Shown piece after piece: positions 1-64,000 of a DNA stretch of 64,000 nt. The stretch lies in assembly GCA_016235455.1 (NCBI GenBank), contig JACRKZ010000067.1, forward strand, positions 96,001 to 160,000, read 5' to 3'. Numbering within the stretch: the first letter of the stretch is position 1; every line of letters starts with the position of its first letter. The translations under genes and the position numbers were made by a program. The notes below the pieces were generated by a model. It did not search any database. It was not told where the DNA came from and saw nothing but the letters and a program-made list of their open reading frames with translations. The DNA is from Armatimonadota bacterium. Its GTDB lineage: Bacteria > Armatimonadota > UBA10988.

Positions 1-952
1 CGGCCGGCCCCGACAGCAACACGGCGAACTGGCGGCCGATGAGGTGCGGCGCGTGGTTGAGGAAGAAGCTGCGGTCGAAGAACTGCCGCCAGCGCGACGA
101 CAGATTGCGATCGACGATGCGCGCCGCGAGCACGATGATGTCCGCGCGCTGCAGCTTCTCGCGATGGAATGCGATGTAGTCGTCCTTGCCCTCGAACACG
201 CACTGGTTGTCATAGGCGCAGTGGCAGCAGCCCTGGCAGCCGGCGCTGATGCGCAGGTCGTTGAGGTTGACCACCTCGGCCTGGTCACCCCAAGCCTCGG
301 CCATCCGCCGCACCATGCCCGCCAGCGGCTCGTTTGCGTCGTGGTGGTCGGTGACGATGAGCACGCGGCGCCCGCGGGCGTCCACCCTCGTCGCCGGGGC
401 GCCGGGCGCATATGCGGCCACCGTGCCCGGCAATGGCGCGGTCTGCCGCGCCGCAGGTCGGCCCTCCGTCGCGGCGGTCAGCACGTCGAGCCCGAACCGG
501 CGCGCCGCGGCCTGACCCGCGGGCGTGGGCAGGTCGTCCATGTCCGCGCTCAGCCCGCCCAAGTACCGCATGCCCAGATCGTCGATGATGCCGCGCAGGT
601 AGGCGTGGGCCGTGTGGTCGTAGAAGTGGATGGACGTGGTCACCACAGCCGCGGCCTTGCCCGCGAAGGCGTCAGCCGCGCCGCGCTCGCCGATCAACTC
701 GATGAAGCGCTTGTACTGCGAGCAGACCAGCATGTAGTACACCGGGCACGACCAGATGACCAGGTCGGCGCCGCGCACTTCGTCGATGACCTCGGCCCAG
801 CGCTGCTCATCGCGCTCGAGCACCGCGATCCGGTGTGCCACATTCAGGTAGTGCCAGTCGTGGCCCTCTTGCTGCTTCGACACATAGCGCACCGTCTGCA
901 ACGTCACGCTGTCATCGCCCTTGGGGCTGCCGTTCAACACCACGATCCTCAT
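1..952 (-). CDS. NAD(P)H-dependent flavodoxin-fold oxidoreductase (3' end runs off the window)
   Basis: Manual translation from ATG 952: MRIVVLNGSPKGDDSVT...ADLVIWSCPVYY...TTSIHFYDHTAH, an FMN_red/flavodoxin-like N-terminus; GGAG RBS. Absent from the ORF track because it has no stop in the window. Confidence 0.8.
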   Translation of the reverse strand, partial: MRIVVLNGSPKGDDSVTLQTVRYVSKQQEGHDWHYLNVAHRIAVLERDEQRWAEVIDEVRGADLVIWSCPVYYMLVCSQYKRFIELIGERGAADAFAGKAAAVVTTSIHFYDHTAHAYLRGIIDDLGMRYLGGLSADMDDLPTPAGQAAARRFGLDVLTAATEGRPAARQTAPLPGTVAAYAPGAPATRVDARGRRVLIVTDHHDANEPLAGMVRRMAEAWGDQAEVVNLNDLRISAGCQGCCHCAYDNQCVFEGKDDYIAFHREKLQRADIIVLAARIVDRNLSSRWRQFFDRSFFLNHAPHLIGRQFAVLLSGPA

Positions 953-980
953 CACTCGCTCCCTATGCCACCAAAGGCAT

Positions 981-1034
981 ATAGCACATATGCACTATGA
1001 CACTAATGGTATACAAGGCACCACGTCGTGTCAA
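981..1034 (-). promoter_or_regulatory. sigma70-type promoter plus imperfect palindromic operator for the flavodoxin-like gene
   Basis: Minus strand TTGACA (1034-1029), 17 nt, TACCAT (1011-1006); palindrome ATAG-CA-CATATG-CA-CTAT at 981-998, just downstream of the predicted TSS. Confidence 0.6.
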
Positions 1035-1095
1035 GCGCGATCTGGTTGACTTAGAGAGTCAGCCTGGGCTACGCTCGGCGGCATCGAGCCCGACC

Positions 1096-3588
1096 ATGCC
1101 CTACCTCGCCGCACTGCTCCTGCTGCCGCTGGCCACGCCGCCGCTGACCTGGCGGATCGGCGCGGTCGACTACGCCTTTGCGCCCGACACCGGCCAACTC
1201 AGGGCGACCGACGGCGGCGCGTCGGTGACGCTGCTCGACGGCGCCGGGCCCAAGCTGCCCCAGCCAGCGCGCCTGGTCCGGGTGGATGGCGCGGTCTGCC
1301 ATTACGCCGCGGGCGAGTACACCTACACGCTGACGCTACGGCCCGAGGCCGGCGCGTTGGCCTTGCACTGGCAGTCCCAGCAAGCCGTGGAGCGAATGAC
1401 CGCGGGCCGCGCCGTGGGCGCTGGGCCATGGGCGCGGCTCAGCTACACGCGCCATGCCGAGCCGTACGGCCAGCCGTTCTGGCCGCGCGTGGCTCAGTGG
1501 CGCGACAGCGGATTGTTCCTGGCTGCCGCCTGGGATATGGCCGCCAGCGCGGGAAGCGAGTGGGACGCGCCGGACCAGCGGTTCGCCGGTACCGGGCCGT
1601 TCGCCACAGCGCTGGACGTGGTCTATCGGGCGCGCACCGACGGCTCGCGGCTGCCGCTGGACGAGACATTGCGCGTGCGCGTGGGCCGCGACCTGTGGCA
1701 GACCGCGCCGCTGCCCACCCAGCAGCCCAGCCCGTATGCCGCGGAGTTGGGCCGCGAGGTCATGCTCGACCTATGGAGCGGCACCGCGCGCGAGAACACG
1801 GCGCTGCTACGGCATCTGGATAGCGTGTGTGGCGGCGAGGCGCGGTTCGTCACCGTGCTGGAGAACTGGCAGGCCGGCGGGTTCGATGCCCTGCTGCCCG
1901 ACAGCATTCGCCTGCCCGAGTATCCACCCAACCCCGGCGTGGGCAGCGTCGCCGAACTGAGCGAGTTGTGCCAGACCGCCAAGCGCCTGGGACGTTTCGG
2001 CTTCCGCACCAACTATGTCTATCTGCGCCCCAGCTCGCCCAGCGCCAAGGCTGGTGAGGCCCGGGCCGCACTGGGCTCCGACGGCAAGCCGCTGTGGTTC
2101 ACGCGACCCGCCGACTGGCTGCCGCTGGCCCGCCGGCAGGAGGCCGACATCGCCACGCTCGGCGCGCCCAACGCCACCTTCTCCGACCAGCTCACCAGCG
2201 GTGGCGGCGCCTGGGCCTATGAGGACTGCGATGTGGCGCAGGGCGACCGGGTGAGCATGGGCCGCGCACTGGCAGCGCAGCGCGAGCTGGCCACGCTGCT
2301 GCGCACGGCGCACGGCGGGCCGCTGGGTAGCGAGACGCTGATCGATGAGCAGTTGCTCGGTCAATGGGTGGACAACGGCGATTTCGGCATCTACGACGGC
2401 CATCACCGGGCCATGACGCCGGAGTTCAAGCTGCGGCGCATCCACCACCTCTCGGCCTTCCATGGCATGGGGCTGATGTACCGCTTCTTCGAGATGCCGC
2501 CCTTCAAGAGCTGGAGCGGCGGCCAGGCCAGGTACCTGACCGACCCCGCGCAGTATGACGACTACCGCGCGGCAACCGTGCTGTACGGCAACGGCGGCTA
2601 CCTGTTCTACTACCCCGGGATGCCGTGGGACTACGTGTTGACCGAGTGCCTGGTGGTCGGCACGCTCCAGCGCCACTACGCCGGCGTGGCGGTCAAGGCG
2701 GTGCGCTACTGGCACGAAGGCCGGTGGGTCGGCCTGCTGGACCTGGTGGCCGCCGGCATCGACCCCGTGCCGTCGCCGTGGGGGCCACAGCCCGACAGCC
2801 TGCGGCGCATCCGCGTCGAGTATGCCAACGGCCTGACGGTGGTGGTCAACCGCCTGCCGGACAGCTGCACCGTGGACGCCGTCGGCGGGCCGCTGACCCT
2901 ACCCCAAGCCGGCTGGGCAGCCTGGCAGGCTGACGGCTCGGTGTTGGCCTACTCGGCGCTGGCGCCCGGCACAACGACGCGCATCGACTATGTGGCCGAC
3001 CGCGCGCGCGGCTTGCGGTTCGTCAACCCGCGTGGCGCGCAAGTGTTTGGCGTCGACCGACCGACGCTGTGGCGCGGCGGGCGCCTCTGGTCGCAGGTCG
3101 ACCCGAAGACCGGCGATGCCGTGGTCGATGGCCAGCCGCTGCCCTGGCGACCGCCAGCGACGCCGGCCGTGACCCGGCTCGACTTCCGTTTCGAGCACGA
3201 CAGCGCGGGCTGGGTGGGTCAGAGCGACCTCGGCCCGCTGCGGCTTGCCGGCGGTCGGCTGTGTGCCGAGATCACCGGACCCGACCCCTACCTGATCGGC
3301 CCCAAGCTCGACCTGGCGCCAGACAGCGTGAAGACGGTCGTACTGCGGCTGAAGGTGTCCTGCGGCGACTTCGGCCAGCTCTACTTCGTCACCGCCGCGC
3401 AGCCTGGCTGGTCGGAGGAGCGCTGCCTGCGCGTTCCGCTACGCCACACCGAACAGGTGCAGGAGGTGCGGCTGCCGGTGGGCGACCATGCCCAGTGGCG
3501 CGGCCAACGCATCACGGGCCTGCGCCTGGACCCCGAGCATGGCGCGGCGCCGGGCGTCGTCGAGATCGAGAGCATCCGGGGCGAGTGA
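1096..3588 (+). CDS. Secreted putative glycoside hydrolase (DUF5696/GH101-like barrel) with C-terminal carbohydrate-binding-like domain
   Basis: Signal peptide MPYLAALLLLPLA; motifs WQAGGFDALLPD...PPNP, GFRTNY, FSDQ, GSET; C-terminal GPDPY...LYF...W.G.I.GLRLDP beta-sandwich. Confidence 0.55.
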   Translation: MPYLAALLLLPLATPPLTWRIGAVDYAFAPDTGQLRATDGGASVTLLDGAGPKLPQPARLVRVDGAVCHYAAGEYTYTLTLRPEAGALALHWQSQQAVERMTAGRAVGAGPWARLSYTRHAEPYGQPFWPRVAQWRDSGLFLAAAWDMAASAGSEWDAPDQRFAGTGPFATALDVVYRARTDGSRLPLDETLRVRVGRDLWQTAPLPTQQPSPYAAELGREVMLDLWSGTARENTALLRHLDSVCGGEARFVTVLENWQAGGFDALLPDSIRLPEYPPNPGVGSVAELSELCQTAKRLGRFGFRTNYVYLRPSSPSAKAGEARAALGSDGKPLWFTRPADWLPLARRQEADIATLGAPNATFSDQLTSGGGAWAYEDCDVAQGDRVSMGRALAAQRELATLLRTAHGGPLGSETLIDEQLLGQWVDNGDFGIYDGHHRAMTPEFKLRRIHHLSAFHGMGLMYRFFEMPPFKSWSGGQARYLTDPAQYDDYRAATVLYGNGGYLFYYPGMPWDYVLTECLVVGTLQRHYAGVAVKAVRYWHEGRWVGLLDLVAAGIDPVPSPWGPQPDSLRRIRVEYANGLTVVVNRLPDSCTVDAVGGPLTLPQAGWAAWQADGSVLAYSALAPGTTTRIDYVADRARGLRFVNPRGAQVFGVDRPTLWRGGRLWSQVDPKTGDAVVDGQPLPWRPPATPAVTRLDFRFEHDSAGWVGQSDLGPLRLAGGRLCAEITGPDPYLIGPKLDLAPDSVKTVVLRLKVSCGDFGQLYFVTAAQPGWSEERCLRVPLRHTEQVQEVRLPVGDHAQWRGQRITGLRLDPEHGAAPGVVEIESIRGE

Positions 3589-3750
3589 GCACCGCGAGCC
3601 GCTGCTGGACCGCTGAGCCAGCTTCGCTGGCGGCAGCTCCTGCTTGGCATCGGCCGCAAGGCCGACCCATGGGCGTCGCCGTTGGGAAGGTCGGGTCTAC
3701 GACCCGATGCCAAGCAGGAGCTTGGCGGTCCGGCACCGGTTCGGGCTGCT
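3588..3750. repeat. REP-like inverted-repeat element, copy A
   Basis: Arms ...CAGCTCCTGCTTGGCATCGG / CCGATGCCAAGCAGGAGCTTGGCGGTCCGGCA; spacer shared with 10884-11038. Confidence 0.8.
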
Positions 3751-3832
3751 CGGTGCAGCCATCGCGTTCGCGGCGAGTAGCCGCCGACGCCGCGACTGGC
3801 TATACTTCGGCCGTGCCCGACGGGGATGAAGG

Positions 3833-5854
3833 ATGCTCCGACTGCTGTTGCTCTACCTGGCCGTGGCCGCCGCCGCCGCCCAGATCGCCGATCCCGCCCA
3901 TCCACCGGTGGGCATCAAGCCCAGCCGGCCGGTCAACTTCCACCCTCGGCCACCGCTCTACTCGACCGAGGAGCTGTGGCGCTACGAGACGCCCAAGGTC
4001 GAGGCCTTCGCCGCCCGGACCTGGACCGAAATGGTCCAGAGCTTCGAGCGCGGGCCATACCGGCCGACCTGGGACTCGCTGTCGGCGCATCGCTGCCCAG
4101 AGTGGTTCCAGGATGCCAAGCTCGGGCTGTTCGTCGACTACGGCCCATGGTCGGTGGCGGGCTACGCGCCGTTCGCGGGCGCCGGCGCGGTCTACCCGGA
4201 CTGGTACGAGCTGCGCTTGGGCCACGAATGGAAGGCCTACCACGCGGAGACCTGGGGCGCGGATGTCACCGCGGACGATCTGGCCGACCTGATGGGCGCG
4301 CGGAAGTTCGATACCAAGGCCTTCTGCGAGATCGCCCGGGCCGGCGGCATGAAGTACGTCGTGCCGTTCCTCAAGCACCACGGCGGCTTCTGCCTGTGGG
4401 ACAGCTCGGTCACCCGGCGCGATGCCATTGACCGCGGGTTGGGCCGCGACTTCGCCGTGGAGTTCGCCCGCGACTGTCGCGCCGCCGGCCTGAAGTTCGG
4501 CACCTATGTCTCGCTGGGCGAGTGGGCCTACCCCGCCATCGACGGCAACCGGTTGCGCAAGTTCGGCTTCGGCGGCAAGATCGTGGGCGACCTGACTCCG
4601 GGCGAGCCGTTCATCGCCGGCAAGGTGCCGGTGCGTGACTACGCGCGCGACTACCTGGTGCCTCAGTGTAAGGAACTGATCGAGAAGACCAACCCCGACC
4701 TGCTGTGGTACGACGGCGAATGGGACGCGCCAGCCGAGACCTGGCGCGCGCCCGAGATCAATGCCTGGTACTACAACCGCGCCGCCCAGCGCGGCCAGGA
4801 GGTGGCCATCAACGACCGGAGCGGCAAAGGCTGCCGCGGCACGCCGGGCCGCTCGGACTTCATGTGCTCCGAGCACCACAGCCTCGACCCAGGCGCGCAG
4901 CAGCCGTGGGAAGAATGCCGCGGCATCGGCCATAGCTTCGGGTACAACTGGCAGGAGGCCTTCGACGACAAGTACGTGCTGTCCGAGCGCGAGTTGATCG
5001 GCATGGTCATCGACATCGTCGGCCGCGGCGGCAACCTGTTGCTGGTCATCAACCCCGACGGGTCCGGCGTCATACCGCCCAACCAGGAGCGCCGCATCCG
5101 CGCCTTGGGCCAGTGGCTGAAGGCCAATGGCCCGGCCATCTATGCCACCCGCGCGCTGAGCCTGCCCGCGCAGCCGGCGTGGGGCCGCATCACGCGCTCC
5201 AAAGCCGGCGACCGGCTCTATCTGCTGGTCACCAGGCTGCCCGCTGACAAACAACTGGCCGTGCCGGTCAAGGCCGCAGGGATCGGTCGGGCGCGGCTGC
5301 TTAGCGGCGCCCCGGTGCCGTTGACGGCGGGCGCCGACGGCTTCGGAGTTGACCTGTCGAAGCTGCCAGCCACCGCCTTCGACTCCGCGGCCACGGTGGT
5401 CGAGGTGGAGGTCAGGGGACCGCTCGTCGGCACGTTGCCCGCCGTGGCGCCGGCCGCCGACGGCAGCTACGCCCTGAGCTCGGCCAATGGCACGGCCAGC
5501 ACCACCGGCGGCCGGCCGACCGACCTGAAGATCAATGGCGACCCGCCGAAATTCGGCTACTGGGCCGGGCTGGACAATCAGATCACCTGGCGCCTGAGCG
5601 GCGCGCCGGGCCGCTACCGCGTGGTCGTGACCTATGCGGCGGACAACGACTGGAAGGGCCGTGCCGTGGTCACGGTCGGCGGCCGCGCGCTACCGTTCGC
5701 GGTGACGGGCACCGGCGGCACAACCGTGACGCGGGCCGTCGATCTGGGCACGGTCGAGCTGGAGAGCGGGGCCACGCTCGTCGTGCGCGGGACCGAGAAG
5801 CAGAGCCCGTACCTGATGGACGTCTACGGCGTGAAGCTGGTGCCCGTGAGGTAG
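3833..5854 (+). CDS. Alpha-L-fucosidase (GH29) with C-terminal CBM-like domain
   Basis: PEWFQDAKLGLF, KHHGGF, LWYDGEW, INDR, WEECRGIGHSFGYN motifs; signal peptide. Confidence 0.9.
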   Translation: MLRLLLLYLAVAAAAAQIADPAHPPVGIKPSRPVNFHPRPPLYSTEELWRYETPKVEAFAARTWTEMVQSFERGPYRPTWDSLSAHRCPEWFQDAKLGLFVDYGPWSVAGYAPFAGAGAVYPDWYELRLGHEWKAYHAETWGADVTADDLADLMGARKFDTKAFCEIARAGGMKYVVPFLKHHGGFCLWDSSVTRRDAIDRGLGRDFAVEFARDCRAAGLKFGTYVSLGEWAYPAIDGNRLRKFGFGGKIVGDLTPGEPFIAGKVPVRDYARDYLVPQCKELIEKTNPDLLWYDGEWDAPAETWRAPEINAWYYNRAAQRGQEVAINDRSGKGCRGTPGRSDFMCSEHHSLDPGAQQPWEECRGIGHSFGYNWQEAFDDKYVLSERELIGMVIDIVGRGGNLLLVINPDGSGVIPPNQERRIRALGQWLKANGPAIYATRALSLPAQPAWGRITRSKAGDRLYLLVTRLPADKQLAVPVKAAGIGRARLLSGAPVPLTAGADGFGVDLSKLPATAFDSAATVVEVEVRGPLVGTLPAVAPAADGSYALSSANGTASTTGGRPTDLKINGDPPKFGYWAGLDNQITWRLSGAPGRYRVVVTYAADNDWKGRAVVTVGGRALPFAVTGTGGTTVTRAVDLGTVELESGATLVVRGTEKQSPYLMDVYGVKLVPVR

Positions 5855-5891
5855 TGCGCCGCAGTCAGCGGCGGCAGGAAGGGAAGCGACG

Positions 5892-6905
5892 ATGCTGGGC
5901 TGGGCGATCATCGGACTGGGCGGCGCCGGAACCGGGCACGCGCGGCGACTGGCCGACATACCGGAGCTGCGGCTCGTCGGTGGCTACGATCCGCAACCGG
6001 CGGCGCGCGCTGCGTTCGAACGGACCTTCGGCCTGCCCGCGGCGGACGATCTCGACGCGCTGTTGGCGCGCGGCGACATCGCCGGAGTGACCGTGGCCAC
6101 GTCCAGCGGGCAGCACGCCGAGGTGGCGCTGGCGGCCATCGCGGCCGGTAAACACGTGCTGGTCGAGAAGCCGCTCGGCATGACGGCTACCGAGGTGGCG
6201 ACCGTCCTGACCGCGGCGCAGGCGGCCGGCGTGGTGGCCGTGCCCTTCCACAACCGGCGGTTCGACCCCGACTTTGCCGTGGTGCACGACTGCCTGGCCT
6301 CGGGACGGCTCGGCCGGCTGAGGCGCATCCATTCGTATGTCGGCGGCCCGTCGCCCAATGAGGGTTGGCGCGCCGTACGCGCACAGGCCGGCGGCCGGCT
6401 CTATGACTGGGGTCCGCATCTGCTCGACCAGGTGCTCAGCCTGGCCGGCACGCTACCGGGCACTGTGTGGGGCGTCACGCACGTGCTGCCCGAACGCGGC
6501 GATGCCGATGAGTACTTCCGCGCCGACCTGCGCTTCGCCGACGGGCTGGACGTCACCGTGGAGATGTCCGGCTTCTCCTACCTGCGGCCGCAGCGCTGGG
6601 AAATCCTTGGCGATCTGGGCACGCTGCAGGTGACCGGCAACCTGCACGGCGAGTTCCGGCTCACCGTCGGAGTGGGCGCCGGTGAGCCCGAAATTCTCGA
6701 CACCAGCGCGGCCGCGGAGAATGCCCGGCGCGGCGACGGCGGCGTACTGATCTACCAGCAACTCGCCGCGCGCTTGGAGCGCGGCGAGCCGCTGACCGTC
6801 ACCTGCATGGACGCGTGGCGCGTGGCGGCGGTCATGGACGCCATCCGCGCCTCGGACCAGGCCGGCGCCGCCATCGCGCTGGAACTATCGAGCGGCACGG
6901 CGTGA
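5892..6905 (+). CDS. Gfo/Idh/MocA family oxidoreductase
   Basis: IIGLGGAG Rossmann motif, GKHVLVEKP, HNRRFD, GGRLYDWGPH. Confidence 0.9.
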   Translation: MLGWAIIGLGGAGTGHARRLADIPELRLVGGYDPQPAARAAFERTFGLPAADDLDALLARGDIAGVTVATSSGQHAEVALAAIAAGKHVLVEKPLGMTATEVATVLTAAQAAGVVAVPFHNRRFDPDFAVVHDCLASGRLGRLRRIHSYVGGPSPNEGWRAVRAQAGGRLYDWGPHLLDQVLSLAGTLPGTVWGVTHVLPERGDADEYFRADLRFADGLDVTVEMSGFSYLRPQRWEILGDLGTLQVTGNLHGEFRLTVGVGAGEPEILDTSAAAENARRGDGGVLIYQQLAARLERGEPLTVTCMDAWRVAAVMDAIRASDQAGAAIALELSSGTA

Positions 6906-6914
6906 GCCCGACCG

Positions 6915-7457
6915 CTACTCCTGTTCGGAGGCCGGCTTCTTGATGCCCACCTGCAGGCTGGACCACTCCAGCATCTTCCAGATGCCGGACTTGGTCAGCT
7001 TCATGCGGAACGGGCGTGGGTTGTCGGCGCCGCCGCACTTGACCATCAGGTAGACCACCTTGCCCTCCTGCTGGAGCTTGTCGGTGGTGAACTCGAGCTC
7101 GAACTTGTCCGGATCCATCTTGTAGTCGTTGTCCGGCACGGCGCCCTTGGCGTAGCTCTGGTAGAGGTAGGGCTGCTTCTGCAGGGTGGCGCGCCCCAGC
7201 ATCTCCTTCTCCCAGTCGGCGTTGTCCGTACTCGTGATCAGGCCGACCATCTCCCGGCCCTTGGCCTTGATGGTCTCGTCCGCGTTCAGATAGACATACA
7301 ACGCCTCGAGCCACAGGTGCGCCGCCGTCTTGTACTCCTTGCCCTCTGTCTCCAGTCGCGTCTTGAACTCGTCCACGGTGGCGGGCAGCTTGGCGCACGT
7401 CGGTGAAGCCACGCCTACGGCGCAGGCGCAGGCCAACAGCACTAGCAATCCACGCAT
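6915..7457 (-). CDS. Secreted hypothetical protein (DUF6935-like)
   Basis: Signal peptide MRGLLVLLACACA; SYAKGA.P.N.Y and GGADNPRP...W..LEWSSL motifs; GGAAGG RBS. Confidence 0.6.
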   Translation of the reverse strand: MRGLLVLLACACAVGVASPTCAKLPATVDEFKTRLETEGKEYKTAAHLWLEALYVYLNADETIKAKGREMVGLITSTDNADWEKEMLGRATLQKQPYLYQSYAKGAVPDNDYKMDPDKFELEFTTDKLQQEGKVVYLMVKCGGADNPRPFRMKLTKSGIWKMLEWSSLQVGIKKPASEQE

Positions 7458-7657
7458 GTTGGGCATCCCTTCCACGTCTCCGGCATCGCTGACGGCCTGG
7501 CTGCACCCAACACCCGTGAGCGTGCCGGCCGCCAGCGAGCGCTGGGCGGTTGGGCTGATTCTAGGCACGGCCGGTGGCGGTCGCTAGGGGTAACGCGGTG
7601 AGCCCGAGTGTGTCCTGACCAGCGCCACACCCGCGCCGGGCGGAACGCCTCGGCCCG

Positions 7658-8254
7658 TCACGACCTGGCCTCCGCCAGCAGCGCGTCCAGGTGCTGGTCG
7701 GGCGTGGCCGAGTCGTACGGGGCGAGTTCGCTCCAGGTGAGCATCGGCCCATCGGCCGGCCAAGGGCCGGAGACGCCGGCCATCTGGCCATGGCCGGCGG
7801 CCCAGTGCGGTGGATCGACGCGGAAGCGGAAGACGTAGAACGTGCCCTGCCGCGAGGTGCCGGGCACCTGGCGCGTGAGCGTGGCGGTCAGCGTCATCTC
7901 CGTGGGCAGGGCGCCCAGTTCGTGCGGATGCAGCAGCCAGGTGGCCATCTCCGACTCCGCCAGCCGGGGCTCGGCGGCCAGCGCAGGCGGGAAGAGGTCG
8001 AGACGCTGGCTGTCTTCGAGTGCCTCGTAGAGGTGCCAACGCGTGTCCAGCCGGTGCGCCAGCGCCGCCACCATCGCCTGGTCGACCGCCTGGCCCTGGT
8101 CCAGCGCCTTGGTGACTGGCGCGATGGCTGCGTCGAGCCGGGCCTCGAAAGCACGGTCGGTGCGGTCCAGGCCACCGCTTCCCATGGCCAGGTACAGACC
8201 CAGGCCGAAAAGCACCAACGCCACACAACCGAGGACCAGCAACTTGCGCTTCAT
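7658..8254 (-). CDS. Membrane-anchored hypothetical protein
   Basis: N-terminal TM MKRKLLVLGCVALVLFGLGLYL; LAESEMATWLLHPHELG..P motif; 10 nt downstream of the GH36 gene. Confidence 0.65.
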   Translation of the reverse strand: MKRKLLVLGCVALVLFGLGLYLAMGSGGLDRTDRAFEARLDAAIAPVTKALDQGQAVDQAMVAALAHRLDTRWHLYEALEDSQRLDLFPPALAAEPRLAESEMATWLLHPHELGALPTEMTLTATLTRQVPGTSRQGTFYVFRFRVDPPHWAAGHGQMAGVSGPWPADGPMLTWSELAPYDSATPDQHLDALLAEARS

Positions 8255-8264
8255 CACGACATCC

Positions 8265-10799
8265 CTACGCACCGGCACGCTCATAGACCAGCACGCGCAC
8301 GCCCGGCTGCTCGCCGATGGTCACCAGCAGGCCCGCGGCCAGCTCCGCGCCGGTCAGCATGCGCGGCGGCTGGTGCGCGTCCAGGTCAGTGACAGTGTAC
8401 TTCGCCGCGGCGTCAAGCCCGCGCAGCTTCAGGCGACCGGCCTCGTAGAAGCTGTCTTGCCGCCGGAAGACCTGCACCATGCCATCGCCCTGTTCGGGCC
8501 GGTCGAACTGCCAGCCGGCCCACACCGTGGCGTCGCGCGACACCGGCGTCAGTGGGTAGAAGTCGCCGTAATAGTACTTGTTGACCTGCCGCCACTGGCC
8601 ATAGAGCCGCCGTAGCGCCGGATAGTCCAGCCCGCGGTCACGCACATCGATGCCACTGCCCAGGCTCTGTCCCGCGTTGCTCCAGAACGCATAGGGCTCC
8701 ACCGGCGTGCGCCCGCCGCCATAGTAGCCCGCGTTGGCGCAGGCCACCGTGCCCGTACCGTGGTACGGCAGCCAGGTGCTCAGGCCCATCATCATGCACT
8801 GGTGGCCGATGGGCTCGAAGGCGTAGTCGCTGCGCCACAGCGGCACCGCGCGGCGCGCGCACTCCAGGTCCAGTCGGCGGCCGCCGCTGGCGCAATCGTC
8901 GATGAGCATGTCCGGGTGCCGCCGATGCAGCTCGTCCCAGTAGGCCAGGAGCCCCTCGCAATGGCGGATCTCGGTGATGCCTTGCCGGTCCTCGGCGTCG
9001 TGGCCGCGCCAGTAGCCCAGCGGGTCCATGTTGAAATCCTGGCGGTACAGCCCGATGCCCTGCTTGGTGAGCACGCTGTCGATGTGCTCGATGAGCCATT
9101 TGCGCGCCTCGTCGTTGCCCAGGTCCAGCAGGCCGCCAGCCTTGCCGCCGAGCACCCACTCGGGATGGTTGTCGGCCAGCCAGGTGCCGGCCGAGACGCG
9201 TTCCGGCTCGAACCACAGCAGCGTCTTGAACCCGCGCGCCTTCGCATAATCTGAGATGGGCCGCAGCCCGCCGGGGAACCGCGCGGGATCGACTTCCCAG
9301 GTACCCACATGTGGCCAGCCGGCGCCGTTGTGGATGTACCAGCCGGCGTCCATCCACCAGTAGTCGAGCTTGAGCCCTTCCTCCTCGTAGCGGTCGATGA
9401 AGGCCTTCTGGTTGGCCTCGTCAGCCTCGATCATCTCGGCATACTGCCGCGAGCTGGAGGCCACGAACTGCGGCCGGGGCAGCTCGCCGCCGGGCCGCGG
9501 CATCGAATGCGCCATCGTCCAACGGCGCCACACGTTCTGCCCGCGCAACCAGTCGCCGCCCTGCCAGAACTGCAGGACGATGGACGGCGTGCGAATGGAC
9601 TCACCCGGATGCAGCCGGAGATGCGTCAGCTCCATGCCCGCGCGCACCCGTAGCCCGCTGCTCACGTCGCGCGCGAACTCGGCGGCCCACTGACCCGGCC
9701 AGCCCACTGCCAGCACAACGCCGCGCCGGCTGCCATCGCCGTGGGGCGACTCCAGGTTGAAGTACGACCAGTGCTGGTTGGTCGAGCGGCCGCCCGCGCC
9801 GCCAAAACGCGTGGTCGAGCCGCCGCCGAGCACCGTCTCGCGCGGGCTGAAGTCATTCCCGTCAGCCGGCGAGCCGACGTTGTGATGCAGCAGGTACTCG
9901 CCGCCACCAGGCCGATTGAGGTCGACCGCCAGCGCCTGAACCTGCTCCAGCAGCGGCGTATCCTGCTCGCCGGTGTTGGTGAAATGGACCGTCCATTCGA
10001 CCGTGGGGAATCCGGGGTAGGCCACGCCGGCCAGCCGCACCCGCAGGCCCGTAGCCGGATCGGTCCAGGTCTGCTCAGTACCACGGCGCTCGTGCTTCCA
10101 GGTGGGCAGGAGTTCCGACGACGGTTTGCCGCCATAGACGAACGAGAACGGCGGGCCGCCGGCCAGCAGCGCCGCCGCGCGGTCGTCGCGCAGCGGCAGA
10201 TCGCCCAGCCACAGCTCGCGTCCATCGGCCAGCGCGACCTTGGCCTCGGCCCAGTCGGCCTGGTCGCAGGCGATTCCGTCGGGTGTGGTGTCCACCTGCA
10301 GCAGAAACTCGGTCGCGCCGTCGAGCGGCACCTTGACGGCGGCCGGCGGCATCCCTTCGCGCACCGTGCCCGAGCGGAACCGCTCCCCGCCGGCCACGCT
10401 CACGGCGAAGTCGACACTGCCGCGGCCGCCGCTGGTCTGGGAGTTGCTGTCCACGCCGACCAGCGCCGTGAACGTGGCGCCGGGGCCGGGCAGGCGCACC
10501 AGAATGCGGCTCGGCGCATGGCAATAGACGCCGCGCTCGAAGCTCTTGCCGGCCAGCAATAGCGGCTTGCCCTGCCGCGCGTTGAGGCTCGGCGCGTCGT
10601 GGTTGGCCAGGACGGTGAGGCCCGGCTCAAGCTGCGAGCCCGGCGTCTCACCACTCAACCGCGTGGCGGCGAATCGCGCCGCGAAGCCCTGCTCGTCTGG
10701 TGTGACCGTCACAGCCTTGCCCTCCGCGGCCAGCGCCAACGGCGCCAGCGCCGCCAGCGCCAACGGCGCCAGCGCCAGCAGGAACATGGATGGTGCCAT
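8265..10799 (-). CDS. Alpha-galactosidase (GH36) with N-terminal NPCBM/NEW2 domain
   Basis: YWWMDAGW, RFPGGL, LWFEPE, YRQDFN, DDCASGGRRLD; NPCBM GVYCHAPS...DQADWAEA. Start 10799 or 10808. Confidence 0.9.
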   Translation of the reverse strand: MAPSMFLLALAPLALAALAPLALAAEGKAVTVTPDEQGFAARFAATRLSGETPGSQLEPGLTVLANHDAPSLNARQGKPLLLAGKSFERGVYCHAPSRILVRLPGPGATFTALVGVDSNSQTSGGRGSVDFAVSVAGGERFRSGTVREGMPPAAVKVPLDGATEFLLQVDTTPDGIACDQADWAEAKVALADGRELWLGDLPLRDDRAAALLAGGPPFSFVYGGKPSSELLPTWKHERRGTEQTWTDPATGLRVRLAGVAYPGFPTVEWTVHFTNTGEQDTPLLEQVQALAVDLNRPGGGEYLLHHNVGSPADGNDFSPRETVLGGGSTTRFGGAGGRSTNQHWSYFNLESPHGDGSRRGVVLAVGWPGQWAAEFARDVSSGLRVRAGMELTHLRLHPGESIRTPSIVLQFWQGGDWLRGQNVWRRWTMAHSMPRPGGELPRPQFVASSSRQYAEMIEADEANQKAFIDRYEEEGLKLDYWWMDAGWYIHNGAGWPHVGTWEVDPARFPGGLRPISDYAKARGFKTLLWFEPERVSAGTWLADNHPEWVLGGKAGGLLDLGNDEARKWLIEHIDSVLTKQGIGLYRQDFNMDPLGYWRGHDAEDRQGITEIRHCEGLLAYWDELHRRHPDMLIDDCASGGRRLDLECARRAVPLWRSDYAFEPIGHQCMMMGLSTWLPYHGTGTVACANAGYYGGGRTPVEPYAFWSNAGQSLGSGIDVRDRGLDYPALRRLYGQWRQVNKYYYGDFYPLTPVSRDATVWAGWQFDRPEQGDGMVQVFRRQDSFYEAGRLKLRGLDAAAKYTVTDLDAHQPPRMLTGAELAAGLLVTIGEQPGVRVLVYERAGA

Positions 10800-10883
10800 G
10801 GGTCGCATGGTAGCACTTCCCCTGGTGGGGGATTGGCTGTTCGCTGGCGGTCACCTGCCGCGCCGGATGGCCACCAGAACCAC

Positions 10884-11038
10884 GATCGGCGCCGCCAGTG
10901 CCGGACCGCCACGCTCCGGCGTGGCATCGGCCACAGGCGAAGCCGGCGGCCGACCGGATGGCGTCGCCGTTGGGAAGTTCGGGTCTGCGACCCGATGCCA
11001 CGCTGGAGCGTGGCGGTCCGGCACTGGCGGCGCTGATC
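10884..11038. repeat. REP-like inverted-repeat element, copy B (about 47-bp arms)
   Basis: GATCGGCGCCGCCAGTGCCGGACCGCCACGCTCCGGCGTGGCATCGG ... CCGATGCCACGCTGGAGCGTGGCGGTCCGGCACTGGCGGCGCTGATC. Confidence 0.9.
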
Positions 11039-11043
11039 CGTGC

Positions 11044-13797
11044 CTACGCGCCTCTCACCTCGACGGTCCCACTCGGCCCCACCGGCGCGCCACCCCTCAC
11101 GGGCACACGCAGCGTCACCGTCCGCTCGCCCTCGCCGGCGGCGATGGTCACCGCGAACGGCGCCGGCGCGCCGTCGGCCTTGGTGCCCAGCAGCACACCG
11201 TCGACCCACACTTCGGCCGCGCCGCCGAGCTCGGCGAAGCACAGCGCCCCGCCTTGCGCGCGCGCCGCGGCGAACGGCGTGAACTGGGCGCGGAACAGCA
11301 CCCAGCCGTCGCTGGGCAGAGTCTGGCAACCAGTCTCGGGGCGCACCTGGAACCACGAGTTCATGTCACTGTCGGCGATGACCTGCCGCGGGTCAGGCGC
11401 CTCGTTGGTCAGCGGCGACATGCGCCAGCGGCTCACGCGCAGCGTCGGCGGCTCGGGCGCCACCGCTGGCCGCGCCGGAGCGTCGGTCACCGTCAGGCGC
11501 AACTCGTAGCCCCTCAGGCCCTCGGCGTTGGCCGTCAGCACCACCTCGCCCGGCCCGCCGGTGGACTGGATGATGACCTGCGCCAGGCCGGCAAACAGCG
11601 AGCGCTGCCAGCCCTGCTCGGGCTCGTGGCAGGTGGGGTCGCCATTGCCCAGGCCGATGATGCGCGCTGGGCCGCTGATGGTGAAGGTCACCAGGTGGTC
11701 GGCGGTCGGATGCTCGAGCCAGGCGTCGTCGCTGGCCACGGCCCGCACTTCGACCGGCAGCACATGTTCGCCGTCACCCAGCAGCCCGCCGTCGTGCAGC
11801 AGTTGCAGCGCCACGGGCTCGCCCTGCGTCTCGACATACTCCACCAGGCCCGGACCGTGGTCGGGCGCCGAGGCCGTCAGCGTACCCGGCTCATAGGGCA
11901 CCAGCCACTCGGCGGTGCCGTCGGGTGCGACCGTCTGCCGGCCCTGGCTGCGGTGGTTGAGCCGCAGCTCCACCTCCGGCAGCGTGGTGATGACCATGAC
12001 CTTGATCGGCTCGCCCTCGCGGCCGGCCCAGTTCCAGTGCGGCGCGATGCGCAGCATGGGCTCCCTGATCCACTGGACCTGGTGCAGGTAGAAGGCGGTC
12101 TTGGGGAAGCCGCACTGGTCCATGATGCCGAAGAACGACCCGACCACGGGCCACACGTGCGGCGTGGGCTCGCCATGGTAGTCGAAGCCGGTCCAGGTGA
12201 ACCCGCCGGCCAGCCACTCGCGGTCGGCCACCGCGCGCCATCCGGCGCGGTGCGTGGCGCCCCAGGGCGCGGCCTGCGTGTCGTCTTCGGCCATGATGCA
12301 GCGCTCGCTGTCGGTGGTCCAGGCGCCGCGCGTCATGAAGGCCGAGGTGTCCTCGCTGCTGGTAACCGGCAGCGCCGGGTTGGCCGCATGGAAGCGGTCG
12401 TAGGAGTCGATCTGGTAGTTGAACCCGACCACATCCACCGCCTGGCTGACGTTGACCGGCTCGAACAGCCCGCCGTTCATGGCTGCGGTCACCGGCCGAG
12501 TGCGGTCCAGCGCCCTGACCACGCTGGCCATGCGCCGCACCATCTCGTAGCCCACGGGCGAGCCCTGCATAGGCTCCTCGTTGAACACCGACCACAAGAT
12601 GACGCTAGGGTGGTTGCGGTCGCGCCGCACCAGCCATTCGAGCTGCCGCACATACTCGGGCGAGCAGTTGAAGTGGCGGTTCTCGTCCATGACCAACATG
12701 CCCAGCCGGTCGCAGGCGTCCAGTAACTCCACCGATGGCGGGTTGTGGGCACAGCGATAGGCGTTGCAGCCCATCGCCTTGAGCCGGCGGATGCGCCATT
12801 CGACCAGCGCGTCGGGCACCGCCACGCCCACGCCGGCATGGTCCTGATGGTTGCAGGTGCCTTGCAGCTTGACCGGCTGTCCGTTGAGGAAGAAGCCCTG
12901 GTCGGCATCGAAGCGCAGCGTGCGGAACCCACAGGTCGTGGTCACCTCGTCGACCACCGCGCCGTCGACCAGCAACTCGCTGTGCACGCGATACAAGTAC
13001 GGCTCATCGACCGACCACAAGTTCACTGACGGCACATCCAGCACCATGGCGGCCTCGGCCTCGCCGAGCACCGGCACCAGCGCCTGGACCGCGCCGCCGA
13101 CCACCGGCCGCCCGTCGGCGTCGAGCAGTGTCGACCGCACCTGCACCGCCGCGTCGTCGTGTCCGCAGTTGGCCAGCGTCACGCTCACGGGCAAGCGCCA
13201 GCCGTCCCCGCCGCGCACCGGGTCGGCATGCACGCCGTCGGTGACGATATGCACCGGCGCGCGCTTGGTCAGCCAGGTGTGGCGATAGATGCCGCCGCCC
13301 TCATACCACCAGCCCTCCATGGCATTGGCGTCGACGCGCACGGCGATGACGTTGATCGCATCGCCATAGGTGGCGAACGGCGTGATGTCGATGTGGAACG
13401 ACGTGTAGCCGCACCAGTTGCGATGCACCACCGTGCCATTGACCCACACCGTGCAGTGCGTGGCCACGCCATCGAAGCTCAGTTCCAGGTGCCGGCCACG
13501 GTCGGTCTCCTCCAGCCGCAACCGCCGCCGATACCAGGCGATGCCCCGCGGCCGATAGCCTTGGGACGGGTTGGCCTGGGGGTCGAACGGCCCTTCCACC
13601 ACCCAGTCGTGCGGCAGATCGAGCACGCGCCACTCGCTGTCGTCGAAGTCGGGCGCGGCGGCGCCCCAGGCCACGCCGGCCTTGGCGTTCATGTAGGTGT
13701 CGCCGTGACCGTTGAGCGACGGGAACGCGATGTCGCCGAGATGGAAGCTCCAGCCGAGGTCGAGACGGAGGTGGTCGCGGGCGGGTTGATCGGGCAT
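11044..13797 (-). CDS. Beta-galactosidase (GH2)
   Basis: LPHDW, WYEGGGIYR, NHQDHAGVG, RCAHNPP, RDRNHPSVILWSVFNEE, GGFTWTGFDYHGEPTP. Confidence 0.95.
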   Translation of the reverse strand: MPDQPARDHLRLDLGWSFHLGDIAFPSLNGHGDTYMNAKAGVAWGAAAPDFDDSEWRVLDLPHDWVVEGPFDPQANPSQGYRPRGIAWYRRRLRLEETDRGRHLELSFDGVATHCTVWVNGTVVHRNWCGYTSFHIDITPFATYGDAINVIAVRVDANAMEGWWYEGGGIYRHTWLTKRAPVHIVTDGVHADPVRGGDGWRLPVSVTLANCGHDDAAVQVRSTLLDADGRPVVGGAVQALVPVLGEAEAAMVLDVPSVNLWSVDEPYLYRVHSELLVDGAVVDEVTTTCGFRTLRFDADQGFFLNGQPVKLQGTCNHQDHAGVGVAVPDALVEWRIRRLKAMGCNAYRCAHNPPSVELLDACDRLGMLVMDENRHFNCSPEYVRQLEWLVRRDRNHPSVILWSVFNEEPMQGSPVGYEMVRRMASVVRALDRTRPVTAAMNGGLFEPVNVSQAVDVVGFNYQIDSYDRFHAANPALPVTSSEDTSAFMTRGAWTTDSERCIMAEDDTQAAPWGATHRAGWRAVADREWLAGGFTWTGFDYHGEPTPHVWPVVGSFFGIMDQCGFPKTAFYLHQVQWIREPMLRIAPHWNWAGREGEPIKVMVITTLPEVELRLNHRSQGRQTVAPDGTAEWLVPYEPGTLTASAPDHGPGLVEYVETQGEPVALQLLHDGGLLGDGEHVLPVEVRAVASDDAWLEHPTADHLVTFTISGPARIIGLGNGDPTCHEPEQGWQRSLFAGLAQVIIQSTGGPGEVVLTANAEGLRGYELRLTVTDAPARPAVAPEPPTLRVSRWRMSPLTNEAPDPRQVIADSDMNSWFQVRPETGCQTLPSDGWVLFRAQFTPFAAARAQGGALCFAELGGAAEVWVDGVLLGTKADGAPAPFAVTIAAGEGERTVTLRVPVRGGAPVGPSGTVEVRGA

Positions 13798-13920
13798 GTT
13801 GTCGGCTCCGGGGGAGATGGTAGCGGGTGAGGCGGTTGTCGGCTAGGGGCTGTGGCAACTGCGCCTGGCGTCAGCTGCGGATGCCGCGCCGGTCAGTTGG
13901 GCCAGCGGCCGGGCCAGACT

Positions 13921-14240
13921 GGTTACACCGCGCTCCAGCGCGGCCTTGGAGTCCGGCTCGGAGCCAAACGGTGCATCGGTTGTCCAGCCAGTGCCGCCAG
14001 TGCCGGTGCGCCAATCGCCAGATTGGCATCGGCCGGAGGCGCAGCCGCAGGCCGACATCGCGGCGGACCTGTGGCCAACGGTGGTCCTACGGACCACTGC
14101 CAAGCTGGAGATGTCGCCAGCTCTGCCATCTCAGCGTACCGGCGTCAGCGCTGCTGGTCCTCGGCGCTGGAGACGGCCAACGCCGAGTAGAATCGCCATT
14201 CGCTTGGAGGCCGGCATGGCGCCAAGGCGCGGCGAGCCCG
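13921..14240. repeat. Composite REP-like element, copy C (13986-14210), nested in a degenerate outer REP pair
   Basis: About 225 bp matching the reverse complement of 50543-50770; outer arm CCGCGCTCCAGCGCGGCCTTGG near 13928 and CCAAGGCGCGG near 14222. Confidence 0.8.
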
Positions 14241-14254
14241 GACTGGCCCCGACT

Positions 14255-15265
14255 CTAGCGCAGCCACTTCTCGTCGATCTCGAAGGCGTCGATAAGCGGG
14301 GTGGAATCCGAGATGGGCATCTGATTCCAGCGTCCACGCCACGGCTGCGGCGGCACGCGGTCGGGTTGGTACGACAGCCCGCCGCCGTCCAGCCCGATGG
14401 CCATGCCCACGGTCAGCCGCCAACGGCCGGCGAACAGCCATCCCTCCCACTCCGGCGCGCCGAGCAAAGCCGCCACCTCGGCTCGCGAGCGGCCCAGCAA
14501 GCGCCCGCTCGCGATCAGGTCGAGAGCCAGGGCCACGCGTCGGCCCGGCTCCTGCCGCCAGAGCGCCGCGTCGAACGATCGGCGCGCGGGCACCGGGTCC
14601 CGGTCCCTGGCAGTGCGCCACAGCTTCACCTCAACCGCACCCGACCAGGGCGTGTAGAACACCTCCAACAGGGGCGCCGCTGTGTTGCCTGGCGGCGCCA
14701 GTCGGTAGTTCTGCTCAATGGTGCGCGGCCGGTAGCCGAACCGCGGCTCGTCGACCAAGCCGGTGCCGGGCACGGCGCTCACGTAGTCAGGCACCAAGGA
14801 CTGCAGCCGGGGTGGCGGATGCTGATGGTCCTTCTCGTAGCGACCGATGGCCGCGATGAGCGTGTCGGTGCGCGCGTCGAAGCGCACCTTCGCCGCCTCG
14901 TTGCCGCGCCGCGCCGCCCACATGCCCCCCGGCACGCTGGCAACCAGGGCCAGGTGGAAGGCCAGGACGATCCATGCGGCCACCCTGACCGGACGACCGC
15001 GCCGCCGAGCCCACGACCGCAGACAGAGCAAACAGAGCCCGCCGGCTAGCCCGCCGAAGAATGGGTACACGCAGAGAAGGCCCTCAAAGCCGATGCCGCC
15101 GTTCTTGAGTTCCCGGCCCTGCCAGGCACCCACCACCATGCGCAGCCACATCAGCTCCACCGCGGCGAGCCCTGAGCACCAGGCGACAGCAACCAGGCCG
15201 GCACACACCAGGACGATGGCGCGGAAGACGCGCCCGACCTGATCTCTTCGCAATGTCGTCGCCAT
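14255..15265 (-). CDS. Membrane protein: three TM segments, a pseudopilin-like motif and an SmpA/OmlA-like segment
   Basis: AGGAG RBS before MATTLRR; LIAAIGRYEKDHQHPPPRLQSLVPDY; FDAALW...LLGRSRAEVAALLGAP. Confidence 0.6.
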   Translation of the reverse strand: MATTLRRDQVGRVFRAIVLVCAGLVAVAWCSGLAAVELMWLRMVVGAWQGRELKNGGIGFEGLLCVYPFFGGLAGGLCLLCLRSWARRRGRPVRVAAWIVLAFHLALVASVPGGMWAARRGNEAAKVRFDARTDTLIAAIGRYEKDHQHPPPRLQSLVPDYVSAVPGTGLVDEPRFGYRPRTIEQNYRLAPPGNTAAPLLEVFYTPWSGAVEVKLWRTARDRDPVPARRSFDAALWRQEPGRRVALALDLIASGRLLGRSRAEVAALLGAPEWEGWLFAGRWRLTVGMAIGLDGGGLSYQPDRVPPQPWRGRWNQMPISDSTPLIDAFEIDEKWLR

Positions 15266-15368
15266 GGCCAAGCTCCTGCTCGGGGCGGGTCGCGGTCGCC
15301 CCAGCGGCCGCGGCATCCGGCGCCTGCCCGAACAACCAACGTGCGACGACGGCGGATCCGCCACCGAG

Positions 15369-16901
15369 TCACCGCCGCCGCCGTGGCCCCAGCCAGCCGG
15401 TGCAGCCTGAGCGGCCCTCCGGCCGCGCTCCAGGCGCCGCCGGCATCGGCGGAACGGGCCCGACAAACCCGCTCAGTCCGCTGGCCCGCGCGATCTGGGC
15501 GTAGACCGGCCAGGTGGAGTCCGGGTCGATCCTGGCCGCCTGGCGAATGCGTTCCCAGGCCTCCTCCTTGCGACCGAGCTCCAGGGCGCACAGCGCCAGC
15601 GCCTGCAACGCCGGCGCCGAGCCCGGCTGCAGCTCGACCGCCCGGCGGTAACGGGCGATCGCCTCCTCGCGGCGACCCAGCTCACACAGCACGTTGGCGC
15701 TGACGATCCAGGCCTCGGCCTCGGTTGGCGTCGCGGCCAGCCACTCCTCGCACTTGGCCAGAGCGGCCTCCGGCTCGCCAAGCCGGAGCAACCAGAGCGC
15801 CCAGTCGGCGTAGACTGGCGCCCAGCCCGGGCGGATGGCCAGCGCCGCGGCGAACTTGCCGGTAGCGGCTTCCCAGTCACCGCGCATGGCCAGGCACAGG
15901 CCCCACAGATGCAGCGACGGGTAGAGGCGCGGCTGGACAGCCAGCGCGGCCCGGAGCCGCTCTTCGGCGCGGACCAGGTCGCCATCGACCAGTGCCCTGC
16001 GCCCCAGGTGGTGGAGAGCGATGGCATCGCGCGGGTCGGCCGCAAGCGCCTGCTCGAACCACCGCTCGGCCTCGCCCGGCGTGCCCTGTCGCACAGCGTG
16101 GAGGCCCCGCGACCGCAGCGCCACGCCGCAGCTCGCGTCGGCTTCGAGCGACCTGCGCAGCGACTCCAGTCCAGCCGTCTCACGGCCGTCAGCCAGCAAT
16201 GCGCTGCCGCGCCAGGCCCAGGCCTCCGCGTCGCTTGGGTTGAGGGCGAGCGCGCGCTCATAGTGCTCGATGGCGCCTGCGAGGTCGCCCTGCGTTTGGT
16301 GCGTTGTGCCGACAACCACGAGTGTGCTCACGTCGTCCGGCACGATACCGAGGGCCGCATGGTACTTGGCCAAGGCGCCGTCAAGGTCCCCTGCGTCGAA
16401 CAGCGCATGGCCCCAGCAGAGCAGCGCGGACCAGTGCCCTGGATCAGCCGCCAAGGCCGCTCGGCACTTGGCGATGGCGCCTTCGGCATCACCCAGGCGC
16501 TGTAGAGCCGAGCCCCATTCGCAGAGGGCGCGAGCATCGCCCGGGTCGCGAGCCACGAGTTCCGACAGGATGGGCACGGCAAGCTCCGGCTCGCGCGCTG
16601 CGGTGTGCTGCACGGCGATGCTCAGCAGCACTTCGGGGGCGGCCTGGCCGTCATGCTCTTCACCCCACGCCGCCGCCTCGCGTAGCAGTGCCATCACCTC
16701 GGCGCGCCGGCCCACGCCGGCCTCGGCGGCGATCAACTTGGCCTCGTACAGCCGCTCGAAATCCACGTCCCCGTTCGCCGAAGCCCAGTCAGTCAACTGC
16801 CGGAGCCGCCGAGTCCACGCCTGCGGGTCGTTGCGCCAGCGGGGTTCGGCTTCGAGATAGGCATCTCTGTAGCGGGCCAGCCGTGCGGCTCGGTCAGTCA
16901 T
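15369..16901 (-). CDS. Tetratricopeptide repeat protein
   Basis: About 11 tandem TPR-like units (A...Y.RALAL.P.DA.AW); GGAGG RBS. Confidence 0.85.
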   Translation of the reverse strand: MTDRAARLARYRDAYLEAEPRWRNDPQAWTRRLRQLTDWASANGDVDFERLYEAKLIAAEAGVGRRAEVMALLREAAAWGEEHDGQAAPEVLLSIAVQHTAAREPELAVPILSELVARDPGDARALCEWGSALQRLGDAEGAIAKCRAALAADPGHWSALLCWGHALFDAGDLDGALAKYHAALGIVPDDVSTLVVVGTTHQTQGDLAGAIEHYERALALNPSDAEAWAWRGSALLADGRETAGLESLRRSLEADASCGVALRSRGLHAVRQGTPGEAERWFEQALAADPRDAIALHHLGRRALVDGDLVRAEERLRAALAVQPRLYPSLHLWGLCLAMRGDWEAATGKFAAALAIRPGWAPVYADWALWLLRLGEPEAALAKCEEWLAATPTEAEAWIVSANVLCELGRREEAIARYRRAVELQPGSAPALQALALCALELGRKEEAWERIRQAARIDPDSTWPVYAQIARASGLSGFVGPVPPMPAAPGARPEGRSGCTGWLGPRRRR

Positions 16902-17178
16902 CAGCCTCCCCCAGGTTCGATGATCAGGGGATACGCGACCACGGTGATATGGCCTTCATATTGCTCCCCTCCCACCCAACCCAAGCCACCTGGCGCAGGC
17001 CCTCTGCCCGCGCGAGCTCGGACCGGGCACTCCGGCCGCCTGCCTCGCGCCGTTGTTTCCTATGGCGATACAGGGAACTTATCTGTGTACTTATAGGAAA
17101 TTGCCTGAGGCCGATTCTGCCACCGCCCACGCCAGATGCTGATGTGTCGATGCGCTTGCAGGAACAGCAGAAGTGCAC

Positions 17179-17232
17179 TTGACAACCATAGTCGGTGTGG
17201 CGCATAACAGTCACCATGTGATATCTGATCAC
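17179..17232 (+). promoter_or_regulatory. Promoter and candidate operator of prepilin-like gene 1
   Basis: TTGACA (17179-84), 18 nt, CATAAC (17203-08); inverted repeat GTGAT-N5-ATCAC at 17218-17232 before the AGGAG RBS. Confidence 0.5.
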
Positions 17233-17247
17233 GATAGGAGACGCATC

Positions 17248-17937
17248 ATGAGTCGCAGACGAGCATTCACCCTCATCGAGCTGCTGGTGGTGATCGCGAT
17301 CATCGCCATTCTGGCGGCCATCCTCTTCCCCGTCTTCGCCAAGGCTCGCGAGAAGGCGAGGACCTCCAGTTGCGCCAGCAACGAGAAGCAACTGGTGCTG
17401 GGCCTCATTCAGTACAGCCAGGACTACGACGAGAAGTGGCCCGGCCGCGCCATCAACACCGAGGACTACCAGTGGCGCGTGCTGGTTCAGCCGTACCTGA
17501 AGAGCTCCCAGGTCTTCGTCTGCCCGTCCAACACCGCCAACGAGTGGGGCACGGGTGGCAACCAGGGCAACACGTACCGTCGCTCCTATGCCTGCAACGG
17601 CCATGACGCCTTCAACACGCCCATGCGCTGGAACAATGGACAGGCACTGGCGGCGCTGGTGGCGCCTTCCCAGACCATCCTGGTCTGCGAGAGCCGCGAG
17701 TGGTGGACGGAGATGAACCTGGACTATGTCGGCGCGAACTGGACCGGCCGCGGCCCGTCGCTGTTCTCCAGCCACATGTCCATGGGTAACTACGGCTTCT
17801 GCGATGGTCACGTCAAGGCCATGAAGGCCAGCCAGACTGCCACCACCACGATCTTCATGTGGGACCAGAACCCGCAGCAGGCCGCTCCGGCCAACATCAT
17901 CGCCAACATGCAGTCGGTGGACCAGCAGTCGCAGTAG
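17248..17937 (+). CDS. Prepilin-type N-methylation / H-X9-DG (DUF1559-like) protein 1
   Basis: [58 protein letters not shown]. Confidence 0.92.
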
Positions 17938-17966
17938 CGCTGACCCAGCTACCGGCAAGGTCCGTT

Positions 17967-17999
17967 GCGCGGCCCCGCATCGATGATGCGGGGCCGCGC
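17967..17999 (+). terminator. Terminator-like hairpin
   Basis: 15-bp perfect stem GCGCGGCCCCGCATC-gat-GATGCGGGGCCGCGC, followed by a short T run. Confidence 0.6.
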
Positions 18000-18067
18000 G
18001 CATTTCTGGCCGCCGCCGCCGCCGCACCCACTCCCCATCTCCACCAATCCACGCTAAACTGCCACGC

Positions 18068-20905
18068 ATGTCGCACCCGAGTAACCTGGAACCAGCCCTC
18101 CGCGCGCGCGTGCGCGGCGAGGTCGCCTTCGACCGCCTGACCCGCGGCATCTACGCCACCGACGCCAGCCTCTACCAGATCGAGCCCATAGGTGTCGTGA
18201 CACCGGCGGATGAGGCCGACCTGGTGGCCACCGTGGCCTGCGCCGCCGAACATGGCATACCCATCCTGCCGCGCGCGGGCGGCACCAGCCTCGGCGGGTC
18301 GGCGGTCGGCGCCGCGCTGGTCATCGACGTCAGCCGGCACATGAACCAGTTGCTGGAAGTCAACGTCGCCGAGCGCTGGGCGCGCGTACAGCCGGGGCTG
18401 GTGCGCGACAACCTCAATGCGCTGCTCAAGCCGACGGGGCTGATGTACGCGCCCGACCCCGCCACGGGCAACCGCGCCTGTGTCGGCGGGATGATCGGCA
18501 ACAACTCCTCGGGCATGAGGAGCATCGTCCACGGCAAGACCGTCGACCATCTGCTGGCGGTCAAGGTGGTGCTGCCCGACGGACGCGTGACCTGGCTGGG
18601 CGAGCCCGAGCTGGACGACGAGGTCGCCGCCGAGTTGCGCGCGCGGGTCATGGCCATCGTCGACGCCCAACGCGACGAGATCGCGGCCAGATACCCCAAG
18701 ATCATGCGCCGCGTGCAGGGCTACAACCTCGACGAGCTGTGCGGCGACGCGCCCAACCTGGCCAAGCTCATCTGCGGCAGCGAGGGCACGCTGGCCACCA
18801 TCATCGAGGCCAAGGTCAACCTCGTGCCGCAGCCCCGTGCCGTGGCGCTGCTCGTGGCGCATTTCGACGACCTGCTGACCAGCTTGCGCGCCACCCAGGA
18901 GGTGCTCGGGCTCGGACCGTCCGCCGTGGAGATCATCGACGACACCGTGCTCGGCCTGGCCCAAAGCAGCGCCACCACCGCCGCGCTGTGTGACTGGATC
19001 CAGGGTCAGCCGCGCGCTATCCTGGCCATCGAGTTCTGCGGCGACGACGCGGCCGAGACCGTCGCGCGCGCGCAGGCCTGTGGCCAAAGCCTTCTGCAAG
19101 AAGGCTCAGCCTATGCCGTGACACAGATGCCCACCGCGGCGCAGCAGGCCCGGCTGTGGGCCGTGCGCAAGGCCGGGCTCGGCGTGATGATGCGCATTCG
19201 CGGCGACCGCAAGCCGATCCCGTTCATCGAGGACGGCGCGGTGCCCATCGCGGTGCTGCCCGAGTACATCGCCGGCGCGCTGGCCATCTGCGCGCGTCAC
19301 GAGACGCAGGTCACACTGTATGCCCATTGCAGCGTCGGGCTCATCCATCTGCGGCCCATCCTGTCCATGAAGGACGCGGCCGACATCGCCCGCATGAAGG
19401 CCATCGCCGACGAGACCTTCGAGCTCATCCGGAGCTTGGGCGGCTCGATCAGCGGCGAGCATGGCGATGGGCTGGCGCGCAGCAGCTACCTGGAGTGGTT
19501 CTTCGGGCCGACGCTCTACCAGGCGTTCCGCGAGGTGAAGGCGGTCTTCGACCCGCGCGGGCTGATGAACCCCGGCAAGATCGTCGATGGCCCGCCCATC
19601 GACCAGAACCTGCGCTACGGGCCGGACTACCGTAGCGCCGAGCCGGTCGGGCACTACGACTACAGCGTCACCGACGGCCTGCACCGCGCCGTGGAGACCT
19701 GCAACGGCGTCGGCGCCTGCCGCCAACTGCTGGCCGGCACCATGTGCCCCACCTACCGCGCCACGCGCGACGAGTCGCTGAGCACCCGCGCCCGCGCCAA
19801 CGCGCTGCGGCTGGGTCTCAACGGCACGTTCGACGGCATTGGCGACCCGGCGCTGGCGCCGGTGCTCGATACCTGCCTGGCCTGCAAGGCCTGCAAGACT
19901 GAGTGCCCCAGCAACGTCGACATGGCCCGCCTGCGCTCGGAGGCGCTGGCCGCGCGCCACGCCCAGCACGGCACGCCGCCGCGCGAGCACCTGGTGGTGG
20001 CCTCGCCGCGGCTGGCGCGACTGCTCAGCGGGCCGTTGGCGCCCATCGCCAACGCCGTCGCGGCCAGCCGGCCCGTGCGCTGGCTCAACGACAAGCTACT
20101 CGGCCTCGACGCCCGCCGCGTGCCGCCGGCCTATGCGCGCGTGCCGTTCGAGCGCTGGTTCGCCGCGCACCGCGCGCCCGATGGCGAACGACCGGAAGTG
20201 GTTCTGTTCGACGATACCTGGCTGCGATACCACGACACGGCCGTGGGCATCGGCGCGGTAGAGCTGCTGGAGAGCTGCGGCTACCGCGTGACCGTGGCCC
20301 GCGCCGGCTGTTGCCAGCGGCCGGCCATCAGCCATGGCAGCCTGGACACCGCGCGGCGCGAGGGCGAGAAGACGCTGCGCCGGCTTGACCGCTGGCTGCA
20401 GACGGGCGTGCCCGTCGTCTGCTGCGAGCCGAGTTGCGCCAGCGCCCTGACCGACGACCTGCCCAGCCTGATCGCCGACAAGGCTCTCGGTGCGCGCGCG
20501 ACGGCCGGCATCGCGATGATCGACGTGTTCCTGGCCAACGAACTGCAGTCGGGTCGGCTGGCGGCCACCTTCCGCTCCACCGCGCACCGCGTGCTACTGC
20601 ACGGCCACTGCCATCAGAAGGCGCTGTTCGGCACCCAGTCGATGACACGCATCCTCGCCCTGGTGCCCGGCCTGCGGGTGGACGAGGCCGACTGCGGGTG
20701 CTGCGGCATGGCCGGCTCGTTTGGCTATGAGCGCGAACATTACGAGCTGTCGATGCAGGTGGCCGAAGACCGGCTGCTGCCGGCGGTGCGCGCCGCGGGC
20801 GCCGATACGACGGTCGTGGCCTGCGGCTTCTCCTGCCGCCACCAGATCCTCGACGGCACGGGCGTGCGCGCGCGGCACTGGGTGGAGGTGGTGCGAGGAG
20901 GATGA
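18068..20905 (+). CDS. FAD-linked oxidase / 4Fe-4S / CCG-domain fusion (GlcD-GlcF, YdiJ-like 2-hydroxyacid dehydrogenase)
   Basis: RAGGTSLGG, GGMIGNNSSG, SGEHGDG, CNGVGAC, CLACKACKTECP, HGHCHQ, CCGMAGSFG. Confidence 0.9.
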   Translation: MSHPSNLEPALRARVRGEVAFDRLTRGIYATDASLYQIEPIGVVTPADEADLVATVACAAEHGIPILPRAGGTSLGGSAVGAALVIDVSRHMNQLLEVNVAERWARVQPGLVRDNLNALLKPTGLMYAPDPATGNRACVGGMIGNNSSGMRSIVHGKTVDHLLAVKVVLPDGRVTWLGEPELDDEVAAELRARVMAIVDAQRDEIAARYPKIMRRVQGYNLDELCGDAPNLAKLICGSEGTLATIIEAKVNLVPQPRAVALLVAHFDDLLTSLRATQEVLGLGPSAVEIIDDTVLGLAQSSATTAALCDWIQGQPRAILAIEFCGDDAAETVARAQACGQSLLQEGSAYAVTQMPTAAQQARLWAVRKAGLGVMMRIRGDRKPIPFIEDGAVPIAVLPEYIAGALAICARHETQVTLYAHCSVGLIHLRPILSMKDAADIARMKAIADETFELIRSLGGSISGEHGDGLARSSYLEWFFGPTLYQAFREVKAVFDPRGLMNPGKIVDGPPIDQNLRYGPDYRSAEPVGHYDYSVTDGLHRAVETCNGVGACRQLLAGTMCPTYRATRDESLSTRARANALRLGLNGTFDGIGDPALAPVLDTCLACKACKTECPSNVDMARLRSEALAARHAQHGTPPREHLVVASPRLARLLSGPLAPIANAVAASRPVRWLNDKLLGLDARRVPPAYARVPFERWFAAHRAPDGERPEVVLFDDTWLRYHDTAVGIGAVELLESCGYRVTVARAGCCQRPAISHGSLDTARREGEKTLRRLDRWLQTGVPVVCCEPSCASALTDDLPSLIADKALGARATAGIAMIDVFLANELQSGRLAATFRSTAHRVLLHGHCHQKALFGTQSMTRILALVPGLRVDEADCGCCGMAGSFGYEREHYELSMQVAEDRLLPAVRAAGADTTVVACGFSCRHQILDGTGVRARHWVEVVRGG

Positions 20906-20911
20906 ACGTCA

Positions 20912-20965
20912 ACGGCTGGCACCGACAGCCCCGACCCTCGGGTCAGCGCCGGCGGTGCCAGCCGT
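20912..20965. terminator. Hairpin between convergent genes
   Basis: ACGGCTGGCACCG ... CGGTGCCAGCCGT, a 13-bp inverted repeat. Confidence 0.5.
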
Positions 20966-20981
20966 GGCGGGCAGGGGCAGC

Positions 20982-21605
<624 letters not shown>

Positions 21606-21614
21606 GGTTACGAT

Positions 21615-21688
21615 CTCCTCGCGCGACGATGGTACGGATACCCCATCACGCGAGGAGCATTATGCCACATTTGAGATCGATCTCACAA
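21615..21688 (-). promoter_or_regulatory. Promoter, LacI-like palindromic operator and anti-SD hairpin of prepilin-like gene 2
   Basis: TTGTGA, 18 nt, TGgCATAAT; perfect palindrome TGAGATCGATCTCA at 21672-21685; stem CTCCTCGCG...CGCGAGGAG at 21615-21657. Confidence 0.65.
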
Positions 21689-21694
21689 CCACCG

Positions 21695-22606
21695 TCAGCG
21701 CTCGAAGCTGGTCAGCTGCCAGAACTGCTCGAAGCGCAGGTCCACTTCCTCTTCGGTCAAGCTGCGCAGGCGATCGAGGCTGAAGTCTTCAGCGTTGTAG
21801 CTGGCCACGGTGCTGCCGTAGATGACCGCGCGGCGCAGAGCGGAGTCGCTGACGTCGTCGGCGCCGGCCAGATAGCCCATGAAGCCGCCCGCGAAGCAGT
21901 CGCCGCAGCCGGGCGGGTCGGTGACGGTCTCCAGCGGGAAGCCGGGCGCGGCGAACAGGCCGTCGGCGGTGAACATCAGCGCGCCGTGCTCGCCCTTCTT
22001 GACGATGGCCACGCTCGGGCCCATGGTCAGCAGCTTGCGGCCGGCGGCCACGAGGTTGTGCTCGCCAGTCAACATGCGCACTTCCTCGTCGTTGAGGAAG
22101 ATGGCGTTGACCTTGGCCACCACCTGCCGGAGCAGGTCGGGTGTGATGTCGATCCACAGGTTCATCGTGTCCAGGCCGATGAACTTGGCGCCGCTGGCCT
22201 GACCGAGCACGTCGAGCTGCAGCGCCGGATGGATGTTGGCCAGGAACAGGTAGGGCGTGTCGCGGTAGTTCGGCGGCAGCTTGGGCTGGAAGCTCTCGAA
22301 CACGTTGAGGTGCGTGAACAGTGTCTCCCGGCTGTTCATGTCGGCCGAGTAGACCCCACCCCACCAGAACGTCTGGCCGCCCTCGATGATCTCGATGCCG
22401 GCGGTGTCGATGCCGTGGCTGCGCATGAACTCGAGGTGCGCCGGGTCGAAGTCGTCACCGACCACACCCACCGCCTGCACAACGGTGAAGAACGACGCGG
22501 CGATGCCCGCGTACGTTGCCGCGCCACCCAGCGCCCGGTCGACCTTGCCATGAGGCGTCTCGACACTATCCAGCGCCACTGATCCAACCATCAACACATT
22601 CGCCAT
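21695..22606 (-). CDS. PfkB family carbohydrate kinase
   Basis: VGSVALD, LGGAATY, GVVGDDF, LDTMNLWI, VKKGEHGA, DPPGCGDCFAGG. Confidence 0.9.
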   Translation of the reverse strand: MANVLMVGSVALDSVETPHGKVDRALGGAATYAGIAASFFTVVQAVGVVGDDFDPAHLEFMRSHGIDTAGIEIIEGGQTFWWGGVYSADMNSRETLFTHLNVFESFQPKLPPNYRDTPYLFLANIHPALQLDVLGQASGAKFIGLDTMNLWIDITPDLLRQVVAKVNAIFLNDEEVRMLTGEHNLVAAGRKLLTMGPSVAIVKKGEHGALMFTADGLFAAPGFPLETVTDPPGCGDCFAGGFMGYLAGADDVSDSALRRAVIYGSTVASYNAEDFSLDRLRSLTEEEVDLRFEQFWQLTSFER

Positions 22607-22629
22607 CAGGGTTGCCTCGCAATCAGGAT

Positions 22630-22705
22630 CATCCGCAGATATCGCAGATGAGCGCAGATGAGCGACAGATCAGGCATCTGCGTTCATCTGCGTCATCTGC
22701 GGATG
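22630..22705. repeat. GCAGAT-unit palindromic element downstream of pheT
   Basis: CATCCGCAGAT-ATCGCAGAT-GAGCGCAGATG ... CATCTGCGTT-CATCTGCGT-CATCTGCGGATG. Confidence 0.85.
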
Positions 22706-22714
22706 TTGTTGGCC

Positions 22715-24859
22715 CTAAGCCCGCAGCACAGCAGAGCAGGCCGTTTGTGCGTGCTCGACGATGCGGGCCATGGCCGCGTCCACTTCGACGTCGGTCAGGG
22801 TACGGTCGGGCAGCCGGAAGGTCAAGCCGTAGGCCAGGCTGCGCTGACCTTCGGGCAGGCCCTTGCCGCGGTAGACATCGAACAGCTTGAGCTCGGCCAG
22901 GTTGTCGGCCACCTCGCGGATGGCTGCTTCCACCGCCGCCTGCGGCACCTCGTCGGGCACCACCAGGGCGATATCGCGCAGCGCGGCGGGATAGCGGGGC
23001 AGCGGACGATAGGCGCGGCTCAGGTCCGACGCGGCGATCATCCGGCCCAGGTTGGCCTCGAACAGCACCACCGGCCGGCGGATGTCGTAGGCGTCCAGAA
23101 TGCCGTCGGCCACCTCGCCGAACACGGCGATGGTCTCGCCCGCCAGCTTGAGCTGGCCGCTGCGGCCCGGCTCGAACACCGGATCGTCGCACGGTTCCGC
23201 GGTCACGCCAGCCAAGCGCAGTTCGCCGCACAGCAGATCGAGCAGGCCCTTGACCTCGGTGATGTCGGCGCCGAGCTGCTCAGCGGGCATGTTCCAGGCG
23301 CTCGAATACAGGCGGCCCGTGACCGCGCCGGCCAGGGTCCGCTCCTCGGTGCAGGGCACCGGCAGGCTGGCCGCCGTGTGTCCCGTGGCGATGCGGCCGG
23401 CCTCTGCGGCGGTCTGGTCGGTCACGCGCGGGTCCAGCCCGGCGTAGGTTCGGCCGACCTCGAAGATGCGCACTTCGCCGCCGTGAGCGGTCATATTGCG
23501 ACCGACCACCTCCAGCATCGACGGCAGCATCGACCAGCGCATGACCGAGAAGTCGGTGGACAGCGCGTTCTCCAGGGTCACCGCGCCGATGGCGGCTGGA
23601 TCCTGGTTGTAGCCAGCGCGGGCCATGGCCTGCGGGCTGGTCAGGCTGAAGGTCCAGACCTCGTTGAGCCCAGCGGCCAGGCACAGGTCGCGTATGCGGC
23701 GCTCGGCCTTCTGCGCGCGGCTCAGCCGGCCGGTGCGCTGCGCCGCCGGCGGCAGCGTCATGGGCACGTTGTTGTAGCCATGCAGCCGCGCCACCTCCTC
23801 GATCAGGTCCACCTCGCGCGTCACGTCGGGCCGGTAGGTGGGCACCTCGACCGCCAACAGCCCGTCGATGATGGTCACCTCCATGCCCAGCGCGCGCAGG
23901 TAGCCAGCCATCTCGTCGCAGGTCAGCGCCAGACCCAGGAACGTGTTGCAGCGCGCCGGGCGCAACGTGATGGTGGCCGGCTCGATGGGCCGCACCAGCG
24001 CATCCACCACCCCGGTGACCACGGTGCCGCCGGCGCACTGGGCCAGCAACTGCGCGCAGCGGTCGGCGGCGCGGATGGTTCCGCCAGGGTCGACCACGCG
24101 GGCGAAGCGGTACGAGCTTTCGCTCTCCAGCCCCAGATTGCGTGCCGTGCGGCGGATGTTGGGCGCGGTGAAGTGAGCCGCCTCGATAAGCACGTTGCGC
24201 GTGGTGCTCGACACGGCAGTCGAAGCACCGCCCATCACGCCGGCCAGCGCCACGCCGTTGGCGCCGTCGGTGATCAGCAGGTTGCCGGGCGTGAGCTTGC
24301 GGTCCACGCCGTCGAGCGTACTCAGGATCTCGCCCTCGCGTGCGCGGCGCACGCCGATGTTCGGTCCCAGCAGGTCGTAGTCGAAGGCATGCAGCGGCTG
24401 ACCCAGCTCGAACATGACGTAGTTGGTCACGTCGACGAGAATGTCGATGGGCCGCTGCCCGCAGGCCAGCAGCTTGTCCTGCATCCACTGCGGCGAGGGG
24501 CCCGGCGTCACGCCCAGCACCAGCCGCGCCGAGTAGCGCGCGCACAGGTCCTCGGCCTCGATGCCCACGCGCACCCGCCCGTCGATGCGCTCGTCGGCGC
24601 TCTCGGGGACGGTCAGGTCGGGCATGACCAGCTCCGCGCCGGTCCGCGCCGCGACCTCGCGCGCCATGCCCAGGATGGACAGGCAGTCGCCGCGGTTCGG
24701 CGTCACTTCGGCCACGAGGACCTTGCCGCCCAGACCGCCGGGCGCGTCCTCGATCTCCTCAATCTCAATACCCAGGTCCGTGAGCATCTCGGCCAGCTGG
24801 TCAGCATCCAGCTCCGTGCGCACGTACTCTGAGAGCCACGCCATCGGAATCCGCATCAT
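22715..24859 (-). CDS. pheT: Phenylalanine--tRNA ligase beta subunit (lacks the B2 OB-fold domain)
   Basis: TPNRGDCLS, VDVTNYVMFELGQPLHAFD, PTYRPDVTREVDLIEEVARLHGY, and C-terminal FDX-ACB (RDIALVV...LFDVY.G...SLA). Confidence 0.97.
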   Translation of the reverse strand: MMRIPMAWLSEYVRTELDADQLAEMLTDLGIEIEEIEDAPGGLGGKVLVAEVTPNRGDCLSILGMAREVAARTGAELVMPDLTVPESADERIDGRVRVGIEAEDLCARYSARLVLGVTPGPSPQWMQDKLLACGQRPIDILVDVTNYVMFELGQPLHAFDYDLLGPNIGVRRAREGEILSTLDGVDRKLTPGNLLITDGANGVALAGVMGGASTAVSSTTRNVLIEAAHFTAPNIRRTARNLGLESESSYRFARVVDPGGTIRAADRCAQLLAQCAGGTVVTGVVDALVRPIEPATITLRPARCNTFLGLALTCDEMAGYLRALGMEVTIIDGLLAVEVPTYRPDVTREVDLIEEVARLHGYNNVPMTLPPAAQRTGRLSRAQKAERRIRDLCLAAGLNEVWTFSLTSPQAMARAGYNQDPAAIGAVTLENALSTDFSVMRWSMLPSMLEVVGRNMTAHGGEVRIFEVGRTYAGLDPRVTDQTAAEAGRIATGHTAASLPVPCTEERTLAGAVTGRLYSSAWNMPAEQLGADITEVKGLLDLLCGELRLAGVTAEPCDDPVFEPGRSGQLKLAGETIAVFGEVADGILDAYDIRRPVVLFEANLGRMIAASDLSRAYRPLPRYPAALRDIALVVPDEVPQAAVEAAIREVADNLAELKLFDVYRGKGLPEGQRSLAYGLTFRLPDRTLTDVEVDAAMARIVEHAQTACSAVLRA

Positions 24860-24885
24860 GGTTCCGTACTCCAGACTGCTTGTTG

Positions 24886-24971
24886 ATCCACAGATGACAC
24901 CGATAACCTGGGTCGCCACCATCAGAACCGGTCAGCCGGCCCAATCTGTGTCATGTGTGCAATCTGTGGAT
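24886..24971. repeat. ACAGAT-unit palindromic element between pheS and pheT
   Basis: ATCCACAGATGACACCGAT ... ATCTGTGTCATGTGTGCAATCTGTGGAT; same design as 22630-22705. Confidence 0.75.
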
Positions 24972-24981
24972 GAGAACTGCC

Positions 24982-26001
24982 CTAGAACTGCCCCGTGAAC
25001 CGCAGGTCGCCCTCAAAGAACAGGCGGATGTCGTCGACGCCGTACTTGAGCATCGCCAGCCGCTCCATGCCCACGCCGAACGCGAATCCGGTGTAGGTCT
25101 CTGAGTCGTAGCCGACGTTGGCCAGGACCTGGGGGTCGACCATGCCGCAGCCGAGCACTTCCAGCCAGCGCGCGTCAGGGTCGTTCGGGTCGCGGCAGAT
25201 GCCCTCGCGCCCGTACCAGATGGCCATCTGGGCGCTGGGCTCGGTGAACGGGAAGTAGTCGGGCGTGAAGCGCACGATGGCGCCTTCGCCATACAGCTCC
25301 TGGGCCGTGGCGTACAAGATGCCCTTGAGGTCGCCGAAGCTCACGTCGCGGTCGACCAGCAAGCCCTCGCACTGGTGGAAGGTGTGGCAGTGCGTGGCGT
25401 CGACGGCGTCGCGGCGGTAGACGCGACCGGGCGCGATGATGCGCACCGGCGGCTCCTGGGTCTCCATGGTGCGGATCTGCACGGCCGAGGTCTCGGTGCG
25501 CAGAACCGTGGTGCCCTGGATGTAGAAGCTGTCGCGGCCGTCGCGCGCGGGATGGTCCTCGGGGATGGCCAGCGCGGTGAAGTTGTAGTAGCTCAGCTCC
25601 ACCTCGGGCCCTTCGGCCACGGAGAAGCCAAACCCGGTGAAGATGTCGACGAGGTCTTCCCAGATGAGCGTCAGCGGGTGCTTGCGCCCGGGCAGCGCCA
25701 GGCGGCCCGGCAGCGTCGGGTCGAACCGGCGCGCGGCGCCCGCGGCAGCCTTGCCGGCGGCCTCCAGCGCGGCCAGGCGCGCGTCGAAGCAGCCCTGCAC
25801 GCTCTGCTTGACCTGGTTGGCCAGCTTGCCGATGACGGGCCGCAGTTGGGCGGGCACATCCTTCATCTGCGGCAGGCCGACGGTCACCAGGCCCTGCTTG
25901 CCAAACACCTTGACCCGAGCTTCCTCCAGCGCCCGCAAGTCGGCGGCCGCCTCCAGGAGCGCCGTGGCCTCGGCTTCGAGCCGGCGAAGATCCTCTTCCA
26001 T
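24982..26001 (-). CDS. pheS: Phenylalanine--tRNA ligase alpha subunit
   Basis: HPAR, LRTETSAVQIR, PGRVYRRD, FHQCEG, YFPFTEPS, GFAFGVGMERLAM; GAGGAGG RBS. Confidence 0.98.
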   Translation of the reverse strand: MEEDLRRLEAEATALLEAAADLRALEEARVKVFGKQGLVTVGLPQMKDVPAQLRPVIGKLANQVKQSVQGCFDARLAALEAAGKAAAGAARRFDPTLPGRLALPGRKHPLTLIWEDLVDIFTGFGFSVAEGPEVELSYYNFTALAIPEDHPARDGRDSFYIQGTTVLRTETSAVQIRTMETQEPPVRIIAPGRVYRRDAVDATHCHTFHQCEGLLVDRDVSFGDLKGILYATAQELYGEGAIVRFTPDYFPFTEPSAQMAIWYGREGICRDPNDPDARWLEVLGCGMVDPQVLANVGYDSETYTGFAFGVGMERLAMLKYGVDDIRLFFEGDLRFTGQF

Positions 26002-26042
26002 CGCTACCTCCTCGTGCCATCCGAATCCAGCGGGCAGACCAC

Positions 26043-26330
26043 CAAAACGCACAACGCGCCACATCCTCGCAGGACGAAGACATGACGCGCCTCCGCGGTA
26101 CCACCCGCCTTACGCGATCGCAAACGCGATCACGCCGCTCTTGTCGGCCCGCTAACGGGGGCCAGGCGGGTGAGGCTTGTCACCTCACCGGTTCGGGAGT
26201 GAACTTCGGCTCGGGTCGCCGCGGTTGGCTCGCAGTCGGTGGCCAACCTCCCTGTTCCGGCGCTGGGGCAGGCCGGCTTGCGCCGGGACAGCCCTGTCCC
26301 TTGCTTACTCGTGCTCCGTCACAACCTTTG
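26043..26330 (-). ncRNA. T-box riboswitch (Phe, UUC specifier) upstream of pheST
   Basis: Minus strand: AGUA, AGGGAG AG-box, GACUGCGAG loop, specifier GAAG-UUC-ACUCC (26203-26201), CCGUUA box, T-box AAGGCGGGUGGUACCGCG (26111-26094), then terminator hairpin and U tract. Confidence 0.9.
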
Positions 26331-26336
26331 TCGGCG

Positions 26337-27110
26337 CTACAGCGCCTCACCGCTTTGTCGCACACTCTCATAGAGCGCCACGGCCACGGCGATCGCCACG
26401 TTGAGCGACTCCGCGCCGCCGCGCATGGGCAGCTTGAGCCGGGGTGCCTCGTCCCACAGGGGGCTCGGCCCGTGCGCTTCGCTGCCGGCCACGATGGCCA
26501 GGGGTTGGGGCAACTCCGTGGTGAGGAGGTCCTGCCCAGACCCGGAATCCAATACTACCACGCCCCCACCCGTTTCAACCAACCAGTTTCGGGTCTCCTC
26601 GCCGCTCAACCGCATCCACGGCACGCGCACCACGGAGCCCGCGGAGGAGCGCACCACCTTGGGCGTGAGCGGGTCGGCGGTGCCTTCCAGCAGCACCACT
26701 CCGGCGCCGACAGCATCGGCCGTGCGCAGGATGGTGCCCAGGTTGCCGGGGTCTTGCACGCGGTCGACGAGCACCAGGCGCGACGGTCGCTGGCGGGTCA
26801 GATCGACCCGCGCGGGCGAGCGCACGATGGCCAACCAGCCCTGCGGGGTATCGGTGTCCATGACCGTGGCCAGCAGGCCGGGCTGCATCAGCTCGACCTT
26901 GACCTTGTCCGCCTTGAGCCGCGCGCGCAGCTCCTCGTGCGCCGTGGCGTTGGCCTCGATCAGCACAGCCTCGATGGTGCCACCCGCCTCCACCACGGTA
27001 CTCAACGCGCGTGGCCCCTCGACCAGAAACGCGCCCTCGGCGGCGCGGCCCTTGCGTGAGAGCAGGATGCGGGCACGCTTCAGGTACTGGTTCTGAGCAC
27101 TGGTGATCAT
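26337..27110 (-). CDS. TrmH/SpoU family RNA methyltransferase
   Basis: MITSAQN, FLVEG, VQDPGNLGTILRTADA, GSEAHG, ESLNVAIA. Confidence 0.93.
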   Translation of the reverse strand: MITSAQNQYLKRARILLSRKGRAAEGAFLVEGPRALSTVVEAGGTIEAVLIEANATAHEELRARLKADKVKVELMQPGLLATVMDTDTPQGWLAIVRSPARVDLTRQRPSRLVLVDRVQDPGNLGTILRTADAVGAGVVLLEGTADPLTPKVVRSSAGSVVRVPWMRLSGEETRNWLVETGGGVVVLDSGSGQDLLTTELPQPLAIVAGSEAHGPSPLWDEAPRLKLPMRGGAESLNVAIAVAVALYESVRQSGEAL

Positions 27111-27168
27111 GTGGGGCATGGGTAGACTCCGCGGTGCGCCGGCCGGCCGGCGTTGCGCCGAAATGGCG

Positions 27169-27202
27169 ACGGAGCCCCCTTCGCGAGCGAAAAGGGCTCC
27201 GT
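27169..27202 (-). terminator. Hairpin after rplT
   Basis: ACGGAGCCCTTTTCGC-TC-GCGAAGGGGGCTCCGT on the minus strand. Confidence 0.6.
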
Positions 27203-27223
27203 GCTAACTAGACAGCAGCCAGA

Positions 27224-27580
27224 TCAGACGCCGAGCGCCTTCTTGGCCAGCTCGACCACCGCGCCGAAGGCGGCCGGATCGTGGATCGCGAGCTCAGAGA
27301 GCATCTTGCGGTCGATGATCACGTCAGCCAACTTGAGGCCGTGGATGAACTTGCTGTAGCTGAGGTCATGCAGGCGGACCCCCGCGTTGACGCGGATGAT
27401 CCACAGGCGCCGCATGTCGCGGCGTCGTTGCCGACGGTCGCGATAGGCGTAGAGCGCCGACTTCATGACCTGGGCTTTGGCGGTGCGGTACTGCTTGCTC
27501 TTGGCACCGAAATAGCCCTTGGCCAGATTCAGCCACTTCTTGCGCTTACGGGTTTGGACTTTGCCGCCCTTAACTCGCAT
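27224..27580 (-). CDS. rplT: 50S ribosomal protein L20
   Basis: [44 protein letters not shown]. Confidence 0.98.
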
Positions 27581-27582
27581 GT

Positions 27583-27792
27583 CTAGGCCCTCCCGCTCTT
27601 GGGCAGAATGCCCTTCAACACCTTGGCGTCACCGGCGGCGACGACCTCGCAAGAGCCTAGCGTGCGCTTCCGCTTGCGGGACTTCTTGGTCAGCAAGTGA
27701 CCACAGGACGCGTGCCGGCGCATGATCTTGCCGGTACCCGTCTTCTTGAACCGTTTCGCCGCGGCATTCCGCGACTTACCAGTTTTGCCCAT
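27583..27792 (-). CDS. rpmI: 50S ribosomal protein L35
   Basis: [13 protein letters not shown]...[12 protein letters not shown]; lies between infC and rplT. Confidence 0.97.
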
Positions 27793-27906
27793 GATTCCCT
27801 CTCGGGGTCCAAGGCGCGCTACGGCGCGGCGCGACCGCGGGAGAGCGGCAGCGTCGACTTGACAGCCGTGGCGCGCGGGCTCACCACCCCCGAGACGAGG
27901 CCAGCG

Positions 27907-28653
27907 CTAGGCGCTGGGCTCAGCCTCGTCGGCGGCGTCCTCAGTGGCCGGTGCCGGGGCGCCCTCGTCCGTGGTGGACTCGGGGGCTTGGGCCTCGGCG
28001 GCCATGTCCTCGTCGTCCTCATCGATGTCTTCCTCGATGTTGGCCGACAAGCTTACCAATTCCACACCCGCAGCCTCGGCGGCGTCCTTGCGCTTCTGCA
28101 GCGCCTTGAGCGTATCGGCCGTGGGGGCGATCAAGACGAACATCTTGCGCCCTTCCATCGACGGCCGCTGCTCGACCTCCGCCACATCGCCGACCGCTTC
28201 GGCCAGGCGCATGAGGATGTTGTAACCCAGATCCTGGTGCGTGATCTCACGTCCGCGGAAGCGCACCTCGACCCGTACCTTGTGCCCATCGCGCAGGAAC
28301 AGGTCGGCCTTGCGCCGCGATACGTCGAAGTCAGACTGGCCGGTCATGGGCCGCAAGCGCAGTTGCTTCACATCGGTGCTGCGTTGCTTCTTGCGCTGTT
28401 CGCGCTCGCGCTGCTTCTGCTCGTAGCGGTACTTGCCCCAGTCCATGATGCGGCAGACCGGCGGACTGGCCTCCGGCGCCACTTCAATCAGGTCCAAGCC
28501 CGCATCGCGAGCTGCATCAATGGCCTCACGAACCCAGACAATGCCGACTTGCTCGCCGTTCTCGTCAACCAATCGCACCTTGGGGACGCGGATCTCCTCG
28601 TTGCGCCGCAGGCGCTTCTCGGGCATCTCGGTGCCGACAAATCGTCGTCTGAT
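27907..28653 (-). CDS. infC: Translation initiation factor IF-3 with acidic C-terminal tail; probable ATC start
   Basis: NEEIR..VRLVD, DLIEVAP...PPVCRIMDWGKYRYE, FRGREI. GGGAGA SD lies 7 nt before an in-frame ATC at 28653; the first ATG is at 28626. Confidence 0.95.
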   Translation of the reverse strand: MRRRFVGTEMPEKRLRRNEEIRVPKVRLVDENGEQVGIVWVREAIDAARDAGLDLIEVAPEASPPVCRIMDWGKYRYEQKQREREQRKKQRSTDVKQLRLRPMTGQSDFDVSRRKADLFLRDGHKVRVEVRFRGREITHQDLGYNILMRLAEAVGDVAEVEQRPSMEGRKMFVLIAPTADTLKALQKRKDAAEAAGVELVSLSANIEEDIDEDDEDMAAEAQAPESTTDEGAPAPATEDAADEAEPSA

Positions 28654-28676
28654 GGCAGCTTCTCCCTGGCTCGGGC

Positions 28677-30608
28677 CTACAGCGGCGGAAAGGCCGCTTT
28701 GGCGCTCAGCTCTTCCACGAAGTCGACATAGGGCATCGACCCGCGGTCACGCATGCCGCGCTCACGCACGGACACAGCCTCGGCGTCGACCTCTCGGTCG
28801 CCGCAGATAAGCATATAGGGTACACGTTCGGCCTCGGCCCGGCCAATCTTGGCGCTGGTCCGCTCGCCGGTATCGTCGATCTCGGCCCGGTAGCCCCGAC
28901 TCTTCAGGTCCGCGGTCAGTCGGCGCGCATAGTCGACATGCCGCTCGCCGATCGGTACCACCTTGACCTGCACCGGCGCCAGCCACGCCGGGAAGGCTCC
29001 GGCGCAGTGCTCGATGAGCACGCCCATGAACCGCTCGATGCTGCCCAGCACCGCGCGATGGACCATGACCGGCCGCTCGCGCTCGTCGGCGCTGTTCACA
29101 TACGTCAGGTCGAACCGCTCGGGCAGGTTGAAGTCGAGCTGGCAGGTGCCCAACTGATGCCGGCGCGCCAGCGCGTCGGACACCATGAAGTCGATCTTGG
29201 GCCCGTAGAAGGCGCCTTCGCCTTCAGCCACTTTGTACTCGACGCCCCGCCGCTGCAAGGCCTGATGCAGTCGGGCCTCGGCGTCGGCCCACACCGCCTC
29301 GTCGCCCACGGCCTTGGCCGGTCGCGTGCTCAGGTCGATGCGCACGTCGGTGAAGCCGAACAGCTCATAGCACTCCATGAGCATGTCGATGAACGAGAAG
29401 ACCTCGTCCTCGATCTGGTCGGTGCGGCAGAAGATATGCGCGTCATCCTGGGCGAAGCTGCGCACGCGGGTCAGGCCCGCGGTGACGCCCGATGCCTCGT
29501 AGCGGTGCAGCCGACCAAAGTCGGCATAGCGCACGGGCAGGTCGCGATAGCTATGGTGCCGGCTGGCGAACATGATCGCGTGCGCCGGGCAGTTCATGGG
29601 CTTGACGGCGAATTCCTGGCCGTCGACCTCCACGAAGTACATGTTCTCGCGGTAGTTGTCGTAGTGGCCCGAGGTCTTCCACAGGTCGACCGACATGATC
29701 TGCGGGGTGATCACCTCGTCGTAGCCGAACCGCCGGTACAGGCTGCGCACCAGGTCGGTGAGCTTGTTGTAGATCAGCGCGCCCTTGGGGAAGAAGAACG
29801 GGCAGGCCGGCGCCACGTCGGAGAACCAGACCAGGTCCAGTTCGCGGCCCAACCGGCGGTGGTCGCGCTTCTCCGCCTCTTCGCGCAGGCGCAGCCACTC
29901 GGCCAGTTGCTTCTTGTCCGGGAACGAGATGCCGTAGATGCGCTGCAGCATCTTGTTGTTGCTGTCGCCGCGCCAGTAGGCACCCGAGGCGGTCAGCAGC
30001 TTGACCACGCCAATCCGGCCCGTGCTGGGCAGGTGCGGTCCACGGCACAGGTCGACCCAGTGGCTGTCGCCGTTGGCGTTGCCATACAGGCTGACCGTGT
30101 CGTCCTCGGCGATGGCGTCGAGCAGCTCGATTTTGTACGGCTCGCCCAGCTCGTCGAAGACGCGGCGCGCCTCGTCGCGGCTCACCTCGGATCGGCTGAA
30201 GGCCTGGTCCTCGGCGATGACGCGGCGCATCTCGTCCTCGATGCGCGCCAGATCGTCGGGCGTGAACGGCTGTTCGACATCGAAGTCGTAGTAGAAGCGG
30301 CCATCGGCCAAGGACGGCCCAATGGTCACCTTGGCCTGCGGGAAGACGCGCTGCACGGCCTGCGCCAGCACGTGCGCCGTGCTGTGGCGATAGACTTTCT
30401 GGCCCTCGTCGTCGCGCCAGGTGAGGAAGCGCACACCGGCGTCGGCCTCCAGGCGATGCGACAGGTCGACCAGCTGGCCGTCCACCTCGGCGGCCAGGGC
30501 AGCCTTGGCCAGGCCCGGGCCAATGGCCAGGGCGACGGTAGTCAGGTCAACTCCCGGATCGAACGACAGGCGCGAGCCGTCTGGCAACGACACATTGATG
30601 GAACTCAT
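28677..30608 (-). CDS. thrS: Threonine--tRNA ligase
   Basis: TGS domain, HSTAHVLA, DLCRGPH, GAYWRGD, RDHRRLG, KPMNCP, QDDAHIF, GSIERF; AGGAGG RBS. Confidence 0.98.
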   Translation of the reverse strand: MSSINVSLPDGSRLSFDPGVDLTTVALAIGPGLAKAALAAEVDGQLVDLSHRLEADAGVRFLTWRDDEGQKVYRHSTAHVLAQAVQRVFPQAKVTIGPSLADGRFYYDFDVEQPFTPDDLARIEDEMRRVIAEDQAFSRSEVSRDEARRVFDELGEPYKIELLDAIAEDDTVSLYGNANGDSHWVDLCRGPHLPSTGRIGVVKLLTASGAYWRGDSNNKMLQRIYGISFPDKKQLAEWLRLREEAEKRDHRRLGRELDLVWFSDVAPACPFFFPKGALIYNKLTDLVRSLYRRFGYDEVITPQIMSVDLWKTSGHYDNYRENMYFVEVDGQEFAVKPMNCPAHAIMFASRHHSYRDLPVRYADFGRLHRYEASGVTAGLTRVRSFAQDDAHIFCRTDQIEDEVFSFIDMLMECYELFGFTDVRIDLSTRPAKAVGDEAVWADAEARLHQALQRRGVEYKVAEGEGAFYGPKIDFMVSDALARRHQLGTCQLDFNLPERFDLTYVNSADERERPVMVHRAVLGSIERFMGVLIEHCAGAFPAWLAPVQVKVVPIGERHVDYARRLTADLKSRGYRAEIDDTGERTSAKIGRAEAERVPYMLICGDREVDAEAVSVRERGMRDRGSMPYVDFVEELSAKAAFPPL

Positions 30609-30697
30609 GCTCAGTCTCCTCCTTTCCGGGATGCAGATATTGACTACGCGCCCTCGGGGCGCACGGACCCGTCCCAGGAAGCCTCCTGGGGGTTGGT

Positions 30698-30807
30698 AGA
30701 ATAGCACGACAAGCGGTGAGTCGCAAGCGAACGGCGCATGGCAAGCGCGTTTGCGCGCGTAGCCGCGCGCTGCAACCATTGCCGTGCGGGGGTGTCAGTG
30801 CTAGCAT
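30698..30807. promoter_or_regulatory. Divergent sigma70 promoters for thrS and maf
   Basis: Minus: TTGCGA (30726-21), 17 nt, TATTCT (30703-698) with TG extension. Plus: TTGCCG (30779-84), 17 nt, TAGCAT (30802-07) with TG extension. Confidence 0.65.
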
Positions 30808-30815
30808 AGGGCGGC

Positions 30816-31457
30816 GTGAACTCAGCAACCTGTCAGCCGGCTCTGGTACTTGCCTCATCGTCGCCTCGGCGCCGGGAGTTGCTGGGTGGCCTCGGCCTCT
30901 CGTTCTCCATCGACCCGCCGCACATCGACGAGTCCGAGCCGGAGTCACTGCCTGACCGCGCGGCGGTCATCGCCTGGGTACGCCAACTGGCGATCGACAA
31001 GGCGGCGGCCGTGGCTCAGCGCTACACGTCCGACACCTGGATTCTGGCGGCCGACACGATTGTCGTGCTGGGCGCTCGGGTGTTTGGCAAACCCGCTGAC
31101 GAAGCACAGGCGGAAGCCATGCTCGGCGAGCTTCAGGGCCGCCGGCACACGGTCATGACGGCGGTCTCACTGCGCCGTGGTGGCCCGGCCGACGCTGAGG
31201 TGTGGGCCGAGGTGGCGCAGACGGAAGTGACCTTCTTCCCCTGCTCGGCCGCGGAGATCGCGGCCTACGTAGCCACCGGCGAGAGCCTGGATAAGGCCGG
31301 CGCCTACGCTGCCCAAGGGATTGGCGCGCTGATCATCGAGAAGCTCGACGGCTGCTATTTCAACGTCGTCGGGCTGCCGATCTCGGTGGTTGGGCGTCTG
31401 TTGCGCCGAGCCGGCTTCGACCTGTGGTCAGCCGCGACGGCGTCCATGGAGCGGTGA
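30816..31457 (+). CDS. maf: Maf family nucleotide pyrophosphatase
   Basis: [33 protein letters not shown]. Confidence 0.95.
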
Positions 31458-31458
31458 C

Positions 31459-32487
31459 ATGAAGCAATTGCGGCACATACTGGGCCTGTTCAGCTACGAC
31501 ATGGGCATCGATCTGGGCACGGCCAACACGCTGGTCACCGTGCGCGGCAAGGGCATCGTCCTGCGCGAGCCGTCGGTGGTCGCCGTCGACACCGACTCGG
31601 GCGCGGTCAAGGCCGTGGGCCTCGAGGCCAAGCGCATGATCGGCCGCACGCCCGCGCACATCGTCGCCGTCCGCCCGCTCAAGGACGGGGTCATCGCCGA
31701 CTTCGACATGACCAAGGAGATGCTGCTCTACTTCGTGCGCAAGGTGCACAAGCGCCAGTGGTTCTATGCGCCGCGCGTGGTCATCGGCATTCCCAGCGGC
31801 GTCACCGAGGTGGAGAAGCGCGCGGTGGAGGACGGCGCCAAGGCCGCCGGCGCGCGCCAGGCCTGGGTCATCGAAGAGCCCATGGCCGCCGCCATCGGCG
31901 CGGGGCTGCCGGTCGAGGAGCCCGTGGGCTGCATGATCGTCGATATAGGGGGTGGCACGACCGAGGTCGCGGTCATCTCGCTCGGCGGCATCGTCACCTC
32001 GCGCTCCATCCGCGTGGCCGGCGACGAGCTCGACGAGAGCATCATGGCCTACATGCGCCGCACCTACAACCTGCTGATCGGCGAACGCACGGCCGAGGAG
32101 ATCAAGATCGGTATCGGCTCGGCCTATCCGCTGGAGAAGGAAGACGCCCGCCAGGTACGCGGCCGCGACCTGGTCACTGGCCTGCCCGGCAGCGTCATGG
32201 TCACTTCCACCGAGATACGCGAAGCCATCTCCGAAGACGTCAGCGCCATCGTCGACGCGGTCAAGTCCACCTTCGAGACGACGCCGCCCGAGCTGGCGGC
32301 CGACATCATGGAACGCGGCATCCACCTGGCCGGCGGCGGCGCGCTGCTGCGCGGGCTGGACCGCCTGCTGTCGGTCGAGACGGGCATGCCCGTGCACATC
32401 GCCGACGATCCGCTGACCTGCGTCGTGGTCGGCACCGGCCGCGCCATCGATGAGTACGCGCTGTACCACAAGCTGCTCAACCGCTAG
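31459..32487 (+). CDS. mreB: Rod shape-determining protein MreB
   Basis: [53 protein letters not shown]. Confidence 0.97.
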
Positions 32488-32671
32488 TGGTGGCGCGTCT
32501 CACTAACGCAACACAAATGGGCCATTTCAGGTGATCAGCTAGCGGCTGGGAACGTGGCATAGAGCTTCCAGACAGCGAGCAAGTGGCCGCTGTCGGAGGA
32601 GCGAGACCCGCCACCCACCCAACACACACCGCGAGCCCAACCGCGGTGAGTAAGCACAGCCAACGCCGCAT
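32477..32671 (-). CDS. 64-aa signal-peptide ORF (small protein or truncated gene)
   Basis: GGAGGA RBS, then [26 protein letters not shown]...; atypical codon usage; its stop overlaps the mreB end. Confidence 0.35.
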
Positions 32672-32763
32672 CGACCAGCCATCCTCCCGCCCAGGCTCCG
32701 ATGCGGCGTCGGCCATTTGGGTGGCGCTGTGCCCCGTGGGGATCCTGCAGCGGAGGCGCGGCG

Positions 32764-33888
32764 CTAGTCGACCGCGTCGAGCTGCGAAGAGCCGTACTGG
32801 TTCCAGATGAAGCAGGTACCCTCTTGCGACACCATGCAGGGCCCGTGCGGTGAGAGGGGATGGCAGGCAGTGCCGAACAGCGGGCATTCGGGCGGCGTGA
32901 TCTGTCCGAGCATGACGCGGTTGCAGGCACAGCCGGCGGGCATCTCGTGCTCGCCCGCGGGCAGCCGCACCCCGAAGCGCTCGCGCGCGTCGACCGACTG
33001 CTTCGCCGCGCGCAGCACGAGGCCCGTGCCCGGCAACTCGCCCAGCCCGCGCCACCACACCGCGCCCACCTCGAACGCCTCGGCCAGCAGCGCCTGCGCG
33101 CGGCGGTTGCCCTCGGGCGTCACGGCGCGGCCGTAGACATTGGTCAGTTCGGCGCGGCCCGCGGCTCGCTGGGCCAGGATATCGCGCACCGCCAGCATCA
33201 CGTCCGCCGGCTCGAAGCCGGCCACCACCGTCGGCAGGCCGAACTGGTCGACCAGTGGCTGCCAGGCATCGACGCCAACGATCACGGAGACATGGCCCGG
33301 CGCGATGAGTGCGTCGACGGCGATGTCGCCCGAGCCCATGAGCAGCACCATGGCCTCGGGCGTGAGGCGGTGCGCAGTCAAGATGGTCAGGTTGGGCGGC
33401 GGATCGGCGGCAATGACCGCCGCGGTGGGCGCCGCCGTGGTCTCGAACCCGACGGCGAAGAACACCACCTGCCGGTCGGGCAACTCGCGCGCCAGCCGGG
33501 CGGCGTCGGCCGCGGAGTAGACCAGACGCACATCGCAGCCGCGCGACGCCGCGTCGGACAGTGAGCCGGCGCTGGTGGGCACGCGCAGCATGTCGCCGTA
33601 GGTGGTGACAATGGCGCCCTGCTCGGCGATGGCAATGGCTTCGCGGATCTCGTGCTCGGGGCAGACGCACACCGGGCAGCCCGGCCCCGCGATGAGATCG
33701 ACGCTGCGCGGCAGCAGCGAACGCAGGCCCCAGCGGCTGAGGCTGTGCTCATGCGAGCCGCAGACATGCATGATGCGCACCGGCCGGCTGTCGCTCAGCG
33801 ACAGCGCGGCGGCCAGCCGGCGGATGTCCGCCGCCAGGGCCTGCACCGCCTGCCGGGAGGCGAACGCGGCCAGGTCGGTGTCAGGCAT
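32764..33888 (-). CDS. hypD: Hydrogenase maturation protein HypD
   Basis: HVCGSHEH, GPGCPVC, VFFAVGFETTA, PGHVS, GFEP, C-terminal Cys cluster CPLFG..C.P..P.GPCMVS.EG.C. Confidence 0.96.
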   Translation of the reverse strand: MPDTDLAAFASRQAVQALAADIRRLAAALSLSDSRPVRIMHVCGSHEHSLSRWGLRSLLPRSVDLIAGPGCPVCVCPEHEIREAIAIAEQGAIVTTYGDMLRVPTSAGSLSDAASRGCDVRLVYSAADAARLARELPDRQVVFFAVGFETTAAPTAAVIAADPPPNLTILTAHRLTPEAMVLLMGSGDIAVDALIAPGHVSVIVGVDAWQPLVDQFGLPTVVAGFEPADVMLAVRDILAQRAAGRAELTNVYGRAVTPEGNRRAQALLAEAFEVGAVWWRGLGELPGTGLVLRAAKQSVDARERFGVRLPAGEHEMPAGCACNRVMLGQITPPECPLFGTACHPLSPHGPCMVSQEGTCFIWNQYGSSQLDAVD

Positions 33889-34114
33889 CGGCCGCCTCCG
33901 CGTTGGCCGCCAGTTCACGGAACAGGGCCAGCGACGCCTCGGCCTCGTCGGCATCGAGGCGCGTGATGGCGAAGCCGGCGTGCACAATGACGTGGTCGCC
34001 CACAGCCACCTCGTCCAGCAGGTCGGCGCGCGCGCGCTGAGTCACGCCATCAAGCTCGACGACGACCTCATTGCCCTCCACCGCCGTCACCTTCATCGGT
34101 ACCGCCAAACACAT
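33881..34114 (-). CDS. hypC: Hydrogenase chaperone HypC/HupF
   Basis: MCLAVP, VGDHVIVHAGFAI. Confidence 0.97.
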   Translation of the reverse strand: MCLAVPMKVTAVEGNEVVVELDGVTQRARADLLDEVAVGDHVIVHAGFAITRLDADEAEASLALFRELAANAEAADA

Positions 34115-34115
34115 G

Positions 34116-36335
34116 TCAGTCTCCAGCCAGGCGCGCCCGCGCCACCGCCGCCTGCCCCAGGCTCAGGCCGCCGTCGTTGGGCGGCACCCGGCGGTGCGTC
34201 AGCACCTCGAAGCCTCTATTGTGCAACCGATCGGCCAATTCGGACAATAGGGTCACATTTTGCATACAGCCGCCCGACAGCGCCACGACGGCCACGCTGT
34301 GCTGCTCGCGCAGGCGCTCACAGAGCCGCGCGGTGGCCTCGGCCAGGCCGCGATGGAAAGCACCGGCCGCGGGACCGGAGCGCCGCCACAACCAGTCGAC
34401 CGCGGGGCGCCAGTCGATCTCGTCCGCGCTCACGTCGAACGGTGCCACATCGCCGCCGGCCCGGCACGCTCCCTCGAGCAGGATGGCGGCCTCGCCTTCG
34501 TAGCGACTGACGCTGCCTACGCCGGCCAGCGCTGCCGCGGCGTCGAACAGCCGGCCGGCGCTGGAGGTGGGCAGGCAGGCGAACCCGCTGGCCACCATGG
34601 CCGCTACCGCGTCGAAGCGCTCGGGCTCGACGCCCAGCCGCGCGGCATCGAGCGACACCCCGGCCTGCGCGGCCAGGGCCACGGCCACGCGCCAGCCCTG
34701 GCGCACAGCCGACTCGCCGCCCGGCAGCACGAAGGGGCGCAAGCGGCCGACGCGCCGGTAGTCGCGCCGGTCGCCGAGCAGGATTTCGCCGCCCCAGACC
34801 GAGCCATCGGGCCCCCAGCCGGTGCCATCGAAGCAGACGCCGAGCAGCCTGTCATGCCGCCCGTTGTCGGCCAGGCAGGCGGCCAGATGGGCATGGTGGT
34901 GCTGCACGCCGACCAGCACCTGGCCTTCGCGCACGGCCCGCTCGAGGGCGTAGCGCGTGGCCCAGTAGTCGGGGTGCAGGTCGTGGGCCAGCACCGTCGG
35001 CTGGAGCCGGAACAGCCGCTCGAAGTCAGCGATGCCGGTCTCGAAGGCAGCCAGCGCCAGGTCGTTCTCCAGATCGCCGATGTGGTGCGAGAGGAACGCC
35101 TCGCCGCCGCGCGTGAGGCAGAAGGTGTTCTTCTGGTGGCTGCCGACCGCCAGCACGGTCGCCTCGCCGTGGTCGTCCAGCGCCAGTGGCACCGGCGCAT
35201 AGCCGCGCGACCGCCGGTAGGGCAGCAGCCGGCCCCGCCAGACCCGCACCACGCTGTCGTCGCAGCGGCGCTCGATGGGCCGGTTGTGGCTGAGGATGGC
35301 GTCGGCGACACCGTCCAGCCGCGTCCGCACCTCGGCGTCCACGTAGGCGATGGGTTCGTCGGTCAGGTTGCCCGAGGTCATCACCAGTGGGCCAGCCATG
35401 GCGGCGAGCAGCAGGTGATGCAGCGGCGTGTAGGCCAGCATGACGCCGAGCGTGGTCTGGCCCGGCGCCACCGACGGCGCGAGGCCGTTGTCGGCGCGCG
35501 GCGAGAGGAGCACGATCGGCGCGGCGGGCGAAGTCAGCAATTCGGCCTCGGCGGCGCTCACCGCGGCGATGCCGCGGGCCTCGTCGAGACCGGCGACCAT
35601 GACCGCCAGCGGCTTGGCCTCGCGGTGCTTCCGGTCGCGCAGCCGACGGATGGCGTCGTCGTTCCGCGCATCGACCGCCAGGTGGTAGCCGCCCAACCCT
35701 TTGACCGCGACGATCTGGCCGGCATGCAGGCGGGCCGTCGCGTCGTCAAGTGCCGATGCCAGCCGCGGCCCACACACCGCGCAGGCCGTCGGCTGCGCAT
35801 GGAAGCGGCGGTCGGCCGGGTCGTCATACTCGCGCTGGCAGTCGGGGCACAGCGCAAAACCGGCCATGGTGGTGTTGGCGCGATCGTAGGGCAGGTCGCG
35901 CACGATGCTGAAGCGCGGGCCGCAATGGGTGCAGTTGAGGAACGGGTAGCCGAGGCGCCGGTCGGCCGGATCGAACAGCTCGCGCCGACACTCGGGGCAG
36001 GTGGCCAGGTCGGGCAGCACCCAAGCCTCGGCCAGTCCACCGGCGCAGCTGGCACCGATGACGAATCCTGGCTCGCCCGTGGCCGGCAGCAGCTCCTGGT
36101 CGAGCCGCTCGATGTAGCCGGGCGCGGGCAACTCGGCGCGCAAGCGCGCGACGAATGCGGCGAGCCGCGGGAGCGTGCCCTCGACCTCGATGCGGGCGCC
36201 GAGCAGGTCGTTGCGGACCAGGCCGGCCAGGCCGAGTTCGCCCGCCAGCCGGTGGACAAACGGCCGGAAACCCACGCCCTGTACCAGGCCGCGCGCGGTC
36301 AGTGCCCATCGCTGCTTCGTCGGGTCGGTGGTCAC
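34116..36335 (-). CDS. hypF: Carbamoyltransferase HypF
   Basis: GLVQGVGFRPF acylphosphatase domain, two zinc fingers (CPEC...CTHCGPR; CPDC...CAVCGP), KGLGGYHL, QHHHAH, PPNDGGLSLGQ. Confidence 0.97.
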   Translation of the reverse strand: MTTDPTKQRWALTARGLVQGVGFRPFVHRLAGELGLAGLVRNDLLGARIEVEGTLPRLAAFVARLRAELPAPGYIERLDQELLPATGEPGFVIGASCAGGLAEAWVLPDLATCPECRRELFDPADRRLGYPFLNCTHCGPRFSIVRDLPYDRANTTMAGFALCPDCQREYDDPADRRFHAQPTACAVCGPRLASALDDATARLHAGQIVAVKGLGGYHLAVDARNDDAIRRLRDRKHREAKPLAVMVAGLDEARGIAAVSAAEAELLTSPAAPIVLLSPRADNGLAPSVAPGQTTLGVMLAYTPLHHLLLAAMAGPLVMTSGNLTDEPIAYVDAEVRTRLDGVADAILSHNRPIERRCDDSVVRVWRGRLLPYRRSRGYAPVPLALDDHGEATVLAVGSHQKNTFCLTRGGEAFLSHHIGDLENDLALAAFETGIADFERLFRLQPTVLAHDLHPDYWATRYALERAVREGQVLVGVQHHHAHLAACLADNGRHDRLLGVCFDGTGWGPDGSVWGGEILLGDRRDYRRVGRLRPFVLPGGESAVRQGWRVAVALAAQAGVSLDAARLGVEPERFDAVAAMVASGFACLPTSSAGRLFDAAAALAGVGSVSRYEGEAAILLEGACRAGGDVAPFDVSADEIDWRPAVDWLWRRSGPAAGAFHRGLAEATARLCERLREQHSVAVVALSGGCMQNVTLLSELADRLHNRGFEVLTHRRVPPNDGGLSLGQAAVARARLAGD

Positions 36336-36410
36336 AGTTACGCATCATACAACGGGGCGGCTGGCGCGTAGCGAGGCAGGTGCGACTCCGCCCGCGGCGA
36401 AGCCACCGCC

Positions 36411-37688
36411 ATGAGTCATCCATTGTCGGTTGCCATCATCGGTCTGGGCGGGTTTGCGGCCAGTCACCATGCCGCGTTGCGCCGGCTGGAAGCAGCGGGC
36501 ACGGCACGCCTGGTGGCCACTTGCGACCCGCGGCCCGACGCTTTCCTCGACCAGATGGCCGAGTGGCAGTTCGGCCCGCGCGGCGTGCGGGTGTTCGACG
36601 ACTGGCAGGCCATGCTGGCCGCGTGCGCGCACGAACTCGACATGGTCACCATCCCCACGCCCATCCCACTGCACGCCGCCATGCATCAGGCCTGCGTCGA
36701 GCTGGGCCTGCCGGTCTACCTGGAGAAGCCGCCGACGCTGTGGTGGGAGGAGCTCGACGCGATGATCGGCGTCGACGAGCAGGCGGCGCGCCTGACCAAC
36801 GTCGGCTTCAACTGGATCGTCGACCCGCAGCGACGGGCGCTCAAGACGCGCCTTCTGAGCGCCGAGTTCGGCCCACTGCGGCGGGTGAGCGTGTGGGGTT
36901 ACTGGCCGCGGCCGGCGAGTTACTACCAGCGCAACGGCTGGGCCGGGCGCCTGCTGCTCGATGGCCGGCCGGTGCTGGATTCGCCCATGGGCAACGCGCT
37001 GGCGCATCTGCTGCACAACACGCTGTTCTGGGCCGGCGACCAGCCGTGGACCTGGGGCATGCCGCGCTCGGTGCGCGCCGAGCTCTACCGCGCCCACGCC
37101 ATCGAGGGCACGGACACCGTCTTCCTGACCGCCCAACTCGACCGCGAGGTTGAGCTGCGGCTGGCCATGACGCACGCCTGCCCCGAGACGAGTCAGGGCG
37201 AGGTCATCGAGTGTGCGGACGCGCGCATCACCTACCACGCCGGTGAGTGGGTCCTCGGCCAGCCCCAGCAGCGCGCGGTGATCGACTGGGCCGATGGCCG
37301 GCAGGAGACGCTGCTCGACACCACGCACGCGGACTACATGGCGGCCAACCTGGCCGACTACGTCGCCTATGTGCATGGCAAGACCGACCGGCCGCTGACC
37401 ACGCTGGCCGACAGCCGTCCGCTGGTCTGGCTCAACGACCTGGCGTACCTGGCGTCGGCCGGCATCACCACGGTCGCCGAGCCGAGCCTGACGCACGACG
37501 GGCGCGGCGGCGTGGCCATCGACGGGGTGAGCAAGGCGGGCGACGAGCTGCTGGCCAGCGGGCGGCTGCCGTCGGAGCAGAGGAAGGGCTGGGCCGTGGC
37601 GGGCGGCGTGGCCACGGCGGCGGATCTACCGAAGCTGCGGACACTCCTCGACCGGCTTACCTCACGCCCGGATCGGCCTGCCCGTTGA
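36411..37688 (+). CDS. Gfo/Idh/MocA family oxidoreductase
   Basis: [39 protein letters not shown]. Confidence 0.88.
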
Positions 37689-38409
37689 ACCAACCGTTGT
37701 CGGGGTTGCCGTCACGGTCGAAATCGTCCAGTGCGCCGCGAGTCAGCGCCTTGGCATGCCCGTCGGCGAAGGTGACGTTGACCGTGTCCAGATGGCGCGC
37801 GGCCGGCTTGGCGCGGCAGCCGTCGGCGCCGCTGCCACCCTCGGCGCCTTCGCCGTAGTACCCGCTCGCTTTGCCACTGCCGCGAGCCGAGACATACGGC
37901 GGATCGACCACGTACTCACCGGCGCCGAGTGAACCGTCGTCGCGCCGCACGCCGGCGGTGTCGGCCAGGGCGACCGTCTGGGCCGGCACCTGGATCTGCG
38001 CGTCGACCGCCGTCCAGGGGAAGCGGCTGTTGCCCAGGTACTGGTAGTTGTAGCCCAAGCCGCCGAAGGTGGCCGTCGGATCGACCACGAACCGCTTGGC
38101 CATGTCGGCCGGGGCGGTGGGACAGCGGTAGGCCTGCACGTTCCTCACGTACGGGTAGATGTAGTCCGGCCACTTGGGCCGCACAGGCGCACTGGACGGC
38201 GCGGACATGAACGGATAGGCCTCGTAGTCGGTCACGTACATGGCCAGCGCGGCGCCCAGCTGCTTGCCCTGGCTCAGACACGAGATGGCCCGCGCCTTCT
38301 CGCGCGCTTTGGCGAACACGGGAAACAGGATGGCGGCGAGGATCGCGATGATGGCGATGACCACCAGCAGTTCGATGAGCGTGAACGCCGCACCACGTCG
38401 ACCAGTCAC
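37657..38409 (-). CDS. Prepilin-type N-methylation / H-X9-DG (DUF1559-like) protein 3
   Basis: [10 protein letters not shown]..., [28 protein letters not shown]; GTG start inferred. Confidence 0.9.
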
Positions 38410-38524
38410 AATGCAGTCCCCAACGACGCCGATCGTAGCAGACCCAGTGCTGGATTTCGGTGAGCGGCGGAAGAGATCCGCGCGAGTCCGGCGAAACGGG
38501 GGCGGGTGACGCGGGAGCACACGG

Positions 38525-40243
38525 ATGTGGCGAGCAGGCGGACTCTGGTCGGTGATGGCGATGGCAGTGGTCGGCGCGGCGGCCGACGCCGCGGCTGAGC
38601 CCCGCGTGGTGGTGGGCGGCGAGATCGGCCGCGCCGCGCAGGCGGCCTTCGGTCGGCTGACCACGGCGCCGTTCGACTCGCTGGCCTGGCTGCGCGCCGA
38701 CCTGACCGGCGAGCAGGCGTCACCCCACGACGGCCAGTGGGGCCATCTGCTCAACCGGCCGTTCAAGAACTACTCGGGCGACATCTCGGGCCGCTACGTC
38801 GAGGTCATGGCGCTGCATTCGCGCGGCCAGATCGACGCGGGCTCGCTGCTGGCCAAACTGCAGGCCGAGGTGCCCGGCCAGCAGCGCGACGGCGGCTACT
38901 TCTCCGCGTTCGGCACCATCGACTGGCAGCAGCCCATCGACTTTGGCAACCAGGGCCTGAGCCAGCGCATGATGCCCGCGCTGTGGGGCAACAGCCGCCT
39001 GCTCTGCGGTCTGGTCCAGGCGTACCAGGCCGGCGGCGGCGAAAGCCTGCTGGCCTCGGCCCGTCGCCTCGGCGACTTCTACGTCGGCCTGCTGCCACGC
39101 TTCTGCGATCCGGCGCGCATGGCTGAGTATCAGGGCGGCGACACCTATGCCGCGGGCTACCCCATCTGCTACTTCCCGGCCATGGAGGGCCTGGTGCGGT
39201 TGTACCGCGTGACCCGCGACGCGCGCTATGTCGACACCGCGGCCCGTATGGCCGAGTTCCTCAAGCCGTTCGACCGCCTGCCCATCGACCATGCGCACGG
39301 CATGTTGTGCAACCAGGTGGCGCTGCTGATGCTGTACCAGGAAACCGGGCAGACGCCGTATCTGGCGCGCGTTGAGCAGCGCTGGGACGACCTGGTGGCG
39401 GGCGGCTACATCAACCCCGCCGGCGGCATCCTGGAGAAGTGCCGGCTGGCGTTCGACCGCGACGAAGGCTGCGCGCTGGCCGACTGGCTGCGGCTCAACC
39501 TGGAGCTGGGCCGTGTCACGGGCAAGGCGCGCTACTACGCCATGGCCGAGCGCACGTTGCACAACCACCTGCTGCGCAATCAGAGCGCCGCCGGTGGGTT
39601 CGGCCACCGCCACATGACCTGCGACGCGGGCGGCGTAGTGGGCTTCCAGCCGGGCATCGAGGAGTCCACCTGGTGCTGCGACTTCCACGGCGCACTGGCG
39701 CTCGAACTGCTCGGCGGCTACCTCGTCGAGCGCACGGCTGGCCGCATCATGCTGCCACTGGTGCTGGACTTCAGCTGGAGCGCCGACGGCGCGACGCTGA
39801 CCTCGGCCATGAGCGCGGGCCAGGGCGCGCAGGAGATCAGTCGCCAGACGGTGATGCTGACGGGCGCGCCGGCCACGACGCTCACCGTGCGCCGGCCGGC
39901 ATGGGCCGACAGCGTGACGGCCATCGGCGCGGACGGCAAGAGCCTGGCGCTGACCACCCAAGGCGACACCGTATCCACCAGCCGGCCCGTGACCGAGGCC
40001 ACGTTCATCTACGTGGGCAAGCTGTTTGCCGAGGACCGGCGCTGCGCGCGGCTGGCCACGGGGCCGGCGGCGGGCGGGGAGTTCGTGCTGTGCTACGGCC
40101 CGAAGCTGCTCGCGCTCGACGCCGATAGCACCCCCGCGGTGGCTTGGCCGGCGACGCTGGCCGACCTGACCGCGCAGGGCTGGCGGCCGTTGCCGGCGCC
40201 GAGCGCCAAGGCGGTGCGGATCGTGGCGACGCGGCGGCCGTGA
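38525..40243 (+). CDS. GH127/GH146-like beta-L-arabinofuranosidase-domain protein
   Basis: Signal peptide; GDISGRY, HAHG, DEGC..DW, AER...NHL, WCC Zn-binding motif, RRPAWA. Confidence 0.75.
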
Positions 40244-40250
40244 GCGGCGG

Positions 40251-40550
40251 CTATGCAGCCAGAAGCGGCGCCCCAAGCCCGGCCACGCTGCGTTCGACCG
40301 CCTGCTGCCAGTCCGGTTGCGACAGCGGATCGCCGCCCGTTCCATACTGGCGCCAGTAGCCAACGACGGTCAGGCCAACGACCTGGTCGTCGTCGAGCAG
40401 CCGCATGACGTGAGACCCGCTGGCATCCTCCTCGCCATACACCTCGTCGTCACGGTGGGCGAGCAGGCGGAGGTAGAGCACATCGTTGCGGACGTCGTAG
40501 TGGTAGAACAGGGCGCCCATCGAGACGCCTTCCACTGTCTCTACGGCCAT
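40251..40550 (-). CDS. DUF2283-like small protein (putative antitoxin)
   Basis: HYDVRNDVLYL...VVGLTV motif; start overlaps the upstream ORF; GGAG RBS. Confidence 0.7.
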   Translation of the reverse strand: MAVETVEGVSMGALFYHYDVRNDVLYLRLLAHRDDEVYGEEDASGSHVMRLLDDDQVVGLTVVGYWRQYGTGGDPLSQPDWQQAVERSVAGLGAPLLAA

Positions 40551-40885
40551 AGCTGGCTCCCATTGCCCACCCTCTTGACCAGGTGGGCGGTCTTCACGAT
40601 GCGCTTGGCGCCCGCCGCGTCGCGCACTTCCTCTGTTGCGACCATGATGAGCAGACCTGCCCTGCCGCACGGTCCGTAGTACTGCACGCCTGTCGGGTGC
40701 GCCGTGCGATTGGCGCTCTCAGTGACCACCGCCGGTGCAGTGATCGCGGCCTCGACCCAGGCCCGGTACCGCGCCAACTCGGGATGCCCGACCAGAAATT
40801 GGCGTGCCCAGGTGTCGTCCGCCAGTGTGACGCAGCGGCCCTGCGGGTCAACCAGCGTGGTTCTGGCATGAGCCCACCTGCCCAT
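40541..40885 (-). CDS. Putative BECR/RelE-fold nuclease toxin (possibly frameshifted at the 5' end)
   Basis: DPQGRCVTL..DTW...GHPEL...AITAP.VV..S...YY...IVKTAH...G..LWP pattern, of the kind paired with DUF2283-type genes. Confidence 0.55.
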   Translation of the reverse strand: MGRWAHARTTLVDPQGRCVTLADDTWARQFLVGHPELARYRAWVEAAITAPAVVTESANRTAHPTGVQYYGPCGRAGLLIMVATEEVRDAAGAKRIVKTAHLVKRVGNGSQLWP

Positions 40886-40886
40886 T

Positions 40887-42125
40887 CTACATCCGCGCGA
40901 TCATCGCATCCGCGAACTCGCTCGTCTTCAGCAACGTCGCACCCTCCATCAGCCGCTCGAAATCGTACGTCACGGTCTTCGCGGCGATGGTCTGCTCCAG
41001 CGCGGTGATGATCAGGTCGGCCGCCTCGGTCCAGCCCAGGTAGCGCAGCATCATCTCACCCGAGAGGATGACGCTGCCGGGGTTGACCTGGTCCAGCCCG
41101 GCGTAGCGCGGCGCGGTGCCGTGAGTGGCCTCGAAGACCGCGTGACCCGAGTCGTAGTTGATGTTGCCGCCCGGCGCGATGCCGATGCCGCCCACCTGCG
41201 CGGCCAGGGCGTCGCTCAGGTAGTCGCCGTTGAGGTTCAGCGTGGCGATCACATCGAACTCGCCCGGGCGCGTGAGCACCTGCTGCAGCGCGATGTCGGC
41301 GATGGCGTCCTTGATGATTAGGCCGCCGGGCAGCCGGCACCACGGGCCGCCGTCGATGGGCTCGGCGCCATACTTGTCCCGGGCGAGTTGGTAGCCCCAG
41401 TCGCGGAAGCCACCCTCGGTGAACTTCATGATGTTGCCCTTGTGGACAATCGTCACGCTCTTGCGGCCTGTGGCCAGGGCATAGTCGATGGCCGCACCGA
41501 CCAGCCGCTGCGAGCCCTCTTCACTGACGGGCTTCACGCCGAAGCTGCTGGTCTCAGGGAAGCGGATCTTCTTGACACCCATCTCGGCCTGCAGGAAGGC
41601 GAGGAACTTGGCCGCCTCGGGCGTGCCGGCCTTCCACTCGATCCCGGCGTAGATGTCCTCGGTGTTCTCGCGGAAGATGACCATGTCCACCAAATCGGGC
41701 CGCTTGACCGGCGAGGGCACGCCCTCGAACCAGCGCACGGGCCGCAGGCAGACATACAGGTCGAGATCCTGGCGCAAGGCCACGTTGAGCGAGCGGATAC
41801 CGCCACCGATGGGCGTGGTCAACGGCCCCTTGATGCCCACCAGGTTGGTGCGGAAGGCTTCGGTGGTCTCTTCGGGCAGCCAGGTACCCACGGCGTCGTA
41901 GGCCTTCTGGCCGGCCAGCACTTCCATCCAGCCCAAGGCGCGCGCGCCGCCGTACGCCTTGGCGACCGCGGCGTCGAACACGCGCACGGCAGCACGCCAG
42001 ATGTCGGGCCCGGTACCATCGCCCTCGATGAACGGGATGATCGGCTTGTCCGGCACCTGCAGCACGTCGGTCTTGGTGATGGGCGCGGCGTCGGCGGGCG
42101 GAACAGGGCGATAGATCGTGCTCAC
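40887..42125 (-). CDS. icd: NADP-dependent isocitrate dehydrogenase
   Basis: [70 protein letters not shown]. Confidence 0.97.
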
Positions 42126-42186
42126 GGTGCTTCCCTCGGTTCTGGTGCGTTGACCGCCGATACCATACCAAGCCGAGGGGGTTCGG

Positions 42187-42963
42187 TCAACGCGTCGCGG
42201 TCCTGACGAACTCCAGCAGCGCCAGCCGCGCGGCATCGCCAGCGTTGGCGATGTTGTCGCCTACCGAACCGTGGTCGCGGTCGGCGATGCGCAGCGCGGT
42301 GGCGTTGGCGTGGCCGGCGGCGCGCAGCAACGCCACGAGGAACTCGATCTCCTCGGCGCGCGTGGGCATGTCCTGGTCGGCATACATGGCCAACACCGGC
42401 GGCGCCTCGGCGCGGGCCCAGCGCACCGGCGCGGCGTCGTCGGCGATCAGTTCATAGAGGCTCAGGCCGCGTTCGGCACGAATGGCGTGGTGCGTCATGG
42501 TCTGGCCACTGACCGGAATGAGCCCGGCCACCGCCCCCGCCGGCACGCCGGCCGCCGCCAGGTAGCCCGGATGCAGCCCGACGATGGCCGCCAGGTAGCC
42601 GCCCGCCGAGTGGCCTCCGATGAACAGACGGTTGGGGTTGCCGCCGTAGTGCGCGCAGTGCCGGTACGCCCACGCCACCGCCGCGGCGGCATCCTCGTTG
42701 TGCGCGGGATAGCAGGCCAGCGGATAGAGCCGGTAGTCGGGCATGACCACCAGCAGTCCCTCGTCAGCCAGCGCGCGCGCCACGGCCTGGTTGGCTTCGC
42801 CTTCCCTGCTGCCCTCTTCCAGCCCACCGCCGTAGAACCAGATGAGCACGTCGGCCGGCGCGCCCTCAGCGGACGCCGGTGGCAGGTAGATGTCCAGCTT
42901 GCAGCGGCGCTGCTCATAGTCGCTCAGGCCCGTGCCGGTCTTGTAGCTGATGTCGGTGATCAT
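42187..42963 (-). CDS. Alpha/beta hydrolase (esterase), cytoplasmic paralog
   Basis: LDIYLP, WFYGGGL, DYRL, GHSAGG nucleophile, RDHG; no signal peptide. Confidence 0.88.
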
Positions 42964-42973
42964 GGTGCGCGCC

Positions 42974-43831
42974 TCACTTGGCCGCCGCGTAGCGCTTGAC
43001 GAACTCGAGCAGCGCCATGCGTCCCGGGTCGCCATCGTCCTTGAGCTTGTCGGCCACGGTGCCGTGGTCGCGGCCGGCAACGCACAGGCCAGTCACCGCC
43101 TTGTGCCCCGCGGCCTTCAGCAGCGCCACCAGGAAGGCGTTCTCCTCGGCGCGGGCGGGCATGTCGTTGTCCGCGGACAGCACCAGCATCGGCGGCAACT
43201 CGGGCCGCACCCAGCGCACCGGTGCGGCGTCGTCGGCGGTAACCATGTAGCGGCTGATGCCGCGCTCCTCGCGAATGGTGTAGTGCGTCATGGTCTGGCC
43301 ACTGACGGGTATGAGCCCGGCGATGGCGCTGGTCGGCACACCGACCGCCTTGAGGTACTCGGGGTCCATGCCGACGATGAGCGTCAGGTACCCGCCAGCC
43401 GAGTGGCCCCCGACAAACAGCCGGTCGGGGTCGCCGCCAAACTCGGCGATGTGCTGGTGCGCCCAGCCAACCGCGGCGGCGGCGTCTTGGATGTAGGCCG
43501 GATAGGTAGCCTTAGGGCTCAGCCGGTAGTCGGGCACGACCACCACCAGGCCCTCTTTGACCAGGCTGCGCGCGATGGCCACGGTGCCCGCGCCGTACTT
43601 CTCGCCGCCGGTCAGGCCGCCACCGTAGAACCACACTAGCACGGGCGCCTTGGTCGCGCCGGGCGGCGAGTAGACGTCGAGCTTGCAGCGCGTGATCTCA
43701 TAAGCGCTCAGCGAGTCGCCGGCCTTGTACGGCAGGTCGAGCTTGACCACCGGCTCGGCGGCCAGGCTGGCACTCGCCACCGCGGCCACCAACAGCAACA
43801 GGCCAACCGATCGCTTGATCATCGCGTGCAT
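42974..43831 (-). CDS. Alpha/beta hydrolase (esterase), secreted paralog
   Basis: Signal peptide IKRSVGLLLLVAAVASASLA; WFYGGGL, GHSAGG, RDHG. Confidence 0.88.
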   Translation of the reverse strand: MHAMIKRSVGLLLLVAAVASASLAAEPVVKLDLPYKAGDSLSAYEITRCKLDVYSPPGATKAPVLVWFYGGGLTGGEKYGAGTVAIARSLVKEGLVVVVPDYRLSPKATYPAYIQDAAAAVGWAHQHIAEFGGDPDRLFVGGHSAGGYLTLIVGMDPEYLKAVGVPTSAIAGLIPVSGQTMTHYTIREERGISRYMVTADDAAPVRWVRPELPPMLVLSADNDMPARAEENAFLVALLKAAGHKAVTGLCVAGRDHGTVADKLKDDGDPGRMALLEFVKRYAAAK

Positions 43832-43941
43832 GGCGTCCTTCCCATCTGGCTCTGATGGTAGCCGATGCCCGGCACGACGACCAGACTGGCTTCGCGCCGC
43901 TGGGCTTGATACACTGGCGCCCGATGCTGGAGATCGGTCGC

Positions 43942-45396
43942 ATGAACCGTCGCGAGATCCTCTGCTCGAGCCTGGCGCTGGCCGGCACACGCTGGTTGCG
44001 GGCCGCAGGCCCCACGGTCTGCGCGCATCTGGTGGCCAAGGTCGACGATCCCGGCGCCATCCCGATGCCCGGCGCGCGGCGCGCCTCGTTTGGTTGGCAA
44101 TCGGCGGCCATTGGCGCCGAGCCGCTACGACTGACCTGGCCCGACCTGCCGGCCGATGCCCAGGTGACTCGACTGCGCATCGCCGCGGCGCTCGATGAGC
44201 GCGATGTCAAGCGCATCGACGCCTTCGCGCTCAAGACCGGCGCCCCACTGGGCACCATCGAAGTGCGCTTTGCCAGCCAGTTCCAGCTCTATGAACTGCC
44301 CATCACGCGAAACCAGGCTGCCGACGGCGTCGGTCTGAAGCTGGCCGAAGGCGCGCCGATGCGTGTCTTCACCCACGGCGACACGCTGCCGCCGGCTCTG
44401 GCCGTGCATCTGCTCGTGCCTGGCCAGGCCTCGCCCGAAGCCGAGTTCCTGCGCCGCCTGGACTCGCTGGCCTGCGTGCAGCAGTTCGGCTGGATGGAAG
44501 GCTGCGTGGTCGACGGTCTGCTCGACCTGGCCGCCATCCCCCGTTACGCGCACCTGCGCGCCGCCGCGCAACGGCACCTGGACCTGTTCGTCAACGGCGG
44601 CCAACTGACCTACGACGGCCCCCGCTGCGAGATCATCAGCAACCGCATCTACGGCATCGAAGGGCCGTTGCCGCTCGCCGCGCTGGCCCAGCTCGCGCCC
44701 AGCAGCCCCGTGCTCGACCTGCTGCCGGCGTTCTGCGCGGCACGGCAGGATGCCGACGGCGCCGTACTCGACGGCCGCAGCGCCAGCAGCGAGGGCGCCT
44801 ACACCGTCGGCTATCCACTGGCCGTGCTGGCCCGCGTGCGCGGCGACGACGCGCTGGCCAAGGCGGCGCTGGCGCAACTGGGCACGCGCCAGGCGCGGCT
44901 GTTCGTCGACGGGCAGTTCTACCGCACGCACAACGCCGATGGCGGCCGCGGTGACCGCAACTGGGCGCGTGGCATGGCCTGGCAGATGCTGGGCTATGCG
45001 CGCGTCCTGCGCGAACTGCGTGACCGCACGGACCTGGCACCACTCATCGGCGACCTGCGCGCCCTGGCCACGCATGTGCGGCGGCTGCAACGGCCCGATG
45101 GCCTGTGGTCGGTGTTTGCCGACGACCAGACGCTCACCCCCGACACCGGCGGCAGCGCCGGCATCGCCGCGGCCTTGGCCATCGGCGCCCGCCAAGGCTG
45201 GCTGGGTGCCGAGGACCGGGCCGCCGCGCAGCGCTGCCAGCACGCGCTCCTGACCCGGCTGACCCCCGACGGGTTCCTGAGTGGCGTGTCGCAGTCCAAC
45301 AAGGGTGGCGGCGCCCTGCAGCGCAGCGACTACCGGGTCATCTACCAGATGGGAATGGGTCTGCTGGCGCAGTTGATGGCGGCCCTGGCCGAGTAG
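43942..45396 (+). CDS. GH88/GH105-like unsaturated uronyl hydrolase with Tat-like signal
   Basis: MNRREILCSSLALAG; WARGMAW, LQRPDGLW, DTGGSAGIAAAL alpha-toroid motifs. Confidence 0.75.
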   Translation: MNRREILCSSLALAGTRWLRAAGPTVCAHLVAKVDDPGAIPMPGARRASFGWQSAAIGAEPLRLTWPDLPADAQVTRLRIAAALDERDVKRIDAFALKTGAPLGTIEVRFASQFQLYELPITRNQAADGVGLKLAEGAPMRVFTHGDTLPPALAVHLLVPGQASPEAEFLRRLDSLACVQQFGWMEGCVVDGLLDLAAIPRYAHLRAAAQRHLDLFVNGGQLTYDGPRCEIISNRIYGIEGPLPLAALAQLAPSSPVLDLLPAFCAARQDADGAVLDGRSASSEGAYTVGYPLAVLARVRGDDALAKAALAQLGTRQARLFVDGQFYRTHNADGGRGDRNWARGMAWQMLGYARVLRELRDRTDLAPLIGDLRALATHVRRLQRPDGLWSVFADDQTLTPDTGGSAGIAAALAIGARQGWLGAEDRAAAQRCQHALLTRLTPDGFLSGVSQSNKGGGALQRSDYRVIYQMGMGLLAQLMAALAE

Positions 45397-45406
45397 GAGC
45401 AGGCGC

Positions 45407-46468
45407 ATGGCCTACATGGGACCCAACCCGACCGACGTGAACCAGACCATCGCCGAGGTCGGCATCGCCCGCGCCATCGGCAGCCACCATGTGGCCAGCC
45501 TGCTGTTCACATACCGCTGCACCATCGCCTGCGGGCACTGCCTGTTCGCCTGCTCGCCCACACTGCCCGACGTCTGCTGCGAGCTTGACGAGGCGGTCGA
45601 TTGGCTGGGCCAGCTGCTGAGCACCAACCGCGTGGTGCATATCGCCGGCGGCGAGGCGATGATCGCCTGGGACCGCCTGCTGGCCGTGTGTCGCGCGGCG
45701 TCGGCGGCCGGCGCTATGCCGCACTTCATCGAGAGCAACGCCTCCTGGGCCACCTCTGATGTACTGGTGCGCGAGCGGCTGACGCTGCTGCGCGACCTGG
45801 GTCTGCGCGGCATGTTGTACAGCGCCGACCCGTACCATCAGGCGTTCGTGCCGCCCGAGCGCCGACTGCGCGCGTACACCATCGCCGTCGAGGTGTTTGG
45901 CGCCCAGAACGTCATCGCCGCGGATCTGACGCTGCCGCAATTGGAGGAACTGCGCGAGATCGGTCGCGACGAGCAACGCCTGGCCGACTACACGCGCTCG
46001 CATCCGCCCAATCTGGTCGGGCGCGCCGGCGACTCGCTGGCCGCCCACTTCCCTGACCGACCGCTGGACGAGCTGGCCGGCGATCGCTTGTGGCACGGCG
46101 AGCACAGCCAACGGCACTGCCAGATCGAGTTCGACCCGCGGCGCATGTGGGAGATCCACATCGACCCGTACGGCAATCTGCAGACCTGCTGCGGCATCGT
46201 GCTGGGCAACCTGCGCCGTCGCTCGCTGGCCGACCTGATGGGCAACGGCTTCGACGACAGCGCCGTGCTCCGCGCCGTGCGCGACGATGGGCCGTTCGCG
46301 CTGCTGGCGCTGGCCGAGTCGCACGGCTACCAGCGCCGGCCCGGCTACAAGCAGAAGTGTCATCTCTGCTGGGAGGTGCGCAGGCACCTGCGCACGTACT
46401 ATCCAGAGCAACTGGGCCCCGACGAGGTCTATGGAGAACCGTCATCCACACCGCCATCCTCTCGCTGA
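45407..46468 (+). CDS. Radical SAM protein with SPASM/twitch-like C-terminus
   Basis: CTIACGHC, AGGE, ESNASWA, SADPYHQAFVP, DPYGNLQTCCG..LGN, CHLC. Confidence 0.88.
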   Translation: MAYMGPNPTDVNQTIAEVGIARAIGSHHVASLLFTYRCTIACGHCLFACSPTLPDVCCELDEAVDWLGQLLSTNRVVHIAGGEAMIAWDRLLAVCRAASAAGAMPHFIESNASWATSDVLVRERLTLLRDLGLRGMLYSADPYHQAFVPPERRLRAYTIAVEVFGAQNVIAADLTLPQLEELREIGRDEQRLADYTRSHPPNLVGRAGDSLAAHFPDRPLDELAGDRLWHGEHSQRHCQIEFDPRRMWEIHIDPYGNLQTCCGIVLGNLRRRSLADLMGNGFDDSAVLRAVRDDGPFALLALAESHGYQRRPGYKQKCHLCWEVRRHLRTYYPEQLGPDEVYGEPSSTPPSSR

Positions 46469-48303
46469 CCATCGCCGCGCTGACCGCACCCTCGCCCGTG
46501 CCTGACCCGCGGCATCTGTCCAACGGCTGGCCCATCCCCAGCGAGGGCTATGCTGACCAGCCTTACGTGGTGCGCTGTGACGACGGCGCCTGGCTCTGCG
46601 TGATGACCACCGGCCGCGGCGAGGAAGGCGCCACCGGGCAGCATGTGGTGGCCCTGCGCAGCCTCGACCACGGCCGCACCTGGTCGGAGATCGTGCCCAT
46701 CGAGCCCGCCGACGGCCCCGAGGCCAGCTATGCCGTGCTGCTCCGGACGCCGTTCGGCCGCGTCTATGCCTTCTACAACCACAACACCGACCGGGTGAAG
46801 GAGGTCAAGCGCGAGGACAAGGGCGTCTACCGGCGTGTGGACTCGCTGGGCCACTATGTCTTCCGCTACAGCGACGACAGCGGCAAGACCTGGTCGGCCC
46901 AGCGCTACGATGTGCCGGTGCGCGAGTTTGCCTGCGACCGCGAGAACGTCTACGGCGGCGCGCTACGCTTCTTCTGGAACGTCGGCCGCCCGCTGCCCCT
47001 CGCCGACCGCGGAGCGCTCATGGTGCTGCACAAGGTCGGCGCCATGGGCGATGGGTTCTTCGCGCGCAGCGAGGGTGCGTTCCTCCACAGCGCCAACATC
47101 CTGATCGAGCGCGACCCGGCCAAGATCGCCTTCGACACCCTACCCGACGGTGAGGTCGGACTCCGTGCGCCGGCGGGCGGCGGGCGCGTCAGCGAAGAGC
47201 AGAGCGTCGTGCAGCTCTCTGACGGCTCGCTCTACTGCGTCTACCGCACCATCGCCGGCTGGCCCACCGCCTGCTACTCGCGGGACGGCGGGCACACCTG
47301 GACGGCACCGGCTTACATGGTGCGTGAGCCGGGCGGGCCACGCCTGAAGCATCCGCGCGCGGCCAACTTCGTCTGGAAGTGCGCCAACGGCAAGTACCTG
47401 TACTGGTTCCACAACCACGGCGGCGCGTTCGTCGGCCGCATGGCCGGCGGGCCGGACACGGTCGGGCCGCGCTACCCGGGCAGCCCGTATGACGACCGCA
47501 ACCCCGCCTGGCTGGTCGCGGGTGAGGAGCGTGATACGCCCGAGGGCCGGGTCATCGTCTGGTCGCAGCCCGAGATCGTGCTGTACGACGACGACCCGTT
47601 CATCCGCATGAGCTACCCCGACCTGGTCGAGGATGGCGGCGAGACCTACCTGACCGAGACGCAGAAGACCATCGGCCGCGTCCACCTGCTGCCCCGGCCG
47701 CTGCTCGAGGGGCTATTCGGTCAGTCGAGCCACCGTGAGGTGGCGCGCAGCGGGCTGCTGGCCGAGCATCTCGCGCCCGCGGCCGCCGTGACCATGCCCC
47801 GCCTGCCCGAACTGCTCACCCGCGACACCGCGCGCGGCGACAACGGCACTCGCGACCTGCGCGCGGGCTTCAGCCTGGAGCTGAGCCTGGCACTGACCTC
47901 GCTCGACGCCGGCCAGACACTGTTCGACTCGCGTGACGCCGACGGGCGTGGCATCCTGCTGACCACGGTCGACGGCGGCGCCGCGCGCCTGACACTCACC
48001 GACGGCCGCCAGTCGGCCGCGTGGGACAGCGACCGGGGAGTGCTGCGCGTCGGCGCACCGACGCACCTGGTGGCAACGGTCGATGGCGGACCGAAGATCA
48101 TCACCTTCGTGGTGGATGGCGTGCTGTGTGACGGCGGCGAGCAGCGGCAGTTCGGCTGGGGTCGCTACAGCCCGACATTGCGCACGCCGCACGGCGCGGC
48201 CAGCGCGAGGCTGGCGCCGACGGTGACGGCGCTACGCATCTATGGACGGGCCTTGCGCACCAGCGAGGCCGTAGGCAATCAGCGGGCCGCACTGGCCAAG
48301 TGA
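46444..48303 (+). CDS. BNR/sialidase-fold protein with C-terminal LamG-like domain; start uncertain (ATC candidate)
   Basis: Asp-boxes SLDHGRTW, SDDSGKTW, SRDGGHTW; SYPD; hydrophobic signal-like HTAILSLTIAALTA after GGAG. Confidence 0.8.
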   Translation: MHTAILSLTIAALTAPSPVPDPRHLSNGWPIPSEGYADQPYVVRCDDGAWLCVMTTGRGEEGATGQHVVALRSLDHGRTWSEIVPIEPADGPEASYAVLLRTPFGRVYAFYNHNTDRVKEVKREDKGVYRRVDSLGHYVFRYSDDSGKTWSAQRYDVPVREFACDRENVYGGALRFFWNVGRPLPLADRGALMVLHKVGAMGDGFFARSEGAFLHSANILIERDPAKIAFDTLPDGEVGLRAPAGGGRVSEEQSVVQLSDGSLYCVYRTIAGWPTACYSRDGGHTWTAPAYMVREPGGPRLKHPRAANFVWKCANGKYLYWFHNHGGAFVGRMAGGPDTVGPRYPGSPYDDRNPAWLVAGEERDTPEGRVIVWSQPEIVLYDDDPFIRMSYPDLVEDGGETYLTETQKTIGRVHLLPRPLLEGLFGQSSHREVARSGLLAEHLAPAAAVTMPRLPELLTRDTARGDNGTRDLRAGFSLELSLALTSLDAGQTLFDSRDADGRGILLTTVDGGAARLTLTDGRQSAAWDSDRGVLRVGAPTHLVATVDGGPKIITFVVDGVLCDGGEQRQFGWGRYSPTLRTPHGAASARLAPTVTALRIYGRALRTSEAVGNQRAALAK

Positions 48304-48319
48304 ACCGAAAGGCGAAACG

Positions 48320-49177
48320 ATGAGCAACGGCACACAGGACGTGGCGTACGACTTGCCGGTGGTGGCGGTGACAGCAGCCAACCTGCCGGCGGCCTGGGAG
48401 CAGGCCGTCATGCAGACCTGGGAGCGTGGCGCGCCCATCGCCACGCAATACGACCAGCCCGGCGACCCACCCTCGCGTGACGCCTTCGCCGTGATCACCG
48501 TGCTCGACCCGTTCGCCGAGCCGCGCATCCACAAGGCCATCCCGTGCGGCATCAAGGACCTGGAAGCCTATCGCCAGGAAGTGGTCGACGGCATCCACGA
48601 CCACTGGATCGACCCGGCCGCGGGCAAGTGGGAGTACACCTACCACGAGCGCATCGCCGCCTACAGCGTGCCCGGACTGGCGCAGCCGGTCGACCAGATG
48701 GCCTATGTGGTGGAGGCGCTGGCCGAGGCGCCGCACTCACGCCGCGCGCAGGCCACCACCTGGAAGCCGTGGGAAGATGCCGGCTGCATCGACCCCGCCT
48801 GCCTGCAGCGGCTGTGGTTCAGAGTGTACGGCGACCGGCTGGTGCTGCACGCCGACATGCGCTCCAACGACGCCTTCAAGGCCTCGTTCATGAACATGTA
48901 CGCCTTCACCGACCTGCAGCGCGCCGTGGCCGAGCAGCTCACCGAGCGACTGGGCCGCGAGATCAAGGTCGGCCAGTACACCCACACCGCCAGCAGCTAC
49001 CACATCTACGGCAGCTACTACGACGAGTTCGAACGCTTCATCGAGTCGATGACCAAGCGCTCCTTCGCCGAGCGCACCTACCGCAGCGAGATTGTCGGGC
49101 CGGTCATCGACGAGGCCCGAGCGGAGATCGCGGAGTCGCTGCGCGTCGAGCGCGAGACGGGGCGGAAGGGGCTGTAG
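48320..49177 (+). CDS. thyA: Thymidylate synthase, archaeal-type ThyA-like
   Basis: YTYHER, DQ, SRRAQ..TW, PACLQ catalytic Cys, MRSNDA...MN, SYHIY. Confidence 0.8.
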   Translation: MSNGTQDVAYDLPVVAVTAANLPAAWEQAVMQTWERGAPIATQYDQPGDPPSRDAFAVITVLDPFAEPRIHKAIPCGIKDLEAYRQEVVDGIHDHWIDPAAGKWEYTYHERIAAYSVPGLAQPVDQMAYVVEALAEAPHSRRAQATTWKPWEDAGCIDPACLQRLWFRVYGDRLVLHADMRSNDAFKASFMNMYAFTDLQRAVAEQLTERLGREIKVGQYTHTASSYHIYGSYYDEFERFIESMTKRSFAERTYRSEIVGPVIDEARAEIAESLRVERETGRKGL

Positions 49178-49262
49178 CCCCGGCTTGACAACCGGCCCCG
49201 GCGCCGACCACACTCTCCTTGGTGCCGTCGCGTCAGCCAGCGGTCGGAGGGGAGCATCTGCC

Positions 49263-49805
49263 ATGAGCCTACTGCGTGGTCGGCGCCCGCACAGGGCGCG
49301 TTGGGCGTTGACTGCGACGCTGTGTCTGGCGGGCCTGGCGACCGCCGCCCAGGCGCGGTCGGTCAGGCCGTATGTGGTGCGGCTGACGCTCTGCGGCTGG
49401 CGCGTGGGAGCCACGAAGTTCGGCGCCCTGCACGACGCTGGCAGCGGCTACTACCTGATCGCCACGGGCGACTGCGACGGCGCGTCGCGCTCACTCATTC
49501 CGACGCCCGACCCGCCAGAGTGGACCAAGCCGTCGCCAGTGACCCAGACCCGCCTATCCCGCCTGCGGACCGGCACCGGTGTCAACATCGGCGACACCGT
49601 CTCGGTGGTCGCGGCCAAACTCGGCGCCCGGCCGGACTCCATCAGCAACGACCGCGAGACCGGTTAGGTCACCTACGCCTACTGGCGGCAGGTGCGGCCG
49701 CGCACGTGAGGACGGAGCGACGACCGCTATACGGCCGAGTACACCTTCCGCGACGGCACGCTGCGCGCGATACGCTACAGCGTATGCGACTCGCGCCGCT
49801 GCTAG
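49263..49805 (+). pseudogene. Paralog of 49945-50502 interrupted by in-frame TAG (49665-67) and TGA (49707-09)
   Basis: Shared RPY.VRLTL, GYYLIATGDCDGAS, RLRTGTGVNIG; similarity continues past both stops (RYTAEYTFRD versus RYGATYTFRD). Confidence 0.8.
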
Positions 49806-49944
49806 TAAGGCGCCGGGTGCGGCGTGGGAGACGGGGCGAAGGAGGCTGCGATTCCGTCGGGCTGGCGGCGTGCGCCGACCCATCCGACTTGACACGCCCA
49901 ATGCCACGAACCACGATCTCACCGACGATGTAAGGAGTACCACG

Positions 49945-50502
49945 ATGGGGACCAGACGAGTCATCGCGGGAATCGCAGGGCTGGCGGTGCTGTTCATTGT
50001 GGCGACCGCGCTTGAGGCGGCCGCCGGCCAGCCTCGGCCCTACCTCGTGCGGCTGACTCTGGCCGGCGGCAAGTTGGTCGACCAGGCTGACTACTGCAAG
50101 TTCGACAAGAACCAAGGCTACTACCTGATTGCCACCGGCGACTGCGATGGCGCTTCCGTTGACTTGGTGCTTACGCCGGACCCCACACCCTACGGCTGGG
50201 GTGGCGACACCACGGACGGCGGCCGGCCGCCGACACCGGCTAGCCTGCCGCGCCTGCGCACGGGCACCGGCGTGAACATCGGCGAGTCGCCCAAGCAGGT
50301 GCTGGCCAAACTGGGCGCCAAGCCTGAGAGCAACACCTACGACAAGAAGACCAGAGTGCGCGAGATGTGCTTCTACGCCAAGGTCAAGGTGCGATCCATG
50401 GGTCGCGACTACACACGGTATGGTGCCACCTACACCTTCCGCGATGAGAAGCTGTGGAAGATCGGCTACGGCATCGGGACGGAAGATGGCTGCGGTGAGT
50501 AG
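49945..50502 (+). CDS. Secreted hypothetical protein
   Basis: TAAGGAG RBS; signal peptide MGTRRVIAGIAGLAVLFIVATALEA; promoter TTGACA-17-CACGAT at 49889-49917. Confidence 0.8.
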   Translation: MGTRRVIAGIAGLAVLFIVATALEAAAGQPRPYLVRLTLAGGKLVDQADYCKFDKNQGYYLIATGDCDGASVDLVLTPDPTPYGWGGDTTDGGRPPTPASLPRLRTGTGVNIGESPKQVLAKLGAKPESNTYDKKTRVREMCFYAKVKVRSMGRDYTRYGATYTFRDEKLWKIGYGIGTEDGCGE

Positions 50503-50542
50503 CTCTGCGTGCGCCACGCGCAGCGAGTAGTCTGCCGTTCCA

Positions 50543-50770
50543 CCTCGGGGCGGATGGCGGTTCCACTCGGTGGTGGCAGTCTCCGGCGCCGACGACTGGC
50601 TTCGCTGACGCCGGTATGCCGATCTCCAGATTGGCAGTGGTCCGCAGGACCACCGATGGCCGCCGGACCGCCGCGATGTCGACCTGCGGCTCCGCCTCCC
50701 GCCGATGCCAATCTGGAGATGCCGCCAGTTCTGCTGGCTCAGCGCACCGCCACTGGCGGCACTGACCGGC
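50543..50770. repeat. REP-like inverted-repeat element, copy D
   Basis: Reverse complement aligns along its length with 13986-14210; arm cores GCCGATCTCCAGATTGGC and GCCAATCTGGAGAT. Confidence 0.85.
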
Positions 50771-50817
50771 CAATGGAGCCGCCATTCGCCGCCGCGCAGA
50801 ACGACAGACACCACCGC

Positions 50818-51360
50818 CTACTTGATCACATACTTCACGTGCCCATCAAGCCACAGCGCGTTCTTGCCGCCGTTGTCGCTGCCGGCCCAGTGCCAGATCT
50901 GCGCGTCGAGCAGACACGGCAGATTGGTCAGGTCCTGGCCCATGAAGCGCGGGTGCGACCACTTCACGCCGTTGAACAGCTCCACCCAGCCGTAGCTCGT
51001 GTGTTCGGTCTGGAAGTAGTTCTCGTCGCCTGACGGGCACTCCCAGATCTGGGTGTTCTTGATGTGGGTGTTCTTGATGTAGGGGTTGATGACCAGATCG
51101 CCGCGACCCAACGTGGGCGTCACCGACGGCTGGGAGGCCAGGTAGGGCAAGCGGCTGTCGTAGTCCTCGGCGTACATGCGCACCGCCAGACCAATCTGCT
51201 TGCAGTTGGAGGCGCAGGTGGTCTGCTCGGCCTTCTCGCGCGCCTTGGCGAAGACGGGGAACAGGATCGCCGCCAGGATGGCGATGATGGCGATCACCAC
51301 CAGCAACTCGATCAGCGTGAATGCGGCCCGCCGCCGCGATTGCCTCGTCATCTTGGTCAC
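50818..51360 (-). CDS. Prepilin-type N-methylation / H-X9-DG (DUF1559-like) protein 4
   Basis: [10 protein letters not shown]..., EDYD, WECPS, H...[11 protein letters not shown]; GTGA overlap with the upstream gene (alternative ATG at 51351). Confidence 0.9.
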
Positions 51361-52220
51361 CTCAGATTGCCCAACGCCCGCACGACCGGCATCAGCTCGG
51401 CCTGATCCCTCGCGTCGAACCGCACGAACACGCCCATGCCATGCTCAACCAGCGGTTTGAGCGCCTGCTGCACCTCGGCCCGCGTGGCCGGGTCGGCCTG
51501 GGCCAACGCCTGCGCATAGCCGCCGATGCGACTGACCAGCCGCTGCACCGTGGCCTGGCGGTCCGTGGGCGACATGGCGTGATAGCCGGCCATGGCCTGG
51601 CCCAGCCCAGCCTCCAGCACCCGGTTGCGCTGGTCGACCGGGAGCGCGCTCAGCGCCCGCAACATGCCCAGCGCCTGCTCGGCGTTCGGCCGGCTCAGCA
51701 GCCAGCCCTGGGTCCAGGAACAGCCCGCCTGCACGGCCACGGTGTCCAGCACCGTGCGCAGGTCCGTCTCGGCCAGCGTCAACTTCAGCTTGGTCTGCGC
51801 CACCTCCGGCAGGCAACGCACCTTGAGACCAGTCGAAGCCTCCAGGTCCTGGGCCAACGTGGCCAGCGCCACCTCATCAGTGTAGCCCAGGGACGCGCGC
51901 TTGTCGCCAGCCAACTCCGGCTGCTTGGCCCCCTCTGCCTTGGGGCGGAAGACGATGCAGCGACTCGCGGTCAACAAGGCCTCGCGCGCCACCGTCTGCA
52001 CCGCGGTCGACTTCGTTGCCTGCCGCTGCAGCGTCAGCTTGCCCTCGACATCCACGTCCAGCAACACCGGCTCGCCCGTCAGGCGCGTTAGCTCAGTCGC
52101 CACCTGGGCCGCATCGGCCGCATTGAAGCTCAGCGTCACCGCCTCCTCGGCCGGCGCCTGCGCCCAGGCAGCCCCCACCAGCGCAGCCGCGCAACCAGCC
52201 GCTAGCCACCACTTCCTCAT
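51357..52220 (-). CDS. Secreted protein with two STN/secretin-N-like repeats and a helical tail
   Basis: Signal peptide [20 protein letters not shown]; VTLSF..AD...V..EL...TG..VLLD.DV.GKLTL and a second similar unit (L..LA..L...TGL.V...EV...[13 protein letters not shown]); GGAGGAG RBS. Confidence 0.65.
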
Positions 52221-52245
52221 CCCACCATCTCCTCCCGAGCTGCGT

Positions 52246-52333
52246 TTGACGCCTTCCGGCGCCGGCGCTATGATACTGATATCAGTATCAGCTCGCTGGT
52301 GATAGTGATATCAGTATCACCAGGGCGTGTCAA
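52246..52333. promoter_or_regulatory. Face-to-face promoters with two palindromic TetR-type operators
   Basis: TGATACTGATATCAGTATCA (52271-90, perfect) and CTGGTGATAGTGATATCAGTATCACCAG (52296-323). Plus promoter TTGACG-17-TATGAT; minus promoter TTGACA-17-TATCAC. Confidence 0.85.
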
Positions 52334-52349
52334 GAGGGATTTCGGATCC

Positions 52350-52991
52350 ATGGTGGAGCCAGCCGACGAAGCAAGGCCGCGCAAGCGGGGCAGCCGCGAG
52401 GAGAGCCGACACCGGCTGGTGGAGGCCGCCATCGACCAGATCCGCGAGCATGGCGCAGCGGCCCTGACCACGGTGAGCGTCACTCGGGCGGCGGGCATGG
52501 CGCAGTCGGGCTTCTACCAGCACTTCCGCGACCTGGATGAGTGCAAGGCAGCGGCGGCCCATGAAGTGGCGCGCGAGCTGCGCGAGTTCCTGCGCGAGCA
52601 GCACGCGCGGAGCAAGTCGCCAGGCGACCTGGAGGAACTGACGGCCAACCACCGGGCCATTTTGGAGCTATTCACCAGCCACGGGCACCTGCCCGATATG
52701 GTGGTGCGCTGCCGCTACGATCTGTCGCCGCTGGGCGATGCGATGCGGCAGTTGCTGAGCGATGTGCGCACCGTGCTGGCCGACAATCTGGCTGAGGCGT
52801 TCGGCGTCCTGGGCTTACCCGACCTGGGTCCCGCGCGCTTCGCGGTGACCGCCGAACTGATCGTCGGCATGGTACTGGCCGCCGGCGAGTCACTGCTCGA
52901 CGGCCGCGCCACCGATGTGGACCTGATCGCTCGGGAGCTGACCGCGGCCGTGGCCGGCATCGGCCTGGCCGCGGCCTACATGAGCCAGTGA
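52350..52991 (+). CDS. TetR/AcrR family transcriptional regulator
   Basis: SRHRLVEAA...G...LTTVSVTRAAGMAQSGFYQHFRDLDE helix-turn-helix. Confidence 0.92.
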   Translation: MVEPADEARPRKRGSREESRHRLVEAAIDQIREHGAAALTTVSVTRAAGMAQSGFYQHFRDLDECKAAAAHEVARELREFLREQHARSKSPGDLEELTANHRAILELFTSHGHLPDMVVRCRYDLSPLGDAMRQLLSDVRTVLADNLAEAFGVLGLPDLGPARFAVTAELIVGMVLAAGESLLDGRATDVDLIARELTAAVAGIGLAAAYMSQ

Positions 52992-52995
52992 CCGC

Positions 52996-53030
52996 CCGCC
53001 GGGCTCCGCGTCAGCCGCGGAGCCCGGCGG
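52996..53030. terminator. Hairpin between convergent genes
   Basis: CCGCCGGGCTCCGCG-tcagc-CGCGGAGCCCGGCGG, a 15-bp stem. Confidence 0.6.
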
Positions 53031-53038
53031 AGCCGACG

Positions 53039-54376
53039 CTAGACCTCCCAGCCGGGCCGATAGGTGCGGCCGACGTACTGGTTGAGTTCGGGCGCGTTGG
53101 TGCAGGTCATCTTCTCGACGTCCCACTCCACCTTCTTGCCGACGCCGGCGCGCTGGGCCAGGTGGCCGGTCAGCGCGAAGGCCGTCAGCGGCGCCGCGGC
53201 ATCGACGAAGTTGGAGACGGGCACGCCGTCGTTCTTGATGCACCAGAACAGGTCCTCAATGGGACCGCCATGGGCGCGCGGCAGGGTCTTGGGCGGCGCC
53301 TCGAAGTCCTTGCCCCGCTCGATGGGCAGGATGCGGGCCTGGCCGGCGGTGCCGCCGGTCATGAAGTAGCCCTTGCCGCCGATGTAGTAGGTCTCCTCGC
53401 CAATCTTCAGGTCGCAGTCCTTGGCGATCTGCTTCATGACGAGCGGCGCCAGTCCGGCGTGGTCGTAGACATACGACTCGAGCGCCGGCATATCGCCACG
53501 CGCGGGGATGGTGTACTTGACGATGTTGTCCTGGCCCCACATCTCTTCCGAGCCGCCGTTGGTGTTGAGGCACTCGATGGTGTAGGTCTTGGCCTCGGCC
53601 ACCTTCAGCGCGAAGAACAGGCAGTCGAGGTTGTGGCAGGCCATGTCGCCGATGGTTCCGGTGCCGAAATCACGCCACTTGCGCCAGTTGAACGGGTGCA
53701 GGTCGTCGTGGAAGTCGCGGAGGGGCGCCGGTCCAATCCACTCGTCCCAATGCAGGCCCGCGGGGACCGGCTTGCTGGCCGGGCGCTTGCCGGTACCGCC
53801 GAAGTTGCGGCCCAGGATGGTGTGGGTCTGCGCCACGCCGCCGATGCAGCCGGCCTGCAGGTACTCGCAGGCGATGCGCAGGCTTTCGCCCGTGTGGCCC
53901 TGGTTGCCCATCTGGGTCAGGACCTTCTTCGCCTTGGCGGCCTTGGCCAGCTCATAGCACTCGCGGATGTTATGGCCCATGGGCTTCTGCACGAAGACGT
54001 GCTTGCCCGCGTTGATGGCGCGAATGGCGGCCGGCGCGTGGTGGTGGTCCGGCGTGGAGATGAGCACAACGTCGATATCGTTGGCGCACTCATCGAGCAT
54101 CTTGCGGTAGTCGTAGTAGCCCTTGGGCGCCTGCTTGCCGCGGTCGGTGGCCTTCTTGATGGACTCGGCCAGCCGCGCGTCGTCGACATCGACGAAGGCC
54201 ACGGGCACTTCCTCGATGGCCTTGTCGGTGGCGTAGCCGCCCATACCGCCCGAGCCCACCACGGCGCAGCGCAGCTTGTCGCCTGGCGCGGCCTTGGCAC
54301 GACTGCCCACCATGGCCACTCCGGCCAGCAGCGTGGCCCGAGCCATGAAATCCCTTCGGGTTGTCGAATCGCTCAT
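53039..54376 (-). CDS. Tat-exported Gfo/Idh/MocA oxidoreductase
   Basis: TTRRDFM twin-arginine, VVGSGGMG, TPDHHH, HVFVQKP, QMGNQG, WRKWRDFGTGTIGDMACH. Confidence 0.92.
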   Translation of the reverse strand: MSDSTTRRDFMARATLLAGVAMVGSRAKAAPGDKLRCAVVGSGGMGGYATDKAIEEVPVAFVDVDDARLAESIKKATDRGKQAPKGYYDYRKMLDECANDIDVVLISTPDHHHAPAAIRAINAGKHVFVQKPMGHNIRECYELAKAAKAKKVLTQMGNQGHTGESLRIACEYLQAGCIGGVAQTHTILGRNFGGTGKRPASKPVPAGLHWDEWIGPAPLRDFHDDLHPFNWRKWRDFGTGTIGDMACHNLDCLFFALKVAEAKTYTIECLNTNGGSEEMWGQDNIVKYTIPARGDMPALESYVYDHAGLAPLVMKQIAKDCDLKIGEETYYIGGKGYFMTGGTAGQARILPIERGKDFEAPPKTLPRAHGGPIEDLFWCIKNDGVPVSNFVDAAAPLTAFALTGHLAQRAGVGKKVEWDVEKMTCTNAPELNQYVGRTYRPGWEV

Positions 54377-54506
54377 GCGCGAACTCCTATACACTCAGGA
54401 ACGTACCTTCGACAGAGCGACGCGCTCTCCTTCGAGCCGCGTCGAGCGGAAGTTGGCCCGGTAGCGCTGCCGCCCCGATTAGCGCGGCTTGCTTGGAGCG
54501 TGGGAC

Positions 54507-56468
54507 ATGGCCGTTATGCATCGCGCACGACTCGTCTGTTGGATGATCCTGGTCAGTTGTCTGGCCACCTCGGCCTGGGCCGTCTCGCCCCGAGCCGAGT
54601 CCGCCGCCAAAGAGGGCTGGCGGCTGCGCGAGGAGGGTCGCTACGCCGAGTCACTCAAGCACTTCGACCGGGCCCTCGACGAAGACGTGCACTACGCCTA
54701 CGCCTGGCAGGGCAAGGGCGCCTCGCTGGCCAACCTGGGCTACTACAAAGAGGCCGTCACGATGTACGACCAGGCCCTGAGCATCGCGCCGCAGAACACC
54801 TGGACGCTCATCGAACGCGGCAACGCTCTGCGCGCGCTGCGCCGCTGGCCCGAGGCCGACCGCTCCTACGACCGCGCGCTCGCCATCGACCCCAAGGCGG
54901 CCTATGCCTGGAACGGCAAGGGCACGGTGCGCGCCGACCAGCAGGACCAGACCGGCGCGCTGTCGGCTTACGATCGCGCGTTGGCCATCAACCCCGACAA
55001 CGCGATCGTGCTGCGCAACCGCGCGCTGGCCCTGCGGGCGCTGCGCCGCCTCGACGAGGCGTTGGCCGCGGTCGACCGCTCGCTCGACATCGCGCCCCGT
55101 GACTCCGCCACGCTGACCACACGAGGCAACGTACTCAGCGCGCTGGGCCGCGCCGAAGAGGGGCTGGCCGCCTACGAGATGGCGCTCGACATCGCGCCCA
55201 ACTCGGCCGTCGCGTGGCGCAGCAAGGGCCTCAACCTGCGGCGGCTGAAGCAGGACGAACTGGCCCTCGTGGCCTACGACCGCGCGCTGCAACTCGAACC
55301 CAAGAGCGCGCGCGGCCATTGTGGCCGGGCCAACGTGTTGCTCAGCCTGGGCCGCTACGAAGAAGCCCGACTGGCCTTCACCAAGGCGCTCGAGATCGCG
55401 CCCGGCGATGCCAGCGCCAACGACGGCAAGGGCAACGCCCTGGCCTGGCTCAAGCGCTTTGCCGAAGCCAAGCTGTTCTATGATCGCGCCCGCGAACTCG
55501 ACCCGCTGGTCGGCCAGTCCCACGACTGGTATCTGCGCGGCGTCGACCTGCAGCGCCGGGGCGAACTCGCCGCGGCCCGCGAGGCCTATCAGCAGGCCGC
55601 CGACAATGACTATGAGGATGCCTGGCGCGCGCTGCTGCCGCTGCTGCGCTCGGGCGGCGGCCCGGTGGCGCAGTGGATGCGCAGTGCTCGCAACGCTGAC
55701 CTGACCTACTGCGTCGGCCCCGTGCGCCCGGTCGCCAACGAGGCGGCCTGTCAGGTGATCTTCCGCAACGCCGGCTCGCCCATGCTGCGCGTGGTGTGGC
55801 ATTCAGCCGCTGGCCAGCGCATCACGCACGTGCCCGGCAAGGGCAGCGCGGGGCTTGGTGTCACCTTCGCGGTCGGCATCCCGGTAGGTTTCGGCATCGA
55901 CACCGTGGAGATACCGCGCGGGCTGGTCGACGTCTCGATGGCCGCGCGACGGGCCAGTTCGGCGGCGTTGGTCGACGCGGTGCAGCGCGGCCGACTGTCG
56001 GCCTGGCAGTTGCGGCGGCTGTGGGAGCTGGTGGCCACGGGCACGCTGGAGACGCGGTCGCAGTCGGCGCGACACGACACGGATGGCAACCTGACGCGCG
56101 CGCCGCGGCCGTCGATCAGGCCCGCCACGGCCGATCTGCTTCGGCAACTGGCGCCGCACTTCGCCGCGCTCGACCGCGACGTGTGGGGGCGCGAACTGGG
56201 CCGCGAAGCCGTCTGGCAAGCCGACGTGATGCTGCAGAACGTGCAAGCGGCCGATCCCGTGGACGAGGGTGTGATCCTCACCATCACGGCCTGGGACACG
56301 GCCAAAGGCCAGGGTCAGGCGCGCGTCTACGACGAGTACGAACCCGATGACGACCCGCGACCGATGCCGTTCGCGCTGTATGACGGCAGCGGCCGGCGGC
56401 TCGACCAGCCGTTCACCTGGTTGCGCCCGCTCGATGGCGAGGCGGCCCGACTACTCGCGGACGAGTAG
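54507..56468 (+). CDS. Secreted TPR protein with uncharacterised C-terminal domains
   Basis: Signal peptide; about 10 TPRs (YDRALAIDP..A.AW..KG); non-repeat C-terminal half. Confidence 0.85.
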   Translation: MAVMHRARLVCWMILVSCLATSAWAVSPRAESAAKEGWRLREEGRYAESLKHFDRALDEDVHYAYAWQGKGASLANLGYYKEAVTMYDQALSIAPQNTWTLIERGNALRALRRWPEADRSYDRALAIDPKAAYAWNGKGTVRADQQDQTGALSAYDRALAINPDNAIVLRNRALALRALRRLDEALAAVDRSLDIAPRDSATLTTRGNVLSALGRAEEGLAAYEMALDIAPNSAVAWRSKGLNLRRLKQDELALVAYDRALQLEPKSARGHCGRANVLLSLGRYEEARLAFTKALEIAPGDASANDGKGNALAWLKRFAEAKLFYDRARELDPLVGQSHDWYLRGVDLQRRGELAAAREAYQQAADNDYEDAWRALLPLLRSGGGPVAQWMRSARNADLTYCVGPVRPVANEAACQVIFRNAGSPMLRVVWHSAAGQRITHVPGKGSAGLGVTFAVGIPVGFGIDTVEIPRGLVDVSMAARRASSAALVDAVQRGRLSAWQLRRLWELVATGTLETRSQSARHDTDGNLTRAPRPSIRPATADLLRQLAPHFAALDRDVWGRELGREAVWQADVMLQNVQAADPVDEGVILTITAWDTAKGQGQARVYDEYEPDDDPRPMPFALYDGSGRRLDQPFTWLRPLDGEAARLLADE

Positions 56469-56483
56469 CCGGGCGCGCCGGCG

Positions 56484-57917
56484 CTAGACCGGCATGCCTT
56501 CCATCACCCGCTCGCCAAACCGGCGGCCGGGCAGCAGCACCTTGCCGGGGTTGAGCACATCGCGCGGGTCGAGCACCTGCTTGATGGTGCGCATCATGGT
56601 CAGCGTGGCGTCGTTGTACTGCCGCGCCAGGAAGGGCATCTTCACGGTGCCGGTGCCGTGCTCACCGGAGATGGTGCCGCCCAGCCGCAGCGCGCCGTCG
56701 AACATCTCGGTGAAGGCCTGCTCCACCCGCGCGATCTCGTCGTGGTCGCGCTCGTCGGTGAGGAACGTCGGGTGCAGGTTGCCGTCGCCGGCATGGCCGA
56801 AAGTGCCCACCCGCAGGTTGTACTTGCGCGCGCACGCCTCGATGATGTCGATCATCTCGGGCAAAGCACTACGGGGTACGGTGGCGTCCTCGAGAATGGT
56901 GGTCGGCTTGACCCGCGCCAGCGCCGTGAACGCCACGCGCCGCGCGGCGGCCATGCGCAACGCCTCGGCCTCGTCCTTGGCCAGCGAGAACTCCAGCGCG
57001 CCGCACTCTCGGCACACCGCCATGACCGTCTCGGCCTCGTCGGCCACCTGGCCGGGATGGCCATCGACCTCGATCAGCAGCAGCGCGCCATAGCTGGTGT
57101 TGAGGCCCAGCTTGGCGTAGGCCTCCACGCACTCCATGGTGACCTGGTCGAGGAACTCGACCGTGGCGGGAATGACCCGGCGGGCGATGATGGCGCTGAC
57201 CGCCTCGGCGGCGCCGCGCATGTTGGCGAAGTAGGCCACCATGGTCTTCTTGGCCGCCGGCTTGGGGATGAGCTTGAGCAGCGCCTTGGTGAAGATGCCC
57301 AGCGTGCCCTCGCTGCCGATGAACAGGTGCTTGAGATCGTAGCCCGCGGCGTCCTTGACGCATTTGTTGCCGGACCAGATCACCTCGCCATTGGGCAGCA
57401 CCACTTCGATGCCCATGACGTAGTCCTTGGTCAGCCCGTACTTGAGCCCACGCAGGCCGCCCGAGTTCTCGGCGATGTTGCCACCCAACGTCGAGACCTT
57501 GCCGCTGCCGGGGTCCGGCGGGTAGAACAGACCGCGCGACTCCACCTCGGTGTGCAGCGTCTGCGTGATGACGCCGGGCTCGACCATCGCGGTCAGATTG
57601 GCCTCGTCGATCTCCAGGATGCGGTTGAGCCGCGTCAGCACGAGCACCACCGCATCGTCGACCGGCACGGAGCCGCCGCTCAGTCCGCTGCCGGCACCGC
57701 GCGGAATGACCTTGAAGTCGAGTTCGTTGGCCAGCCGCATGATCGGCGCGATCTGCGCCGCATCGGTGATATCCACCACCGCGCGCGGCGAGTGATGCAC
57801 CATCGCCGTGCCGTCATAGCCGTAGACATACATGTCCTCGGGGCTGGTCAGCACCTGCTGCGCACCAGCCACGCCGGCCAATGCGTCGATCACCTCGGGC
57901 CGCCATCGACTGCTCAT
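56484..57917 (-). CDS. glcD: FAD-linked oxidase, glycolate oxidase GlcD-like
   Basis: PRGAGSGLSGG, YPPDP, GGNIAENSGG...KYG, GSEGTLG, GHAGDGNLHP, SGEHG. Confidence 0.85.
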   Translation of the reverse strand: MSSRWRPEVIDALAGVAGAQQVLTSPEDMYVYGYDGTAMVHHSPRAVVDITDAAQIAPIMRLANELDFKVIPRGAGSGLSGGSVPVDDAVVLVLTRLNRILEIDEANLTAMVEPGVITQTLHTEVESRGLFYPPDPGSGKVSTLGGNIAENSGGLRGLKYGLTKDYVMGIEVVLPNGEVIWSGNKCVKDAAGYDLKHLFIGSEGTLGIFTKALLKLIPKPAAKKTMVAYFANMRGAAEAVSAIIARRVIPATVEFLDQVTMECVEAYAKLGLNTSYGALLLIEVDGHPGQVADEAETVMAVCRECGALEFSLAKDEAEALRMAAARRVAFTALARVKPTTILEDATVPRSALPEMIDIIEACARKYNLRVGTFGHAGDGNLHPTFLTDERDHDEIARVEQAFTEMFDGALRLGGTISGEHGTGTVKMPFLARQYNDATLTMMRTIKQVLDPRDVLNPGKVLLPGRRFGERVMEGMPV

Positions 57918-58010
57918 GGTCATCCTCTCGCGCGCGCCGCCGTTGCCGCGGCCGAATCGTGCGCTCATGGTGACGATTCAGCGCCGTATGTCAAGTACCT
58001 GCCCGCAAGC

Positions 58011-58039
58011 GGAACAACCGTTCGCCCTCGACTGTCTAA
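58011..58039 (+). promoter_or_regulatory. ECF (sigmaE-like) promoter of htrA
   Basis: GGAACA-17 nt-GTCTAA resembles the RpoE/AlgU consensus and lies upstream of a DegP-like gene. Confidence 0.55.
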
Positions 58040-58114
58040 CGGTGCGTTTGGCGATTTTCGCGGATGAGTGCGATGTTTTGGGGGTCAAGCGTCACAGTGT
58101 AGGGTGAGGAGCCG

Positions 58115-59740
58115 ATGGTGATGAGCAAGCAACGACAAGCGGCGGTAGCCGCAATCGTGATGAGCCTGCTGCTCGCGGGATGCCGCCAGAGCGGCACGGC
58201 GCAGCGCACGGCACCGGCAACGGTGGCGCCGGCGGCGGATACGGCCAAGGCGATGGTGCCGCACGCGGCATCGAGCGGGGCGCTGGCCGCCATGGAAGGC
58301 ACGCTGCAGAACGTCTACGCGACGCTGAACAAATCCGTGGTCAACATCCAGGTCCTGCAGAAGGCCCGGCCCATGGACCAGAACGTCCCCGGCCTGGGCC
58401 AGTTCGGTCCGTTCAACGGGCCCATGGGGCCTGGCGGCCAACCGCGCGGCTTCGCGCGGCAGGGCAGCGGTTCGGGCTTCGTGTGGGACACCAAGGGTCA
58501 CATCATCACCAACAACCATGTGGTGGCCGAGGCGGACAAGATCCGCGTGACCTTCAACGACGGCACGATGGTCTCGGCCAAGGTGGTTGGCTCCGATCCG
58601 GACAGCGATTTGGCCGTGGTCAAGGTGGAGCTGGGCGCCGACCGGCTGGCACCGGTCACGCTGGCCGACAGCACGCAGGTCAAGGTGGGGCAGATGGCCA
58701 TCGCCATCGGCAACCCGTTCGGCCTGGAAGGCACGATGACCGTGGGCTTCGTCAGCGCGCTCGGCCGCCTGCTGCCGACGCAGAGCAACGGCGACCAGCC
58801 CAACTACAATATCCCTGACGTCCTGCAGACCGACGCGCCAATCAACCCCGGCAACTCGGGCGGTGTGCTGGCCGACAGCGGCGGCAACATCATCGGCGTG
58901 ACCTCGGCGATCATCTCGCCGGCGGGCGCCAGCGCGGGCATCGGCTTCGCCATTCCGTCGGCGGTGGTGGCCAAGGTCGTGCCGACGTTGATCACCAAGG
59001 GCCGCTATGAGCATCCCTATCTGGGCATCGTCGGTCTGACCCTCAACCCCGATCTGGCCAAGGCCATGGGCCTCAAGACCGACCAGCGCGGCGGCCTGGT
59101 CTCCGAAGTCGTGCCGGGTAGCCCGGCGGACAAGGCCGGCGTGCGCGGCAGCGACCGCAAGGCCGATCTTGATGGCGACCAGATCAGCGTCGGCGGGGAC
59201 GTCATCACGGCGCTGGACGACAAGGCCATCCGCTCGTTCGACGACGTGGTCACCGAACTGGCGCGCACGGGCGAAGTGGGTAAGACCATAACGCTGACCG
59301 TGCTGCGCGGCGGCAAGACCGAGAAGCTGCCCATCCAGCTGTCGGCGCGCCCCAACCACGGCAGCGACGACACGGCGGCCAAGCCGACAGCGGCGGAAGG
59401 CGGCAACGGCGTCAAGCTGGGCATCGTGGCCGGCACCCTGACCCCGGAAGTGGCCAAGGCCATGGGCCTGAAGGAGACGCAGAAGGGCGTGCTGGTGCAG
59501 GCGGTGGATAGCGGTTCGGCGGCCGACAAGGCCAGCCTGCGTGGCAGCTTCAAGCCGCTGCCCGGCGACCGCGACACCAAGGTCGGCGGCGACATCATCG
59601 TCGCGCTCGACGGCAAGGCGATCGACGACCTGCCCGGCCTGCAGACGCTGCTGACACAGGTCAAGCCGGGTGGCACGGCGACCTTGTCCGTGCTGCGCGA
59701 CGGCAAGAAGGTTGACGTCAAGGTCACCTTCGGACAATAG
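58115..59740 (+). CDS. htrA: HtrA/DegP-like serine protease lipoprotein with two PDZ domains
   Basis: Lipobox LLAGC; GSGSGF, TNNHVV, DLAV, QTDAPINPGNSGG; two PDZ domains. Confidence 0.92.
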   Translation: MVMSKQRQAAVAAIVMSLLLAGCRQSGTAQRTAPATVAPAADTAKAMVPHAASSGALAAMEGTLQNVYATLNKSVVNIQVLQKARPMDQNVPGLGQFGPFNGPMGPGGQPRGFARQGSGSGFVWDTKGHIITNNHVVAEADKIRVTFNDGTMVSAKVVGSDPDSDLAVVKVELGADRLAPVTLADSTQVKVGQMAIAIGNPFGLEGTMTVGFVSALGRLLPTQSNGDQPNYNIPDVLQTDAPINPGNSGGVLADSGGNIIGVTSAIISPAGASAGIGFAIPSAVVAKVVPTLITKGRYEHPYLGIVGLTLNPDLAKAMGLKTDQRGGLVSEVVPGSPADKAGVRGSDRKADLDGDQISVGGDVITALDDKAIRSFDDVVTELARTGEVGKTITLTVLRGGKTEKLPIQLSARPNHGSDDTAAKPTAAEGGNGVKLGIVAGTLTPEVAKAMGLKETQKGVLVQAVDSGSAADKASLRGSFKPLPGDRDTKVGGDIIVALDGKAIDDLPGLQTLLTQVKPGGTATLSVLRDGKKVDVKVTFGQ

Positions 59741-59758
59741 CGCGTGGAGGCTTGCGCC

Positions 59759-60328
59759 ATGGACCAGACCCCGCAGCCGAGTCGCGGCTCCCGCATGAGG
59801 GCCGGCTTCGAGTGGAGTCTGTGGCAGAGCCGATGGATGGCGTTGGTGGCGGTCGTGGCCAGCCTGGCCCTGGCCGTCACCATCTGCCTCATGGCCACGG
59901 TCGACGTGGTCCGTCTGGTGGGCACACTGCCTGACTACTTTGGCGCGGCGGCCAGTCAGCGCGACCTGCTGCGCCTTTCGCTGACCAGCGAGGCCATCAA
60001 GGCACTCGACAGCTACCTGTTGGCCGTCATTCTGCTGATCTTCGGTCTCGGCCTCTATGAGCTGTTCATCGACAAGATCGACGCGGCCGAGGGCAGTGCC
60101 GTCGCCAGTCGGCTGCTGCTCATCCGGAGCCTCGACGACCTGAAGCACCGCCTGGCCAACGTGGTGCTGCTCAAGCTGATGGTCACCTTCTTCCAGGCGG
60201 CGCTCAAGCTACGCTACGAGACGGCCACTGACCTGCTGGAACTGGCCGGCGGCATCGCGTTGATGGGCCTGGCGCTCTACCTCACTGGACGAAGCGGCCA
60301 CGGACCTTCGGCCGACGGACCCGCTTGA
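59759..60328 (+). CDS. YqhA/UPF0114 family membrane protein
   Basis: SRW..LVAV, D.YLLAVILLIFGLGLYELFI.KID, LDDLK.RL. Confidence 0.85.
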   Translation: MDQTPQPSRGSRMRAGFEWSLWQSRWMALVAVVASLALAVTICLMATVDVVRLVGTLPDYFGAAASQRDLLRLSLTSEAIKALDSYLLAVILLIFGLGLYELFIDKIDAAEGSAVASRLLLIRSLDDLKHRLANVVLLKLMVTFFQAALKLRYETATDLLELAGGIALMGLALYLTGRSGHGPSADGPA

Positions 60329-62390
60329 GCGTCTGTGGCAGATGCCGCCCGGCGAGCTCGATGAACTGCACCCGCTCGTGGTCGAGTGCACCGAGCTCAT
60401 AGCGCACGCACTCATAGCCTTCGGCCACGGGGGTCAGGTCGGCCAGGTAGTCGGCGCCGGGATCCTGCACCCGCAGGCGTTCGAGGTGCTCCCGTGGCGT
60501 CTCGTGGCGGCGACGCTGCCGACCCACGCGGGCCAGCGCCAACTGCGCGCGATGGTAGGTGAGTTCCACACGGCCGGCCGGTGACGGCTGGAACCGCGGC
60601 CAGGCCTTGCGCCACTCGTTGAGCACGTAGAGCAGCAGCCACAGGCCCATCAGGCCCATCACCACCACCGGCCAGCGCAGCCGTAACAGGCGGGCCAGGC
60701 GGGCCTGGAGCTCGGCGGTCTTGGCGTAGTCGCCCTGCCCCTGCACCGCCGGGTTGAACGGGATCCAGCCGAGCCCCTGGAAGTGCAGTTCGGCCCAAGC
60801 GTGCGCCTGCGCCACGGTGACCAGGTAGCGCCCGTCGGCCTGTGGCTTGCCCGTGGCATAGCCCGAGGCCACGCGCGCCGGAATGCCGTTGGCGCGCGCC
60901 AGCAGCACCATGGCCGAGGCGATCAGGTCGCAGGCGCCACGCTTCTCGTCGAGGAACCAGTTCATCACGCTGCCATCGGACTCCGGCGCCCGGACCACCG
61001 CATCGTAGGTGATGGTGCGCTCGAGGTAGTCCTGGATGGCGCGCGCCACGTCGTACGGCCCCTTGTGGCCGATCGCCAGGCGCCTGGCTAGCGGCTCGAT
61101 GGCCCCCGCCGAGGAGACGGGCAGATTGAGGCACTCGCCATCCGGGAAGTCCTTCTCGAACGGCGCCGACTTGAGGTCATCCTGCGTCGGGTCGGGGATG
61201 GACGAGAGCAGACGGATCTGCTGACCCACCACCAGCGGCACACGGAGGTCGCCGTCGGGCAACAGTGGCCCACCCCGCTGGCCCGTCAGGGCGGGGCTCA
61301 CCCAGGTGACCAGCGGCGCGGCGGCCAGTTCGGTGTTGGCCAAAGCCTGGATGTCCTGGGTCACCTCGCGGCGCCGACGCCAGGTGCGGCTTTCGACCAC
61401 GTTGGGCTCGATGAGCATGGCACCCGTGCTCAGCGACCGCCCCACACGGCGTTCATCGCCCTTGGTCCTGCTCCACTGCCGGCCGCTGAAATGGTTGTAG
61501 ACACGTCGCCGCCAGAGCAGCGGCTCACGGCAGGCCACCACCATCAATGGAGTCTCGGGTGGCAGGCCACCGCCGGTGCCCACGACCATGTCCTCGCCCA
61601 TGGCGGCGAACCCGCCCACGGTCTTGGTCGAGCCGGCCAGGCCCGGAGGCATGCGCACGCCGGGTACCATGAGCCGAGGCATCACCGTCTGCAGCGTGGC
61701 GCCCATGAGGATGCCGATCACCGCGGTCAGTGCCACGGTCAGGCCGGAGACGATGAACTGGTCACCCAGCCAGCGCGCCAACTGCTCGCCGTCGGGTCGG
61801 CGGCCGTGCCGCTGGGAGCCGGTGCGGCCGGCGGTGTAGTGCGTCAGGCCCATGTTGCTGAGCATGAGCACATTGCCCAACAGGAACGGCAGGAAGGCCA
61901 CGCCGACCTCGGGGTTGACGTTGTCGGTGCCCATCAGGCCCATCATGGCTACACCGAGGACCGAGGCGAAGGCCACCAGCCCATCGCTGAACATGGTCAG
62001 GCTGTGCAGCGTCATGGCCCAGACGAACACCGTGCCGATGGCCCACTCCTCCTGGCCGGATGTGCCACCGGGGAAGAGCACGGTCAACGGACCCCAGCCA
62101 ATCGCCGCGGGCACCAGGACCAGCATGAACAGCAGTCGGCCGATGTTCAGCAGTGGGACCGCGCCCTTCTCGACCAGCGGCCACCAGGACCGGTCGGTGC
62201 AGCCGCGCAGCGTGAAGCTGCCCAGATAGCCCAGCGTGGTGGCCAGGGCCAGAGCCGTGGTCTGACCGGTGGCGCCGATGGTCTGGCCGACCACATAGAT
62301 CCAGCTCATGCTCGCCACCCAGCCGCCCAGGTAGGTCGGCAGATCGGCGCGACGCCCGAGACTGGCGATGAGCACGGCTCGCAGGTTCAC
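60282..62390 (-). CDS. Membrane transglutaminase-like protein (TgpA/DUF3488-type)
   Basis: Multi-TM N-terminus; GACDLIASAM...GIPARVASGY...HAWAE...GWIPFNP; C-terminal ETPRE motif; GAGGAGG RBS, GTG start. Confidence 0.88.
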   Translation of the reverse strand: MNLRAVLIASLGRRADLPTYLGGWVASMSWIYVVGQTIGATGQTTALALATTLGYLGSFTLRGCTDRSWWPLVEKGAVPLLNIGRLLFMLVLVPAAIGWGPLTVLFPGGTSGQEEWAIGTVFVWAMTLHSLTMFSDGLVAFASVLGVAMMGLMGTDNVNPEVGVAFLPFLLGNVLMLSNMGLTHYTAGRTGSQRHGRRPDGEQLARWLGDQFIVSGLTVALTAVIGILMGATLQTVMPRLMVPGVRMPPGLAGSTKTVGGFAAMGEDMVVGTGGGLPPETPLMVVACREPLLWRRRVYNHFSGRQWSRTKGDERRVGRSLSTGAMLIEPNVVESRTWRRRREVTQDIQALANTELAAAPLVTWVSPALTGQRGGPLLPDGDLRVPLVVGQQIRLLSSIPDPTQDDLKSAPFEKDFPDGECLNLPVSSAGAIEPLARRLAIGHKGPYDVARAIQDYLERTITYDAVVRAPESDGSVMNWFLDEKRGACDLIASAMVLLARANGIPARVASGYATGKPQADGRYLVTVAQAHAWAELHFQGLGWIPFNPAVQGQGDYAKTAELQARLARLLRLRWPVVVMGLMGLWLLLYVLNEWRKAWPRFQPSPAGRVELTYHRAQLALARVGRQRRRHETPREHLERLRVQDPGADYLADLTPVAEGYECVRYELGALDHERVQFIELAGRHLPQTLKRVRRPKVRGRFVQ

Positions 62391-62406
62391 AGCGGCACCT
62401 ACCTCC

Positions 62407-63807
62407 TCAGACAGTGTGGCGCAACCCCGCCGCGACCGCGCCGCGCGCCACCATGAAGGCACTGGCGCCCGTGGCTTTGGCGGCGCCGATGAAGCCCATC
62501 GACGGCACCACATCGGCTGGCACGCCACGATAGCCGCGCGGGTCGAGGTAGGCCAGGCTGATGCTGCGCCGCCGCCGCGCCAACTCGGTCAGCGCGGCCA
62601 GAACCGCACCGCCCTCAGCCGGTGGCCGGCCCTGCTCAAAGGCGTCCATCAGCGGGTCGGCGACGACCGCTGGCTCCTCGGCGATCGGTCCAACGAACAA
62701 CTCGTAGAGGAACCGGCCGATCTTCTGCCCGCGCGTGGGACCCTCGGGCTCGCTCTCGACAGCGGCCTCGACGTGCCTGCGCTCCGGCCAGGGCGCGGAG
62801 GAGATGGCGAACATGCGCGTGCCCGCGGGCGCCAACTCGCCGGCAGCCAGCAGCGTCTCCGCAAACGGCCGGGTGGCATTGGGCTCCACCACCGCCAGTC
62901 GCTCGAAGAACTCCAGCAGCGCCTGCCGGTCGTCGGTCAGCGGCAGCAGGATGGGCGGGTCGGCATCCACGAACAGTCCCACGGCGCTGCCGTGCTCCAG
63001 TTCGTGGCGGATCAGCGAGGCGGCCAGCGTCACACCCGTCTCGAAGGTGGTGTCGCGGTCGGTGCCCAGGACTGCATCGGGGCTGGCGTCGAGCACGATG
63101 AACAGGTTGCTGGAGGTGGGCTCCTCGTACTCCACGACGATCGGCTTGCCCAGCCGCGCGGTGCTCGGCCAGTGGATGCGTCGCAGGTCGTCGCCGGGCC
63201 GGTACTCGCGGGTGTGGCGGAAGTCCGTGCCGTCATGCGTGCGATGGTCGGACACAGCAGCCACCAGCTTGGTTCCGGTCAGCGTGTCGGCGGACAACTG
63301 CACCGTCTCGGGGTAGACGATGACCTCGTCGGCCGGGCCCACGGCGCGGTGTGCGCCGAACAGGTCGAAGGTGTCCACCGCGGTCGCCTGCACCGCGGGC
63401 AGCCGGTAGCGGCCGCGCACGCGCGCGGTGATGGGATAGCGGTAGCAGAACGGCTCGCCCCACAGCATCGGCACCACGCAGTTGGGCGGCTGCTCGTGGT
63501 CGCCTTCCAGCCCCGGCGGCAGCTCCTCGTCGATGAGCAGCAAGGCCTTGGGCAGCTTGGCGTCGTTGACCACGCGGAGCTCGATCTCGCTGCGTTCGCC
63601 CGGCCACAGGCGAGCCGGCACGCGCCGCTCGGCGCGTACGGTGCGCAGGCCCATGGAGGCAAACGCATAGCTCACTACCGGCGCCGCCACCAGCACCGAG
63701 GCCATGAAGAACAGATTGGGCAGCCGGAAGAGCAGCGCCACCAGGAAGATGAACAGGGCGCCGAACATGACCGTGACGAACCGCGTGCTGCGTCGGCCCG
63801 CAAGCAT
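62407..63807 (-). CDS. DUF58 domain protein
   Basis: RGRY, REYRPGDDLRRIHWPSTAR...VEYE, VLDAS. Confidence 0.9.
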   Translation of the reverse strand: MLAGRRSTRFVTVMFGALFIFLVALLFRLPNLFFMASVLVAAPVVSYAFASMGLRTVRAERRVPARLWPGERSEIELRVVNDAKLPKALLLIDEELPPGLEGDHEQPPNCVVPMLWGEPFCYRYPITARVRGRYRLPAVQATAVDTFDLFGAHRAVGPADEVIVYPETVQLSADTLTGTKLVAAVSDHRTHDGTDFRHTREYRPGDDLRRIHWPSTARLGKPIVVEYEEPTSSNLFIVLDASPDAVLGTDRDTTFETGVTLAASLIRHELEHGSAVGLFVDADPPILLPLTDDRQALLEFFERLAVVEPNATRPFAETLLAAGELAPAGTRMFAISSAPWPERRHVEAAVESEPEGPTRGQKIGRFLYELFVGPIAEEPAVVADPLMDAFEQGRPPAEGGAVLAALTELARRRRSISLAYLDPRGYRGVPADVVPSMGFIGAAKATGASAFMVARGAVAAGLRHTV

Positions 63808-64000
63808 CAGGCCACCTGGACTTCCGTCTCGTCCATCAGCCGCTGCACCACCGCGCGTGGGTCGAGCCCCTGAGCCCTGGCCTCGGGCGAGACGATGAGG
63901 CGATGGGCCAGCACCTCGGCCGCGGTATCCTTGACCTCGTCCTCACGGGGCGCGGCCAGGCCGTGCATGAGTGCCCAGCACTGGGCCATGCGCAGACAGG
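63807..64000 (-). CDS. MoxR family AAA ATPase, C-terminal fragment (5' part outside the window)
   Basis: AQCWALMHG...DEVKD.A.EVLAHRL lid motif; its TGA overlaps the DUF58 ATG. Confidence 0.75.
   Translation of the reverse strand, partial: CLRMAQCWALMHGLAAPREDEVKDTAAEVLAHRLIVSPEARAQGLDPRAVVQRLMDETEVQVA

Follow-up and report, generated by a model that had tools for sequence, protein, structure and literature searches.

A 22-nt stem-loop unit at a single junction in the arms of nested palindromic intergenic repeats

In the arms of palindromic intergenic repeats of an Armatimonadota genome, a 22-nt stem-loop unit takes the place of a base triplet, and appears to be an exchangeable component of these repeats and not a remnant left by a jumping gene. 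The anatomy of the unit, its restriction to one junction, its association with one subfamily of elements and its near-identity across unrelated arms can be read directly from the repeat copies. In our interpretation, nested palindromic intergenic repeats (REPIN/BIME-like) carry the unit as an accessory stem-loop module, passed on by short-patch templated exchange at the fixed junction, a reading to which we give about an even chance.

Nested palindromes in the window

The window analyzed here is a stretch of 64,000 nt, and bare coordinates follow its numbering (the unit at 3614 in element A is C35:99614). The arm motif is matched nine times in it against 1.44 expected, a count reached in 0 of 100 shuffles, and eight of the nine matches are the paired arms of four elements (3637/3720, 10914/11008, 14016/14110, and 50624/50718). 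The ninth match, at 15776-15788, has one mismatch. In each arm, a tail (..CCGG-N-N-CGC) precedes a local hairpin (GCCA-xx-CT / CC / AG-xx-TGGC), with CAA, CAC, or CGC as the middle of the hairpin's 5' strand. In normal arms this hairpin, including the triplet, has 7-8 bp and -5.1 to -8.3 kcal/mol (arm folds, z -2.3 to -3.4), and its stem shows compensatory changes between families (CCACGCT/AGCGTGG, CCAATCT/AGATTGG, and CCAAGCT/AGCTTGG). What the preliminary description called REP arms are the inner layers of nested palindromes of the REPIN kind, about 150-300 bp in size.

The repeat copies in the window sit between ORFs. Element A (3595-3743), a nested palindrome between two genes located 3' of the stop codon of the ORF at 997-3588, has family I-like arms (GCTCCTGCTTGGCA) at 3637 and 3720 and folds as a single long hairpin of -68.7 kcal/mol (z -7.5; the whole-element fold of D has z -4.4 and that of C a weaker -1.8). 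Element B (10881-11045, i.e., C35:106881-107045) is a unit-less member of family I with CAC at both junctions. Family II is represented by element C (13980-14202), with a short flank on the left and a long one on the right, and by element D (50544-50788), homologous to C in reverse orientation. Immediately left of C lies a solo arm of family IV type (13917-13948, + strand; CCAGACTGGTTACAC-CGC-GCTCCAGCGCGGCC), the unit-less counterpart of a unit-bearing arm found elsewhere in the genome at C28:237.

A hairpin exchanged for another at one junction

Inspection of the sequence had pointed to three units, all of which we recovered: TGAGCCAGCTTCGCTGGCGGCA occupies 3614-3635 (+), while TGAGATGGCAGAGCTGGCGACA and TGAGCCAGCAGAACTGGCGGCA appear as their reverse complements at 14112-14133 (-) and 50720-50741 (-), respectively. 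Each stands in for 3 nt (CAA/CAC/CGA) between the CGC box and (G/T)CTCC..TGGCA; as likewise described before, the remaining five of the eight arms lack it, reading CGC-CAA-GCTCC, CGC-CAC-GCTCC (twice), CGC-CAA-TCGCC, and TGC-CGA-TCTCC. The unit of element A is of type beta (loop TTC, 6-bp side hairpin) and lies in the left arm, the right arm having CAA at the same place. That of C is of type alpha with a decayed 5' stem, at the junction adjoining the GTGGTCC head, and that of D has a type alpha loop and a GGCGGCA end, at the junction adjoining the TCGG head; in D, TGCCGCCAGT on the + strand is an inverted repeat of ACTGGCGGCA, 22 nt downstream. Another assembler produced the contigs of run X1, possibly from the same source sample, and these span 3614 and 14112 without gaps, which excludes an assembly artefact for these two units.

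Folding indicates that arms with the unit lose their own hairpin and gain that of the unit, a 5-6 bp stem (GCCAGC-loop-GCTGGC) beside the broken arm hairpin. Since the triplet belongs to the 7-8 bp hairpin of the arm, the unit thus exchanges one hairpin for another. The observation that two of the three window units form a clear hairpin stands: when folded in isolation, the units at 3614 and 50741 form stems of 6 bp and 5 bp, respectively, while that at 14133 has lost its own stem and pairs through its 3' half with the arm. When a whole element folds back, the unit is a bulged side branch facing the TTG of the partner arm.

The host is an uncultured bacterium from groundwater metagenomes, whose genome encodes DUF1559 and N-methyl proteins, which by themselves would suggest the Planctomycetes-Verrucomicrobia group. 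Across its assembly (93% complete), we surveyed 58 repeat loci with 88 arm-like matches, of which seven have the unit and 69 the triplet; inserts of any length other than 22 nt or 3 nt are absent from the genuine arms among these 88. Close matches to the unit occur genome-wide at seven places, all at the arm junction, and a query joining the right half of the unit to the arm recovered the same seven sites and none besides, bearing out the idea of a discrete module at a single exact junction and showing that its placement is not due to chance. A metagenome contig (L131) from a related species, with genes 84-87% identical to those of the host genome and no synteny with it, has a 21-nt version of the unit at an identical junction.

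Sequence conservation across contexts and the intergenic location 3' of gene ends might suggest a selected functional site, such as a hairpin that binds a protein or serves as an RNA end or terminator. We consider this very unlikely: the stem is gone in two of the seven copies, the copy number is just seven, no T-run follows the hairpin 3' of any of the three window units, and no Rfam family matches within the window. In our favored reading, the unit is probably a passenger without a function of its own, given the stem decay in two copies, and strong selection on it is probably lacking.

Variable ends and the case against an insertion-sequence scar

The preliminary description gave the unit invariant TG...CA ends and linked it to IS3-like elements, as a possible excision scar; a parent element would have a transposase gene between TGAGCCAGC... 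and ...GCTGGCGGCA at the arm junction. TG starts and CA ends are indeed found in six of eight units each (L131 included), and there are known cases of IS elements targeting REPs: IS1397, ISKpn1, and members of the IS110 family insert into them (PMC1525189) and, as here, place foreign sequence at a fixed position of a palindrome. Those elements are, however, of kilobase size with a transposase gene, whereas nothing longer than 22 nt was found at the junction here. The ends, moreover, are not invariant, the C12 unit ending in AA, the C28 unit in CG, and the L131 unit starting with CG. The final two bases track the triplet of the recipient family, with CA in the CAA families (5/6) and CG in the single CGC-family arm, which is in line with movement of the unit between arms. 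Three bases are replaced and no flanking duplication of the 3-4 bp target is present. A search for a longer element or split unit bounded by the unit's halves returned none across this assembly, which as a draft can break at IS copies. With variable ends and no longer element or split unit, an IS origin or an excision scar is unsupported, and we view such a scar as extremely improbable. Scars of 22 nt that keep a conserved internal hairpin are not known to arise from IS3-type transposition.

We also considered an IS200/IS605-type miniature element (PATE). PATEs have two different subterminal hairpins and insert seamlessly 3' of a fixed tetra- or pentanucleotide; the unit, with one hairpin and a replaced triplet, is not of this class. 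The composite elements themselves have long inverted ends, which alone neither place them among MITEs, with their terminal inverted repeats, target-site duplication, and related autonomous element, nor set them apart from these.

Probable descent with the element and movement between arms

Part of the distribution fits descent. The unit is present in five of six long-flank family II elements versus none of the seven remaining family II elements, and 25-28/30 flanking and 20-24/26 inner bases are common to the four elements whose unit is on the side of the long flank, so that four units in one long-flank subfamily fit copying along with the element. On this basis, and given that a related species (L131) has the unit at the same junction, the unit-bearing arm could be seen as an old subtype that predates the split of the arm families and has spread by descent and whole-element copying. 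Against this, the two beta units (C35:99614 and C28:237) agree at 21/22 positions even though their surroundings have diverged to 11/30 (left flanks) and 8/26 (inner sequences). In the single co-descending group, conversely, the unit decays faster than the flanks, with an identity of just 16-21/22 and the 5' stem lost in two copies. Every family would further need to have long retained a rare unit-bearing minority, and we judge such an old subtype improbable.

Elements C and D, as had been noted, are homologous with the unit in opposite arms; their alignment spans 292 columns (mean column identity, 83%), and the two junctions show 19-nt gaps that are reciprocal between the copies. D carries the unit on the other arm, and its core lies the usual way round with respect to the flanks, as in all eight elements where this can be determined. 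The 21/22-identical pair in unrelated elements and the unit in the opposite arm together imply that the unit has also moved between arms, and the earlier contention that simple inheritance from one ancestral copy fails to account for all cases is upheld. Modularity is general among these repeats, with flanks in long and short forms and heads that either contain a nested GGC-GAA-GCC hairpin (19 arms) or lack it (9 arms).

We propose that copying of a whole element would copy the unit too, and that the unit has probably been shifted between arms at least three times through short-patch templated copying, i.e., template switching or gene conversion between hairpin-forming arms. In each such event the unit would replace the triplet, the arm hairpin would break, and a new 5-6 bp hairpin would stand alongside. 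Exchanging arms would share sequence directly beside the junction, namely the CGC box to its left and (G/T)CTCC.G to its right, and what the families have in common there amounts to 3-9 nt (left) and 5-14 nt (right). As this lies below the usual need of RecA-type conversion, the exchange is a plausible mechanism, not an observed one. Exchange between repeat subtypes, suggested earlier as an alternative, is the mechanism we favor. No empty/filled polymorphism of the unit was seen. The seven unit copies are few, and no donor-recipient pair can be named among them.

The replacement is equally exact every time (22 nt for 3), which could instead indicate an enzyme with a fixed cut site. In its full form, this alternative holds that the unit is a site-specific hairpin cassette of about 20 nt, cut and pasted as single-stranded DNA by an HUH/Y1 (RAYT-like) enzyme that nicks every arm at one site separating the CGC box from the arm hairpin. 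It would explain why four arm subtypes carry the unit at one junction, and in either arm, as well as the near-identity (21/22) of units in unrelated contexts, and the absence of the unit elsewhere in the genome. As in REPIN/RAYT systems, moreover, Y1 genes are at hand: the host genome has three Y1_Tnp genes, and in another genome (G061, locus L238) a Y1 gene has the identical arm motif on both sides. Yet none of the three host genes is flanked by these arms, which do not occur within 1.5 kb of them in the 93% complete assembly (one has other palindromes at its flanks), and the proteins they encode share only 25-30% identity, across some 100 residues, with the arm-flanked Y1 protein of G061. 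The unit also replaces three bases with no seamless addition, has one hairpin and not two ends, and persists in two copies with decayed stems. Peel-and-paste transposition of the IS200/IS605 type is not known to leave replaced bases. We therefore regard such a mobile micro-element as unlikely, and the more specific proposal that the junction is the nick/rejoin site of an HUH/Y1 enzyme shuffling a cassette of about 20 nt between unrelated arms as quite unlikely. Movement of the unit in trans by a repeat-processing enzyme is no more than conceivable.

Relation to known repeat systems

The elements are short, imperfect, intergenic multicopy palindromes with inverted pairs able to form a long hairpin, two of the features that define REPs and REPINs. 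Like the REPINs described with RAYT transposases (Bertels and Rainey, 2011; PMC3116915), they are intergenic doublets of inverted palindromic repeats that fold as one long hairpin and number in the tens of copies, with 19 strict arm pairs at a spacing of 82-97 nt. Unlike REPINs, the doublet is several palindromic layers deep (150-300 bp), and the arms have no GTAG (or CGTC) tag of their own; the outermost hairpins in many composites, by contrast, read GT(A/T)GT-ACC-GGCTTCAGCC-GG and are thus GT(A/T)G-tagged.

In the BIMEs of Escherichia coli, several subtypes of palindromic unit are combined with a few linker motifs. The repeats described here resemble BIMEs (the term is used in PMC2817692) in being a mosaic of alternative small modules, with subtypes bearing short internal insertions and with alternating orientations. 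They differ in that the sequences are unrelated, the phylum is different, and the module sits within the palindromic unit's foot, where it breaks the stem, rather than between units.

Di Nocera et al. (2013; PMC3733652) describe composites of degenerate GTAG REPs with unrelated stem-loops, among them hundreds of 'bizarre structures' in Pseudomonas that join a REP to a further stem-loop, as well as TIR families found around Y1 genes and REP families in the PVC group; the composites and the PVC families resemble the layered elements described here. We noted no consensus matching the arms or the unit in the text passages of that paper, and a match within its catalogued families is conceivable. 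In the literature on REP/REPIN repeats we found no description of a 22-nt hairpin present or absent at a fixed junction.

Implications

Palindromic intergenic repeats are common, and the origin and mixing of their subtypes are poorly documented outside Pseudomonas and enterobacteria. Here, within one genome, a hairpin is present or absent at an exact base position and nearly unchanged across otherwise differing repeat families, a modest detail of palindromic-repeat evolution that opens exchange between repeat copies to concrete tests. Should the exchange be template switching only, it would be a neat but ordinary case of palindrome instability. If the junction is an enzyme cut site, the unit would also offer a handle on where repeat-associated transposases act, and a cassette truly moved by such an enzyme would be roughly the smallest known mobile DNA module, naturally marking where the enzyme cuts.

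Nested palindromes carrying a discrete module at a fixed junction

The three 22-nt units of the preliminary description were recovered at exactly 3614–3635, 14112–14133 and 50720–50741 of the window, each occupying the place of a triplet in a repeat arm; the five other arms read CGC, followed by CAA, CAC or CGA and then by (G/T)C(T/G)CC..TGGCA. The arms belong in pairs to four palindromic elements: A (arms at 3637 and 3720), which follows the stop of the ORF 997–3588 and lies immediately upstream of a fucosidase ORF (3833–5854); B (10914 and 11008), flanked by two glycoside hydrolase genes; C (14016 and 14110), between a glycoside hydrolase gene and an unassigned ORF (14255–15466); and D (50624 and 50718), downstream of a DUF1559/N-methyl protein gene. 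An ORF scan placed long ORFs on both sides of all four. The arm motif has 9 matches in the window versus 1.44 expected from shuffling, and no Rfam family reaches its gathering score within it. The ninth match lies outside elements A–D, at 15776–15788 on the minus strand, with one mismatch (CTCCGGCTTGGCG). C and D are homologous, as had been claimed; they align in opposite orientation, with 83% identity over 292 columns and reciprocal 19-nt gaps at both junctions.

In the draft assembly of this genome (6.5 Mb, 69% G+C, 185 contigs), of which the window covers positions 96001–160000 of contig C35, BLASTN with six representative elements as queries recovered 58 repeat loci holding 88 arm-like matches, with arms of family I (CCGGACCGC-CAC-GCTCCAGCGTGGCA), family II (CCGGTACGC-CAA-TCTCCAGATTGGCA), family III (GGGAGCGC-CAA-GCTCCAGCTTGGCA) and a small family IV (CTGGTTACGC-CGC-GCTC..GCGCGGCA). 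Far from being a spacer, the junction triplet belongs to a local hairpin (GCCA-xx-CT / CC / AG-xx-TGGC) that displays compensatory stem changes between the families and whose predicted folding energy in normal arms ranges from −5.1 to −8.3 kcal/mol. Since further inverted layers lie outside the arms, with hairpins of the GTAG-tagged kind, GT(A/T)GT-ACC-GGCTTCAGCC-GG, terminating many copies, the whole element is a nested palindrome of 150–300 bp, i.e., a large REPIN-like doublet. A head hairpin of the TCGG type occurs genome-wide in a short form (TCGGCC-GCA-GGCCGA, 9 arms; e.g., window 3650–3667) and in a long form that encloses a GGC-GAA-GCC mini-hairpin (19 arms; e.g., window 14029–14060), the latter being a second case of a hairpin within a hairpin in these elements. 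The outer flank on the side of the other, GTGGTCC head likewise has two forms, the long one exceeding the short one by about 23 nt (window 14134–14200 and 50560–50622; contigs C12, C177 and C178; C35:21640–21710) and carrying a TCAGCGYYGCCNG-like segment in the orientation opposite to that in the short flank. Core-less elements at C104:29850 and C131:4416, in which a perfect long hairpin (CCGGACCGCCACGCTCCAGCGTGGCGGTCCGG) is built from the tail, the arm hairpin and the inverted tail, suggest that the larger elements are doublets of a basic repeat consisting of one such hairpin. A separate GTAG-tagged REP family of the classical kind, GTAGTCCCCCCGCGAGCGGGGGGAC, with about 14 copies genome-wide that are always preceded by a C-run plus T (e.g., C35:55024, outside the window, C40:21271, C67:1422 and C173:8250), has no relation to the arms.

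Folding predictions for unit-bearing arms no longer contain the hairpin proper to the arm. The clear hairpin ascribed earlier to two of the three window units is borne out, and it is these stems, of 6 bp at 3614 and 5 bp at 50741, that take over in the predicted folds; at 14133 the 5′ stem is decayed and the 3′ half of the unit pairs with the arm. When whole elements are folded, the unit of A is a side branch of a long hairpin, facing the TTG of the partner arm, and part of the unit of D pairs with an inverted 10-nt copy of it in the flank. Decayed stems make it very unlikely that the unit is a selected functional site.

Distribution of the unit within the genome

Among the 88 arm-like matches, 69 have the 3-nt junction and seven the unit (two of these assigned by eye from the same output, the regular expression having mis-scored both); the others comprise seven degenerate boxes or false arms at other distances and five matches without a box. 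Units with a loop of AGA or AGAA are found at C12:6808, C177:15827, C35:21642, C35:110133 and C35:146741, and those with a TTC loop at C35:99614 (window 3614) and C28:237. A fuzzy genome search allowing up to 5 substitutions found no further copies in repeat context. The right half of the unit plus the arm occurs in the same seven places only and the left half, at 0–1 mismatch, only in the known copies, so that this assembly holds no unit split around the longer element envisaged in the preliminary description, drafts being prone to break at IS copies. There is likewise no sign of the IS3-like origin or excision scar proposed there, which we regard as extremely improbable: the unit has variable ends, there is no duplicated sequence, and a parent element was not found.

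Inheritance with the element and exchange between arms

In 13 elements of family II the orientation can be read from the two head hairpins, which differ from each other. The long outer flank is present on the GTGGTCC-head side in six of these, five of which carry the unit, versus none of the seven others. The four elements in which the unit adjoins the long flank have 25–28 of 30 flank bases and 20–24 of 26 inner bases in common, their units being only 16–21/22 identical; the unit thus appears to have travelled along with its element under no constraint visible in the sequence. The units at C35:99614 and C28:237 present the reverse situation, being 21/22 identical in elements of different families that match at only 11/30 left-flank and 8/26 inner bases. 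This discordance contradicts pure descent from one old unit-bearing subtype, which we accordingly consider improbable.

The unit of D sits on the arm adjoining the head other than GTGGTCC and ends in GGCGGCA, as do the TTC-loop units but not the remaining units with an AGA loop. A single inversion was considered for the swap between C and D and rejected, because the core would flip too, yet core orientation relative to the flanks is constant in all eight informative elements, D included. The unit's final two bases match the triplet of the recipient arm, being CA in the CAA families (5/6) and CG in the sole CGC-family arm. From these comparisons we count at least four apparently separate arrivals of the unit in this genome, at the same junction each time. 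The earlier contention that simple inheritance is insufficient is therefore upheld by near-identical units in diverged elements and by the position of the unit on the opposite arm in D.

Relatives and other assemblies

The element region has no match outside this genome among 40 relatives searched, and the arm motif is absent from all 60 relatives sampled; with 2 mismatches allowed, the five nearest relatives have 0–3 matches versus 0–2 in the control, i.e., chance level. The exact unit-plus-arm pattern has no match in metagenome contigs. A gapped arm pattern retrieved 85 stretches from genome contigs and 108 from metagenome contigs; among the matches listed, nearly all those with a gap other than 3 are chance matches in coding DNA, and only the metagenome contig L131 has a unit (80 of the 108 metagenome stretches listed). 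This unit (CGCGCCAGCGAGCTGGCGGCA, 21 nt) occupies the corresponding junction in an arm of family II, and the genes of L131 are 84–87% identical to genes of this genome, so that the unit is present in a related species as well. It begins with CG, so that the TG...CA ends, described earlier as common to the units, are not invariant. The two genes of L131 map here to separate contigs (C5 and C169), and no element adjoins them. The sample of units thus comprises seven in this draft genome and one in a relative.

Contigs of four sequencing runs were compared over window 2500–16500, and among the matches listed (12 of 25) they have no indels at 3614–3635 or 14112–14133. One run (X1), which may be the source sample, was put together with a different assembler, and is the only run among the pieces listed to bridge the 3614 and 14112 sites, assembling both alike; run contigs drop rare variants, and this agreement concerns the assembly of the two sites rather than polymorphism. 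Pieces from three runs (X3, X5 and X6) end at or before the repeats, e.g., an X5 piece at 3605.

Cross-phylum spread of the arm motif and associated transposase genes

Identical copies of the arm motif GG(A/T)(A/C)CGCCA(A/C)GCTCCAGC(G/T)TGGCA, of 24–26 nt, are present in MAGs whose labels name four different phyla (Planctomycetota, Cloacimonadales, Verrucomicrobiales and Methylumidiphilus), as well as in metagenome contigs of 50–70% G+C (L032, L041, L046, L055, L063, L083, L090, L093 and L094; L020, L044, L064, L077 and L087; L051; L017 and L023; L129, L161, L172 and L196). Repeats of the REP type, described as vertically inherited in the portion of the literature covered, do not usually show so patchy a distribution across phyla. 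In two unrelated MAGs (L055:870–970 and L023:1–150) a 27-nt repeat consisting of the arm motif alone forms head-to-tail arrays without a spacer.

A Planctomycetota MAG (G061, L238:946–2110) encodes a 221-aa Y1 (RAYT-like) transposase at 1192–1857, with arrays on both sides composed of alternating copies of the arm motif and a second hairpin, TGCCGGGCAGAGCCCGGCGGTCC. This is the classical arrangement of a repeat-associated transposase, and the locus is one belonging to this repeat superfamily. Its protein is 25–30% identical over about 100 residues to two Y1 proteins of the present genome, which has three Y1_Tnp genes (contigs C159, C129 and C111), none of them flanked by arms. The 162-aa Y1 gene of contig C159 has on its two sides palindromes of another type, 44 nt and 32 nt long (L001:1337–1445 and 1940–2010), whose GGCTGAAGGCCCGGTGTCAA part by eye resembles the outer GTTGTACCGGCTTCAGCC hairpins bounding many composite elements.

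The unit aligns locally, with a score of 12, to a second repeat subtype of the Planctomycetota MAG (TGCCAGGCAGAGCCTGGCGGTCC), a score reached by 0–0.3% of shuffles but by 2.6–4% of random hairpins of like composition; the resemblance, weak once hairpin structure is controlled for, may serve as a lead only. There is no alignment signal with the other variant of this MAG, the second subtype is absent from the present genome, and generic GCCAG...CTGGCGG hairpins have 92 chance occurrences. Similarity of the unit to an inverted arm copy is likewise weak.

Possible mechanism and implications

To produce this pattern, a process must be exact about the junction yet blind to most of the arm sequence. 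Of the exchange between arm subtypes suggested in the preliminary description, the pattern itself is seen; the copying step is one that we infer. We favor short-patch templated copying between arms, which would carry the unit to new arms, given that hairpin-forming repeats stall replication, that the arms share sequence directly on both sides of the junction (short as this is between families), and that alternative modules also exist in other layers, namely long and short flanks and nested and plain heads. The chief alternative is enzymatic: every arm would be nicked at the junction, and a hairpin cassette sometimes rejoined elsewhere. We think this rather unlikely, as the unit takes the place of existing bases and is not a seamless addition, contains only a single hairpin, and occurs in a genome whose Y1 genes are not tied to these arms.

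An exact-string search with the arm motif returned no literature match, and neither unit nor motif is described in the searched literature, including the portion of PMC3733652 covered, which gives context on repeats and whose supplementary lists of repeat families may bear on the matter. We conclude that a genuine, discrete and non-random module occupies one fixed site in these REPIN-like palindromes. Its distribution reflects both inheritance along with the element and exchange from arm to arm, the latter being a step for which templated copying would account.

Follow-up and report, generated by a model that had tools for sequence, protein, structure and literature searches.

The window, that is, the whole 64,000-nt stretch of DNA analysed here, carries four elements (A, B, C and D) of one palindromic repeat family, which amount to eight arms (Table 1). 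The family sites that we have examined lie between open frames of high GC3, and element A starts 10 nt past the stop codon of the upstream plus-strand gene. Five of the arms contain a triplet, in agreement with an earlier note on this DNA: CAA, CAC, CAC, CAA (with the inner arm TCGCC) and CGA (with the outer arm TGC). The other three carry a 22-nt unit, called the cassette below, and the sequences reported for it have been confirmed at all three sites.

Table 1 Repeat elements, cassette copies and local features in the window. Positions are counted from the first nucleotide of the window.
Feature	Position	Strand	Description
Host element A	3598..3739	.	Outer arms GGACCGC/GCGGTCC, inner arms GCTCCTGCTTGGCATCGG, central hairpins; MFE -52.2 kcal/mol, z -7.9
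Cassette copy A (TGAGCCAGCTTCGCTGGCGGCA)	3614..3635	+	Left arm of short-centre type-2b element; 6-bp side hairpin
Intact local hairpin, right arm of A	3709..3726	+	GCCAAGC-AGGA-GCTTGGC; triplet TTG (3722-3724) opposite the cassette
Element B, type 2	10884..11038	.	Both arms empty (CAC/GTG); MFE -62.3 kcal/mol, z -9.4
Host element C, long-form type 1	13951..14210	.	Left arm empty; right arm with cassette, then R' flank module
Local hairpin, left arm of C	14010..14027		Triplet CAA at 14012-14014
Cassette copy C (TGAGATGGCAGAGCTGGCGACA, - strand)	14112..14133	-	Right arm of long-form type-1 element; hairpin decayed
Host element D, long-form type 1	50543..50802	.	Inverted relative to C
Triplet of the cassette-free arm of D	50620..50622		CGA, unusual; can pair with the TGA at the cassette start
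Cassette copy D (TGAGCCAGCAGAACTGGCGGCA, - strand)	50720..50741	-	Left arm of long-form type-1 element (with D turned to the orientation of C)

Anatomy of the arms and of the cassette

Each arm contains a local 7-bp hairpin of the form GCC-NNNC-TCCN-GN'N'N'-GGC, with the triplet within its 5' strand. What the earlier note called a central triplet is not a free spacer; its bases are stem positions of this hairpin. In the genome, 86 perfect hairpins of the pattern GCC-NNNN-.CC.-N'N'N'N'-GGC (18 nt) are found, against 18–21 in three shuffles, and the stem occurs as four fully complementary, covarying alleles (ACGC, AATC, AAGC and GCGC). At a larger scale, the inverted arms of element B are 47 nt long and 96% complementary, and the folds of the element DNAs have z-scores from -3.4 to -9.4.

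The cassette swaps out the host triplet, the prefix and suffix common with an empty arm covering 8–9 of 11 nt. In the DNA folds it brings a 5–7-bp hairpin of its own and thereby creates a three-way junction. The side hairpin has 5 bp in D and is degenerate in C, so that two of the three copies in the window form a clear hairpin, as had been noticed before. No target duplication of the IS3 type (3–4 bp) flanks the 22-mer, the host triplet being replaced instead.

There are seven copies of the cassette in total, three in the window and four elsewhere in the 6.5-Mb groundwater assembly, and the junction CGC^...^(G/T)CTCC is common to all of them. When the whole genome was searched with the 22-mer consensus (up to 5 mismatches), 56 matches were obtained. 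The 49 outside the family arms have no arm context at all; among them, C108 has a similar pair of hairpins in a paralogous coding region. Since seven of the 56 matches sit at the same family-arm junction, chance is ruled out as the reason for the recurrence. Among the census arms, no insert other than the cassette occurs at this junction, and no element has the cassette in both arms. IS3 termini are TG...CA, and the TG...CA ends attributed to the unit, which have a low information content with two bases per end, hold for five of the seven copies but not for those on C12 (ending AA) and C28 (ending CG). All seven 5' junctions read C|T, while the 3' junction is C|T on the opposite strand in just two. 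The right-arm copies form a near-perfect inverted repeat (TGAGCCAGC / GCTGGCTCA), and the loop variants track the host groups, with AGAG or AGAA in type-1 arms and TTCG in A and C28.

The host repeat family

The hosts are nested palindromes of ~130–300 nt that resemble REPINs and BIMEs. The family comprises 42 loci and others, with about 90 arms of at least four subtypes. With four inner-arm 14-mers (at most one mismatch) we have obtained 141 matches in the genome. The 5' stem strand is intact in 75 of these, and 7 contain the cassette; in the genome-wide tabulation, the cassette is present in 7 of ~90 arms. Both the cassette and the R' module are optional parts of the elements. Arms of different subtypes are combined in 6 of the 27 elements with two empty arms, and an arm has its own partner as best match in just 3 of 21 cases.

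As to its class, the family has the character of REPs (a short, GC-rich, imperfect extragenic palindrome in many copies, with 86 hairpins and 75 intact arms), of REPINs (two inverted units and a spacer folding to a long hairpin) and of BIMEs (a mosaic of arm types and alternative short motifs, with chimeric forms). The GTAG or CGTC tag of REPs is described as conserved and unpaired at one hairpin end (PMC3733652). By inspection, neither tag is present at the hairpin ends, which read CCGGTAC, CCGGACC or GGGAGC on the 5' side and ATCGG or AGTGG on the 3' side. Tandem arrays of alternating REPs do not occur in the 42 aligned loci, all of which are single elements. The name REP, used in the earlier note, is a loose label here, since there is no GTAG/CGTC tag and, in the 93%-complete assembly, no cognate RAYT gene.

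The outermost inverted repeat of ~32 nt (GTTGTGCCGGC...CTTCCA) is similar to the terminal repeats of MITEs and has 19 matches at up to 7 mismatches. These are found only in pairs 107–240 nt apart (most of them) or as single copies, and no long element bounded by them is present in the assembly; the host family therefore appears to have no parent insertion sequence in the assembly. No target-site duplication was seen by eye around the few copies inspected.

The repeat family is absent from every other genome and metagenome searched and, judged by these searches, appears to be private to the organism, which its gene content marks as probably a planctomycete. As no relative carries it, no orthologous pair of empty and filled sites exists. 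In the contigs of four runs, where rare variants are invisible, no empty allele has been found at A or C; the two sites are both spanned just in X1, which may be the source sample.

Descent and probable transfer between arms

Four copies of the cassette, namely C and those on C177, C35 (at 21621) and C12, have the same right-arm position, the same R' flank and the same outermost inverted repeat, while the surrounding DNA is unrelated. These right-arm type-1 cassettes are shared by descent. The statement that inheritance from one ancestor is insufficient is supported, but such inheritance does explain these four. The type-1 copies did not yield a resolved tree.

On the other hand, C and D are collinear over ~260 nt (three blocks of 74–90% identity) with the cassette in the right arm of C and the left arm of D, which bears out the earlier description of homologous elements with the unit in opposite arms. 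Since both have the derived left outer arm GGTGCGC although the cassette-bearing arm differs, at least one gain of the cassette is required. Furthermore, in the left arm of D and in A and C28, which are of other subtypes, the cassette lies between flanks that are native to the respective element. Only A has the inner arm with the TCCT loop, in both of its arms, and only C28 has the outer arm CAGACTGGTTACGC, again in both. Judged from these flanks, the moved segment would be at most the 22-mer plus 3–5 shared bases per side. The 22-mer behaves as a discrete cassette, in line with the earlier note, and appears to have moved to another arm or host on at least three occasions, always between the same boundaries.

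We have further compared the cassettes with their flanks (30 + 30 nt), with 22 cassette positions per pair and flank alignments that are near the random baseline for GC-rich DNA. Between A and C28, the cassettes agree at 21/22 positions and the flanks at 37/60 (Fisher p = 0.002), and between D and C177 the values are 20/22 and 41/60 (p = 0.03–0.05). Within the descent group the relation is reversed, with 17/22 in the cassette and 55/60 in the flanks for C and C177, which indicates that the cassette is not under strong constraint. Nor do its decayed copies hint at a selected function. As the cassette exceeds its flanks between host types and decays within the descent group, a lateral, cassette-like transfer can be argued, on seven copies in one metagenome-assembled genome.

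Without any transfer, arms with and without the 22-mer would have existed as two alleles in the common ancestor, followed by repeated precise loss only. Loss should be easy, for copying of the partner arm restores a perfect palindrome, and two further observations fit: the cassette variants differ mainly in the loop, along the host groups, and few arms have kept the cassette. We nevertheless regard this history as improbable, since the cassette decays at least at the host rate in the descent group, yet is nearly identical in A and C28 within dissimilar flanks, and since C and D combine the derived outer arm with cassettes in opposite arms. Taken together, the transfer was probably lateral and not an old polymorphism. 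Exchange of whole arms, with those of a REP subtype that bears the 22-mer taking the place of ordinary ones through gene conversion or in chimeric elements, had been considered in the earlier note and is very unlikely. Chimeric elements do exist (the 6 of 27 above), but the outer and inner arms beside the cassette in A and C28 are the elements' own unique variants, also found in the partner arm; later homogenisation could mask an exchange, but the best matches of the arms give no general signal of it. Barely credible is an excision scar, for which an IS3-like or REP-targeting insertion sequence would have excised imprecisely and left its terminal inverted repeats fused together as the 22-mer. 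The near-perfect inverted repeat and the TG...CA ends would suit such an origin, and insertion sequences that target REPs are documented, namely IS1397 and ISKpn1 (IS3) and ISPpu9 (IS110) (PMC1525189, PMC12288879). They resemble the present case in their site-specific tie to REP-like palindromes and, for IS3, in the termini, whereas the cassette is 22 nt long, non-coding and without target duplication. The suspected link to IS110 or IS3-type elements is not borne out by the assembly (93% complete; repeats may be unassembled), which has 0 matches to rve, the IS3-type domain, and 0 to DEDD_Tnp_IS110. A half-site search for a longer element with the cassette ends at the junction gave only the 22-mers and chance pairs; the one half-site pair, on C1 with a spacing of 902 nt, falls within an open frame of 1241 codons. 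In addition, three nucleotides are replaced and not duplicated, the host's outermost repeats point to no parent insertion sequence, and four independent imprecise excisions would not yield the identical 22 nt.

Possible mechanisms and comparison with known systems

In our tentative reading, the mosaic repeat family contains the 22-mer as an optional module, which is not autonomous and may have spread laterally by strand cleavage and rejoining. This dispensable, non-coding stem-loop cassette is an alternative allele of the triplet at the local hairpin's foot; when the single-stranded DNA folds, it adds a third helix where the outer and inner stems of the long hairpin meet, which makes a three-way junction. 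It spreads passively when host elements are copied, which accounts for the right-arm type-1 copies at their four unrelated loci, and would also have spread laterally at least three times, each time taking the exact place of the triplet in a different arm. In the lateral events, the left arm of D would have been one recipient, while A (type 2b) and the long type-3 element on C28 would have received the cassette or passed it between them. For this step we favour cleavage, followed by rejoining, at both junction points while the single-stranded DNA is folded into the hairpin. The cassette itself lacks a transposase; the agent might be whatever enzyme mobilises and shuffles the host family, comparable to the Y1 transposase TnpA-REP acting on E. 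coli BIMEs. That an enzyme rather than replication is behind the transfer is, as a statement by itself, somewhat doubtful.

Three matches to Y1_Tnp are present in the assembly. No family arm lies within 1.5 kb of these genes in the 93%-complete assembly, and two of the three have palindromes of a different kind beside them. IS200/IS605 elements have a subterminal hairpin at each end, insert 3' of a fixed tetra- or pentanucleotide without duplication, and use a Y1 TnpA on single strands. At the 22-mer there is no duplication, the 5' context CGC| is fixed and Y1 genes are present in the genome, but the unit has one hairpin and not two. A stronger version of the enzymatic reading, which we consider unlikely, is that the 22-mer is a site-specific mobile cassette, a hyperparasite that would recognise the hairpin foot of another repeat family, be swapped for three nucleotides by an HUH/Y1-type or novel single-strand nuclease-ligase, and ride along with host copying. 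If true, this would be a mobile cassette of only 22 nt riding on the copying of another repeat family, to our knowledge among the smallest site-specific ones.

The transfer could also have taken place without a dedicated enzyme, by template switching in replication or repair or by very short-patch gene conversion between arms, with descent as in the favoured reading. Hairpin arms would stall forks or be cut, and the microhomologies CGC (3 nt) and (G/T)CTCC (5 nt) would set the switch points. As these are the sole bases that unlike arms have in common beside the cassette, switching limited by homology predicts exactly the boundaries seen. No cognate enzyme has been found in the assembly, and the chimeric elements are also compatible with recombination between arms. 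Hairpin changes and arm homogenisation through template switching from one inverted-repeat arm to the other are on record (PMC8794818, PMC8604942, PMC7202029), and in quasipalindromes such switching makes or moves hairpin asymmetries in imperfect inverted repeats with no enzyme dedicated to it (PMC7202029, PMC8794818). We still hold this route to be rather unlikely. The events described in these sources are local and copy nearby sequence, whereas A, C28 and the type-1 copies are at loci far from one another or lie on separate contigs. Nor does the cassette repeat nearby parts of the element in reverse complement: in 28 comparisons a single one reached p = 0.013, with a match at positions 200–218 of the 220-nt reference, at its far end and probably in flanking DNA. 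Moreover, the flank identity of A and C28 is too low for RecA-type pairing, and the arms within an element show no sign of homogenisation.

Among known systems, nested REPs show a small hairpin recurring at one position in a larger palindromic repeat, as described for the T. roseum GTAG-23 units inside CCGSSCC(n3,4)GGSSCGG and the A. variabilis GTAG-15 dimers inside long palindromes (PMC3733652). Those are abundant, GTAG-tagged and at the centre of the target, while here seven untagged copies replace three stem nucleotides of one arm. The Pseudomonas REPINs are alike in their two inverted hairpin arms, their long-hairpin or local ('clover') folds with compensatory changes, and their tens of extragenic copies (PMC3116915). 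They are defined by a single-copy RAYT, which has not been found for the present family, and the description consulted mentions no optional cassette in place of part of the REP stem (PMC3116915).

The E. coli BIMEs are described as mosaics of y, z1 and z2 REPs with L, S, s, l and r linker motifs (PMC3333891). From these, our family differs in having no GTAG tag, tandem arrays or arm-flanked cognate RAYT, in its far longer nested palindromes (up to ~300 nt), and in a variable module that lies in the stem and not in the linker. In both, inverted-hairpin mosaics lie between genes, carry optional or alternative short modules at fixed positions and form chimeras (PMC3333891). According to the same source, TnpA-REP cleaves C|T sites, both in linkers and next to the inverted REP copy (iREP), and recombines these in vitro, and atypical BIMEs are chimeras of modules processed in this way. 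The cleavage and rejoining of folded single-stranded DNA that is suggested there as a source of module diversity is similar to the step favoured here, with C|T likewise at the junction (PMC3333891).

The host repeat and the effect of the cassette on its arms

On re-reading the window, which is C35:96001-160000 of the assembly G000, we have found the three 22-mers at 3614-3635, 14112-14133 and 50720-50741, with positions and sequences as first quoted. The four palindromic elements of the window, A to D, provide eight arms, of which five hold the triplet and three hold the 22-mer (hereafter the cassette, or unit) in its place. Three blocks with 74-90% identity make C and D collinear over ~260 nt. 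The earlier observation that they are homologous and yet hold the unit in opposite arms stands: their flanks and centres have the same orientation while the arm holding the 22-mer differs.

Coordinates of the repeat elements and of the palindromes beside two Y1_Tnp genes (Cnn, contigs of the assembly G000; L031 and L032, stretches around Y1_Tnp genes; types 1, 2, 2b and 3, subtypes of host arm or element)
Feature	Position	Description
Element A	3598-3739	short-centre type-2b, cassette-bearing
Element B	10884-11038	window copy of the palindromic intergenic repeat
Element C	13951-14210	long-form type-1, cassette in right arm
Element D	50543-50802	long-form group, cassette in left arm
Chimeric elements (6)	G000 C65:67581, C73:16678, C88:55788, C91:12144, C98:746, C184:48724	arms of different subtypes
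Palindromes at the C159 Y1_Tnp (RAYT-like) gene	L031:1337-1445 and 1940-2010	one on each side of the gene
Palindrome at the C129 Y1_Tnp (RAYT-like) gene	L032:1313-1393	upstream of the gene

Each arm can form a local 18-nt hairpin, GCC-NNNC / TCCN / GN'N'N'-GGC, and therefore the triplet, which is indeed present in the empty arms, is not a separate unit but belongs to the 5' strand of the local stem. Perfect local hairpins number 86 in the assembly, against 18-21 in three shuffled genomes. The four alleles of the local stem (ACGC, AATC, AAGC and GCGC) are fully complementary, a clear covariation. The two arms can also pair with each other into one long hairpin (DNA fold z-scores -3.4 to -9.4), and these two folds match the alternative 'hairpin' and 'clover' forms that are discussed for REPINs in PMC3116915. 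Long forms have extra nested inverted repeats, out to an outermost repeat of ~32 nt, and optionally a right-hand module, R'. Since arms of different subtypes are combined in 6 of the 27 elements with two empty arms, the family is a mosaic, which is a likeness to BIMEs as described in PMC3333891; an element on C147 has a type-1 left arm joined to a type-2 centre.

The host family is not a canonical REP. The GTAG or CGTC tag, part of the canonical definition in PMC3733652, is absent from the family arms inspected, no family arms lie near any of the three Y1_Tnp genes in the assembly (on C159, C129 and C111), and two of these genes are flanked by unrelated palindromes of their own, which may represent separate REP/RAYT systems. 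Rfam at gathering thresholds gave no match in the window, and no long element sharing the outermost repeat of the host was found in the assembly.

Comparison of empty and filled arms shows that their common prefix and suffix cover only 8-9 of 11 nt. That is, the 22-mer is a replacement of three stem nucleotides rather than an insertion with duplication, and the local hairpin of the cassette arm is thus broken. The cassette's own stem is at best AGCCAGC/GCTGGCT, with 5-6 bp in D and A, and it has decayed in C and in the copy at C35:21621. According to DNA folding, the cassette becomes the third helix of a three-way junction in the long fold, opposite the triplet of the partner arm. The 5' junction reads C|T in all seven copies known from the assembly. 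In the cassette-free arm of D, the triplet is CGA (TCG on the opposite strand; 50620-50622), which is seen in no other arm. Compared with the usual TTG, it is the better partner for the TGA that opens the cassette in the opposite arm of D, and it may have arisen as compensation or be a footprint.

Occurrence, descent and probable transfer of the cassette

With elements A to D as the basis of an nhmmer profile, 74 matches were obtained in the assembly, or 42 loci after merging, six of which contain the 22-mer. The 22-mer consensus with up to 5 mismatches matched 56 times; in seven cases the match occupies the junction known from the window in an arm of the family, and the remaining 49 are without arm context. 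The seventh junction copy, C28:237-258, has a longer and more divergent host that was missed by the profile. No element holds the unit in both arms. Four inner-arm 14-mers (up to 1 mismatch) matched 141 times: in 75 the 5' stem strand is intact (up to 1 mismatch), 7 have the 22-mer, and the other 59 comprise about seven degenerate or truncated family arms, judged by eye, and otherwise apparently isolated matches. No junction insert other than the 22-mer was seen among the inner-arm matches examined. Overall, the roughly 90 arms include 7 with the unit, and their hosts represent three or more backgrounds. Four more elements (C177:11526-11760, C56:8057-8290, C105:1962 and C142:8795) carry the long-form outermost inverted repeat and were missed by the profile, so the 42 loci understate both the size and the variety of the family. 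Outside any arm, C84:44537-44558 matches the 22-mer consensus with 2 mismatches and a broken stem; its chance expectation is near 0.01, as a rough estimate under an independent-bases model.

As regards cassette behaviour, the first interpretation holds: the unit is shown to be a discrete, dispensable cassette with fixed boundaries, which has spread vertically with its host and has changed arm or host no fewer than three times. In C, C177:15827, C35:21621 and C12:6808, the host is a long-form type-1 element with the unit in its right arm; all four hosts have R' and the outermost repeat, while their surroundings are mutually unrelated. The unit in these four copies is inherited, that is, it was copied with the host element, and hence the cassette does not block host propagation. 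The copies in D, A and C28, on the other hand, need separate events. D shares with C the derived left outer arm GGTGCGC, though its unit is in the left arm, and the host at C28 is a type-3 element of ~290 nt. At both A and C28, the sequence adjoining the unit recurs in the partner arm and is a variant found in no other element, which indicates that no arm sequence accompanied the unit. These native flanks contradict the exchange of whole arms between REP subtypes that the earlier note had considered. An exchange followed by homogenisation within the element finds no support either, since an arm is most similar to its own partner in just 3 of 21 elements.

Comparison of unit and flank (30+30 nt) gives the same direction across host types, namely 21/22 against 37/60 identical positions for A and C28 (Fisher p = 0.002) and 20/22 against 41/60 for D and C177 (p = 0.03-0.05), numbers that are small and come with flank alignments near the random baseline. 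Within the descent group, C and C177 agree at 17/22 positions in the unit and 55/60 in the flank. The decay of the unit is thus no slower than that of its host, and still, across host types, the unit is the better conserved of the two, which would most simply be explained by lateral movement between host types. A maximum-likelihood tree of 14 type-1 copies, for which the column filter let non-homologous flanks in, had no starred branch and a topology without resolution.

Origin of the unit and the proposed lateral step

The link to insertion sequences and the reading as an excision scar, both part of the first interpretation, do not hold. The transposase search covered rve, IS110-type and Y1 domains in the assembly (6.5 Mb, 185 contigs, 69% GC, estimated 93% complete), and neither rve nor IS110-type domains were found there; neither a longer element with these ends nor a target duplication was seen, and identical 22-nt leftovers from four excisions are implausible. 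A half-site search for a longer element bounded by the 22-mer ends found none, although it is too noisy in DNA of 69% GC; its only well-formed pair, 902 nt apart on C1, lies inside a 1241-codon open frame.

By eye, the outer repeat (TGCCGCCAGT) complements the 3' half of the D unit, and the stem is similar to GCCA(A)GC, as would suit an origin of the unit within its own element, from the inverted repeat or the REP stem. Actually, the unit matches other parts of the element no better than chance: among 28 local alignments compared with shuffled controls, one reached p = 0.013, and this match, at the distal end of the reference stretch, is probably part of the flanking DNA. The hairpin core GCCAGC-N3-5-GCTGGC, sought on its own, gave 66 matches; the two on C108 that resemble the unit are paralogous coding sequences. 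A selected RNA or protein site is not indicated either, for the stem is lost in 2 of 7 copies and the orientation to genes is inconsistent. The cassette arm is proximal and sense to the stop of the upstream gene at A, C and D, opposite at C12, and unclear in three cases (C35:21621, which is ambiguous, C177 and C28).

How the lateral step happens is what we infer from these patterns. Tentatively, we favour enzymatic cleavage and rejoining, in which folded single-stranded DNA would be cut and rejoined at both junctions, possibly by whichever enzyme mobilises or shuffles the host family. The same boundaries in unlike arms and the C|T at 7/7 5' junctions point this way, together with the precedent of E. 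coli TnpA-REP, which, according to PMC3333891, cuts the dinucleotide C|T and recombines sites beside an inverted REP copy (iREP) with linker sites into chimeric BIMEs. We keep this reading tentative because no cognate enzyme was found in the assembly. The same boundaries could also arise without an enzyme, by microhomology-bounded template switching or very short-patch conversion, a process that would have to operate between dispersed and poorly similar loci and that we regard as slightly less likely. An old polymorphism with losses only seems improbable.

The 22-mer falls within the known REP, BIME and REPIN-like mosaic repeats, as a new variant of these. What is known of how such repeats diversify into mosaics still comes for the most part by inference from in-vitro studies of a single E. 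coli enzyme. Being a discrete module with exact boundaries, present in a minority of arms across several hosts and with sequence evidence for flank-independent transfer, the cassette makes the family a clean natural marker for this diversification. If transfer is enzymatic, the junctions define two sites of cleavage and joining and a minimal substrate suited to oligonucleotide tests; if it is replication-based, the case would be an unusually clear one of recurrent, microhomology-bounded templated insertion between dispersed palindromes.

Comparative reach and neighbouring genes

Among 201 genomes of the phylum, the arm pattern has 47 matches in this assembly and 0-5 in each of the 200 others; the sole exact foreign match (in G198) is an unrelated, AT-richer sequence and a chance match. 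Exact patterns had no match for the cassette with its junction in public genome, metagenome and viral contig collections, for the type-2 centre with arm in the genome contig collection, or for the type-1 arm in the metagenome contig collection. BLAST of copy C against 30 relatives gave only two weak short matches. For the locus of A, the best orthologue in five family-level relatives is 60% identical in protein, and G002, a relative too distant to inform, has no such element in 420 nt across and past the 3' end of the orthologue of the gene next to A.

The genes around the elements encode alpha-L-fucosidase, GH36-like and GH2 enzymes and an N_methyl/DUF1559 prepilin-like protein. A, B and C, each just past a stop codon or between genes, punctuate a gene run (997-15466) that includes glycoside hydrolases (alpha-L-fucosidase, GH36-like with NPCBM, and GH2), and the ORF next to D, at 50821-51444 (-), has matches to N_methyl and DUF1559, the latter being typical of planctomycetes. 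Whichever the mechanism, the cassette has no evident consequence for these neighbouring glycoside hydrolase or prepilin-like genes. The other large repeat family of the window (17263-17442, 21408-21599, 38256-38400 and 51186-51336) is coding and corresponds to conserved N-termini of paralogous prepilin-like proteins.

Contigs of four sequencing runs (X1, X3, X5 and X6) were placed on 3000-15000. Runs X1-X3 probably represent the source groundwater samples, and X5-X8 contain a related population, with about a quarter or less of the sampled 31-mers in common. X1, the only run to inform on A and C, spans both, filled and without gaps, while contigs of X5 and X6 end before or at the repeats; no empty allele appears in the contigs of the four runs, which are blind to rare variants. 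Within this region, a tract of GCCAGCGCC-type 9/15-nt repeats occupies 10720-10781, inside the ORF 8265-10808 (-), and one X6 contig is 15 nt shorter at 10742, which marks a length polymorphism of the related population.
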